Shown piece after piece: positions 1 to 64,000 of a stretch of DNA of 64,000 nt; position 1 is the first letter of the stretch; every line of letters starts with the position of its first letter. The notes beneath the pieces were generated by a model. That model was not told where the DNA came from, did no database searches, and saw nothing but the letters and a program-made list of their open reading frames with translations. Origin of the DNA: Selaginella moellendorffii (lineage: Eukaryota > Plantae > Lycopodiophyta); the NCBI RefSeq assembly GCF_000143415.4, contig NW_003314263.1, positions 1,056,165 to 1,120,164 on the forward strand. The letters run 5' to 3'. The translations under genes were made by a program, and so were the position numbers.

Positions 1-3000
1 AGAATTGATAATGCTCATTGGCAAACTTCTTTGTTTTGTCTTAAGCCATCTGCAAATTCAGTGTATATACCATTAGAATCTTATTAACTTCTATACTTGA
101 TCAGTTATCTCTAAATCAAACTTGTGTTAAACATCCTCACTTAAATGCAATTGTAACTTTAATCTTGTTTTAGGATGCATAAGGGTCATTATTGTTTATC
201 CAATCCAGTGGTTCTTAATTTTTAAGAATATTTACTTTAACTTTAAGGACTGAGCTTGATTTCATATGTTGGCTATTGTTATGGATGAATTGCATCAATA
301 GAAGATACAACTAACTTTTGGGATCATTAGTGTGATGTCTGTCATTGTGATAACTATAGCCAAAATCCATGAACAAAATAAAAGAGACAGATGGAGAGGG
401 AAATTTTTCTAACACTGAGAACTTTTATGACATAAATGTGGCTCTACAAACCAAATTTTAATTATAATTCTAAATTTATAATATTAATATTTTATGACAT
501 AAATATGGCTCTACAAAACAAATATTAAATTATAATAATAAATATATAATAAAATATACAATATACCAATATACAATACAAACAAATTTCGGTTAGCAAA
601 CCAAAGAAAACAGCACAATACAGAAAAATAATTTATTATGTTAAACTCTGATATGCAAGGACTACATTTATTTGCATAAAGACATGCCTTTATTTTAAAA
701 TTCATATTTAAATTAATATTCTCAAATTAGTTTCTTGCAATAAAGATTTAATAAATTTATAAGCTTTCAACATCAAACATTTCCTAACTCAAAATAAATG
801 AATAATGTTAATCAACTTTAAAATAAAGTAACTACTTTGTTATTAACCAAAATTAATATTAATATATAGCATCAATTTATTTATTTAAGTAAATCAGACA
901 AAAATTATGAAAACATAAGTATAAACTATAATTATAAATATTTAGAGTTTAATCTTTAGTTTAGCACTAAAACATTCACACAATTTTTCCTCATGAAATA
1001 TATATATATTGTTATAGTTCTTTACTCATATATTTATGTAGCTTATTCTCAGAAGGAGTTTCATTATGATAATTATGGAAATAATGGAGCAATGCCAAAG
1101 CAAATAAATATGGATATGATAATTACTTCTTTTTTTCATTTCATAACTGAATCATTACCTTTAGGTGGAACTACACCAGAGCATTCTACATTTCATACAT
1201 TCATTATTGGAGAGATTGTAGAAGGTACAACATTAACAATAGATATATTATTTGTTATTCTATCTGCTAGTATAAATTGTCCATTAAACAATAATGGTAT
1301 TCGTCAGATTAACAATGATAATACTAGAGATGTACTGTTAAGAGTTGCTAGACAAACTTATGCTTCTATCCGAAATGCAAGAGCATCATATTTTATGAGT
1401 ATTATTGTTCAACATGATATTGGTATTTTTTTAATATTATATCAAATCCGTGGATATACTATTAGAATAAATCCTCGCTATAATATTAATGCACTTTCAA
1501 TTCCATATAAATTTTGTAATTTCTTACAAAATAGATTATTTAGTGGATATAAAGGTTTGTTTATTGCCACACTTAATGCTGGTGAATTTCTAGTACATCT
1601 TTATAAAGCATATGTGTTTTTAGTACAACAAGATTGTAACAGTGTTTTATATTACAAAAATATAGTTTTATGGAATACTAAAACATATGGAGAAAGTTTT
1701 GATTGTAAATTCAGATTGCAAGAAGATGGAAATTTTGTTTTATATTCAGCATTTGATTTGAAACCATTATATGCAACTGGAACTTATTGTAAGAAATTTA
1801 ATTGTGTAAGCCCATCAATGCTTATTCTACAATTAGATTGTAATGTAATTTTATATGAAGATGATAAACCTTCTATTCAAATGTGGTCAAGTAAAACAAT
1901 ATGTTATAAATAATAAGTTTAAATGTAATCATAAAGTTAAAATTATTGAGACTTATTTTCCAATATATAGTGTTTTATTTTCTATTATTACTCAAAGATA
2001 ATCCCATAACTATTCAGCTTTAGTAATAATATAAAAAATTCTATTTTATATCTGGATTTGAACTAAATAAGAGCCTATTTTTTGTTTACTTTATAAAAAT
2101 ACAATAAGGCCCATAGGAGAATCACAGAAAATACTAACAGAAGACATTGGCAATAGCACATTTTAGTAAGAGATTATATGAAAGATTTTTATGATGAGAA
2201 GATCTCCAAGTTATTAGAACCATGAGGAATGGAAGTGTGAAAAAGTCATTCTAAGAACAAAGATATATTACCCTCTACCTAGAATGAAGTATAGGAAAAG
2301 ATCCCCCCGGTCCAACCCGATCATTGACCGGAGCCCTAGGTGGCCTGCACAAACGATGAAACGACATAGGGTTTGATCAGTTTGATAATAGTTTGTGCTC
2401 AAACAAGTCAAACAAAGGTGAGCTAATGCTTGGTTTGACAAAACAGTGACTACAGAAACAGCAGTCAATAGTAGCTGCAAAATCAAGTTCATGCCAACAT
2501 CGTTTTCAATACACACTCGGGCTTGCTTTTTTTCTTGCTCTTTAGCCTCTTTTTATTTTCTTTTCCATGTTCCCATGTGGTTTCCCACACTCTCTGCCCC
2601 ACTTCTTTCTCTTTTTTTTCAACACTTTTTCTTTGCTCTTTTCTTTGTTATCCTCCTGGAAATATCCCTAAGCATATGTCCATTGATTGTTTGGGAAAAG
2701 AATAATCTCAACTTCTAGATAACATCTCATGGTTGCATGGTTACTCTTTGCTATGGAAGGTGCTGGCTGCAAAGAAACCCATGGGTTCTTATACATCATG
2801 ACAAAGAAAAGTCTCAATTATATCTTGTGACTAGTTTGTCCAATTGCAATGATTGTTGATATTACTGGTGGTTGATGATGGCTTTGATGAAGTGATGTAA
2901 AGAGATATCATGGCAAATGATGGAGTATGGAGGAAAATGGAAAAATGGAAAAAAAAAATACATTGTGCTAGATCAATTGATTTTTGATGATTTTTGTTCT

Positions 3001-3378
3001 ACCAGTGAAAGTAATTTATATAATTCTGTACTTTCTTTGGCATTTCCTGACATTCCTCAAGAAGAATTTTATAATTGGTGTTATTCCCAACTAATAATTG
3101 ATTATTTGGTGATGAAGTTTTTGTTAGCCAAACGTTTCTTGACTGCCATAGGACACCGAAACACTTGGAGTATCAAGGTTATTGTGTTCCTTTTCTACTT
3201 TGGAGCTCTTGGATGCAACTCCCCTGGCCGTGGACGAATTTGACCTCGGGGAGTATTAGCTATGCCAGTAATAGCTGAGGTGAGAGTGATGTTGGTGGGC
3301 GGAATGCCGTAGACAAGCATTGATAGCGGGATTACATCCCACCGGAAGATCAATCTCAGATAAGGCAGACACTAGCGA
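1..3378 (+). repeat. Direct segmental duplication, copy A (pairs with 5520-8877)
   Basis: Colinear high identity from agaattgataatg (1) / aaattgataatg (5521) to gcagacactagcga (3378 / 8877), with two indels of ~150-170 bp. Confidence 0.95.
993..1913 (+). CDS. Secreted protein: unknown N-terminal domain + C-terminal GNA/bulb-type (B-lectin) mannose-binding domain, copy 1 (intact, intronless, 306 aa)
   Basis: Signal-peptide-like N-terminus (MKYIYIVIVLYSYIYVAYSQ); three QxDxNxVxY-type motifs QQDCNSVLY, QEDGNFVLY, QLDCNVILY; long open frame despite ~25% GC; three paralogs in the window. Confidence 0.85.
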   Translation: MKYIYIVIVLYSYIYVAYSQKEFHYDNYGNNGAMPKQINMDMIITSFFHFITESLPLGGTTPEHSTFHTFIIGEIVEGTTLTIDILFVILSASINCPLNNNGIRQINNDNTRDVLLRVARQTYASIRNARASYFMSIIVQHDIGIFLILYQIRGYTIRINPRYNINALSIPYKFCNFLQNRLFSGYKGLFIATLNAGEFLVHLYKAYVFLVQQDCNSVLYYKNIVLWNTKTYGESFDCKFRLQEDGNFVLYSAFDLKPLYATGTYCKKFNCVSPSMLILQLDCNVILYEDDKPSIQMWSSKTICYK

Positions 3379-4235
3379 GCATGCTGTTATTCTCTTGTGT
3401 GAGATTCCCTTTCAATCTTGGAAATGTAGATAAAGTTGATTCTTTGATGTGATATTACTTTCAAATCTTTTGAAAGATTTCAATTTCTTTTATTATTACT
3501 CACAAACAACTCTTGAAAACTTTTATTGAGGATTCACTACAAAAATATACCTTGATCTTTTTATATGGGAGGATTGTGATATAGGTAGACAATAGAGTTT
3601 TTGATATAAATTAATATGTAAATTATAAATGTTATGGAAGGTTCTATGGAGTAGATTTCTTGGTGTTTTCCACCGTATTGTTCATTTCTTCATTTCTCTT
3701 GCTCTAGATTGTTATTTCAGAAGTACTAAAAACATTTTTATCAATATGATAATGATCTTTACATTCATAGATGGGTAATAAAGCCAAGATTTTAATATAA
3801 AGATTGTGATAGTGAAACAAAATTAACATTCCTACATTCCTTTGCACTATAACTCTTACTCACAAATATTTTATTTTCCTTGCTTTCCATCTTCTTAAGA
3901 ACCCTAAAAAAATCTTTTGAATGAAAGAATAGTATATATAGCTGTAAAAGTATTCAAAATATTAAGTAGTCAAATCAAAATATGACAGCTGTAACATTAG
4001 TTATAGTAAAATAATATATCTTTACAAAAGGTAGGTTCTCGTGAAGTTTGCCTTTTTTAAACAACTCAATCTTATAGAAACTTTTATTTCAAATATTTAC
4101 ATATTTTAATATTTTAAAGTTCGCTAGAACCTTCATTTGTTCAATTAATATTTCCTATGTAAGACTTCTAGTTGACTATGTTGACTTAAGTTGACTTGTG
4201 CTGAATTGAGCTCAACTCAACTTTAAACCATCCTC

Positions 4236-4462
4236 TCAAGACTAAGTCCAAGATCAAACTCAAAACCAAATTCAAGATCAAGTCTAAGACCAAGTCCAAG
4301 ACTAAGTCCTATATGGAGTTTAAGACCAAGTTTGAAATGGAGTCTGAGATCAAATCCAAAATGGAGTCCAAGATTGGATCCGAGATGGAAGTTGACATTA
4401 AGACTAAGACTGAGACCAAGACCAAGAACAAGTCTGAATTTGAGTCTGAATCCAAATCCAAG
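4236..4462 (+). repeat. Degenerate 6/12-bp tandem repeat (aagacc/aagtcc/gagtct-type units)
   Basis: caagactaagtccaagatcaaactcaaaaccaaattcaagatcaagtctaagaccaagtccaagactaagtcc... Confidence 0.7.
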
Positions 4463-4479
4463 GGTGAAAGCATAAAGTG

Positions 4480-5519
4480 ATTGTTCTCCTAGACCCTATT
4501 GGGTAGTAAAGAAAGGACTCTAATGGAATTAATAGGTTAGGAAAGGTTAATTTAACCTAGAAAATGTATATATAATGAGTGATGATATAACCATTAGTTA
4601 GTCCAAGACTAAAGTGAATATGGATGGATAAATGGGATGACTTGGTGAAATGTTCAAGATTCAATTTTAACTCCTCCAAAAGATTAAATTGTTGATGCTC
4701 CCAATCCAAGTGTGGCAATACCTACTTGGATACCTTCTGTGACTTATCGGAATCTCACTCTTGCTATAAAATCTCAAACTATGGAAAGGAAGAGTAATGG
4801 TCCTTTTACTTAATAACTAAGGGTATAGTTATGTGGTGAGAAAGTCTCAAAAGTTAGTGGGATTTAATGGTCAAGTTTTTGAGCTCTAGCTTACTGGCCA
4901 TATTATTGAGCACTATCATGGATAAAAAAAGACTTGATAGGGACTAAAGAATGAATATTTGGGAATGGTGTTCCCCATGTTTTAATGCATTTTAAGGATG
5001 CTAAAGTGTGGTTAAAAGATAACCATTTGTGGATAGATGGCACAATCTTGGAGAAATAAGTTCCTTACCACCTACCCCAAAGGCCATTATAAGCCCTTAA
5101 AAGTGAGATGACTTTTGACTTGTTAATTAGCTATCACTTAACAATTCCTTCCCTCCAACCCCAATCCCAACCCCAACAACAAATTCATTATCCCTAAGGA
5201 CAAGTTATATAAATGATCAACCTTTCTAGAGATCTATATTTAAGCTCTTGATGCATTATCTATAGTTGTAAATATCAAGGAATCACTAGGTTCTTCACTC
5301 TAAAATAGTGTATATTTTAACTACCTAATATAAAACAAGTTGAGTTTTCACTTCAATTGGCTATTGCATCCAATAAGCCCATCTTATCAATGCACTATAA
5401 CACTTAATATGGAGTAACATAATCACTTTTACCACTCTACAAAAGTATTAAAGTGTTCTACTACTCACTCGATGGAAAGATTGTTCGCACAAAGATGAGA
5501 TCTTCTACTTTTCATTTCC
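4480..5519 (+). mobile_element. Heavily decayed, CpG-depleted retrotransposon-like remnant
   Basis: No ORF, almost no CpG, lies between the two duplicated blocks; no diagnostic motif securely read. Confidence 0.3.
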
Positions 5520-8500
5520 AAAATTGATAATGTTCATTAGCAAACTTCTTTGCTTTGTCTTCAGCCAACAAATTCAGTGTATTTACCATTAGAATCTTAT
5601 TAAGTTCTATACTTGATCACTTATCTCTAAATCAAACTTGTGTTGAACATCCTTGCTTAAATACAATCAGGGTCATTATTGTTTATCCAATCCAGTGGTT
5701 CTTAATTTTTAAGAATATTTACTTTAACTTTAAGGACTGAGCTTGATTTCATATGTTGGCTATTGTTATGGATGAATTGCATCAATAGAAGATACAACTA
5801 ACTTTTGAGATCCTTAGTGTGATGTCTGTCATTGTGATAACTATAGCCTAAATCCATGAACAAAATAAAAGAGACAGATGGAGAGGGAAATTTTCCTAAC
5901 ACTGAGAACTTTTATGACATAAATGTGGCTCTACAAACCAAATTTTAATTATAATTCTAAATATATAATATTAATATTTTATGACATAAATGTGGCTCTA
6001 TAAACCAAATATTAATTTATAATACTAAATATATAATAAATATATCAATATACAATACAAACAAATTTCGGTTAGCAAACCAAAGAAAACAGCACAATAC
6101 AGAAAAATAATTTATTATGTTAAACTCTGATATGTAAGGACTACATTTATTTGCATAAAGACATGCCATTCTTTTATAATTCATATTAAAATTAATATTC
6201 TCATATTAGATTCTTAGAATAAATATTTAATAAATTTATAAGCTTTCAAACATTTCCTAACTCAAAATAGATGAATAATATTAATCAAATTATAAATAAA
6301 GTATCTACTTTGTTATTAACCAAAATTAATATTAATATATAGCATCAATTTAATTATTTAAGTAAATCAAACAAAAATTATAAAAAAGTAAGTATAAAAT
6401 ATAAATAGAAATATTTAGAGTTTAATCTTTAGTTTAGCACTAAAACATTCACACAATTTTTCCTCATGAAATATATATATATTGTTATAGTTCTTTACTC
6501 GTATTTTTATGTAGCTTATACTCAGAAGGAGTTTCATTATGACAATTATGGAAATAATGGAGCAATGCCAAAGCAAATAAATATGGATATGATAATTACT
6601 TCCTTTATTATATTCATAACTAATTCATTACCTTCAGGTGGAACTACACCAGAGCATTCTACATTTCATACATTCATTATTGGAGAGATTGAAGAAGGTA
6701 TAACATTAACAATAGATATATTATTTGTTATTCTATCTGCTAGTATAAATTGTCCATTAGACAATAATGGTATTCGTCAGATTAATAATGATAATACTAG
6801 AGATGTACTGTTAAGAGTTGCTAGACAAACTTATGCTTCTATCCGAAATGCAAGAGCATCATATTTTATGAGTATTATTGTTCAACATGATATTGGTATT
6901 TTTTAATATTATATCAAATCCGTGGATATACTCTTACAATAACTCCTCATTATAATATTAATGCATTTTCAATTCCATATAAATTTTGTAATTTCTTAAA
7001 AAATAGATTATTTAGTGGATATAAAGGTTTGTTTATTGCCACACTTAATGCTGGTGAATTTCTAGTACATCTTTATAAAGCATATGTGTTTTTAGTACAA
7101 CAAGATTGTAACAGTGTTTTATATTACCAAAATATAGTTTTATGGAATACTAAAACATATGGAGAAGGTTTTGATTGTAAATTCAGATTGCAAGAAGATG
7201 GAAATTTTGTTTTATATTCAGCATTTGATTTGAAACCATTATATGCAACTGGAACTTATTGTAAGAAATTTAATTGTGTAAGCCCATCAATGCTTATTCT
7301 ACAATTAGATTGTAATTTAGTTTTATATGAAGACGATAAACCTTCTATTCAAATGTGGTCAAGTAAAACAATATGTTATAAATAATAAGTTTAAATGTAA
7401 TCATAAAGTTAAAAATATTGAGACTTATTTTCCAATATATAGTGTTTTCTTTTCTATTATTACTCAAAGATAATCTCATAACTATTCAGCTTTAGTAATA
7501 ATATAAAAAATTGTATTTTAGATCTGGATTTGAACTAAAGAAGAGCCTATTTTTTGTTTACTTTATAAAAATACAATAAGGCCCATGGGCCAACAAGGAG
7601 AATCAGAGCAAATACTAAAAGAAGACATTAGCAAGAGCACATTTTATTAAGAGATTATATGAAAGATTTTTATGATGAGAAATATCTCCAAGTTATTAGA
7701 ACCATGAGGAATGGAAGTGTGAAATAGGCATTCTAAGAACAAAGATATATTACCCTCTACCTAGAATGAAACAGTGACTACAGAAACAGCAGTCAATAGT
7801 AGCTGCAAAATCAAGTTCATGCCCAACATCATTTTCAATACACACTCCACTATCATGGCTATTCACAATTACTCTCTTAGATGCTATCTTGTCACCATTT
7901 CCTCTCACATCCACAATACCATTCCTCCATATCCACTGCCACTCATTGAAACTTATGGAGCCAAATCAAGATATCATTGGGTACTCTCCATGGACTATTT
8001 GGCCATTATCTAGGTATGGGCTTGCTTTTTTTCTTGCCCTTTAGCCTCTCTTTATTTTCTTTTCCATGTTCCCATGTGGTTTCCCACACTCTCTGCCCCA
8101 CTTCTTTCTCTTGTTTTACAACACTTTTCTTTGCTCTTTTCTTTGTTATCCTCCTGGAAATATCCCTGGGCATATGTCCATTGATTGTTTGGGAAAAGAC
8201 TAATCTCAACTTCTAGATAACATCTCATGGTTGCATGGCTACTCTTTGCTATGGGAGGTGCTGGCTGCAAAGAAACCCATGGGTTCTTATACATCATGAC
8301 AAAGAAAAGTCTTAATTATATCTTGTGACTAGTTTGTCCAATTGCAATGATTGTTGATATTACTGGTGGTTGATGATGGCTTTGATGAAGTGATGTAAAG
8401 AGATATCATGGCAAATGATGGAGTATGGAGGAAAATGGAAAAATGGAAAAAAAAAATACATTGTGCTAGATCAATTGATTTTTGATGATTTTGTGAAAGT

Positions 8501-8877
8501 AATTTATATAATTCTGTACTTTCTTTGGCATTTGTCGACATTCCTCAAGAAGCATTTTATAATTGGTGTTATTCCCAACTAATAATTGATTATTTGGTGA
8601 TGAAGTTTTTGTTAGCCAAACGTTTCTTGACTGCCATAGGACACCGAAACACTTGGAGTATCAAGGTTATTGTGTTCCTTTTCTACTCTGGAGCTCTTGG
8701 ATGCAACTCCCCTGGCCGTGGACGAATTTGACCTCGGGGAGTATTAGCTATGCCAGTAATAGCTGAGGTGAGAGTGATGTTGGTGGGCGGAATGCCGTAG
8801 ACAAGCATCGATAGCGGGATTACATCCCACCGGAAGAGCGTCTTCTAATCAATCTCGGACAAAGCAGACACTAGCGA
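5520..8877 (+). repeat. Direct segmental duplication, copy B (pairs with 1-3378)
   Basis: Colinear with copy A; ends just upstream of the MSI4 promoter. Confidence 0.95.
6466..7385 (+). pseudogene. B-lectin fusion protein copy 2, single 1-bp frameshift (T7 to T6 at ~6899-6904)
   Basis: ORFs 6466-6906 and 7029-7385 match copy 1; ggta-T6-aat versus ggta-T7-aat in copy 1; no other disabling lesion seen; all three QxDxNxVxY motifs are perfect. Confidence 0.8.
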
Positions 8878-8911
8878 TCGTTGTCTATAGAACCCTTTAA
8901 AAAGGAGGGTT

Positions 8912-8920
8912 TTAGGGTTT
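8912..8920 (-). promoter_or_regulatory. Telo-box (AAACCCTAA) immediately upstream of the MSI4 ATG
   Basis: ttagggttt at 8912-8920; known plant promoter/5'UTR element. Confidence 0.5.
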
Positions 8921-8925
8921 TGGGG

Positions 8926-10976
8926 ATGGAAGACGCGATCGAGGAGCGCTACACGCGATGGAAGTCCTCCGTGCCCCTTCTCTACGACTGGTTTACTAAT
9001 CACAATCTCACCTGGCCCTCTCTCAGCTGCCGGTAAGCATATGGATCACACAGTCCGGCATTCTCTCTATTAAACTTTCACGCTGCCCATGGTTTTGGTT
9101 TTAGCTGGGGGCCTTCGGTGGAGCAGGGATCATCTAGAAATCTTCAGCAGCTCTACTTCAGCGAGCAGGCAAGTGATTCCTTTCCTACTCTTCCTCTTGC
9201 TCCTTTGATCAAATTTTTTTCTTCTTGCTCTCTCTCGGCAGACTTATGGGCAGTACCCAAACACGCTTGTAGTTGTCAACTGTGAGATCATAAAACCACG
9301 ATATGCTGCTCACGAGAGCTTATCCCAGGTATGGTTCATCAAGGTTTTTCCTTCCTCTTTTATACGAGAGTGCTTATAGTTTAATGAGGAAGCTCGATCG
9401 CCATACATCAAGCGGCTTAAAACCGTGATCCATCCTGGCGAGGTCAGGAACCAAGAACAAGAAAAACTTAATCGGTTTTGAGCTTGTTTACCACAGGTGA
9501 ACCGAATACGAGACTTACCTCAACTTAGCAGCAAAGTTGTGGCCACGCACACTGATAAGCCCGAGGTTTATCAATTCAATCCTTCGTAGAGTCTCACGAC
9601 TTTCATTCAGGTGTACGTGTGGAATCTCGAATCACAGCCAAATCGATCTCCAGCACCAGGAGCTTCTCCTTCAAAGCCTGATATGGTATTGCGGTTTTTT
9701 TTCCTATGCTTTAGACAATAAGTTCGTTCTTTGGCTGTATGTCCAGGTATTGACAGGCCATACCGCAAACGCGGAGTACGCTCTTGCATTGTGTTCGTGT
9801 GGACCGTTTGTTCTATCTGGAGGTTAATCTCGTTTTAACTTTCGACTGGTATTTTCATTCTGCTAAATGCGTTTTTTATTTTCTTGTCGTAGGACAAGAT
9901 CGGAAGGTTCTGCTTTGGGACATCAACGACGCCGTATCTGGACTTAATACACCAGGAAGGCCTACTATGAACAGCGGTGGAACAGGCACGATAAGCAGCA
10001 CTCACGTTTCAGCAACTGGTATCTTCAAAGGTCATTCTAAAACTGTGGAAGACGTTCAGTTTCGACCATCAAGGTATGGGGTGATCGTCTTTGGATCTTG
10101 TTTCATGATAAAACATTTCTATGCAGTGCAAATGAGTTTTGCAGCGTCGGAGATGACCGCTGTATCATTTTTTGGGACAAGAGACAGGGTAACAGTCCAG
10201 CACAAAAGGTACTTACAACTCTTCCTTTTTCTTCTTTCCGGCTAAACTATGCTCTTGCAGATTACTGATGCACACGACGATGATATTCATTGCTTAGATT
10301 GGAACGCTCATCAGGAGCATTACATTTTGACAGGGTAAAAGTTCCTCGTGCATCACTCTGCTTTAACCTGAAACTCTTTCCGTAGGTCCGCCGATACGTC
10401 TGTCAAGCTCTTCGATCTAAGAAAACTGGATTCGAATGAAAGTGGCTGTCAAGTGAAAAAGTTCAAAACACACGAAAGTGCAGTCTTGGGTGTGCAAGTA
10501 AGAGTACTTGTCTCAAGTATCTGAAAGATGCAAATGAAATTCTTTTTCTTGCAGTGGTGCCCTGCAAAAGCGTCAGCTTTCGCTAGTGCTGCAGCGGACT
10601 CCACGGTGAGCATCAGTGATATCGAGATAAGTTTCAAGAGCTCAGATTCCAACGCAAACCATTCGGAAGGACTGATCTTCAAGCACATTGGACACAGGTG
10701 ATCTAGAAAAGCATGCTTTTCCTTTCTTGAGGTGGAGGTTCATTCAGGGGCCAAATCGTCGACTTCCACTGGGATCCTTTGGAGCCATGGTTACTGGCGA
10801 CCGTGTCCACAGACGCGAAAGGTGGCGGCACACTACAGGTACAAGAAAGTCCATGTTGTTTCACAGTCTAAGATTTCTTTTACCTGTAGCTTTGGCGACT
10901 TAGCGACTTAATCTACCGACCAGAAGACGAAGTTCTTGCAGAGCTAGAGAGCTTAACGAATAAGTCCACAATCTGA
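8926..10976 (+). CDS. MSI4: WD40 histone-binding protein MSI4/FVE-like (multi-exon)
   Basis: Spliced exons read MEDAIEERYTRWKSSVPLLYDWFTNHNLTWPSLSCRWG...LYFSEQ...FNEEARSPYIKRLKTVIHPGEVNRIRDLPQ...ATHTDKPE...LWRLSDLIYRPEDEVLAELE, diagnostic of MSI4/FVE. Confidence 0.93.
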
Positions 10977-11071
10977 TCTAACAGCGCTGGATATACTCTG
11001 GTATATTTATTCATCTCACATGTCGCTGGTTTCAATCAAGCTTGCTGCAGGCTTTTGGTAAAGTCGAGTAA

Positions 11072-12418
11072 ATGCAAAACAAGTTTGGTACTGCGCGAAT
11101 GCTGCAGCTCACACCAAACTGGCGGATAGGTTCTCGCAGAAGGGCACAAAGCCCACAAGATGTTGGCCGTGGTGGCTTTGAAGCCGCAATGTCTGTTGAC
11201 GACGACGACGACGACAACTCTCCAGAAAACGCAAGGACGAAGAAGAAGCAGCACCAACAACAGCAAGAACAAATGGTGAGTTCCTCAGGAAAGCTCTCAA
11301 GAAAGACAGCACGGATCCGGGTATGGTGGCTGCTCTCGATTTGGTTCTCAGCTTTAGCTCGGATAGCAGCGGCAAGAGGGTGCTCGAATGAGCTCAAGTT
11401 GAGCCTCGGCATGGCTCCAAACGCCATGCCCGAGGAAGTGGTCCACAAGGTTGACAGGATGATCCAAGTTCACGCTTTTAGAGCACTCTTGAGACCACAC
11501 ACTGGCACTGTCTACGACGTTCCACTTCCAATGGGGATCCAACCGGGCCTCTCCGTCCAGGCCGTGAGACTCAAGACTGGAAGCTTGCAACACCGGGGAT
11601 TCATCTTCAACGAGTTCATCCTCCCTCCAAGGCTTGCGGTGACGACGAGAGTGAATTCCAGGGAAGAGGTTCCGGAGTACGTGGTTCTCGTCTACAGGTT
11701 TTTCAGCATGAGATTCTCGGCCTACTGTCCGAAGAACGGGATCTCGATCATCGGTCCCGTGGTGGGAATCCGAGCTTACAGTGGGATGGATATGGAGGAG
11801 AGCTCTTCCGGAGTGAAAGCGCCTGTAGAGGCCGAAGTGGTGGCTTTGGAAGACCCCGTGACAGTTCGCATTCCAATCTTTCCACTCTCCGACTCCAACA
11901 AGGTGAATCCGGCGATGTGCGCTCTCTTCGATGGAAACGGGAACACCACCGTCACTCCCATGACTTACGTGAACGTTTGCTCCATGTATCAACTTGGTGA
12001 CGCCACGCTCGTGAACTTCTCCGCGAACAGCACCGGCGAGAGCTGGACGGATTCGATCGAAGCTCCAGTCCCCGCGCCGGGAAAGCACGCGAGGGATCAT
12101 CCCAGCGACGCTGCTCCATCGCCCTCGTCATCGTCTTCGTCCATGGGAGAAAGCAAAGCTCGCCGGAGGCGTTCCTCGTCGAGAATTAAAGCTGGGATCT
12201 TGGGAACAATGGGGGCACTGACAGTGATGATCTTGGGAGCTTTCGTTGGAATGGCCGGTCTGAGAATCCACCACGCTGCGAGGATTTTTAAAATGGAGAT
12301 CCAAGCAAGCGAGAGTGAGTCGCTAGGAACGACGTTGATATCGTACAACGCACGGCCTCCCAATGCCCGTGCTAGCCGTACGAAGCCGTGTCTAGAGAAG
12401 GACTATATCTTCCGATAG
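11072..12418 (+). CDS. DUF1191 family plant membrane protein (true start may be a downstream Met)
   Basis: DRMIQVHAFRALLRPHTGTVYDVPLP...AVRLKTGSLQHRG motif, C-terminal TM helix and ME...ESESL...RP.A..SRT.P.LE tail. Confidence 0.82.
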   Translation: MQNKFGTARMLQLTPNWRIGSRRRAQSPQDVGRGGFEAAMSVDDDDDDNSPENARTKKKQHQQQQEQMVSSSGKLSRKTARIRVWWLLSIWFSALARIAAARGCSNELKLSLGMAPNAMPEEVVHKVDRMIQVHAFRALLRPHTGTVYDVPLPMGIQPGLSVQAVRLKTGSLQHRGFIFNEFILPPRLAVTTRVNSREEVPEYVVLVYRFFSMRFSAYCPKNGISIIGPVVGIRAYSGMDMEESSSGVKAPVEAEVVALEDPVTVRIPIFPLSDSNKVNPAMCALFDGNGNTTVTPMTYVNVCSMYQLGDATLVNFSANSTGESWTDSIEAPVPAPGKHARDHPSDAAPSPSSSSSSMGESKARRRRSSSRIKAGILGTMGALTVMILGAFVGMAGLRIHHAARIFKMEIQASESESLGTTLISYNARPPNARASRTKPCLEKDYIFR

Positions 12419-12558
12419 CGAGCTATGGATTTTTTCTCTGTATCGTTGTATTTTTCGAATGGAAAGAATATTACTTGGCTCTCTCAAGAACCCTAAAGTT
12501 CGAGGATTTTTCTTTGTGGTCATGAAATATTTTGGGGGATAGTTTGGCGCTTAGAGCA

Positions 12559-14798
12559 ATGCATCCAATGCCGGCCGCGATTGTGTCGCCTCTTCGCGTC
12601 TACGCGCACAATCCGGAGGCGCCGGTGTGTTCTTCGTCATCTGTGGTAGCGGCGGTGGTGAGCTATGGAAAGATTACGCACAATGCAGGGCTTCTGCGAT
12701 TTGGAATCCGATGCAAGAGGAGGAGGGGAGTTCTTGTGGCCATGGCCTCGGCGGCCGCGGCAGAGCCTTCTTCTCCGGAGGTAATCACGACTCCCAAGGG
12801 ATTGCAAGTCCAGGAGACGCAGAACGATGGTAATGCTCGGGTAAGCATTAGTTTCTCCAAGATTTCCAGATGGAATTTTTTTTGTTGTGTAGGTTCGCTT
12901 GAAAGTAAGAGTTCCGGGGAATCTCTGCAAAGAAATTTACGATGAAACCCTGCTGGATTTTAGCAAGAAAGTGAAGGTGAGTGTAATAGTGATACTCTAG
13001 AACCAGCATTTTCAGTAGAGTTTTGTTATGATTGTCAGGTGAAAGGTTTTCGTCCTGGAAAAGTTCCAGAGTGGGTTTTGCTCAGTCAAATTGGGCAGAA
13101 GCGTGTCGAGTCGGAGGCGGTGAAGTTGATCCTGGAGAAAACTCTCCCCGAAGCTATGGCTTCCGTGAGTAGCTTTGCCATTGCTTTTCTCCGTAGCTTA
13201 CGTGCTGTTTTAAGGTTGCTGGACGAGCACTGAAAGATTCAGAAGAGATTGTCACGAAATTCGATTCGTTGCTGGCAGCCTTCACGCCAACTTCTCCTCT
13301 AAGGTAATGTTTTTGGTCGTCGTTTCTCCTTTTGCTCTAGAACTCCACCTAAGCGGTTTAAGCGATAGTTATCATGTTGCAGTGGATGTTATACCGGATG
13401 TGGAGTGGACATCAAAGGACGCTTACAAACATATGGTGCTAGAAGTTGAAGGTCGCGACGATATTGGTGTTCAAAATGCTGCCGATGCTGAGCTTGCATC
13501 GCGACACAAGGATTTGGGATCCTTGAGAGTTGTAACTGGTCGAGGATTGGAGGTATATCTAGCTTTTTGTTTTCCTTATTCTGACTTGGCTCCTTGTGTA
13601 GATGAACGATGTTGTTATTATTGATATTTCGGCTGCTCGCATAAACAGTGATGGAACAATTGGCGACAAGATTCTATCATGCACACAGAAAGGTACGCGT
13701 TGCCCTGGTATACTCCGGTTGATTGAAAATACCTCTTCAGGATTTAGTTTGGACACGGAGGAGAGCACTTCTTATATACCAGGGCTTGTTCAAAACATGA
13801 TGGGCCAGAAAGGTGGCGAAACTCGCACTTTTGATCTTGTTTTTCCTCCAGACTGGAATCAGGAGCACCTTCGTAACATCAAAGCGCGATTCACTGTAAG
13901 TCTTGCTACTGCTTTAAGTGACATCCTCACTGCGGTTTTTGGTTAGGTGGAATGCAAAGAAGTCTTCCTGAGGGTAGTACCTGATCTAAATGACGAAATT
14001 GCGGAAAAGCTTGTTGAAGGATGCAAGACATTAGAGCAGGTAGGATGCAATTTCTTCGCTTGAGATTTCCTTGGTATCTCTTGTCAATCAGGTGAAGCAA
14101 GCATTGCTCAAAAAGCATCAGCTCATTGAGGAAAATAACAGAAAGAATGCAGCCAGGGGAGCAGTACTTGAAAAACTTTCCAAGGTCAAGTAACATCTTG
14201 ATCTTGCGCTTAATTCCATGTATCTATGTGCAGGTAGCAAAGATTCAAGTTCCAAAATCCTTACTAGAGGAGCAGGGCCGACAAATATATGCCGCCAAGC
14301 TTATGGAGTTGCACGTAAGATTGATCACTGTCCAAATATTCGACTTTGACATGCCAATCCAGATCAAACAACGGTTTGACAAGAAGCAAATGGAGCCGCT
14401 TACTAGCGAAGAAATGGTGAACAACTTTATTCGTGTCAAGCACGATGAGATATCGGCTACAGTGAGGCAATCCATCGCCGTGGCAGAGATTTTCAGGCTT
14501 GAAAAGCTTCAGGTTTGTTTCATCGGCACGTTCTTTTACTTTACTGAAGTGTTGTGCGTAACAGTACACGAGGGATGAGCTAGAAGCGGAGGTAAAGTCG
14601 GCTATTGACGAGTTCAAGATCTACAACCAAGAATACGACGAAAAGAAAGTGAGAGAACAGGTACGTTTCACGCCATCGCTCTCAATCAGTTTTAGACAAG
14701 AAAATCTTGTGTTCTAGGCGCAAGAGATGCTTGAGGGTGCCAAAGTCTTGGATTGGCTACTGGAGCAAGCGGACATCAGATACGTAACTACTAAGTAG
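12559..14798 (+). CDS. TIG: Plastid trigger factor-like chaperone (multi-exon)
   Basis: Transit-peptide-like start; ribosome-binding signature GFRPGKVP; FKBP-like segment (YIPGLVQNMMGQKGGETRTFDLVFP); C-terminal QVPKSLLEEQGRQIYAAKL and EMLEGAKVLDWL. Confidence 0.92.
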
Positions 14799-15068
14799 AT
14801 AGTGATTCGGACAAACGTTTTGGCTTGTAATCGCAGCTTTTTGGAAGGTTTCCATTTTGCTTAACAGTGTATAATCTATCTAACCGGAGGCGAATTTTTC
14901 TCAGCTGGCATTGATGAAACATAGAGGCAGCATGCAGCTCACACTATTTTTGTGGGTGGTGTGCACGGGACACGGCCCCTGGGATTGCGTGCCTGTGCTT
15001 GACAGACTACTCAGCAAAGTGGCGCAATAAATCCTCCGAGAGGAGGCGGCCGATGACGAGTCGGAGTC

Positions 15069-17064
15069 ATGCCCAGACCTTGCTTCCTCCTCGCCATCGC
15101 CTTGTTCTCTGCCGTCTCTACTTCTGCAACGACGAACAATGCGAGTATGTTTCGTTCTCCTCTTCTTTATTTTTATTTCTTTCGCGTGACTCGCTTTCCC
15201 TCTATTGTGACAGCTCGGGTGCGCTCCGTGAGCTTGGGAGGCTGGCTGGTGATTGAGAAATGGATCAAGCCGTCGCTGTTTGATGGAATCGTGGAGCCGG
15301 ACCTCTTAGTAATCTAGTTTTTGTTTCCTTGTCCTCTAGTTGTTTTGTGTTGCCTTGTCTTGTCTCGTCCAGGATGGAACTCTTGTTACATTCAAGTCAC
15401 TGGTTCTGGGGACTTATGTGACGGCTGCCAATGGAGGTGGCTCGGACGTCACTGCCAACGGCACCTCGGCGTCGGACTGGCAAACATTCAAGGTAAAGAT
15501 GGAACTCTCGGTGCTGCTGTCTGACAATACTCCTTTTCTTACAGCTATGGCGTGTTTCCAGTACATTGTTCCAGTTTCGGGTGTCCAATAACCAGTTTAT
15601 CTCAGCACCGGATTCGAGTGTCTCCGCCACCGTGGACTCTCCCGGACAGTCTGAAACGTTTGAGATTAGTCGAAACGGTGGCCTGGTGATGCTTCGAGCC
15701 CCCAATGGAATGTACCTCCAGGTAGTGAACTGCGATCGTATGAAAAGCTCAAGCTCAATGTGATCCATTCCACAGGCAAATGAGAGCTCTCGACTGACTG
15801 CCGATTACAATGGGACTCTGGGATGGAGCAGTGACAATCCAGCAGTCTTTAATATGACTGTCAATACTGTTCTTGGTGGAGAGTTCCAGCTCGCGAATGG
15901 GTACGACAAAGAAGACGCACAAACCGTGTTCAAGGTTTGTGAGTCGAGGCTTTGTGATTGGAGCTTCTGAAGTCTTGGTGTCTTAGAAACACCGAGAGAG
16001 CTTCATCACTCAAGACGACTTCAAGTTCTTGGCTGCAAACGCAATCAACAACGTTAGAATTCCGATTGGCTGGTGGATTGCATACGACCCAGAGCCTCCA
16101 TTCCCATTCGTTTCCGGCTCGCTCGAGGCACTGGACAACGCATTCACCTGGGCAGAGTACGTACGCGATCTCTAAATTGCTTAAGGTTGATACGTCTTTC
16201 GTCCAGGAACACCGGCATCAGCGTCCTAGTGGATCTCCACGCGGCCCCGGGATCTCAAAGCCAGTGGCAACACTGTGGAACTCGGGACGGCGTTTCAGAG
16301 TGGGCCAAAGCCAACACCAGCTACATCTCCGATACACTTTCAGTTATTGAATTTCTGACCTCCAGGTATGCATGCGAGTCCCTCGCTCTCTTCTTTCATT
16401 CACTTTTTGCCTTTCTCTCCGTGTTCTTCAACCTTTGTAGATACGCAAGCCATTCCGCATTTTTTGGCATCGAGCTTCTCAACGAGCCAACTCAGCAGCA
16501 CGTACCACTCGACGTCCTCCGCAATTACTACGTTGCGGGCTACAGCAGGGTCAGAAAATACAGCTCAAGCTGCTTCGTGATCATCTGCCAGCTGATCGGC
16601 GCAAACCCGAGCATACTGGTGGATTTCATGGCACCCAGCGACGGCTACACCAACGTCGCCTTGGACGTCCACTGGTACAACCTCTTCGAGAACAGATTCG
16701 TGAACACTACGGCGCAGTGGAACATCGACTATATCCTCAACCAGAGGAACTCCGATCTCCAAAAGCTCAACAACGCAAACGGGCCTCTCATACTCGTTGG
16801 TAAGCTCTTGGAGTTCGTCCGTCAGTGATTCATGGATCGATCGAAAACCATTGCCTTGCAGGGGAATGGACCAACGAGTGGGATGTGCAAGGAGCCACCA
16901 TGTCGGACTACCGAAACTTTGGAGCGGCACAGCTCAAAGTGTTTGGAAACGCATCGCTAGGGTGGTCTTACTGGGGACTCAAGAGCAAGGATCTGCACTG
17001 GGACTTCGAAAGAACCGTGGAAAAGGGACTGCTCACACGCCAGAGCAACGGACAGTGGCCTTGA
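15069..17064 (+). CDS. Secreted glycoside hydrolase family 5 (glucan 1,3-beta-glucosidase-like) with fascin-like insert (multi-exon)
   Basis: Signal peptide; VSLGGWLVIEKWIKPSLF, VRIPIGWW, DLHAAPGSQ, IELLNEP (acid/base Glu), GEWTNEW (nucleophile), GWSYW. Confidence 0.92.
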
Positions 17065-17135
17065 AAAAGAACAAACAGGGCCAGTGACAACTCTCAAGAA
17101 CAAAAATTCCAGGGAAAACAAACGATTTTTTTCTC

Positions 17136-17472
17136 GAAGCAAGGACTATAGTTTATAGGCAAAATTATTCTTATATCACAGAGGTATGATCTTTACTCTG
17201 TTCTTGCGCTTCTACTCACTTTGATGAAGCAAGTAGTTTGTAGACAAAAGTCTTCTTATATCACAGAGGTACGATCTTTTACTTTGTTCACTCACTTTGA
17301 TGAAGCAAGGACTATAGTTTGTAGACAAAAGTTTTCTTATATCACAGAGGTATGATCTCTTCTTTGTTCACTCACTTTGATGAAGCAAGGACTATAGTTT
17401 GTAGACAAAAGTTTTCTTATATCACAGAGGTATGATCTTTACTTTGTTCTTGCGCATCTACTCACTTTGATG
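17136..17472. repeat. Minisatellite, ~4 units of ~75-90 bp between two convergent 3' ends
   Basis: Unit gaagcaaggactatagtttgtagacaaaagttttcttatatcacagaggtatgatc...ctcactttgat repeated four times with small indels. Confidence 0.9.
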
Positions 17473-17995
17473 GCTGGCTGACCAATCCCCTGACCACCGA
17501 CGAAGCAATCGCGAGTGCCAGTAGCTCCGCCGCCACCACCGCCCCCGCCTGGACTGGCGGAGCGAAAATCGAGGAGGAATCCATGCTCGAGGCCGAGGCC
17601 GCGAGCGCCGCCTTGGCTTCCTCGGCCACCACCTTGGCTTCGCCGGCCACCACTTTGGCCTCGTTAGCCACCACCGCGGAGCTCTCCTTGACAATCTCTT
17701 TCACCTCCTTCTCCACTACCTGGACTTCCTCCTGGATGGCCTCCTTGACGGTCTTCCGGATTCCAAACAGGGGGATGTCTCTCGCCACCGCCGTCTCCGC
17801 GCGGAGGAAGGAGCCACCGGCTAGGATCGAGAGCGCCGTCGCGAGCCCAAATCCTCGGCGAGAGGATTTGGCTGGTGGAATTGCAGCGCTGCATCTGGAT
17901 TGAGCTGCATTGCTTGGCCTACCTCGCCGTGACGATTGGATGTGAGGGGGATTCGCGGTGGACGAAGCAGCCGCGGCGCATGCCAAGCACGCCAT
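17462..17995 (-). CDS. Thylakoid protein similar to the Arabidopsis protein annotated as a homolog of Synechocystis YCF37 (177 aa, intronless)
   Basis: Transit peptide, twin-Arg SRRG + hydrophobic stretch + AVA cleavage site, then DIPLFGIRK, a Glu/Lys/Ala coiled region and QAGAVVAAE...ASSVV TM; start set at MACLAC within ORF 17462-18445. Confidence 0.75.
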   Translation of the reverse strand: MACLACAAAASSTANPPHIQSSRRGRPSNAAQSRCSAAIPPAKSSRRGFGLATALSILAGGSFLRAETAVARDIPLFGIRKTVKEAIQEEVQVVEKEVKEIVKESSAVVANEAKVVAGEAKVVAEEAKAALAASASSMDSSSIFAPPVQAGAVVAAELLALAIASSVVRGLVSQPSK

Positions 17996-18055
17996 AGCCA
18001 CGAGAAAGCTTTTTCTTTTCTTCTGGCGGGATGCCAAGCAAGCAAAATCCGGAAT

Positions 18056-19672
18056 ATGCCCTTCCGGATAAGAATATCCTCGCAGCGGGAGTTCTTGTTT
18101 AAATTCCACGCGAGGAGCGGGCGGATCGGCGAGGCGGAGGAGGCTTTCGATCGAGTGCCGCAGCGCAATGTTGCCGTGTGGAACATGATGATCCACGCGT
18201 GTGCTCAAAGAGATCAGCTTTTGGAGGGATCTTGGGAGGTTTTCCACCGGATGCCTCAACATGACACTGTGTCGTGGAACACGATGATCGCGGCTTTGTC
18301 CAAGGCTGGAAATGCGAGGGATGCCATCGCCCTCTTTGAGGGGATGTTTCAGCGCAGCGATTTGTCCTGGAATCTCGTCATCCAGACGTTTGCCTCCACT
18401 GGGAATTTGCCCAGTGCCAAGCTTGCGTTTGATTTGATGCCACAATGGTCAGTTGTGTCGTGGAACACTATTTTTCTTCTCTTGTCTTCTTCTTCTCAAT
18501 CAGATAGGTTCTACGAATGTTTCTCTTCTATGCCGGAAAGAAACTCTATTACATGGAACACTCTACTAACAACGTATGCCAACATCGGGCATTTTGATAT
18601 ATGCATACAAGTCTTTAACAAGATGCCGCTTTGGTCCTTGGGTGCTTCGACTGCAATGATCAAGTTGTATGGAGAATCATGTTTGTTGGAAAGAGCAAAG
18701 TTACTGTTTGAAAGAATCCCCGAGAAAGATATACCCTGCTGGACTGCAATCTTACAAGCATATGCCCTTCATGGGCATACCGACGCAGTAGAATCTCTGT
18801 TTCTTTTGATGCCGACCAAGGACGTCGTGGCCTGGGCTTGTCTAGTATCATCCTACGCACGCACACAAAACGTAGAGATCGCGTCTAAAATCTACCAAAA
18901 AACGCCGGCTTGGAACATCAGCTCTACCAATGCAGTTCTTTCAGTAAATGCCATGTCCGGGCATTTGGAGTATGCTAGATCTTTGTACGAGACAATGCCG
19001 CACAAGAGCGCGGCGTCTTGGGCGACGATGATCGAAGGCTACTTCCTCGCTAAAGACTTCCACCAAGCTTGGCATTTGATCTCTTTGCTTCCAGCAAAGA
19101 ACCTCTGCCTGGAGACCGTGATAATCTCCGGACACGCCAAGCAAGGCCACCTCCACGAATCCAAGCTCGTCTTCGATTCCATCCCCGAGAAGAACGTCCT
19201 CTCCTGGAACGCTGTCATCGCCGCCTTCTCCCACAGGGGAGCCCTGCTAGAGGCCATGAACTTCTTCCAAGAGATGCTCCTTGAGGGAGTCGCTCCAATC
19301 GAGACCACCTTCACTGCCCTGCTCCACGGTTGCAGCCACGAAGGACGAATCGGCCAAGGCCAGGAGATCTTCTCTGCGATGATCCGAGCTCACGGCATCA
19401 CCCCCCTCGTTGATCACTACAACTGCATGGTCGATGTTCTTGGGCGCTTGAAAAGACTCGAGGAAGCCGAGGAGCTCGTCCGCTCTATGCCGGTTCCTCC
19501 GAGCTCGGTCACCTGGACCACGCTTCTCAGCGCTTGCCGGCACCACGGAGATGCCGAAAGAGGCAGCCGAGTCGCGGAGATACTGCTCCAGCTGAGCTCT
19601 CGGAGGCCGGCAACGTATTCCTTGCTCTCCAATGTCCTAAGCTGTGATAGCTCTCCGGTTGATCACCAGTAG
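18056..19672 (+). CDS. PLS-class PPR protein with partial E domain
   Basis: Tandem 31-aa S-type repeats (F.RMP..D.VSWN), LHGCSHEG, DHYNCMVDVLGR, TWTTLLSACRHHGD; first in-frame ATG at 18056. Confidence 0.88.
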   Translation: MPFRIRISSQREFLFKFHARSGRIGEAEEAFDRVPQRNVAVWNMMIHACAQRDQLLEGSWEVFHRMPQHDTVSWNTMIAALSKAGNARDAIALFEGMFQRSDLSWNLVIQTFASTGNLPSAKLAFDLMPQWSVVSWNTIFLLLSSSSQSDRFYECFSSMPERNSITWNTLLTTYANIGHFDICIQVFNKMPLWSLGASTAMIKLYGESCLLERAKLLFERIPEKDIPCWTAILQAYALHGHTDAVESLFLLMPTKDVVAWACLVSSYARTQNVEIASKIYQKTPAWNISSTNAVLSVNAMSGHLEYARSLYETMPHKSAASWATMIEGYFLAKDFHQAWHLISLLPAKNLCLETVIISGHAKQGHLHESKLVFDSIPEKNVLSWNAVIAAFSHRGALLEAMNFFQEMLLEGVAPIETTFTALLHGCSHEGRIGQGQEIFSAMIRAHGITPLVDHYNCMVDVLGRLKRLEEAEELVRSMPVPPSSVTWTTLLSACRHHGDAERGSRVAEILLQLSSRRPATYSLLSNVLSCDSSPVDHQ

Positions 19673-21921
19673 TCTCCGCAAGAACACGCTCCATTCTGGA
19701 ACCTATGAAACCTGTTGCAGTCCCTCACCACGATCTCCCGGTTGACAAGCTTGGAGATGAACTTCGAGGCAGTGTGGCAGTCGTTGCACACTCGCAGGTT
19801 TTTCACCACGCGAATCGGTGAGCCTTCAGGGGTGGTGAGGAGAGCAAACGCCATCGCCAGCTTCTCGCTGTGATACCCGACCATGGTCTCTTTCACCTCC
19901 TGTTTCACGTCGTGGAGGACCATCTCGGTGTCGGGGACGTAACCGGCCGCTTTCATCAGCTTTGTCAGTCGCTGGAGCTCGGCGTGTATCTCGCCTATCC
20001 GAGGATGATCCAAGTCCCCCGAGATAAACTCGTGCACCCGGTCTTTCACTTCGATCCAGCTCCTCCCTGCTTCTTTCACGGTCATGAAGAGCTGCATTGC
20101 TTGCCTCATCCTTGCAACGTCGGACCATCTTCCAGCCTTCGCGTACATGTTGGAGAGAAGCACGTACGGAGCTCGTTTCCTTGGATCCAGCTGAAACAAG
20201 TTCTCGGCAGCCCAGATTGCTCCGTCCATATTCCGGTAAGTTCTGCAAGCTCCCAAGAACGCCATCCATGCCACGGGATGTGGCTCAAACGGCATATGGA
20301 GCAGCAGATCCTCCGAGTCTACGATCCAGCCTGCTCGACCGAGAAGATCCACCATGCAGCCAAAGTGCTCGGCTTCGGGAAAAATCCCGTGGTCGCCAAT
20401 GAAGGAAACGAAGTGCTTCCTGCCTTGATCTAGCATTCCGGCGTGGCTGCAAGCGAAGAGCACGCTCGTGAAAGTGATGATTGTCGGCTGGAGGCCCTCT
20501 AGCCGCATTCTCTCAAACAGCTCCAGTGCCTTCTCGGTTTGCCCGTGCTGGGCATTCGTCGCGATGAGCGAGTTCCACAGCACGAGATCCAAGTGAGCGA
20601 TCTTGTCAAACATGTTCCCCGCTAGAGCCAAGTTCCCACACTTGCTATACATGTTGACGAGCGCAGTAAGAACGTAAACATCCGATTCCAATCCGCCTCC
20701 CAGCACATGTATCCTCTCGTGAATCCTTCTTCCTTGCTTTAGAGCCGCGATCGCAGCACAAGCATCCAGGACGCTCACAAACGTCGTAGAATTTGGTGCC
20801 AGCCCCTCCAAGTCCATCCTGTGAAGCACCCGGATCGCGTCCCTGTTACGATCGTTGCGGGCATACGCTGCCGAGATAGCAGACCACGCCACCACATTCT
20901 TCTCAACAATCTGTCCAAACGCCTCCGCAGCAGCCTCGATCCTGCCACACTTCCCATACAAATTCACCAGCGCAGTCCCGACCACCACTCCGGATTGGAT
21001 CCCTTGTGCTTCTACTCGCTGATGCATCAAAGCGCCACTCCTCAAATCGCCCAACGACGCACAGGCATCCAGCCCGCTCACCAGCGTCACTTTGTTTGGA
21101 GCCACTCCATCGAGATCCATCTGGCGAAACAAACCCAGTGCCTCTCTAGGATGCCCATTCCGGGCATATGCCGCGACCATGGCGCTCCAAGCCACCACGT
21201 CCCTGTGGCTCATCCTCAAGAACACGCTGGCCGCATCCGTACAGTGGCCAAGCTTGCCGTACAGGCTCACCAGCGCCGTCTGGACGATCGACTCCTCCTC
21301 GATGCCAGTGCCTAGGATCGCGAGCTGGATGGAGCGACCGATCGTAATCTCGCGGGCGTCCGTGCACGCCGAGAGGAAGATGCTGATCCCTACCTCGCCG
21401 GGATTGATCCCCTGGAGCAGCATCCCGCGGAAGAAGAGCCAGCAGCGATCGAAATCCCGATTCTCGGCGAACGCCGCGAGCATCATCGTCCAGCTAAAGA
21501 CGTTCTTGCTCTGGATGCCGTGGAACACCGCCAGCGCGTCGTCGAATCGATCGCACTTGGTGTAGAGATCGATGAGGAGATTGCACAGGAACCTGTTGCG
21601 GATCCAGCCGAGCTCCTCCATCTGGCGGTGGAGGCGCCGGCCGAGCTCCAGCGAGCGCGACCACGTACAGCGCCGGAGCAGCGCCTTGAAATCCTGCGAT
21701 TGGGGAGAGAAGCGCTGCGATTCGAGCGATGCGATGGCGGATTCCAGCGGCATCGCGTCCAGATCGAGGTCTCCATCGTCGCATTCTTGCGCGGCGCTGC
21801 CCCAAAATCTCTTCCAGACCTTCTTTGTAAATAGCAGCGATGGTTTCTTTTTTACTAAAGGCAAATGCCTCATGGATTTTTCTCTAGGGTTAGGGGTTGG
21901 CCATAGCTCTTCTTGCTCCAT
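19663..21921 (-). CDS. PLS-E-DYW PPR protein, putative organellar C-to-U RNA editing factor
   Basis: PLS repeats, AGRSWIEV box, HSEKLA...CNDCH zinc-binding deaminase motif, terminal CSCGDYW. Confidence 0.96.
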   Translation of the reverse strand: MEQEELWPTPNPREKSMRHLPLVKKKPSLLFTKKVWKRFWGSAAQECDDGDLDLDAMPLESAIASLESQRFSPQSQDFKALLRRCTWSRSLELGRRLHRQMEELGWIRNRFLCNLLIDLYTKCDRFDDALAVFHGIQSKNVFSWTMMLAAFAENRDFDRCWLFFRGMLLQGINPGEVGISIFLSACTDAREITIGRSIQLAILGTGIEEESIVQTALVSLYGKLGHCTDAASVFLRMSHRDVVAWSAMVAAYARNGHPREALGLFRQMDLDGVAPNKVTLVSGLDACASLGDLRSGALMHQRVEAQGIQSGVVVGTALVNLYGKCGRIEAAAEAFGQIVEKNVVAWSAISAAYARNDRNRDAIRVLHRMDLEGLAPNSTTFVSVLDACAAIAALKQGRRIHERIHVLGGGLESDVYVLTALVNMYSKCGNLALAGNMFDKIAHLDLVLWNSLIATNAQHGQTEKALELFERMRLEGLQPTIITFTSVLFACSHAGMLDQGRKHFVSFIGDHGIFPEAEHFGCMVDLLGRAGWIVDSEDLLLHMPFEPHPVAWMAFLGACRTYRNMDGAIWAAENLFQLDPRKRAPYVLLSNMYAKAGRWSDVARMRQAMQLFMTVKEAGRSWIEVKDRVHEFISGDLDHPRIGEIHAELQRLTKLMKAAGYVPDTEMVLHDVKQEVKETMVGYHSEKLAMAFALLTTPEGSPIRVVKNLRVCNDCHTASKFISKLVNREIVVRDCNRFHRFQNGACSCGDYW

Positions 21922-21996
21922 CCAGGTGAGGCGCTCTCTCTTCTCAGCTAGGAAATTCCACTACAAGGATGCTCTAGCGAGATTCTTGCGACAAGG

Positions 21997-23709
21997 ATGA
22001 TGGATCAGCTCTTCCCTCTCATGGACGACGAGATGGAGACCGTGTCGCTGGAAGCAGCGTCCACGGCGACACCGCTCCTCCGCGAATCGAGCTCGCAGGA
22101 ATCGCCAGAGAATGGGGCGATGACACGCCGGAAAGAATCGTCCAGGAGCTTTCGGAGTCCATCCGGGAGGCCCGAGCTCCTGATCGAGCCTCCGAGCTAC
22201 GCCGATGTGGTGTTCGCTCCATACGCCGCCAGGCAGCCGGAGGAATCCGGGAGGGCAGTGGAGAAGAACTATCTCCGGATTAGCGTCTCGGATCCACAGA
22301 AGACGCAGGATCACGGCAGCAGTGGCGGGACTTTCGTGGCGTATCTCTTCACGACCTACACCGATCTTCCGGAGTTTCTTGGCACGAGCTTTAGCGTCCG
22401 GAGGAGGTTCCGCGAGGTGGTGGCGCTGGCGGACCAGCTGGGAGAGATCTACAAAGGCTACTTCATCCCTCCCAGGCCGGACAAGAACGTCCAGCTCGTC
22501 CAGACGCAGGACTTTGTGAGCAATCGCGTCCACGAGCTCGAGAGATACTTCCATCGTCTCGCGGCGCATCCAGTGCTGAGGAACAGCGTGGAGTTGCGGC
22601 AGTTCCTCTCGTCTCCAGGGAGGAATCCAATGCAAGTCTCCTCGGATGTTTCGTCGGTGATGTTTGATGGTGATGAGAGTGGTGCTACTGGGAATGGGAA
22701 CAGTCACGCGGTGGCGGAGCCTGGTAAAGGTGGCAGGGATCTCTTGAGAACTTTCAGGGAGCTGCGGCAGTATGTGGCCAACGATTGGGGTGGCAGCAAG
22801 CCGCTGGTGGTAGAGGAGGATAAGAAGTTTGTGGAACACAAGGAGAAGATCCAGGAGTTTGAGCGCGAGCTTGTTCTAGCTTCCGAGCAAGTAAGTTCTT
22901 CATGGTTCTTTTGTCTGGAAAATCTCGATTGTGGCGTTCTTTCCAGGCAGAGCTGCTTACGAAGGCTCAAGAGAATATGGGAACCGTCATGGGTGACCTT
23001 GGGATGTCCTTGAGTAGACTTGGCCGGTTCGAGTGCGAGGATGCGGCCATTGTTGTTGGCAATGCCGCTGTGAAAGCGAGCAGGTGCTACACAGAATCCA
23101 GCACGCAGTGCATTAAGTATTTGGTAAGTACCTCTCGGTTTCGGTGCTCGAAAGTTTTAAACTTTCTCGTTCCAGCTTACCTTTCACGAATACCTTGCCT
23201 TGATGCAAGCTATTCACGGTGCTTTCGCTGAGCGATCGAAAGCACTACTGACGGTCCAAACTCTTAAATCCGACATAGCGTCAATGCAAGCTCGGTATGA
23301 GAAGTTAACAGCGGCGTCTTTGAGAGTTTTTGGTGGCGACAAACGTAAGATAGAGGAGACAAAAGCGGCCATTGCAAGCTCGGAAGAAGCTTGCGCATCC
23401 GCTCGAAAGGAGTACGATCGCATCAAAGTAAGAAAAAAACGCATTTTTACAGTTCATACAGCTAACTCTTGTTCGCAGGAACGGAACTGGGAGGAGATTG
23501 AGCGATACGAAGTTAATCGACAGACAGATCTATTCGAGATGTTGAAAGGATTTGTACAGACGCAGGTAAGAAACGGAGCCTATTCTTCAATGCTTTTCGA
23601 GATCTGACACTCTTCCATGAAGGTGGGTTACGCGGAAAAACTCGGTAAAGCGTGGAGTGAAGTGTCGGAAAGCTTAAGCTCTGGGGAGGGCATGGCTAGT
23701 TCTATGTAA
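21997..23709 (+). CDS. SNX2: Sorting nexin 2-like (PX + Vps5/BAR domains, multi-exon)
   Basis: ISVSDPQK, FSVRRRFREVVALAD, GYFIPPRPDK, LAAHPVLRNSVELRQFL, NDWGGSKPLVVEEDKKF; last exon VGYAEKLGKAWSEV...SSM*. Confidence 0.9.
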
Positions 23710-23794
23710 GTTATGAATTCTTGCAAGCACGTTTCTTTGTACAGGCAAGAGCTTGCTCTCTTGGCTCTCTTGAAGAATAACACAAATCTCGGCA

Positions 23795-25345
23795 ATGGTT
23801 GTAGAGATCCGGAATCATCAAAGTCCCGAGACACGCAGCGCCAGTGACACAGACAGGCTAGCGGCATTTATCAAGTCCTGCGGGAACTTGCGAGACTTGG
23901 CACAGGGCAAGAGGATTGCTGCACAGATTCGCAGCGACGAGACACTATGCCGGAACAGATATCTCGCCAATCTCCTCATCGAGATGTATGGAAAGTGTGG
24001 CAGCCTGGAAGATGCTCGCCGGGTGTTCGACGCCATCGAGCGGCCGAATCGTTTCTCCTGGAGCATGATGGTGGCGGCTTACGCCCAGAATGGGTATATC
24101 AAGGAAGCCAAGTCCATCTCCAATGCTATGCCGGAACAGGACGTGGTTTGCTCGACTGCTATGCTGACTGCATATGCCCAGCACGGGCTTGTGGACGAGG
24201 CCAGGGTGCTGTTTGATACTATGCCGGTTCGCAACGTTGTTTCTTGGACTGCCATCGTCGCGGCCTATGCTCAGAACGGGTATCTTGAGGCAGCGAAGGC
24301 TCTCTTCGACAGGATGCCGGAACGCAACGTTGTTTCGTGGAACACCATGATGCAAGCTTACATCGAGAACGACGAGCTCAAGGAGGCGAGATCTTTGCTT
24401 GGCTGCATGCCTCAGTGGACTATCGCGACTTGGAACGCGATTGTCCAGGGGTATGTGAAGAGTAACATTCTCTCGGAGGCTAAAGTTCTCTTTGACAGGA
24501 TGCCGGAGTATGACTTGCTCACTTTCACGTCGATGATCCACGGCTACTCCGAGAACGGGAACTTGGAGGCCGCAAAGAGCATCTTTGATCGAATGCCAGA
24601 GAGGGACGTGGTGTGCTGGAACAAGATGATAGCGGTGCATGCTCAGTGCTGGGATCTGGAAGGGGCCGAGAGGCTGTTCTTTGCAATGCCAGAACAGGAC
24701 GTCATCTCCTGGACAACCATGCTCGAGGCCTACGTCCAAAACTTCCATTACCAGCACGCAGAGGCGATGTTCTACACCATCCCGGAGAGAAACATGGTGT
24801 CGTGGAACGTGATGATGGCCGCGAGCGCGCAGAACGGGCAGCTTCTTCGGGCCATGAAAACATTCGAGACGATGCCGGCTCGAGACTTGATATCGTGGAA
24901 TACGATGGTGGCTGCGTTCTCCGGGTGTGGTCACGGCGAGGTGGCGTTTGAGATCTTCCGGGGGATGGAACTGGATGGGATCAAGCCAAACTCGATCTCC
25001 TTCTCCTGCGTCTTCAACGCTTGCAGTCATGTCGGTCTGCTCCACGAAGGTCTCCAGTACTTCCGGCTCATGGCGAGCGACCACGAGATCTTTCCGTCGA
25101 GGGAGCACTACTGCTGCTTGATCGACGCTGCCGGGAGGTCGGGACAGGTGAAAGTGGCGGAAGATCTGCTCGCGAGGATGCCGTTCAAGCCGGATGCCAT
25201 GGCGATGGGAGCGGTGCTCGGAGCTTGCAAGACGAACAGGGACAAGGACGCTCGCGACCGAGCGGCCAAGAACTTTTTCACGTCGGAGATGAGAAACCCT
25301 GGCATTTACGTGCTGCTAGCAAACGCTTACGTACACCAGCAGTGA
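23795..25345 (+). CDS. PLS-class PPR protein (S-repeat rich, partial E domain)
   Basis: LIEMYGKCGSLEDARRVFD, repeated FDRMPERNVVSW, ACSHVGLL, HYCCLIDAAGRSG. Confidence 0.93.
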   Translation: MVVEIRNHQSPETRSASDTDRLAAFIKSCGNLRDLAQGKRIAAQIRSDETLCRNRYLANLLIEMYGKCGSLEDARRVFDAIERPNRFSWSMMVAAYAQNGYIKEAKSISNAMPEQDVVCSTAMLTAYAQHGLVDEARVLFDTMPVRNVVSWTAIVAAYAQNGYLEAAKALFDRMPERNVVSWNTMMQAYIENDELKEARSLLGCMPQWTIATWNAIVQGYVKSNILSEAKVLFDRMPEYDLLTFTSMIHGYSENGNLEAAKSIFDRMPERDVVCWNKMIAVHAQCWDLEGAERLFFAMPEQDVISWTTMLEAYVQNFHYQHAEAMFYTIPERNMVSWNVMMAASAQNGQLLRAMKTFETMPARDLISWNTMVAAFSGCGHGEVAFEIFRGMELDGIKPNSISFSCVFNACSHVGLLHEGLQYFRLMASDHEIFPSREHYCCLIDAAGRSGQVKVAEDLLARMPFKPDAMAMGAVLGACKTNRDKDARDRAAKNFFTSEMRNPGIYVLLANAYVHQQ

Positions 25346-25382
25346 TGGAGCTAGGAAGGATGACGGACAGAAGATCGTAGGA

Positions 25383-27491
25383 CTACACTCGAGTTGCTAA
25401 GTTCTTGACGGTGGAACTATAGCTACTGGCAGGAGGATTCGGAAAAAATTTACAGTGTGAAGACGATGAGGAGGAAGAGTAAATGGTGGCAAGCCAGACA
25501 CAAGCAGCTCCACCGGACGGTTCCAAATCGAGGAGTGTTTGCGACGCTCCAGCTCCAAACTCGAGATCGCTGTGGGTCCGGCAAGCTCCCAGGAAGCACT
25601 TCCACTCGAAAGTATTCGGGACGAACGGCATGTTTTCCATGAGATCTCCAGCGCTGTCAAGGTAGCCGGCTCGCCCCAGGAGATTCACCATGCAGCAGTA
25701 GTGCTGCTTTCTCGGCTCCATTCCAAAGTCGAAGCTCATGGAGACGAAGCTCGATCGACCAGCGTAAGTTTTTCCGGCGTGAATGCAAGCTACCAACATA
25801 GCAACGAAGCTCCCTTCGTCAAACTCGACGCTTTCCATTGCCATGCTTGCGAAGATCTCGAAAGCCTCAGTGGTATGCCCGTTTTGAGCATAGCCGGTTA
25901 GCAGCGAGCTCCAGGAGATTATATCGCGATGCGGAGAATGGTAAAGGAGTTTCTTTGCCTGATCCAAAAGACCATTTTGTGATAAAACCGAGATCATCCC
26001 ATTCCACGTTACTGAATTTCTCGAAAGCATGGTATCAAAAGTATGCTTCGCCTCGGCAAAATACCCGTTTTGGGCATATGCTGTTAAGAGGGAGTTCCAC
26101 GAAGAAAGGATATGCTGAGGCATGGTGTCAAAGATTCGCTTGGATTCCTCCATATGCCCGGCTTGAGCATACCCGGAGAGTAAGATGTTGTACGACACGG
26201 CGTCCTTGACGGGCATGGAATCAAACGAGTGCACGGCAGCCTCGATATGCCCGGCTTGGGCATATGCCGACTCTATTGCGTTCCACACAACCAAGTCCCT
26301 TTCCGGCAATGAATCAAAGCGCGCTTTTGCCGAAGAAAGATCACCGCTCTGGGCAATTGCAACCAGCATCGCCGTGGAGCAAATGAGACTTTGCTGTGGC
26401 ATCTCGTCCATGAGCAGCGTTGCTACTCCCAAATCTCCTCTCTGGGCTAGCGCGCAGACGAGAGCAGTGTAGGCGACGATGTCCCTCTCGGGCATGGCGT
26501 CGAATATCACCCTCACTTGCTCGAGATTCCCTACCCCAATATAGGCTGCAATCAGAGCGTTCCACGACACTATGTCTGCCACGGGCATCTCATCAAACGT
26601 TTTTCTCACAGCTGGAATATTCCCGACCTGGGAATATGCCGACAGCATGCAGTTCCAAGATACCAGATCCCTTTGTGGCATCGCGGCAAAGACGCGCTCC
26701 CCTTGTGACAGATACCCATTCTGGGCATATGCCGTCAGCATCGTGTTCCATGTCACAAGATTCCTCGAATCTAAAGAAAGGAAAACACGTGTTGCTTCTC
26801 TGAGACGTCCATTTTGAGCGTACGACGCGATCACAGTGTTCCATGCTATCATGTCACGCTCCGGCATATTCTCAAACACAAGAACGGCATCAGAGAGATG
26901 CCCGGATTGGGCATGTGCAGAGAGCATTGCATTCCAAGTAACAAGGTTCCGCATCGGCATGTCGTCAAAAATCCGCTTAGATTCTCGGAGATTTCCCTGC
27001 GCGGCATACGCTGTTACTAAAGGATTTACGGCCGCGAGAACGAGACAAGGCATCTGATCAAGTAGAACTTGTGCATCTTCAAGATGCCCGTTTTGGGCAA
27101 GTGCCGAAACCATGGTGCTCCAAGAGACACCATCCCTCATCGGCATTCTATCAAACAAATTTTGTGCTTTTCTCATCAAAAACCGCTGTGCGTAGGTAGT
27201 AAGCATCATATTCCAGGACACAATGTTAGTTCTAGGCATTTGGAAAAAGAGATCTTCGGCCTCCTGTAAATGCCCATTGCGGGCATATGCAGAAACCATT
27301 GCGTTCCAGCATGCTTGATCTCTCTCGGGCATCGCGTCAAACACCATCTTGGCTTCGGTCAGACGGCCGTTTCTGGAGTAGGCACAGAGAAGCATCGACC
27401 AGCTGAAGCAGTCCTTTCGTGCCAGGCCATCAAAGATCCGCCTTGCTTCCACCAGATTCCCCAGTTTACCATTTACCTCGATTTGCTGCAT
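25383..27491 (-). CDS. PLS-class PPR protein (long S-repeat array, partial E domain); template of several local pseudogene fragments
   Basis: About 17 S-type repeats, QHYCCMVNLLGRAG, WKCFLGACRTH. Confidence 0.92.
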   Translation of the reverse strand: MQQIEVNGKLGNLVEARRIFDGLARKDCFSWSMLLCAYSRNGRLTEAKMVFDAMPERDQACWNAMVSAYARNGHLQEAEDLFFQMPRTNIVSWNMMLTTYAQRFLMRKAQNLFDRMPMRDGVSWSTMVSALAQNGHLEDAQVLLDQMPCLVLAAVNPLVTAYAAQGNLRESKRIFDDMPMRNLVTWNAMLSAHAQSGHLSDAVLVFENMPERDMIAWNTVIASYAQNGRLREATRVFLSLDSRNLVTWNTMLTAYAQNGYLSQGERVFAAMPQRDLVSWNCMLSAYSQVGNIPAVRKTFDEMPVADIVSWNALIAAYIGVGNLEQVRVIFDAMPERDIVAYTALVCALAQRGDLGVATLLMDEMPQQSLICSTAMLVAIAQSGDLSSAKARFDSLPERDLVVWNAIESAYAQAGHIEAAVHSFDSMPVKDAVSYNILLSGYAQAGHMEESKRIFDTMPQHILSSWNSLLTAYAQNGYFAEAKHTFDTMLSRNSVTWNGMISVLSQNGLLDQAKKLLYHSPHRDIISWSSLLTGYAQNGHTTEAFEIFASMAMESVEFDEGSFVAMLVACIHAGKTYAGRSSFVSMSFDFGMEPRKQHYCCMVNLLGRAGYLDSAGDLMENMPFVPNTFEWKCFLGACRTHSDLEFGAGASQTLLDLEPSGGAACVWLATIYSSSSSSSHCKFFPNPPASSYSSTVKNLATRV

Positions 27492-27612
27492 TTGTTTTTG
27501 AGAGAACTAAGAAACTTGCACAGAACGTGAGACGCTTCCAACTGCAAGAAGCAAACGCAATTGCAATGCGTAGAAAACTTTCTCTCCATTCAACTTTCAT
27601 AGCCTGCTCTCG

Positions 27613-27660
27613 GGGGCATTCCAAGAATTGAACTCGGGACCTCTCGCACCCCAATTGCCC
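27613..27660 (-). pseudogene. tRNA-Pro pseudogene (3' half retained, D-arm and 5' anticodon arm deleted)
   Basis: ggggcattccaagaattgaactcgggacctctcgcaccc matches the 3' half of the tRNA at 40353-40424, then jumps to aattgccc. Confidence 0.8.
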
Positions 27661-27899
27661 GTCAACTTAATGTATCGCTATGATTCGTACCTTTTACTCG
27701 TTTGTAAATCTCCCATATTTCAAGATCTACCTGGTTGTCAATCTCTCATTGTCAATCCCAGTTTTCGAGTCTCATTTGCATTTCATTCTTCTTTTTGTCG
27801 TTTATAAAATTAAATTTCATCAAGGATTGTGCCGTGACATAGTTGATTTGTATATGTATATAAATTGGATTCTCAATGGTAGGTTACTCATAGTTTCTA

Positions 27900-28024
27900 C
27901 AGTAAGGTGTTATTCGTTTTAGCTCTTCTTGTTTGTGTGGGAGTTGTGATAGTTCTCGGAAAATTTGTTAGGATTTGATTACACTCTTGACTTAGGCAAC
28001 TATCCTAACAGCCAGCTCAGAAAC
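27900..28024 (+). pseudogene. Deleted remnant of the small secreted Cys-protein gene
   Basis: cttcttgtttgtgtgggagttgtgatagt / ctcggaaaatttgtta / tttgattacactcttgacttaggcaactatcctaacagccagctc match 40681-40880 with internal deletions. Confidence 0.8.
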
Positions 28025-28149
28025 TCAGCGCCACCGATGGGTCAACTTTTGAGATTGAAGAAGCTATAGATGTAGGAAGGGGGGATTTTGCGCAGGTGAA
28101 AAAAAAATCTTGGAACCCTAAACCCAAACTTTATATGAAGGATACATTG

Positions 28150-29270
28150 TGTTATCGTTATAACGAATTCCAAATTTGAAGAAAACTTGATAGTAGCGGC
28201 ATTTTGAATCCTCGTAGTCTATAACATTTTGCGTTTTCGTAGTCTGTTCTATGCGCGGTGGGGATCGCATGGGGATGGAAGAGCGAAATGCCGGTCCCAG
28301 CCGGAGAGTAGGTAATGCCCGCGAGTTTAGGAAAAGAGGAGCCGGCAGGAGTGGAGGCAGCGGGAATCAGCATAATAAGAAGCCAAAGATCGAGTGCATG
28401 CCTGCAGATTTCCAGACCAGAACGCAGACAATGACACCGTTGTCATGATCAATAAGGTGGAATCGCTGTACCCAGTTTTGAAAAGCTAGAGATTGTGACG
28501 GTTCCAGCATCGCTCAAACGAGGTACTTTGGATCCTGGTCCTTCTATTGCTGTCAATAAAGTGGACATTGGAAGCCAGGTACATGCTGCAATTTTCACGA
28601 GCAACATTATGATATTAATATGCAGGTTACTTCAAAGTGAAGGAAATCAAGTCTCCAAAGCAGATCCCATTGACATCTAGATCAAGGGATGCTCAGTCAA
28701 GAGACACTATCACTGCAATAGCAGTAACAACACCGAAGGATGATTGTGAAGCCAAGGAACAGATTCATTAGCTGAGGGAGCTAAAGCAAAAGACAAATAT
28801 TTTACTTACCCGGTTTGTGCGGTTTTTTTTTATTTTTATTTTTGTTACTCCTTTAAAACTGACTTTCACTTTCCCTTTCAGAATGGATGCACAGCTACAA
28901 GTAGCAGTTGCCACTCAGGCGCTACTCCCTTGCCCTCTCTATCAAAGTTTTGATTTCTGACTAGTATTTTGTTATTATTACAGGTCCAACGGCTGAGTTG
29001 ATTCTTGTCCAGCGTGGGCTTCACAAATATAAAAAAGAACTTGAGGAAGAGAAGAAGCAGTGGGCTTTGTAAAAGCTTGAACAAAATTTTTAGTCCAAAA
29101 GGGTTATAATAATATTCATATAGCTAATAATTCAAGCATAGGCTGTTCCTCAAGCCCTCTTTTTCTATTACAATATGTTCTCCTTCTCAAGCTCTATTTT
29201 ATATTTGTGGAGCTCTTTGAGGAGCCATGCTATATCATTTTCCTTTAAAATGTTGTCTAAAATATATTTT
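28150..29270 (+). repeat. ~1.1-kb duplicated spliced-gene remnant (direct copy at ~36243-37270; inverted fragment at ~47880-48190)
   Basis: Shared NKKPKI.CMPADF-coding segment, ggatcctggtccttcta...gtggacattg.aagccag|gtac donor and flanking intron-like sequence. Confidence 0.8.
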
Positions 29271-30149
29271 AATAAAATAAAATGTTGTATAGAATGTTGT
29301 CTATAATATTTTTTTAATCACAAATCACCACCGACCTTTACCCTTAAATTTATTAAGTATTACATTCGCACACAAGAAAGAGAAAGAAGAACTTACCATG
29401 CATTTTTTAGCTTGTGAACATGAGTGAGCATTCCTCCTAAGTTCTAAAAGTGCCACATTTCTACCATTAGCCACGAAATAAAACCCATTTTTGTCTTTTC
29501 TCACCTCAAGCTAAATAACTCACTTGCTTTATTGCTAAGCAGGAAAAAACCCCAAGTGGTGCAACTCTTCCTCCAAGGGAACTATCAAAGAAGTGTTTGC
29601 TCTTGCAAAGATTCTGAATGCTCTAGGAATCTCTTGTTATGAGCAACATTACTAATTCATGGATTTTTGTCCAACTAGAATATTTAAAGTCTATTTTGTG
29701 TGTGTGTGTATATATATACTCGTATAATACTGTAGAAGGGAAAAAAATACATGACATTCCTGTAGAACATGATTACCTGTGTGATGTGACATAATTCCAA
29801 ACAAGAGAACATGTCAAAGCCATACGGTCTAGGACATTACTTAAAATATGGTGTGAGCATGATCTTAAAACACAAATGCAAAACTTTGACCATAACTGTC
29901 TGCTAATTCCAACTCTGACCACCACTTAATGCTTATTTCATGCTTAAATTTCCTCTTTGAGGAATCTTGCTGCAAAAAGGCCTATATCTAGGCTCTTCAC
30001 TACTAGGGGGTGGAGATCCCATGGGTTGCCCTTCAACATTTGAAAATACACCATCACTTCAAATTTCATAGATGGCACCATTCTTCACGACTTTCAAGAT
30101 CTTCTGGCAATATGCTAAGTGGCATTCTTCCTTGGCCTTTTGCCTTTGA

Positions 30150-31110
30150 AGGAAGACGATGAGCCCCATCCTCATCCAAGATTACGTCCTTATGTAAATG
30201 CCGTAGACTCCTTTCAACAACCCCAAGATTCGCCCCCAAGCCAGAAAAAGAATTCGCCTAACTACTAAAAGCCTCTTTTACCCTTGGATAAGCCACTTAT
30301 AGTTATGCCTCTGTTGTGCCATCTTAAGATACATTAGAGCCTCTCTAGCACGTTCTTCTTTATTTATATCCGCTCAAGTGTGTGCCTCTCCGGCCTTCAA
30401 AAACTACCTCTGCCCTCAGGGAAGAGTTCATGAGGAATAGCCAATTGATGATATATATGGCTCCTATTCTACTGTGATATATAGATCAAACATTATGTTG
30501 GACTGTTCCCCACACCCTTATTATTGGAGCATTAGAGCCTGACATCCAACTATCTCGTGTCTTATTTGAAGAGGCCAAGTGATTTATTCCAGATTCTTTA
30601 GAATCTTTTGAAAAGTGTTGCATAGTGGGTCTTCCTCCTCTTGGCCAGTGACTCTCCAAGCTCATCTGGTTCATTCTTAACCACTCTTAGGGACGAGTTT
30701 GATCGACTTAGATCCCGAGCTAGGAGATTACTTGCAAACTCTAGCTTTCCTCTTATAGCAAGATTGCTGCCCACTAATGCTTTATATAGCAACCCCATTA
30801 ACTCTTTGGCTCTCTTAACACTCTAGCTGCTAGTGCTCTACCTGCCCTTTCCCCTCTCTAGCACCCTTAGCAATATCTACCATTCCTGATCCACACTGAG
30901 ATCAGACCACCCAAACTCACCCATAAAGGTGGAGAGATTCTCTATATTCTATGAACTCTTACTTGCCATTCCAACCTGTTGAAGATGTCTTTCATTAACT
31001 CCCCGATGCTCAGAAACACTGTGTCTCCACAACCGTTTATAAAACTCCTAAGGTCCCAACAGTTCTACATAGCCTTGCTAAGCTCTATGCTCCTCACTAA
31101 ACACTTTAGA
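30150..31110 (+). mobile_element. Possible decayed non-LTR retrotransposon remnant
   Basis: CpG-depleted, C-rich coding-like texture with fragmentary ORFs; no securely readable RT motif. Confidence 0.25.
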
Positions 31111-31905
31111 TCTTTTCAATAAACTTAGATAGCAATAAAAAAGCTTAGGAACATTGCTGCATTATGTCTGTTTGCAAGCTACACAAAGATTTTCACTAGA
31201 AAAACTCTTTAAAAAAGAACACATTTGTTTCCTAAAACCAAAGGGTTTCAATTTTCCAAGGAGTGAGGCCCACCTTGCCTCACTCTATACTCAACTACTT
31301 GTCGCCCAAGTTTGAGCTTCTCGGCATGTCAAGATGTCTACATCCTCCATATCTTTGTGTTGTTGTTGCTTGCACCTGCCACCTCTAGGCCTTGTTGCAA
31401 ATTTGGAAGGTTCCTTGAATTTGCCACCTCATCTGATCCAGTCCATATCAGCTGCTACATGGATCAAGTCACAGTTCAATTATTTCCACTACTTCTCAGT
31501 ACAAGCTATATAAAGCTACAAACCTATATGAGATCTACTATAATAACCAAATAGAATAAAATCAACCCAATCATCTTGTTTGATTTAAGATATTATATTA
31601 CTATGCTTCAACTACCTATTAGTGTGAGGATGGTGAGTTAGAAGCTTGCTTTCAATGCTGATAAAGGGAAGAAACTAATGTTAGAAGTCGAAACAAATTA
31701 AAGGCCTTGATTGTTGATGATATGACTTTTTATTCAAAGTTCTTTTCTCTTTTATCTTTTGAATTTTATTTTGTCATCTTTAAAAATTATTTCAAATCAA
31801 TTTCACTTTAAGTAATAAAAATTAAATAAAAGTACTAAGAATATAAAAGAAACTGTATTTATAAATATTAGACCCATAATAAAAATATTTACTCAAGTTT
31901 TTCCT

Positions 31906-32823
31906 ATGAAGTATTTAAATTTAATAATTATATTTTATTCATATTTTTCTGTAACTTATGCTCAAAAGGGATTTCATTTTGATGATTATGGAGATAATGG
32001 AAAAATTCCAGAAATAGATATGAATAATATATTTTTTGCTTTTATAATTTTTTTAAGTAGAGCATTGCCTCCAGGTGGAACTACACCACAAGGTTCTATA
32101 TTTCATGCACCTTATTTTACGAGGATTTCTGATAATGAAATATTAACAATAGATATGTTATTTGTTATAGTGTCTACTAGTATAAATTGCCCATTAAACA
32201 ATAATGGTATTCGTCAAATTAATAATGATGATGTTGGACATTTATTATTGGAAGTTACTAGACAAGTTTATTCTTCTGTCACTCATGCAAGAGCATCATA
32301 TTTTATAAGTATTATTGTCCAACATGATATTGGTATTTTTGCAATATTATATCAAATACGTGGATATCAATCAAGATTAACTTCTCATGGTAATAATTAT
32401 TTGTTTACTCCTCAATATAAATTTTGTAACTTCTTAAAAAATAGGTTATTTAGTGGATATAAAGGTTTTTATATAGCCACACTTTATGCTGGTAAGTTTT
32501 TAACACATATTTATAAAGCATATATACTTTTAGTACAAAATGATTGTAATACTGTTTTTTATTATAAAGATATAGTTTTATGGGATACTAAAACTTATGG
32601 AATGAGTTTTGATTGTACATTAAGATTACAAGAATATGGAAATCTTGTTCTTTATTCAGCATTTGATTTAAAACCTTTATTCACAACTGAAACTTATTGT
32701 AAAATAACTAATTGTGTGAAGCCATCAATATTTATTTTACAATTAAACTGTAATCTAATTTTATATGAAGATGGAAAACCTTTGATACAAATGTGGTCAA
32801 GTAGTACAATATGTTATAATTAA
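31906..32823 (+). CDS. B-lectin fusion protein copy 3 (intact, 305 aa)
   Basis: Colinear with copy 1 (SINCPLNNNGIRQINND, ARASYF, NRLFSGYKG); lectin motifs QNDCNTVFY, QEYGNLVLY, QLNCNLILY. Confidence 0.85.
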   Translation: MKYLNLIIIFYSYFSVTYAQKGFHFDDYGDNGKIPEIDMNNIFFAFIIFLSRALPPGGTTPQGSIFHAPYFTRISDNEILTIDMLFVIVSTSINCPLNNNGIRQINNDDVGHLLLEVTRQVYSSVTHARASYFISIIVQHDIGIFAILYQIRGYQSRLTSHGNNYLFTPQYKFCNFLKNRLFSGYKGFYIATLYAGKFLTHIYKAYILLVQNDCNTVFYYKDIVLWDTKTYGMSFDCTLRLQEYGNLVLYSAFDLKPLFTTETYCKITNCVKPSIFILQLNCNLILYEDGKPLIQMWSSSTICYN

Positions 32824-34419
32824 TAACTTTAATGATAATTATATTTAGCTACACTAACAATGCTTGTTTGAATCAATTTAATTTTTCTACAATAAACTAG
32901 GTTATAGATTGCTGAAGTGAAGGTGCTTAGGTTGTTGGAATATGTTTGTGCATTTGGTGAGCTCTCCAGAGTAGAAGCTAAATGCAACATATCCATCATC
33001 TGGAAATCTTCCTTTACAACATTATTTATTTTGTTGTTGAGCAAATCTTTTGCATGTCCTCCTTGAAGTGCAAGAATATCTAGCTCTCACACCTTGAGGT
33101 GGCTATCAAATGACAGAGGGAATTCTTAAACTTCCTTGATGACTCCATAGATATCTTTGCAAAGAAAGTGCTAACAAAGAAGACACAGTGATCTAAAGGA
33201 TAAGAGAGAACAATTCCATCCTAGAGAGGATTAATGCCGAGGGGATTGGCAACAATGATGGTGGTGAAAGTTTTGGGACATTAGTGGCACTAAGATTTTT
33301 TTGGGATTTTTCTTTTTTGGATGGGGATGTGCTCTTGTGGACACCAGACAATCTCCCTCACGAAGCTCCCTTATGACTTCTTTCTTGTGCTTTGCACAAT
33401 GATCCAAGTTGCCACATTTTTCTACTCATCAGAAGCTCACTTCAGGTACAGAAGGGATGTGGGCTGGGATCTAGCCCTTCAATTTCCCTGTGATGTTTTC
33501 ATAAGCTTGGTGAAGTGTTCTCTCCCCCTTGTACAAGACGCTGGATGTTGGTACTGGGATGTCATTGTTTGCAGAAAGACTTGCGGTAGTGCTTTTTTTA
33601 CATCTCAGAACTTGTATACCAGATCATTCACAAATATTAGAATTGAGATCTATAGCAAGGAATCTCACAATAGAAAGTCAAGGAACACATGCATTTAGGC
33701 AGAAGGTATGACTGGCTACCTTGAAAGAAGAGCTTAAGTGTGAGGAATAATAAACACTGAGCTTGGGAACAAAGAAGTAAGGAATTATGGCATGAGGCTT
33801 GGGCCCCAAACCAAGAAGAAGAGTTCATGCAAAAAAAATTAGTTGCTTTTTACAAAGTTTATAAAACATACTCATATCACATTTCAATTGCTGTAAAAGT
33901 GTGCATGTCTCCACCAGTAAAGTGAAAATATATAATTTTATGGTGGCATGTCGAGCTCAACTGAAAGCTTACCTTCAGTATTTTTGATAGCATATCACTT
34001 GGACCTCAGAAAGAAAAGACAACAACTACTAGAGTGAGAGAGCTGTCTAAGAGCGTATGAGTTGGAAGAATTGAAGCCGTGGGTCTCTTGCAGGAAAAGA
34101 AATAACAAAAAAACCAAAGTATTGTGGAAGCTTATTTTGTGGAATTGATGTAAGAAAGGATGCGTTCACCAGAAGCAGTTTGTATGAGTGTTGAAGGCAA
34201 TGGAAAGAAACACAACATTATTAGTGAGCTCATTAACCTGGATCAGACCAGCTGCACCCAAGTTATGTAAAACAGCACTGCTGTTTCTGACTCTGCAACC
34301 GACACCAATACCATGGTGGCAAAGAACTATCTTGACTTTGACGTTGGAGGAATCAAGGCCTGAAAATGGTAGTTGTCAGTACTGGTTAGAACACAGGAAA
34401 CTAAGATAGATCCCTATAC

Positions 34420-34935
34420 CAATACCATGCACTGTCTTTCGACGAGTGTTTTAGAGCAGCATCAACACTGTTGACAAGGCCATATTTACTTTCCTTCATC
34501 TTCTTGATGTTCAATCCAGTAGCCTGCAAAGAAATATAGGCATAAAGCAAAAACGAAACCAAACAAAAGTTACCGCTATTTCATTGTTGCCGAGCTTAAC
34601 ACTCGAGTGAAGCCTCCGGTTTGTGGAACTTGTTGCCAACAGTCAAAATCCAAGGTGCTACATTGGTTACTGTTGACTTCAAGGGTCTAGAGTTCCCAGC
34701 CGAGCAAGAGACGAGAATCCCGTGCCTCATTGCATGGAAAGAGCCAATTGCAATAGTGTCCTCGTCATAAGGAACTGTTTGTCCACCCAAGGAGAGCAAT
34801 AGTATGTCGACTCCATCACGAACAGCATTGTCAAACGCAGTGAGCACAGGGTGATCCATAAAATCTCCAAAGAAGCACACCTTGTAAACCTTAATCCGAG
34901 CCTTGGGAAGGCCACCCCTGGCTTTTCCTTCACAA
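34420..34935 (-). pseudogene. Internal fragment of a subtilisin-like (S8) protease gene
   Basis: ARGGLPKARIKVYKVC, AFDNAVRDGVDILLLSLGG, IAIGSFHAMRHGILVSCSAGNS, VTNVAPWILTVG, then an intron and the start of the PA domain. Confidence 0.88.
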
Positions 34936-35550
34936 CTACCTCTACTCGTGGGAGAAGCAGCATGAACGCCACCATCTTGCGGCGTGATCTTTGTATCCGC
35001 AACATCAATGTGAAACGAGCGGGGAGCTTCTGGCCCAAGGCAGCAGCAGCAGCATGCATTTCGCTTCCCTCGCTTGGAAGATCTCCGAAGCAAGCGCAGG
35101 CAAGAGCGCTTGAGATGGCACTGGGAGTCTTGGCTCGATCCATAAGAGCCACGAAACGAGATGCAAGCGGGCGATCCATCGCTTTTCTCTGCGATTCTTT
35201 CAATATACCGGTGGAGATTCACCAGGCGGCAGTAGTGCTGCTTTGTCGGTTCCATTCCAAAATCGAAGCTCATGGAGACGACGACCATCGTAAGTTTTCC
35301 GGCGTGAATCCAACATGAATCGCCTTTCGTCCGACTCGACGCTTTTCACTGCTTTCATTGGTCATGCCTACGAAGATCCCGACAGGTAAAGGAGTTTCTT
35401 TTTTTGATCCAAACCAGTTTGTGATAAAACCGCCACCTTACTGAATTTCTCGAAAGCATGGAAATGTGTGCTTACGTTCTGGGCATATGCTGTCAACCAT
35501 CGTGTCAAATATTCAATTTGATTCCTCCATATGCCCACACAACTGCCTAC
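34936..35550 (-). pseudogene. PPR fragment fused to MATE 5' fragment
   Basis: SMSFDFGMEPTKQHYC matches the PPR at 25383-27491; 34936-35205 matches the MATE 5' region at 44510-44800. Confidence 0.8.
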
Positions 35551-35559
35551 TTGAACCGA

Positions 35560-48576: not shown

Positions 48577-48900
48577 TCAGCACTGGAGATCGTGATTGGA
48601 GATGTTGCATCCAGTCATGAGATCGTTTGCAGGCGGGCAGTATCCACCGATATAGCAGGTGCGGCGATCCCTGCCTGGCTGCACGAATAACCCACACAAA
48701 CAATCAGGGGACTCCTGCTTGATCCTTGCAATTGTTGCACAGCACTTTTCCGATGATGGAATGCCATCCTTCGTGCAGCTGGCTGTTATCTGTTCTTCAC
48801 ACTGGGCTTGATTAAGAACGGCGGCAGTGGTGCTCGTGAAGAAGAAGAATACAGACGCGGTCATGAAGAACACAAGCTTATAAGTGATAGAAATTGCCAT
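48577..48900 (-). CDS. Secreted eight-cysteine-motif (nsLTP/prolamin-like) protein, atypical with 10 Cys
   Basis: Signal peptide, then C-x7-C-x10-CC-x12-CLC pattern plus four more Cys. Confidence 0.8.
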   Translation of the reverse strand: MAISITYKLVFFMTASVFFFFTSTTAAVLNQAQCEEQITASCTKDGIPSSEKCCATIARIKQESPDCLCGLFVQPGRDRRTCYIGGYCPPANDLMTGCNISNHDLQC

Positions 48901-49553
48901 CGTTGTGGTGAAGTGATTTGAGGCAAAAGCTGGATTGGAGTGCAGTAGTGAGGGGCCTTATTATATAGCTCAAGATTTGGATGAGCAAACAAGTCACTAG
49001 AAGATGAACTTCCATGGCAGTTTTCTGGGTGTTTGATTGTTCGTGTCAGGATCGATAATTCCTGACAAATGCGAATCTGCACGAGGCACTCAAAGACGAA
49101 GGCAGCGACAATTGTATTCTGGACAAAATCGGGCAGGGTGAGGCAATTTGAATGTTCAAAGACACAGATTTGACCCAGATTGAAGTTTTTCTTGGCCAAG
49201 ATTCGAATTAATTACTTTCTTACCCTTTGCGTTCCTGTTGAGACCAGATGATCACGTTCTCGACTTGAAAAATCTTTTTTTTTTTCTTTTTTACCTTGGG
49301 GATGGCAAAGTTTGATTGGCACCTAGCGACCGTGGCAGGGCCGGGATCGTCGTGGTCTTGGATCCTGGAAAGGAAAAAAAACATGTATCAATATTAGAAA
49401 GAGATATCACACCTTTGTTCTTGTTTACGTGCTTGTTGGTCACTGGAGATCTCGCTCAAAACTCAAGCAGGATTGAAACTATCACTTACCTTCCCAAAAA
49501 GCTGCACAAAAAGAACAAAAGAACTTAAGAAAATCTGTTGTTACCATTGATTG

Positions 49554-51725
49554 TCACCAAAACTCTCGGCAGGAGCAGCATCCATCCTCAAACAGATGGA
49601 ACCGAACCGCGTCTCTGCAGATGATAGCTCGCCGCTCGAGCTTGGAGATGATCGACGTGATTCGGTGGCAGTCTTCGCAAACGCGGAGGTTTTTTATGAT
49701 CCTGATCGCCGTCCCCGCTTGTGTGTTGATGAGAGCGCAGCAAATCGCTAGTCTCTCGCTGTGTCCGCACAGTGCCGACTCCTTCTCGTTGTCTGGAAGA
49801 GCTCGGACGACACAGTCGAGGTTGGGAGTGCAGCCCGCTTCTTCCTTGATTCTGGACTGGAGTTCTCCGAGCTTTGCGAGGATCTGCTCGCTTTGGTGGT
49901 GAGTAGTGTCCCCGACGACGAACCTGTGGACTTTTCCGGCACTGTCAATCCACCAGCTTTGTCCAAGCTTCTTCCAACACCGAGCTTCTTTCCTCATTGC
50001 CTCCACCCGAGCGAAATCCTCCCACAAACCAGCAGCAGCGTACGTGTTTGCCATGAGCAAATAGGCCGCATCGTCTTTATCGTCCAGCCTCAGTATCGAC
50101 TCAAACGCAAGGCGGCCAACACTTACATTCTTCCACTTCCTTGCAGCGCTTAGAACCGTCCTCCATGCCACCAAAGTTGGCTTGTAAGGCATGCTCTCGA
50201 GTGCTGATAGTGCTTGTTCCAGCTGATTCCCACGGCCGAGAAGATCTATCACGCAGATATAGTGCTCAAGGCTGGGAGAGATTGAATGAACCGTGTTCAT
50301 CGCTTCGAAGCATCTCTTTCCTTGATCCACAAGCCCGGCATGGCTGCAGACCGTGAGCACCGAGAGATAAGTGACTCCGTTTGGTTTCACGCGCTCCTTT
50401 TGCATTCTCTCGAATAGCTCAAACACTTGCTTAGAATCTCCTTGATGGCTATATCCAGCGATCAAAGCGGTCCATGAAACCATGTCCTTCTGCCCAATGG
50501 AATCAAACACCTGCTTAGCATCGTCCATGCTTCCACATTTTGCATAAAAGCTGACGAGAGAATTCGCCAAGAGCACATCTGTCTCCAGTAAGCTACCAGA
50601 AACTTGGGCATGAATCCTTCTCCCGGCTTCTAATGCAGCAATACTTCCACAAGCTCGCAATGCCGCCATGAAAAGCCGAGTGTCCGCTACAAAGCCTTCG
50701 TCTTCCATGCGCTTGAAGAGCTCAAGGGCGAGCTCTCCTTCATCGCTCTGAGAGTATCCATTGATGAGAGTGTCCCATGACACAAGGCTGTGGCTTGGCA
50801 TTCTCTCAAACACCCTGCGTGCTTCCACCATGCTCCCACACTTGCAATACATATCCAGCAGTGTATTCGCTACAAAAATTTCGGCCTCGTATCCTCTCAA
50901 AGAAAGCTTGGCGTGGAGAACTCTTCCTTTCTCTAAACTTGCAGTTTTTACCACCTTTCCCTTCACCATTTCTCCAACTTCTTTCTCTCCAATATCAATG
51001 CAAGCCTTAAGCGTCGCAATGAAAACCTGTGAGTCAGGATCGCAACCTTCCTCCTCCATGCGTGAGAACATCGCTAGAGCTGTCTCTCCCTGTCCATTAT
51101 ACGCATAACCAAGAATCAAAGCTCCCCAAGTCACCACATTTCGACAAACCATTCCCTCGAAAACAATTCTCGCATCTTCCACGCTCCCCAGCTTTGAGTA
51201 CATATCCACCAAGGAATTCGCAACATAGAGGTTGGATTCGTGACCATCTTTTCTCAGCTGATCATGAATCGATTTCCCCTTTTCTAGCCAGATCCCATTG
51301 CTCGTAGATTTGTCTTCTCGATCGTGGCAGTCATCCTTCACTGCCAAGCTCGAGCACGCGTTCAAAGCAGCGACAAAGAGCATGGAGTCCGGTTGACAAC
51401 TTCCCTCTTCCTGGATCCTCAGGAATAACTCCACAGCTAAACTCCCCTCTCCATTCTGGGAATAGCCCCCGATCAAAACGCTCCAAGAGACAAGGCTGTG
51501 ATGCGGCATTGTGTCGAAGATCCGGCGAGCATCCACCAGGCTGCCGCATCTAGCATACATCGCAATGAGAGTGTTGGCGACGAAGATGTGCCTGTCCTTC
51601 CCACACTGGATCAAGTCGCGATGTATCTTCATACCTGAATGGAGATCCTTGGAGCCGCGGCAGTTCTTGAGAGCAGCAAGAAACTCCGGGATGCTGGCCG
51701 CCGCGGCATTCTTGAGCGCCTTCAT
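49554..51725 (-). CDS. PLS-E-DYW-type PPR protein ending in EFW
   Basis: PLS repeats, LGQSWWI box, HSERLA...CEDCH, terminal CSCREFW. Confidence 0.95.
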   Translation of the reverse strand: MKALKNAAAASIPEFLAALKNCRGSKDLHSGMKIHRDLIQCGKDRHIFVANTLIAMYARCGSLVDARRIFDTMPHHSLVSWSVLIGGYSQNGEGSLAVELFLRIQEEGSCQPDSMLFVAALNACSSLAVKDDCHDREDKSTSNGIWLEKGKSIHDQLRKDGHESNLYVANSLVDMYSKLGSVEDARIVFEGMVCRNVVTWGALILGYAYNGQGETALAMFSRMEEEGCDPDSQVFIATLKACIDIGEKEVGEMVKGKVVKTASLEKGRVLHAKLSLRGYEAEIFVANTLLDMYCKCGSMVEARRVFERMPSHSLVSWDTLINGYSQSDEGELALELFKRMEDEGFVADTRLFMAALRACGSIAALEAGRRIHAQVSGSLLETDVLLANSLVSFYAKCGSMDDAKQVFDSIGQKDMVSWTALIAGYSHQGDSKQVFELFERMQKERVKPNGVTYLSVLTVCSHAGLVDQGKRCFEAMNTVHSISPSLEHYICVIDLLGRGNQLEQALSALESMPYKPTLVAWRTVLSAARKWKNVSVGRLAFESILRLDDKDDAAYLLMANTYAAAGLWEDFARVEAMRKEARCWKKLGQSWWIDSAGKVHRFVVGDTTHHQSEQILAKLGELQSRIKEEAGCTPNLDCVVRALPDNEKESALCGHSERLAICCALINTQAGTAIRIIKNLRVCEDCHRITSIISKLERRAIICRDAVRFHLFEDGCCSCREFW

Positions 51726-51874
51726 GAAAATGCGATGGAGGATTCATCGCCGCGGAGCCAGATCTCGCGTCGCCGCGCGCGCCAGGATCCATCATCGCAG
51801 CCGCATTGGCAAAATTTAGAACATAGGATAAACCCCAGGAACCCTAATTTTCCATGGGGCGGCTAGCGATCCAA

Positions 51875-53159
51875 ATGCTGGCGATTTCAAGGCGCCACGC
51901 AGGTAGTGTCTCGAGCGATTCCCTCGCAAGAATGCGGACAAGGTCCTCTTACTGGTGCTTTTGTTCTAGTGCCCAAAATCCAGAGTGCTTGGTTTGCTCA
52001 AGCTCCAGAGTTTGAGAGATGGGATAGAGGCGGGGGAAATGTGCACAGGCTTGCGCGGGTTGATCCATCGGTGGTGGTGGAAATCGGTGGAGTTGTACAC
52101 GCTGGTGCCACGATCGGTGAGTCTTCTCACGTTGGATCGGGATGTATTGTTGGACCGGATGTTTGCATTGGTTCTTCGGTGGTATTGAGGTATCGGAGTT
52201 CTTCCTTTATTCTCACCCTCTCTTTTGGCAACTTCGATGTCACAGGTATAACGTGGTGCTGCAAAACTGTTCGATTGGAGATTTTTGCACCCTCCATAGC
52301 GGTGTTTGCGTGGGACAAGATGGTATGTTTCTTTCCGAAAGCTTTCTCTTATGTGATTCGTGATTTCTTGCAAGGTTTTGGATTCACTTACGACTCAAAC
52401 AATAGCATTGTCAAGAAGCCCCAGGAAAGTTTCTATGCGTTCTTTCTTCTCTTATCTCATGATCCTTTTGTCTTTTTTTTCTTAGGAGTTGCGGGTAAAG
52501 ATTGGAAACAGTGTGGAAATCGGTGCCAATTCGTCCATCGACCGTGGGAGGTAACTAAAGATGTTACATGTTCTTCTTAAGTCTCGTTTGCTCTGGATGG
52601 ATCGTCAGCTGGCGTGACACAGTCATCGGGGATAACACGAAGCTTGACAACTTGGTCCAGGTTTGAGAAACGTTTTCTTTTCTTGAGCATCGCTTACTCT
52701 TGGCTTGTTTACATGTAGATTGGACACAATGTTGTGATAGGATGCAACTGTATGATTTGTGGACAAGTTGGAATTGCCGGATCTTGCACGTAAGTACGAA
52801 CAACCTTGTTGTTCTTGAGATCTTTCTCTTTTTTCTTCGCTGCAGACTAGGAGATAATGTAGTCTTGGGTGGCCAAGCAGGTGTTGCGGACCACATAGAA
52901 ATCGCTTCAAAGGTCCTGGTTCCTGACGTTGCCAATCTCTTCATCACTTTCTTTTCTCTAGGTCCGAATCGCAGCGAAAAGTGGAGTTACCTCAAACATT
53001 ACCGAGCCAGGAGACTATGCCGGTTTTCCAGCAGTATGGTTTCTTTTCCCAGTTTAGTTGCAAAAACACTTGTGCTTACTGAAGTCACAGGTGCCCGTGA
53101 AACAATGGCGGGAATCGGTGGTGGCTTCTCGAAGACTTTGTGACAAACATCCAAAGTGA
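51875..53159 (+). CDS. LpxD: UDP-3-O-acylglucosamine N-acyltransferase (plant lipid A pathway, multi-exon)
   Basis: Hexapeptide repeats; VGQDGFGF...VKKPQ|[47 protein letters not shown]...GQVGIAGS...GDYAGFPAVPVKQWR. Confidence 0.93.
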
Positions 53160-53305
53160 GTGCATGACGAGAGCTAGCGTGAAATCGCTCTCGAGCTCGG
53201 CAAATCCACTGCGTAAACTCGCTGGTAGCCGCAAAACCAAGGTTTTTTACTCATCAAGTTTTTCCTCAAGTGTATCTTTTCCTCGATATCGTTGTCCATG
53301 TCACG

Positions 53306-54650
53306 CTATTTGGCTGGAGTGGCATTCTCCTCGCTAACACGGCCAAGAACGTCGTTCATGCAGTAAGTGCTCGATGTGCAAACTTGGACCACATTCCATT
53401 CAAGAACTCCCTTCCTTGATCGAGAATCGTTGCGTGACTGCACGCCGAGAATATGTCCACAAGGGCTATGCTGTCCAGCTTCCTCTCGCATGCTCCGAAA
53501 CGCTTGGAACGCAGCGATGGCGTCTCCTCGAGCGCCATGTCCTGCGATCAAAGTATTCCTCGCCACTGTGTCGGGGGAAGCGATGGAATCTCGGGCAGGG
53601 GATGCATTTCCACCTGGAGCTCTCAAACAGGAGCTCGGCGTCCTCGACGCTCCCGCATTTACAGTAGAAGTCAAGCAGGAAAATCGCCACAGAGACGTGA
53701 AAACACTCTTCTAGTCTCTGCCAGAGAATCTGTCCGTGGAAGAGCTTCCCGAGCTTCAAATCTCCCACGTTCCCGCAAGCTTGCAACAACGCAAGAGAGT
53801 TTGGAGCAACTTCCATGGCCGCATAACTTTCCAACCCAAGCTCGTCCTCGCCGTTATAAACACATCCAAACAGGCAAGAGTTCCACGAGACTACGTCGCG
53901 ATCTAAGATCTTATCGAACACCTGGTGAGCGTCCACGATCAAGCTTCCACTCTTGGCATACATATCAACCAAACTGCTAGCAAGCGACGGATCCTTCTCC
54001 AGGCAGATCCAATTGCTTTCTCAAGAGATTCTACGTCTAAATCTCTTGCCTCGGCTAGAACGCTGCAGGCTAGACAAGCTAAACGATCGGGTTTAAGTCC
54101 TTGTCAAAGCAAAGCTCTTCTCCACCTTGGCTCTCGTGAGCGGCCAAACTAGAGCAAGCTAAGCCACGAGAAAACTCGAGCAATCCGGATTGATAATGGT
54201 AGCTTCCATCTGCCAGAAGAGCTCCAGAGCCAAATCTTCCTGCCGGTTTTGAGCGTATCCCAGAACCAACACCGTCCAGGAAACCATCAAAAACTCACCG
54301 AGAGTCTCTCATGCTTCAACACTTGGCGTAGGCATCTACGAGACAAGTTGCCAAACGAGTGTACCGCGAGAGCATGCTATCCGAGCTCTTGGCAGCTCGA
54401 GCGTGGATCGCCATGGTTCTCTCCAGCAACTTCATCTTCCCCACGAAGAACTTCCCATTTTCGATCCCTGCTCGTTCTCTCATGCAAGACTTGAGAAGGG
54501 CCGGGAGAGTGGGGCAGCATTGGATCGCAGCCACTTCTTTTCCAAAAAATCCAGTGGCATCTCCGGAGCTCCATTCTGAACGTAGCCACGAAGCCACATT
54601 TCGCGTACATGGCCACGAGAGCGCTGGCGATGTAGATGTTGGCCTCTCCA
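53306..54650 (-). pseudogene. Frameshifted PLS-class PPR pseudogene
   Basis: MYAKCG, LVDAYAKC, VDMYAKSGSL, LDFYCKCGSVEDA, ACSHA fragments scattered across frames. Confidence 0.85.
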
Positions 54651-54695
54651 AAATTGTGCTAAATCCTTTGCTCTAGCGGGTACCTTTAGCGCCAG

Positions 54696-55198
54696 TGTAG
54701 GGATCGCCTAAATGTTATTACTTAAACATGATACCTTTAAAAATAAAATATACCCAGAACCTAGAGAATTTAAACTTAGGCAAGGGATGGAGTACTTTGA
54801 TCAAAACACCTTCTTGGGTGAGAAACTCCCAGTGCTGGTAAGGAAATAGAGAAATCTATGGGGGATGGAGGGCAAACGATGGTATAAAAGGGGCTCGTCC
54901 ACTTTGAGGAGATTAGAGCCCAATCTATATGGGGAGGTGTACTACCTTGTTTTTGAGTTGTGCAATTGCAATTTTCATGACCGGATCAAGCATAAAGGGC
55001 AAAGAGTCTAGCCCTGGGTTCTCTACTCCTGTGATTTGGGAAGTTCTATGTCTCGAAGGTGTCTGGCTGGATCAGACTCATGAGCAAAAAGAAGAGCTCC
55101 GTATACTTCATAGCGAATGTGACGAACTGCCACAGGGCGTGACCTAGGATGCCACGTGGTGCTGACGTGGAGAGAGCGAGAACTCAACAGCAGCTACA
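54696..55198. mobile_element. LTR-like segment (503 bp)
   Basis: Bounded by TGTAG...CTACA; internal tataaaag; PBS-like TGGCGC one base outside the left end on the minus strand; no TSD; abuts the edge of the inverted duplication. Confidence 0.5.
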
Positions 55199-55589
55199 GG
55201 GAGGAGTCTCGAAAGGCCCGGAGCTGTCCTCAGCAGGAGCATCTAGCATGGTGGAATATGCACTTGCTAACAGGTACGTATGGCCGCCTTAGAAGGAATG
55301 GGAAGGGACTCTAGTGCATGATGGCTCAAAACAGCGAACCCTAAACCGTATTGAAGGTGGTCGGAAGTGTTCGTGATATCTTTGACCATTAGACGACTAA
55401 TATCAAAGTAATATTTCTCATTTTTTAATTATTGTTTAATGTTCATTACTTGCAACTGATTCCCGGATTAGATGCCGCCTCATGCAACAGCCAAGGCAAA
55501 GTTAAGAAATAAAAAATCTACTGTTTTTATTGGTGGATATTCTATAAATATTGTTTGATTTGTGTAAATCTTATTCTAGCAGGAAATAT

Positions 55590-56026
55590 TTAAAAAGCTT
55601 GAATATAATAGTGTTCAACTTGGCCATTGTAGTTCCAATCCCAGCGGCCACCATTCTTACCTTGGCCCTGGACACACTGGTTAATAATATTGTTGAAAGC
55701 TTCCTGAATATTTGAAACAGAAATAAACATAACATATAAATATAAATCATTTAAAGAAATATATTTTAAAAAAACATTACCACACAATGCTGTCTGCTAT
55801 TGCCATCAAAATGTGCTTGGATTTGCTTTCTGAACTGGCTGTTAGGATAGTTACCTAAGTCAAGAGTGTAATCAAATTGCCCCTCATAACAAATTTTCCG
55901 AGCAGCTTGCTGATATTGGTAATTAGTATAGCCAGGATTAGGATTTCCAAAACAATCAGCCCCATTCACTATCACAACTCCCACACAAACAAGAAGAATT
56001 AAAATGAAGAACACTTTACAATCCAT
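55590..56026 (-). CDS. Small secreted Cys protein, copy 2 (exons 56026-55781, 55703-55590)
   Basis: 119 aa; differs from copy 1 at three residues (V/I, L/F, S/A); intron position conserved. Confidence 0.85.
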
Positions 56027-56283
56027 TTTGTGGAAATTATGAGTATATAACCTACCATTGTGGATCCAATATATGTACATGCATGGAGTATACAAATCAA
56101 ATGTGTCACGGCACCGTTCTTAATGAGATTTAATTTTATAAACAAAGAAGAATGCAATGCCAATGAGAACTCAAAAGCTGGGATTGGATTGATACAAATT
56201 TTAGTCTATAGTTTTAGGTCGACCTAAAATATCTTGAATTTACAAACGAATAAAAGGGTTAGGAGCGATATATAATTGTTAAT

Positions 56284-56355
56284 GGCATTTGGTCTAGGGG
56301 TATGATTCTCGCTTAGGTGCGAGAGGCCCCAAGTTCGCTGATTCTCGGAATGCCC
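56284..56355 (+). pseudogene. tRNA-Pro pseudogene
   Basis: Copy of 40353-40424 missing one G in the anticodon loop (cttaggtgcg) and carrying a T-loop insertion (gttcgctgattc). Confidence 0.82.
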
Positions 56356-56459
56356 CCCCCAATGAAAAGTAGCGATGAGGAGGAACTTTTCTACGCATTA
56401 CAATTAGTTTGCTTCTTGTCTCACGTTCCTGTGCAAGTTTCTTACTTCACTCAAAAAGC

Positions 56460-58461
56460 AACGAGGTAAATGGTAAACTGAGGAATCTGGTGGAATCTGG
56501 TGCGGATCTTGTTGGCCTGGCACGAAAGGACTGGTCGATGTTTCTCTACGCCTCCTGAAACGGTCGTCTGACCTAAGCCAAGATGGTGTTTGACGCGATG
56601 CCCGAGAGAGATCTGGAACGCAATGGTTTCTGCATATGCCCACATAGGGCATTTACAGGAGGCGGAAGGTCTCTTTTTCCAAATGCCTACGAACAGCGGT
56701 TTTTTATTAGACAAGCACAAAATTTGTTTGATAGAATGATGAGGGATGGTGCCTTTTGGAGCGCCATCGTTTCAGCACTTGCCCAAAACAGGCGTCATGA
56801 AGACGCGCAAGTTCTACGTGATCATATGCTTGTCTCGTTCTCACGGCCATAAATCCTTTAGTAACAGAGGGTAATCTCAGGGGATTTTCTTACAAGATAC
56901 CGATGCGACGCCTGCAATGCTCTTGGCATATGCTCAAGCCGGGGTTCTTCAAGATGCCGTACTTGTGTTTGAGAATATATGATGCCCGGCGGGAAAGTAC
57001 GGACAAGATTCCTCGAATCTAAGTAAAGGAAAACACGTGTCGTGCCTCTAAGACGTCCGTTTTGAGCTAGGACCTTCTTCTTGACAGCACATGCCCAGAA
57101 CTGGTATTTTATCGAGGTGAAGCACACATTTCCATGCTTTCGAGAAATTCAGTAACGTGGCGGTTCTATCACAAACTGGTTTGGATCAAGAAAAGAAACT
57201 CCTTTACCTGTCGAGATCTTCGCAGGCATGGCGGTGGAAAGCGTCGAGTCAGACGAAGGGAGCTATGTTGGATTCACGCCGGAAAAACTTACGCTGGTCG
57301 ATCGAGCTTCGTCTCCATGAGCTTCGATTTTGGAATGGAGCCGAGAAAGAAGCGCTACTGCCGCATGGTGAATCTCCACTGGTAGATTGAAAGAATCGCA
57401 GAGAAAAACGATGGATCGCCCGCTCGCATTTCGTTTCGTGGCTCTTGTGGATCGAGCCAAGACTCCCAGTGCCATCTCAAGCGCTCTTGCCTGCCCTTGC
57501 TTCGGAGATCTTCCAAGCGAGGGAAGCGAAATGCGTGGGCCGGAAGCTCCCCGCTCGTCTCACATTGATGGGGCGGATACGAAGATCACGACGCAAGATG
57601 GTGGTGTTCATGCTGCTTCTCTCACGAGTAGAGGTAGAGAAGAAGGAGATGCAAAGATTGCCACAGCAACAAGCCTGAGCGGCGCCACCAACATGCTCGA
57701 ACAGATGCGGCAGATCTGGTTGTCAGGTTCGATCATGGGCCTCATCGATACCAGTGTTATCGGGACCAGCAGCTCCTTGGAGCTTGCAGCTCTTGGCTTT
57801 TTCTTTGTGGATTCCTCCTCTTTTTTTCTGTTGTTTTTCCTTGCGATGGTTTATCGTTCTTGTCTGTGGCGACTTCCAACTTGAACGCAACATCTCTTGG
57901 TCACAAGGTTTGCTTGTTGAGAGTTTGACCTTTTGATGATATGCTCGTTTTTTTCCTTCTTTTGTTTTTCAGGACAGAGCTGCTGCTGCAAACCACTTGG
58001 CGAGCCTTTTGTCGTCGCCCTTGCTTGTGGTGTCGCCATGCTCGTCATAACCGAGCTTTCTTCCGCATCTGTGCTTCGATATACAGCTTCGGTTTGGTTT
58101 CCCTGCTGCGATCTCATCAGTCATTTCGTTTTTTTCATTCGCTTGTTCTTTTCTGCAGTATTTGTTGGAGAGAAGAATTTGGCACTCGTTCCTGCAGCTG
58201 CGAGGTACGTAAGTTTTCGCGAGTGTATTATTCTTTTGCTCAACTATGTGTCTTGTGGTTCTTTAGATTGGAAATGGTTGCGCAGAGTGCAAGGTTGGTT
58301 TATCAGTGATCCTTCGGCTACAAGTAGATTTTGTTTCTTCTCTTCGATCTTGTTTTTTGTCCAGTTTAGAGTCCGTTGAGAGCACTGCTGGTTGCAAGCG
58401 TCGTGAATGGCGCTGGAGATGTTTTGCTGTGTACATTTCTTGGGTATGGAATCGCTAGTGC
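56460..58461 (+). pseudogene. PPR remnant (56460-57380) fused to the 5' half of a MATE pseudogene (57381-58461)
   Basis: Same junction ...MVNLH|W*IERIAEK as at ~39510 and ~35210. Confidence 0.87.
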
Positions 58462-59582
58462 CTTCTTTAAAAGCCAAACGTGACTCTCTTCCCTTGGCTC
58501 AGCAAATCCATCCGGCTGCTGCATATAAATCTCCTCTTCCAGTTCTCCATAGAGGAAAGCAGTAGTGACATCCAGGTGCTCGATATCATAGTCACCAGCC
58601 GCAGCAAAATGGATCAAAGCACGAAGAGGACCGCGGGCTTAAAAGTCTCGTGGAAATCGATTCGGAAGAAATGCATAATCCAGCAGCCCCCTCTCTTGAA
58701 TTCTAGGAACTTGAGTGCAGCCCTTCGCAACCAGTCTGGCCTTGAAACGAGTGGTGCCATCAGGATTTCCCTTCAAAGCAAACACCCACATTCTCTTCAC
58801 AAGTTTCCTCCCAGCAGGAATGGAAGAAACCAGCACGTGAGTGCCATTCTTCCTCTGCGAGTGCATCTCGTCCCCCATCGCTGCAAGCCAGAATTTGGCT
58901 TCTGGAGAATCCAAGGCTTGTGTATAAGTTTTGGGCAACCACTGGAATTTCACCAGCAGTAGAAGCAACCATCGTCTCAATGAGGCGAGACAGTTTCTTG
59001 CGCTGGCGGTCAGAGCGGCGGAGTGCATTAGGGTCAACCCTGGATCCCTATGTGCGTTGGTCCATCATAGGAATGGGAGCAGTCACAGAGCCTACTAGAA
59101 GCTCCTCAGGAGGATCTCCCACTTGTTGAAGAGTCTCCCACATCGTTTGGACCAGGTAAGCTGTGAGACGAGCTGAGCAGGGGCTCCTCGTTGAAGTTCA
59201 CATCCCTGCCGATGATCTCTGTGCGTGTAGCAGGATTCCAGAGACACCAGGCAGCATGATCCAAGCCGTAGCCCAAGAATTTACACTCAATGCTTTTTGC
59301 ATCAAGCTTTCCTCACAGCTTCACAGCCAAAAATACGCAAGTGTGCCACTGAGGGATTTCTGCCAGTCCAGGCCTCCTCAGGAGTTCTTTCATCCACAGT
59401 GGTTGTAAGTAATCAATTTTGGACGTAGTTAGCAAGGTTAATAGCGTCAACCCAAAAGGAATTGGGAAGGCCACTAACCTGTAGCATTGCACGTGCACTT
59501 TCCATCAAGGTGCCATTTTTCCTCTCAGCACAACCGTTTTGCTGAGGAGAATATGCAGCTGTGAATTCACGAAGAATGCCAC
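58462..59582 (-). mobile_element. Ty1/Copia pol fragment (integrase core to RT N-terminus), degenerate
   Basis: TAAYSPQQNGCAERKNGTLMESARAML (integrase); PKTYTQAL...RFKARLVAKG; HLDVTTAFLYGELEEEIYMQQPDGF (RT). Confidence 0.93.
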
Positions 59583-60801
59583 TAGAAAAAAAAAAACAAT
59601 TACAGATAATAAATTTATATAAAAAACCTGAAACAAATATACAAATATTCATAACAAAAATATATACAGAAAATAGATAATATAAAACCAATAATAATTA
59701 CAGGAGATTTCAATATTAACTATCAAAAAGAAGAAGCAAAACCACTTCAAATAATACTGGAGAAAGAAGGATACATACAAATAATAAAAGACAATATGGA
59801 TAAAAGATATAATATATACAAAAGCAGGAATAGCACCTGTATATTGGACAAATTATATATCATAATAAAAAATATTTAAAAAAAAAAAACCAAACATTGC
59901 TGCAATGTAATGTGTAGCAATTTTATTACCAATTTAGCTTGTTTTTTTATTAATCCTTTTTTATGTAATGATTGTCACGTTATATGTGCCATTATTTTAT
60001 TAGTTTGGTCTAATAGGTTCTAGGCACTAGGGAGAAATTTTTAAGAGGGACACCAAGTTTCTCCCTTCCCCCAATTTCAGTGTTATGTCACCAATGGGGT
60101 GCATAAAACAAGAGAGAGAGAGAGAGAGCCACAGGGAAGCAAAAGTGAAGTAACCACCCCTCCATGCAAGCATAGCTAGCAGTGTTTCAATAACTTTAGT
60201 TTAAAAAATTAATGATTTCTAATTGCACATTTGGATTTGTTTGAACTTTGGTGTCATAAGTAGTGTAATGTGTTATATTGTTCCCACTTTAGTTTAAATG
60301 GCTTAGTGAAGGAGGATGTTTTAACTTTGCTTTATACTTGCCTGGGTTTTGAACAATGGGATTGTGCAGAAAGCACTACTTTGTCTACTTTCTGAACAAG
60401 AAGTGATGTTAAAAAGGACTAATCACCTTACTATTGTTACCTGTGCCCATGGGCATATGCAAACATGTACAGAGAGGCATTAATTTAGGTCTATGTTGTG
60501 GAAGTTGAGCAGGAGGTGGGGAATAGAAGAGAAATATGAGTGGAATTTAAAACAAGTAGCAATACAACAAAAAAAGATTGTCTTTAACCTAAAAAACTAA
60601 AGGTAAAAGAAGTTTATTTACAAATAATTATGCTTTCAATTGGTTTAATCTTATATTATTAGATTGCTCAATCATAAAAATTGATTTATTCTCTTCCATT
60701 ACTAGTAAAAACTTTTACTAGATTACACTAATATATTCCTCAAAAACACTATTTATAAGTATTTATAAAATACCAATTTTTTTAAATATTAGAGATTTAG
60801 T

Positions 60802-61695
60802 ATGAATTATTATATATTTCTATTTTCCCTATTCTTGAGCATTAATACAGTTTTAACTTCTTATACATATAATGGCCAAAATGCCATGGAAAGTGATAGT
60901 ATTGAATTAATTTTATATGCAATGGAATTAATGATTAATAACATCTCTTCAGAACCTTTACCTAAAGGTCAAGGTATGCAATTTGAATATACTATACAAG
61001 ATAATACTCATGGTCTATTAACTATTACAAATCAATTATGGGTTTATGATACCAAGGGAAAAAAATTTGATACATGTGCTTTAAATCCAAATGAATATGA
61101 ACAAGATCATGGTGATAATGTTAAATATCGGTTAAATTTTATATTAAATTTATATCGTTATGATATAAGAAGATTACGTGCAAGTTATTTTCGGGCTGTT
61201 ATTGGTTTTTATTGTGTTGAATATCTTTTAAAGAATTTTCGACAAAATTTACTATATCAATTTCAAAATATCAATAAAATAGATAAATTAACTGATTGTG
61301 AAATAAAAATAACGACACTAATTAGTAATATACCAGATAATGCTCTTAGACCTACTCAATTTTTAACATCACCAAATAAAAAAGCTTTATTGTATTTGCA
61401 TTTGAACTGTATTTTATCATTATATATACAAAATGTTTTAAAATGGTATAGAGGGTTTCAAAGTTATCAAAATTGTTTATTTATTATTGAAGATGATGGA
61501 AATATAGTGTTATATTCTGAAAAGAAATATATAGTTTGGTCTCCAAAAATTAATTTTGATAATTCACATAGTTATTTTATAAAATTTATTTCACTTCAAG
61601 ATGATTGTAATTTAGTTCTTTATGAATCTCATCAAAAAGTTATTTCAAGGCATCCAGTAATTAAACCAAAATGGGATTCACAAACACATTGTTAA
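60802..61695 (+). CDS. B-lectin fusion protein copy 4 (divergent, intact, 297 aa, intronless)
   Basis: Signal peptide; shares LP.G, LTI, C.LN.N and IR..RASYF with copies 1-3; lectin motifs EDDGNIVLY and QDDCNLVLY. Confidence 0.8.
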   Translation: MNYYIFLFSLFLSINTVLTSYTYNGQNAMESDSIELILYAMELMINNISSEPLPKGQGMQFEYTIQDNTHGLLTITNQLWVYDTKGKKFDTCALNPNEYEQDHGDNVKYRLNFILNLYRYDIRRLRASYFRAVIGFYCVEYLLKNFRQNLLYQFQNINKIDKLTDCEIKITTLISNIPDNALRPTQFLTSPNKKALLYLHLNCILSLYIQNVLKWYRGFQSYQNCLFIIEDDGNIVLYSEKKYIVWSPKINFDNSHSYFIKFISLQDDCNLVLYESHQKVISRHPVIKPKWDSQTHC

Positions 61696-62050
61696 TATTT
61701 TTATATGCTATAGTATATATTGAAATATTTAATTAATAATTGTTCTCTCATAAATTTTATCCTCTAAAATAATCTATGTTAATTTTAACCTTCTTCTTTT
61801 CAAGTAATTCCATTTGGAGCATAAGTAAATTAAATCAACACTTCTATTGTACTTAGTTTAAAATAATTTAGTATTTTTGCAAAATGTAAAAGATTCTTTT
61901 TAAATTTCTATTATATATTAATAAAAATTATAACGTAAAGTTAAAAAATAATTTTAAGCTATTTTTATTAATAAATATTTAATGAATAATTACAAAAAAT
62001 TATATTGCAGGAACACTTGGTTTACTTGATTGTCTATTATAGCATATTTT

Positions 62051-62376
62051 TGGTTTGCTTAAGCAAACGGGGACTGGGATGTTAGTGAATATACCTAGAA
62101 TATGCTTGGATATTCTAGGATATGTTACTATGTTTGTCATTCATTTGGATTAATCTTGTATTTCTAATTTATAAACATGTTTATGATTTATAAACTTGCT
62201 TAAACACTTTCTAGTATATTCTTTTTTATTCTAATGGTTGATATGCAATAATATTAATCTTGTGTTTATAAATTATAAATATATTTATAATTTCAAACTT
62301 TTATTTGATCAATTGGATTAATAAGTAGGAATAATACTACTATTAAGCAAACCAAGCATTGCTACATGCAATTTTT
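62051..62376 (+). mobile_element. Helentron-like non-autonomous element, copy C
   Basis: 5' ggtttgcttaagcaaac palindrome, 3' ttaagcaaacc + ttgc-tacat-gcaa hairpin, T-runs at both ends. Confidence 0.75.
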
Positions 62377-63699
62377 AACAAATTATTTTTTCTTATTTTA
62401 ATATTTACTTTATTATGTATTTAATATGTTTTTATATATTTTAATTTTTAATATGTATTTAATATTGTTTTTATTTTTTATTATAACATTTTTATATTAT
62501 TATTTTTCTCAATCTTAAACATACTACATTTATTATAATTTTTAAGTATATTTATTTCTATATTAATCACTCTTTGTAACCTTTATAATTGTAGTAGGTT
62601 TGGTAAAGGTGAGAACCGAGGCTGGAGAACACAAAAACTCTTGCTAACATATAATATAAACATGTGGTAGAATCAGTAGCCTATTCAAGTCTATAATCAT
62701 AACTGAAGTTGTTTCAAGAATATATATAGTTCATGAGCTCTTTCTGAATAACATATCTCCTGCCTCTGCTCGCTGAATAGCATCATTTGGGACAGCTTTT
62801 GGCAATTGAGGCCTTTAGCCAGTCTGCATGATAGTTTCCTGCAAGTAAACATGGATGAAAAACTTTTGTAAATTCCACAAAGTTCTCGGGACCAAGAAGT
62901 TCATGTCTTGAATTTATTAGAGATTTTATTAGAATTTACATGAATGATTCAAGGAAAACGAAGAGGAAAGACTTATCATCTTATCCACAACAAAAATCTT
63001 TAGGATCTAGTTGTGAATTCTAGCAGCAGGAGCAATAGCCATAGCAACAGGAATTGTCCTTTGGCTTGGACTTACCAGACATTTACTAATTGCTGACATG
63101 GCCAAGAAGCTATATGAAGATGCATTTCTCAACTCCTACTCAAACCATCTTAAAATTTCCTACTGTGACATGAATTACATGTTGTGCGTGAGAAGGCCAA
63201 TGGAAGGGCTAAGTCTTGGCCAGCTTTCTATTTCTTCTGGATTGGCCATGATCTTTAGTCTCTCTGAAACAATTGCTTTTCCAACAAGGCTTCTGATCTT
63301 CTTATGTTCATATCAAGTATTGAGGATGAGTTTCACATAAAACAAGTCACTTGCAGATTGAGTGATCAGCTTGTTGAAGATTGGATGGGCTTGTGTGACA
63401 GACATGTGGCTGACAACTGGCATTGCGATGGCGACTGGATATGCAGTGAGAGTAACAACGACTCTAGACTCATCATAGAAATACAAACCTGAATGTTAAA
63501 ATTATGTTCCTTACAAGATGTGATTGATCCACAAATTGAGCAGTTTCCTTGAACATTCCACACCAGAGATTGAAATCCCTAGGAAAAAGTAGCTAGCAAG
63601 AAATTATCAAACACAAGAAATAATATACAAGATCTTCTGATGACACCAAATATAACTCAAAAATAAATAAAAACTTATTTTATATCTATTTGAATACAA

Positions 63700-63894
63700 G
63701 TTAAAATACAATATTTATTTTTATAAATTAAAATATGTTTATAATTTATTAGATGGAAGAATATACTAGAATATACATGGAGGTGTTTATATAGTTTATA
63801 TAGTTTATATATTATGAACATAGTTATAATTTATAAAACACAATAGACCAAATATTCAGGCATATTCTAGGCATATCCACTAGCAAACCAAAAA
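63700..63894 (-). mobile_element. Related element, partial (5' end)
   Basis: Minus strand reads tttttggtttgctagtggatatgcctagaatatgc, matching the 5' part of copies B and C. Confidence 0.55.
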
Positions 63895-64000
63895 CTATAT
63901 ACTATAAAATAAATCATGATAAAAATCATATTAATCTCATTAAACATGCCAAGATGATAAACTTACATTAGCATAAGTATACTGAGCTTTAGAAAAGCTT

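What the first reader, a model, noticed from the sequence alone, without database searches (positions are those of the whole stretch)
993..61695. Four-member family of secreted 'unknown domain + GNA lectin' proteins, confined to AT-rich transposon islands: candidate lectin-targeted defence toxin system
Seen: four ~300-codon intronless genes (993, 6466, 31906, 60802) share a signal peptide, a ~150-aa N-terminal domain I cannot assign (conserved LP.G, LTI, C.LN.N, RASYF), and a C-terminal domain with QxDxNxVxY motifs. They are ~25% GC (sampled by eye) against ~50-55% for neighbouring PPRs, and every AT-rich island in the window holds one. Established: QxDxNxVxY is the mannose-binding site of GNA/bulb-type lectins. 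In plants this domain usually stands alone or sits N-terminal in S-domain kinases, and GNA lectins are anti-insect/nematode proteins. Inference: a novel effector domain delivered by a C-terminal glycan-binding module (A-B toxin-like), possibly horizontally acquired and spread with mobile DNA. Three open frames survive deep divergence at a GC content where stops arise easily, which argues for selection.
Basis: partly seen in the sequence, partly recalled or inferred. Interest (0 to 1): 0.9.

Follow-up and report, generated by a model that had tools for sequence, protein, structure and literature searches.

The report
Hidden spikemoss double-lectin gene family
The spikemoss Selaginella moellendorffii carries a largely unannotated family of very AT-rich, intronless genes for secreted proteins that join a cysteine-poor Gnk2/DUF26-like domain to a snowdrop-type (GNA) mannose lectin; the genes have been kept intact by selection, but no transcripts were found in the RNA data I could check.

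Summary
The window has four paralogues: three intact (993-1913, 31906-32823, 60802-61695) and one with a single frameshift (6466-7385). All have 24-26% GC and GC3 near 10%, against GC3 of 0.56-0.73 in neighbouring genes. The window is Selaginella moellendorffii. Seven other loci of its assembly hold the same ~300-codon frame, while the annotation lists only 73-113-residue lectin fragments. The scan's first readers flagged this family on many other pieces of the genome.

- **C-terminal domain:** a GNA/bulb lectin (E 1.7e-14 to gastrodianin) with two canonical QxDxNxVxY sites.
- **N-terminal domain:** no sequence relative among 1.84 billion proteins, PDB or Pfam. Its AlphaFold model (pLDDT 74) matches Gnk2/DUF26 domains first (Z 9.2-9.4), then fungal Y3/LDL lectins and KP4 toxins. 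It lacks the DUF26 cysteine motif.
- **Selection:** codon models give omega 0.25-0.44 (p down to 1e-23).
- **Spread:** similarity between paralogues starts at the ATG, and no transposon ends were found.
- **Origin:** no viral or microbial donor was found. CpG depletion matches the adjacent repeat-rich spacer.
- **Expression:** three RNA-seq runs gave zero reads.

Best reading: a lineage-specific, birth-and-death family of secreted two-lectin-fold proteins. An A-B toxin or a horizontal-transfer origin is not supported.

The parts
993..1913 (+). c1: intact gene, 306 aa, subfamily A. Signal-like N-terminus 993-1052, Gnk2/DUF26-like N-domain 1053-1532, GNA lectin domain 1533-1910.
   Evidence: Its lectin part is the annotated 96-aa partial model P0126.
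6466..7385 (+). c2: tandem duplicate of c1 (97% nt identity in the ORF), broken by one single-base frameshift in a T-run near 6903. The two pieces are 6466-6903 and 6903-7382.
   Evidence: Its lectin part is the annotated partial model P0127.
31906..32823 (+). c3: intact gene, 305 aa, subfamily A, 79% nt identity to c1. Similarity ends about 24 nt outside the ORF.
60802..61695 (+). c4: intact gene, 297 aa, subfamily B (27% aa identity to c1; groups with L005-L007).
3..3378 (.). Left unit of a 5.5-kb tandem segmental duplication that carries c1. Its partner is 5522-8877, which carries c2. Identity is 94-95%.
5522..8877 (.). Right unit of the tandem duplication, carrying c2.
400..2110 (.). AT-rich block around c1 (GC 18-30% in 200-nt bins). 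For c3 and most other copies the block is only the ORF plus about 200 nt on each side; for c4 it runs to about 62700.
8900..12418 (+). Neighbouring expressed multi-exon gene (14 introns of 45-73 nt, last exon DUF1191). Not part of the family; it served as the positive control for the RNA reads.
58639..59691 (-). Ty1/copia-type reverse transcriptase and integrase fragments 1.1-2.2 kb upstream of c4. This is the only transposon protein signal found next to a copy in the window.
   Evidence: sub-threshold Pfam hits to RVT_2 and rve_3.

Best explanation
These are members of a lineage-specific, multi-copy gene family of Selaginella moellendorffii. Each member is a compact, intronless unit of about 1.3 kb. 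It encodes a secreted protein of about 300 residues with two carbohydrate-binding-type folds in tandem.

The N-terminal domain is predicted to have the alpha+beta fold of Gnk2/DUF26 'stress-antifungal' domains, a fold shared with the fungal Y3/LDL lectins and KP4. It lacks the DUF26 cysteine motif and any detectable sequence similarity to that family. The C-terminal domain is a GNA-type beta-prism II lectin that retains two canonical mannose-site motifs.

Shown here:
- The family evolves by local and dispersed duplication with frequent loss (birth and death).
- Individual copies have been kept open by purifying selection at their present loci.
- The genes carry an extreme AT and CpG-depleted composition like that of the adjacent repeat-rich spacer. 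I read that as long-term cytosine methylation (inference).
- They are silent in the RNA libraries tested.

Inferred: the proteins act in the apoplast as glycan-binding defence proteins, by analogy with antifungal mannose-binding Gnk2 and the GNA lectins. Expression would be limited to a condition or tissue not yet sampled.
For: Family and anatomy:
- Four copies lie in the window.
- Seven further loci of GCA_000143415.2 carry the same full-length frame around annotated 73-113-aa lectin fragments, plus one more broken copy.
- At least 17 annotated partial lectin models exist.

Lectin domain:
- The profile matches gastrodianin at 1.7e-14 and GNA at 1e-13.
- Pfam B_lectin matches 5 of 10 members, best 1.2e-11.
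- Site motifs are 5/5 at sites 1-2 in most of subfamily A and at sites 2-3 in most of subfamily B.

N-domain:
- The AlphaFold2 model of the L005 N-domain with a 10-sequence alignment has pLDDT 74 and pTM 0.71.
- The Foldseek top hit is Gnk2 (probability 1.0, E 1.1e-3).
- The exhaustive VIA search gives PDLP8 Z 9.4, Gnk2-mannose Z 9.2 (101 residues, 2.9 A), PDLP5 8.3, Y3 7.7, KP4s 6.0-6.2 and LDL 5.6, then a drop to 4.7.
- ESM Atlas gives TM 0.59-0.61 to PF01657 clusters.
- The N-domains of subfamilies A and B are homologous (hhalign 93%, E 3e-7).

Selection:
- Omega is 0.435 for subfamily A and 0.249 for B. By domain it is 0.56/0.28 (N) and 0.28/0.13 (C). All likelihood-ratio tests against omega = 1 have p of 7e-5 or lower.
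- About 59 (A) and 254 (B) nonsense substitutions are expected if neutral; none is seen in the aligned frames.
- Terminal branches make up about 70% of the subfamily A tree, so the constraint acted on copies in place.
- DNA similarity between dispersed paralogues begins at the ATG and ends 10-40 nt after the stop.

Secretion: a hydrophobic N-terminus is present in all members.

Composition: CpG observed/expected is 0.07-0.47, against 0.95 in host genes and 0.13 in the adjacent repeat-rich spacer.
Against: - No transcript was found. There were zero reads at 80% likeness or more on 6401-8800 in three RNA-seq runs, while the next gene had depth 5-20. Nineteen other runs of the species, which the tool only guesses to be RNA, held none of c1's words.
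- Three of 12 copies examined are broken.
- The recent duplicate pair c1/c2 is about as diverged in the ORF as in its flanks; L001/L003 is only slightly more conserved in the ORF.
- Z 9 is only a little above the tool's stated background of 7-8.
- No sequence-level link to DUF26 was found.
- Sugar binding and a defence role are inferred, not tested.
- GC3 of 10% in a gene under selection is not explained by methylation decay alone.
Confidence: 0.6

Rival explanations
1. A-B type toxin. The N-domain is a toxic, KP4-like killer module, and the GNA lectin only targets it to glycans on a fungal, insect or nematode cell.
For: The fold class includes the KP4 killer toxin and the Zt-KP4 effector (Z 6.0-6.2). 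The N-domain evolves faster than the lectin domain (omega 0.56 against 0.28 in A; 0.28 against 0.13 in B), as expected for a module in an arms race. Placing the lectin at the C-terminus resembles toxin-lectin chimeras.
Against: The best matches are the sugar-binding DUF26/Gnk2 and Y3 domains, not KP4. No enzyme or known toxin family was detected by sequence. No positive selection was shown. No activity data exist.
Confidence: 0.15
2. Foreign origin. The 1.3-kb AT-rich units came by horizontal transfer from an AT-rich donor (fungus, protist or large DNA virus) and then multiplied, or were inserted repeatedly.
For: GC3 is 0.09-0.15 against 0.56-0.73 in host genes, and the AT-rich block is confined to the gene unit. 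No relative of the N-domain exists in any other plant protein set searched. The nearest non-plant folds are fungal. Selaginella is known to hold some virus-like genes (PMC4083422).
Against: No donor or relative was found among 1.84 billion proteins, viral contigs or viral structure models. The lectin domain forms one clade beside plant GNA lectins and is not nested in bacteria, though support is weak. CpG depletion with TpG/CpA excess equals that of the adjacent repeat-rich spacer. Duplicates with shared flanks show copying inside the plant. Constraint acted on terminal branches. The published giant-virus survey lists no lectin.
Confidence: 0.1
3. The family is extinct or going extinct. It was once functional, is now silenced and methylated like repeats, and its still-open frames simply have not yet decayed.
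For: No reads were found in three RNA-seq runs. CpG depletion resembles that of the neighbouring repeat-rich spacer. Three of 12 copies are broken. Recent duplicates diverge at about the flank rate.
Against: Nine of 12 frames are intact at a composition where 9% of random codons are stops. Most of the selective signal sits on terminal branches. All indels between intact copies are in frame. A TATA-like motif is kept 20-60 nt upstream in most copies (weak evidence).
Confidence: 0.15

Closest known systems
Gnk2 (ginkbilobin-2) and DUF26 / PF01657 'stress-antifungal' domains of CRRSPs, CRKs and PDLPs
   Same: Both are secreted. The predicted alpha+beta fold (two helices packed on an antiparallel sheet) superposes on about 100 residues with Gnk2 and the PDLP5/8 DUF26 domains (Z 8.3-9.4). 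Selaginella has canonical DUF26 proteins (PMC6368629).
   Different: There is no Pfam match, and no C-X8-C-X2-C motif or three disulfides; only two conserved Cys lie in the N-terminal half. The domain is fused to a GNA lectin, and the DUF26 survey I searched never mentions GNA or bulb lectins.
GNA-type (bulb-type, B_lectin PF01453) mannose-binding lectins, for example GNA and gastrodianin
   Same: The C-domain aligns over the whole about 110-residue beta-prism II. It has three QxDxNxVxY-type subdomains and the conserved Cys pair.
   Different: It carries four extra conserved Cys, and one of the three sites is degenerate in each subfamily. It sits C-terminal to another domain rather than alone or at the N-terminus of S-domain kinases. 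Its codon usage is extreme.
Fungal Y3 (Coprinus comatus) and LDL (Lyophyllum decastes) lectins; KP4 killer toxin and Zt-KP4
   Same: They share the fold class (Z 7.7, 5.6 and 6.0-6.2) and are small secreted proteins.
   Different: The structural scores are lower than for DUF26, there is no sequence similarity, and none is fused to a GNA lectin.
Toxin-lectin chimeras: type 2 ribosome-inactivating proteins, and bacterial LlpA lectin-like bacteriocins (tandem MMBL domains)
   Same: They share the idea of a lectin module joined to a second module in a secreted defence protein. LlpA uses the same B-lectin fold (pyocin L1 and putidacin hits).
   Different: No enzymatic A-chain was detected. The partner domain here has a lectin-type fold. 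The family is not related by descent to either group as far as tested.

Membership tests
GNA / bulb-type lectin (PF01453) | Sequence-profile match over the whole domain to solved family members | tested here: met
   Profile A3 against PDB gives gastrodianin 1.7e-14 and GNA 1e-13. Pfam matches 5 of 10 members, best 1.2e-11. c1-c3 alone are below the Pfam cutoff.
GNA / bulb-type lectin (PF01453) | Threefold internal repeat with QxDxNxVxY mannose-site motifs | tested here: met
   In most members of subfamily A sites 1 and 2 score 5/5, and in most of subfamily B sites 2 and 3 score 5/5; the third site is degenerate. The repeat is also visible in the DNA (D1).
GNA / bulb-type lectin (PF01453) | Actual mannose or oligomannoside binding | not testable with these tools
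   Needs a glycan array or ITC.
DUF26 / Gnk2 (PF01657 Stress-antifung) | Match to the Pfam model | tested here: not met
   No PF01657 hit even at E 10 for any of 10 members.
DUF26 / Gnk2 (PF01657 Stress-antifung) | C-X8-C-X2-C motif and three disulfide bridges | tested here: not met
   Only two conserved Cys lie in the N-terminal half (C96 and C175 of c1), and their spacing does not fit the motif.
DUF26 / Gnk2 (PF01657 Stress-antifung) | Compact alpha+beta fold, two helices on a five-stranded sheet | tested here: met
   The predicted model (pLDDT 74) matches Gnk2 and PDLP DUF26 first in three searches. This is a prediction, not a solved structure.
DUF26 / Gnk2 (PF01657 Stress-antifung) | Mannose-binding residues of Gnk2 conserved | not tested
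   The tools return no residue-level structural alignment.
KP4 killer toxin | Sequence or close structural match to KP4 | tested here: inconclusive
   Z is 6.0-6.2, below the DUF26 matches and below the tool's background of 7-8. No Pfam hit.
A-B toxin (enzymatic A chain + lectin B chain) | A recognisable catalytic or toxic A module | tested here: not met
   No enzyme or toxin family by Pfam, PDB sequence or fold search.
Endogenous giant-virus (NCLDV-like) gene | Closest relatives in viruses, with neighbouring viral genes | tested here: not met
   No relative in viral contigs or viral structure models. No other long AT-rich ORFs lie beside the copies. The published survey lists only an exoribonuclease family and EFJ10148.
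Transposon cargo gene | Copies share flanks bounded by terminal repeats or target duplications | tested here: not met
   Dispersed paralogues share only the ORF. No convincing TIR or LTR surrounds the copies. Repeats near the copies vary in place and orientation.

The most novel reading that the evidence does not exclude
The N-domain is a relic-like, cysteine-free relative of the fold from which land-plant DUF26 arose, or a fungal Y3/KP4-type module captured by a lycophyte. The compact AT-rich units would then be a self-contained killer-toxin-plus-lectin cassette that multiplies in the genome and is held silent by methylation until challenge. That would be a plant A-B-type defence toxin of a kind not described.
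Probability: 0.12. Interest if true: 0.8.

Novelty: new variant of a known kind. Interest (0 to 1): 0.55.

Why it matters
DUF26 is described as a land-plant-specific domain whose only outside resemblance is structural, to fungal lectins (PMC6368629). A large lycophyte family with the same predicted fold, but no DUF26 cysteines and a GNA lectin attached, adds an unexpected branch to that story. It also gives a testable case of two sugar-binding folds working in one secreted protein.

The finding also exposes an annotation gap. Dozens of full-length genes are recorded only as 73-113-residue lectin fragments, so published lectin and DUF26 censuses of Selaginella miss them.

Finally, genes under purifying selection with GC3 near 10% and CpG depletion, sitting among genes with GC3 of 0.6-0.7, are a compositional puzzle. 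It bears on how methylation, silencing and selection interact in plant multigene defence families.

Tried and rejected
- Full-length c1 against 5.8 billion proteins gave no hit.
- The four-sequence N-domain profile against 1.84 billion representatives gave one hit, P0001. This is an animal Tudor-repeat protein matched by 12 weak repeats, so I reject it as spurious.
- The ten-sequence N-domain profile gave no hit in the word-indexed search, PDB sequences or Pfam.
- ESM Atlas feature searches on the c1 and L005 N-domains gave nothing usable.
- The idea that the N-domain is a degenerate second GNA domain is rejected (hhalign probability 0.07%).
- AlphaFold2 of full-length c1 with 5 sequences failed (pLDDT 33). 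Only the second job, the L005 N-domain with 10 sequences, gave a usable model.
- Exact-sequence look-ups found no full-length c1 and no neighbouring PPR-DYW protein. The organism came instead from lectin-fragment hits.
- The giant-virus relic idea found no viral relative and no support in PMC4083422.
- The transposon cargo idea found no shared flanks or terminal repeats.
- Nei-Gojobori-type dN/dS gave misleadingly high values (0.67-1.1) because synonymous sites are nearly two-state at GC3 of 10%. I replaced these with ML codon models.
- The lectin-domain tree has too few columns to resolve the sister group. It only shows the family is monophyletic and not inside the mycobacterial LysM-lectin clade.
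- RIP-type indices were not informative beyond the CpG depletion.
- The small contig set X1 held a 225-nt piece 98% identical to c2 and another contig with only a 31-nt match. Neither says anything about expression.

Full report
**1. The observation**

ORF listing and translation confirm four related frames on the + strand. These are c1 993-1913 (306 aa), c2 6466-7385, c3 31906-32823 (305 aa) and c4 60802-61695 (297 aa). c2 is colinear with c1 but shifts frame once, at a single-base difference in a T-run near 6903.

GC is 0.24-0.26 and GC3 0.10-0.12. The neighbouring PPR, PPR-DYW, PX and DUF1191 genes have GC 0.51-0.57 and GC3 0.56-0.73. At this composition 9% of random codons are stops, so one open frame of about 300 codons has a chance probability near 5e-13.

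c1 and c2 lie in a 5.5-kb tandem duplication (3-3378 and 5522-8877, 94-95% identity). c3 matches c1 at 79% nt identity only from 24 nt before the ATG to 20 nt after the stop. c4 is 27% identical in protein.

**2. Organism and family size**

A profile of the C-terminal domain found seven Selaginella moellendorffii 'hypothetical protein, partial' models of 73-113 aa. I fetched their loci from GCA_000143415.2. In every case the annotated fragment lies inside a frame of about 300 codons with the same signal-like start, N-domain and lectin domain.

One of these (L001) has a single frameshift near its end. One locus (L005) holds a second, broken copy. Cluster look-up shows at least 17 annotated partial models. 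Two of them, shown without accession, are identical to the lectin parts of c1 and c2, so the window is from this species' NCBI assembly.

The family splits into subfamily A (c1, c2, c3, L001-L004) and subfamily B (c4, L005-L007). The scan's notebook shows that first readers flagged the same layout on many other pieces of this genome. I did not verify those.

**3. The C-terminal domain**

The family profile matches solved GNA-type lectins over the full domain: gastrodianin 1.7e-14 and GNA 1e-13. Pfam B_lectin matches 5 of 10 members, best 1.2e-11. c1-c3 individually fall below the curated cutoff.

The QxDxNxVxY motif is complete at sites 1 and 2 in most of subfamily A and at sites 2 and 3 in most of subfamily B. 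The usual Cys pair and four further Cys are conserved.

**4. The N-terminal domain**

There is no sequence relative anywhere:
- the full-length search;
- an exhaustive HMM search of 1.84 billion representatives, whose one hit is a spurious repeat protein;
- a ten-sequence profile search;
- PDB sequences;
- Pfam at E 10;
- the ESM Atlas by features.

It is not a degenerate lectin repeat. The A and B versions are homologous (hhalign 93%, E 3e-7).

AlphaFold2 on c1 with five sequences failed (pLDDT 33). With the ten-sequence alignment and L005 as target it gave pLDDT 74 and pTM 0.71. The model is a two-helix, antiparallel-sheet alpha+beta domain.

Three searches agree on the fold:
- Foldseek against PDB puts ginkbilobin-2 first (probability 1.0, E 1.1e-3), then the PDLP DUF26 ectodomains and the Y3 lectin.
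- The Foldseek-independent search of 48,161 chains gives PDLP8 Z 9.4, Gnk2-mannose Z 9.2 (101 residues, 2.9 A), PDLP5 8.3, Y3 7.7, Zt-KP4 6.2, KP4 6.0 and LDL 5.6, then unrelated folds from 4.7.
- The ESM Atlas gives TM 0.59-0.61 to Stress-antifung (PF01657) clusters.

Viral structure models gave nothing.

The defining DUF26 cysteine motif is absent, so I file this as DUF26-like in fold and not as a member. The DUF26 survey I read (PMC6368629) notes the structural kinship with fungal lectins and lists Selaginella DUF26 proteins. Neither 'GNA' nor 'bulb' occurs in its text. The lectin survey PMC6362431 relies on annotated proteins and InterPro domains.

**5. Selection**

Simple counting methods gave dN/dS near 0.7-1.1. 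They are unreliable when synonymous sites are almost two-state.

ML codon models (MGK+F3X4) give omega 0.435 for subfamily A and 0.249 for B. Both domains are constrained: N 0.56 and 0.28, C 0.28 and 0.13. All likelihood-ratio tests against omega = 1 are significant, with p from 7e-5 to 1e-23.

About 59 (A) and 254 (B) nonsense substitutions would be expected on the trees if evolution were neutral. None is present in the aligned frames, and all indels between intact copies are in frame.

Terminal branches carry about 70% of the A tree, so the constraint acted on copies at their present places. Consistently, DNA similarity between dispersed paralogues starts exactly at the ATG and ends 10-40 nt after the stop.

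The c1/c2 pair differs about as much in the ORF as in its flanks; the L001/L003 ORF is slightly more conserved than its flanks. One copy of each pair is broken. This is a birth-and-death pattern.

**6. Composition and origin**

The AT-rich block is the ORF plus about 200 nt on each side. Beyond that GC returns to 35-55%.

CpG observed/expected is 0.07-0.47 with TpG/CpA excess. It is 0.95 in the PPR genes and 0.13 in the spacer between c1 and c2. This fits long-term cytosine methylation inside the plant genome. It does not fully explain GC3 of 10% in a selected gene.

Tests for a foreign origin were negative or unresolved:
- No terminal repeats or shared flanks define a mobile element.
- The only transposon protein signal near a copy is a copia-type fragment upstream of c4.
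- No viral or microbial relative of the N-domain was found.
- The lectin domains form one clade next to plant GNA lectins, not inside the bacterial LysM-lectin group, though resolution is poor.
- The giant-virus footprint paper for this species lists no lectin.

**7. Expression**

No run on record as RNA holds c1's words, and nineteen other runs of the species, which the tool only guesses to be RNA, hold none.

I laid three 2026 RNA-seq runs (about 1.4 Gb read from each) on 6401-12400 at 80% likeness or more. They gave zero reads over 6401-8800. That stretch includes c2, and at this threshold it would also catch reads from c1. The adjoining spliced gene at 8900-12400 had depth 5-20 with 14 confirmed introns.

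c3 and c4 were not tested directly. A TATA-like motif 20-60 nt upstream recurs in most copies of both subfamilies. In AT-rich DNA this is weak evidence.

**8. Verdict**

This is a real gene family, shaped by purifying selection and essentially unannotated. It encodes secreted proteins that join a predicted Gnk2/DUF26-like fold without the DUF26 cysteines to a GNA lectin.

The most likely role is glycan-binding defence in the apoplast under conditions not yet sampled. This step is inferred from what Gnk2 and GNA lectins do. The A-B toxin idea survives only as a minority reading through the KP4 resemblance. Horizontal transfer and spread by transposons are not supported.

I rate it a new variant of known kinds: a new domain layout and a divergent branch of a known fold, with a striking and unexplained composition.

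Noticed in passing
window:8900-12418 (+): An expressed gene with 14 very short introns (45-73 nt) whose last exon carries DUF1191. One junction (9164/9238) was reported with GC..CG ends. The RNA reads show many heterozygous-looking SNPs.
   Followed up: partly
window:17936-27491 and 49554-51725: A cluster of five intronless PPR genes, two with E and DYW deaminase domains, with a PX-domain ORF between them.
   Followed up: partly
L005:740-1603: A second, broken family copy lies 3.6 kb upstream of the intact L005 gene (46% aa identity to L006). Only its lectin half remains as an open frame.
   Followed up: partly
L001:5509-6339: This copy has a single frameshift just before the third lectin subdomain. 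The rest of the domain continues in another frame.
   Followed up: yes
window:7191-7221 (run X1, record 2): A 632-nt contig from a small public data set matches only 31 nt of c2's lectin region. It is probably another paralogue or a relative's copy.
   Followed up: no
window:42158-42832 (-) and 51906-52580 (+): These ORFs have sub-threshold Pfam hits to AAA ATPase families and a hexapeptide-repeat transferase. Gene structure was not examined.
   Followed up: no
window:40681-41120: Another first-reader note reports an orphan small secreted Cys-rich protein here, beside a tRNA-Pro. My scan for long AT-rich ORFs (70 aa or more, GC below 0.33) did not list it, so it does not share the lectin family's composition.
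   Followed up: no
same genome, other pieces (scan notes s1-361238, s1-394654): First readers report other Selaginella chimeras in which a GNA or cyanovirin lectin is joined to a different N-terminal module (barnase-like, S-protein-homologue-like). This hints that lectin fusions are a wider theme in this genome.
   Followed up: no
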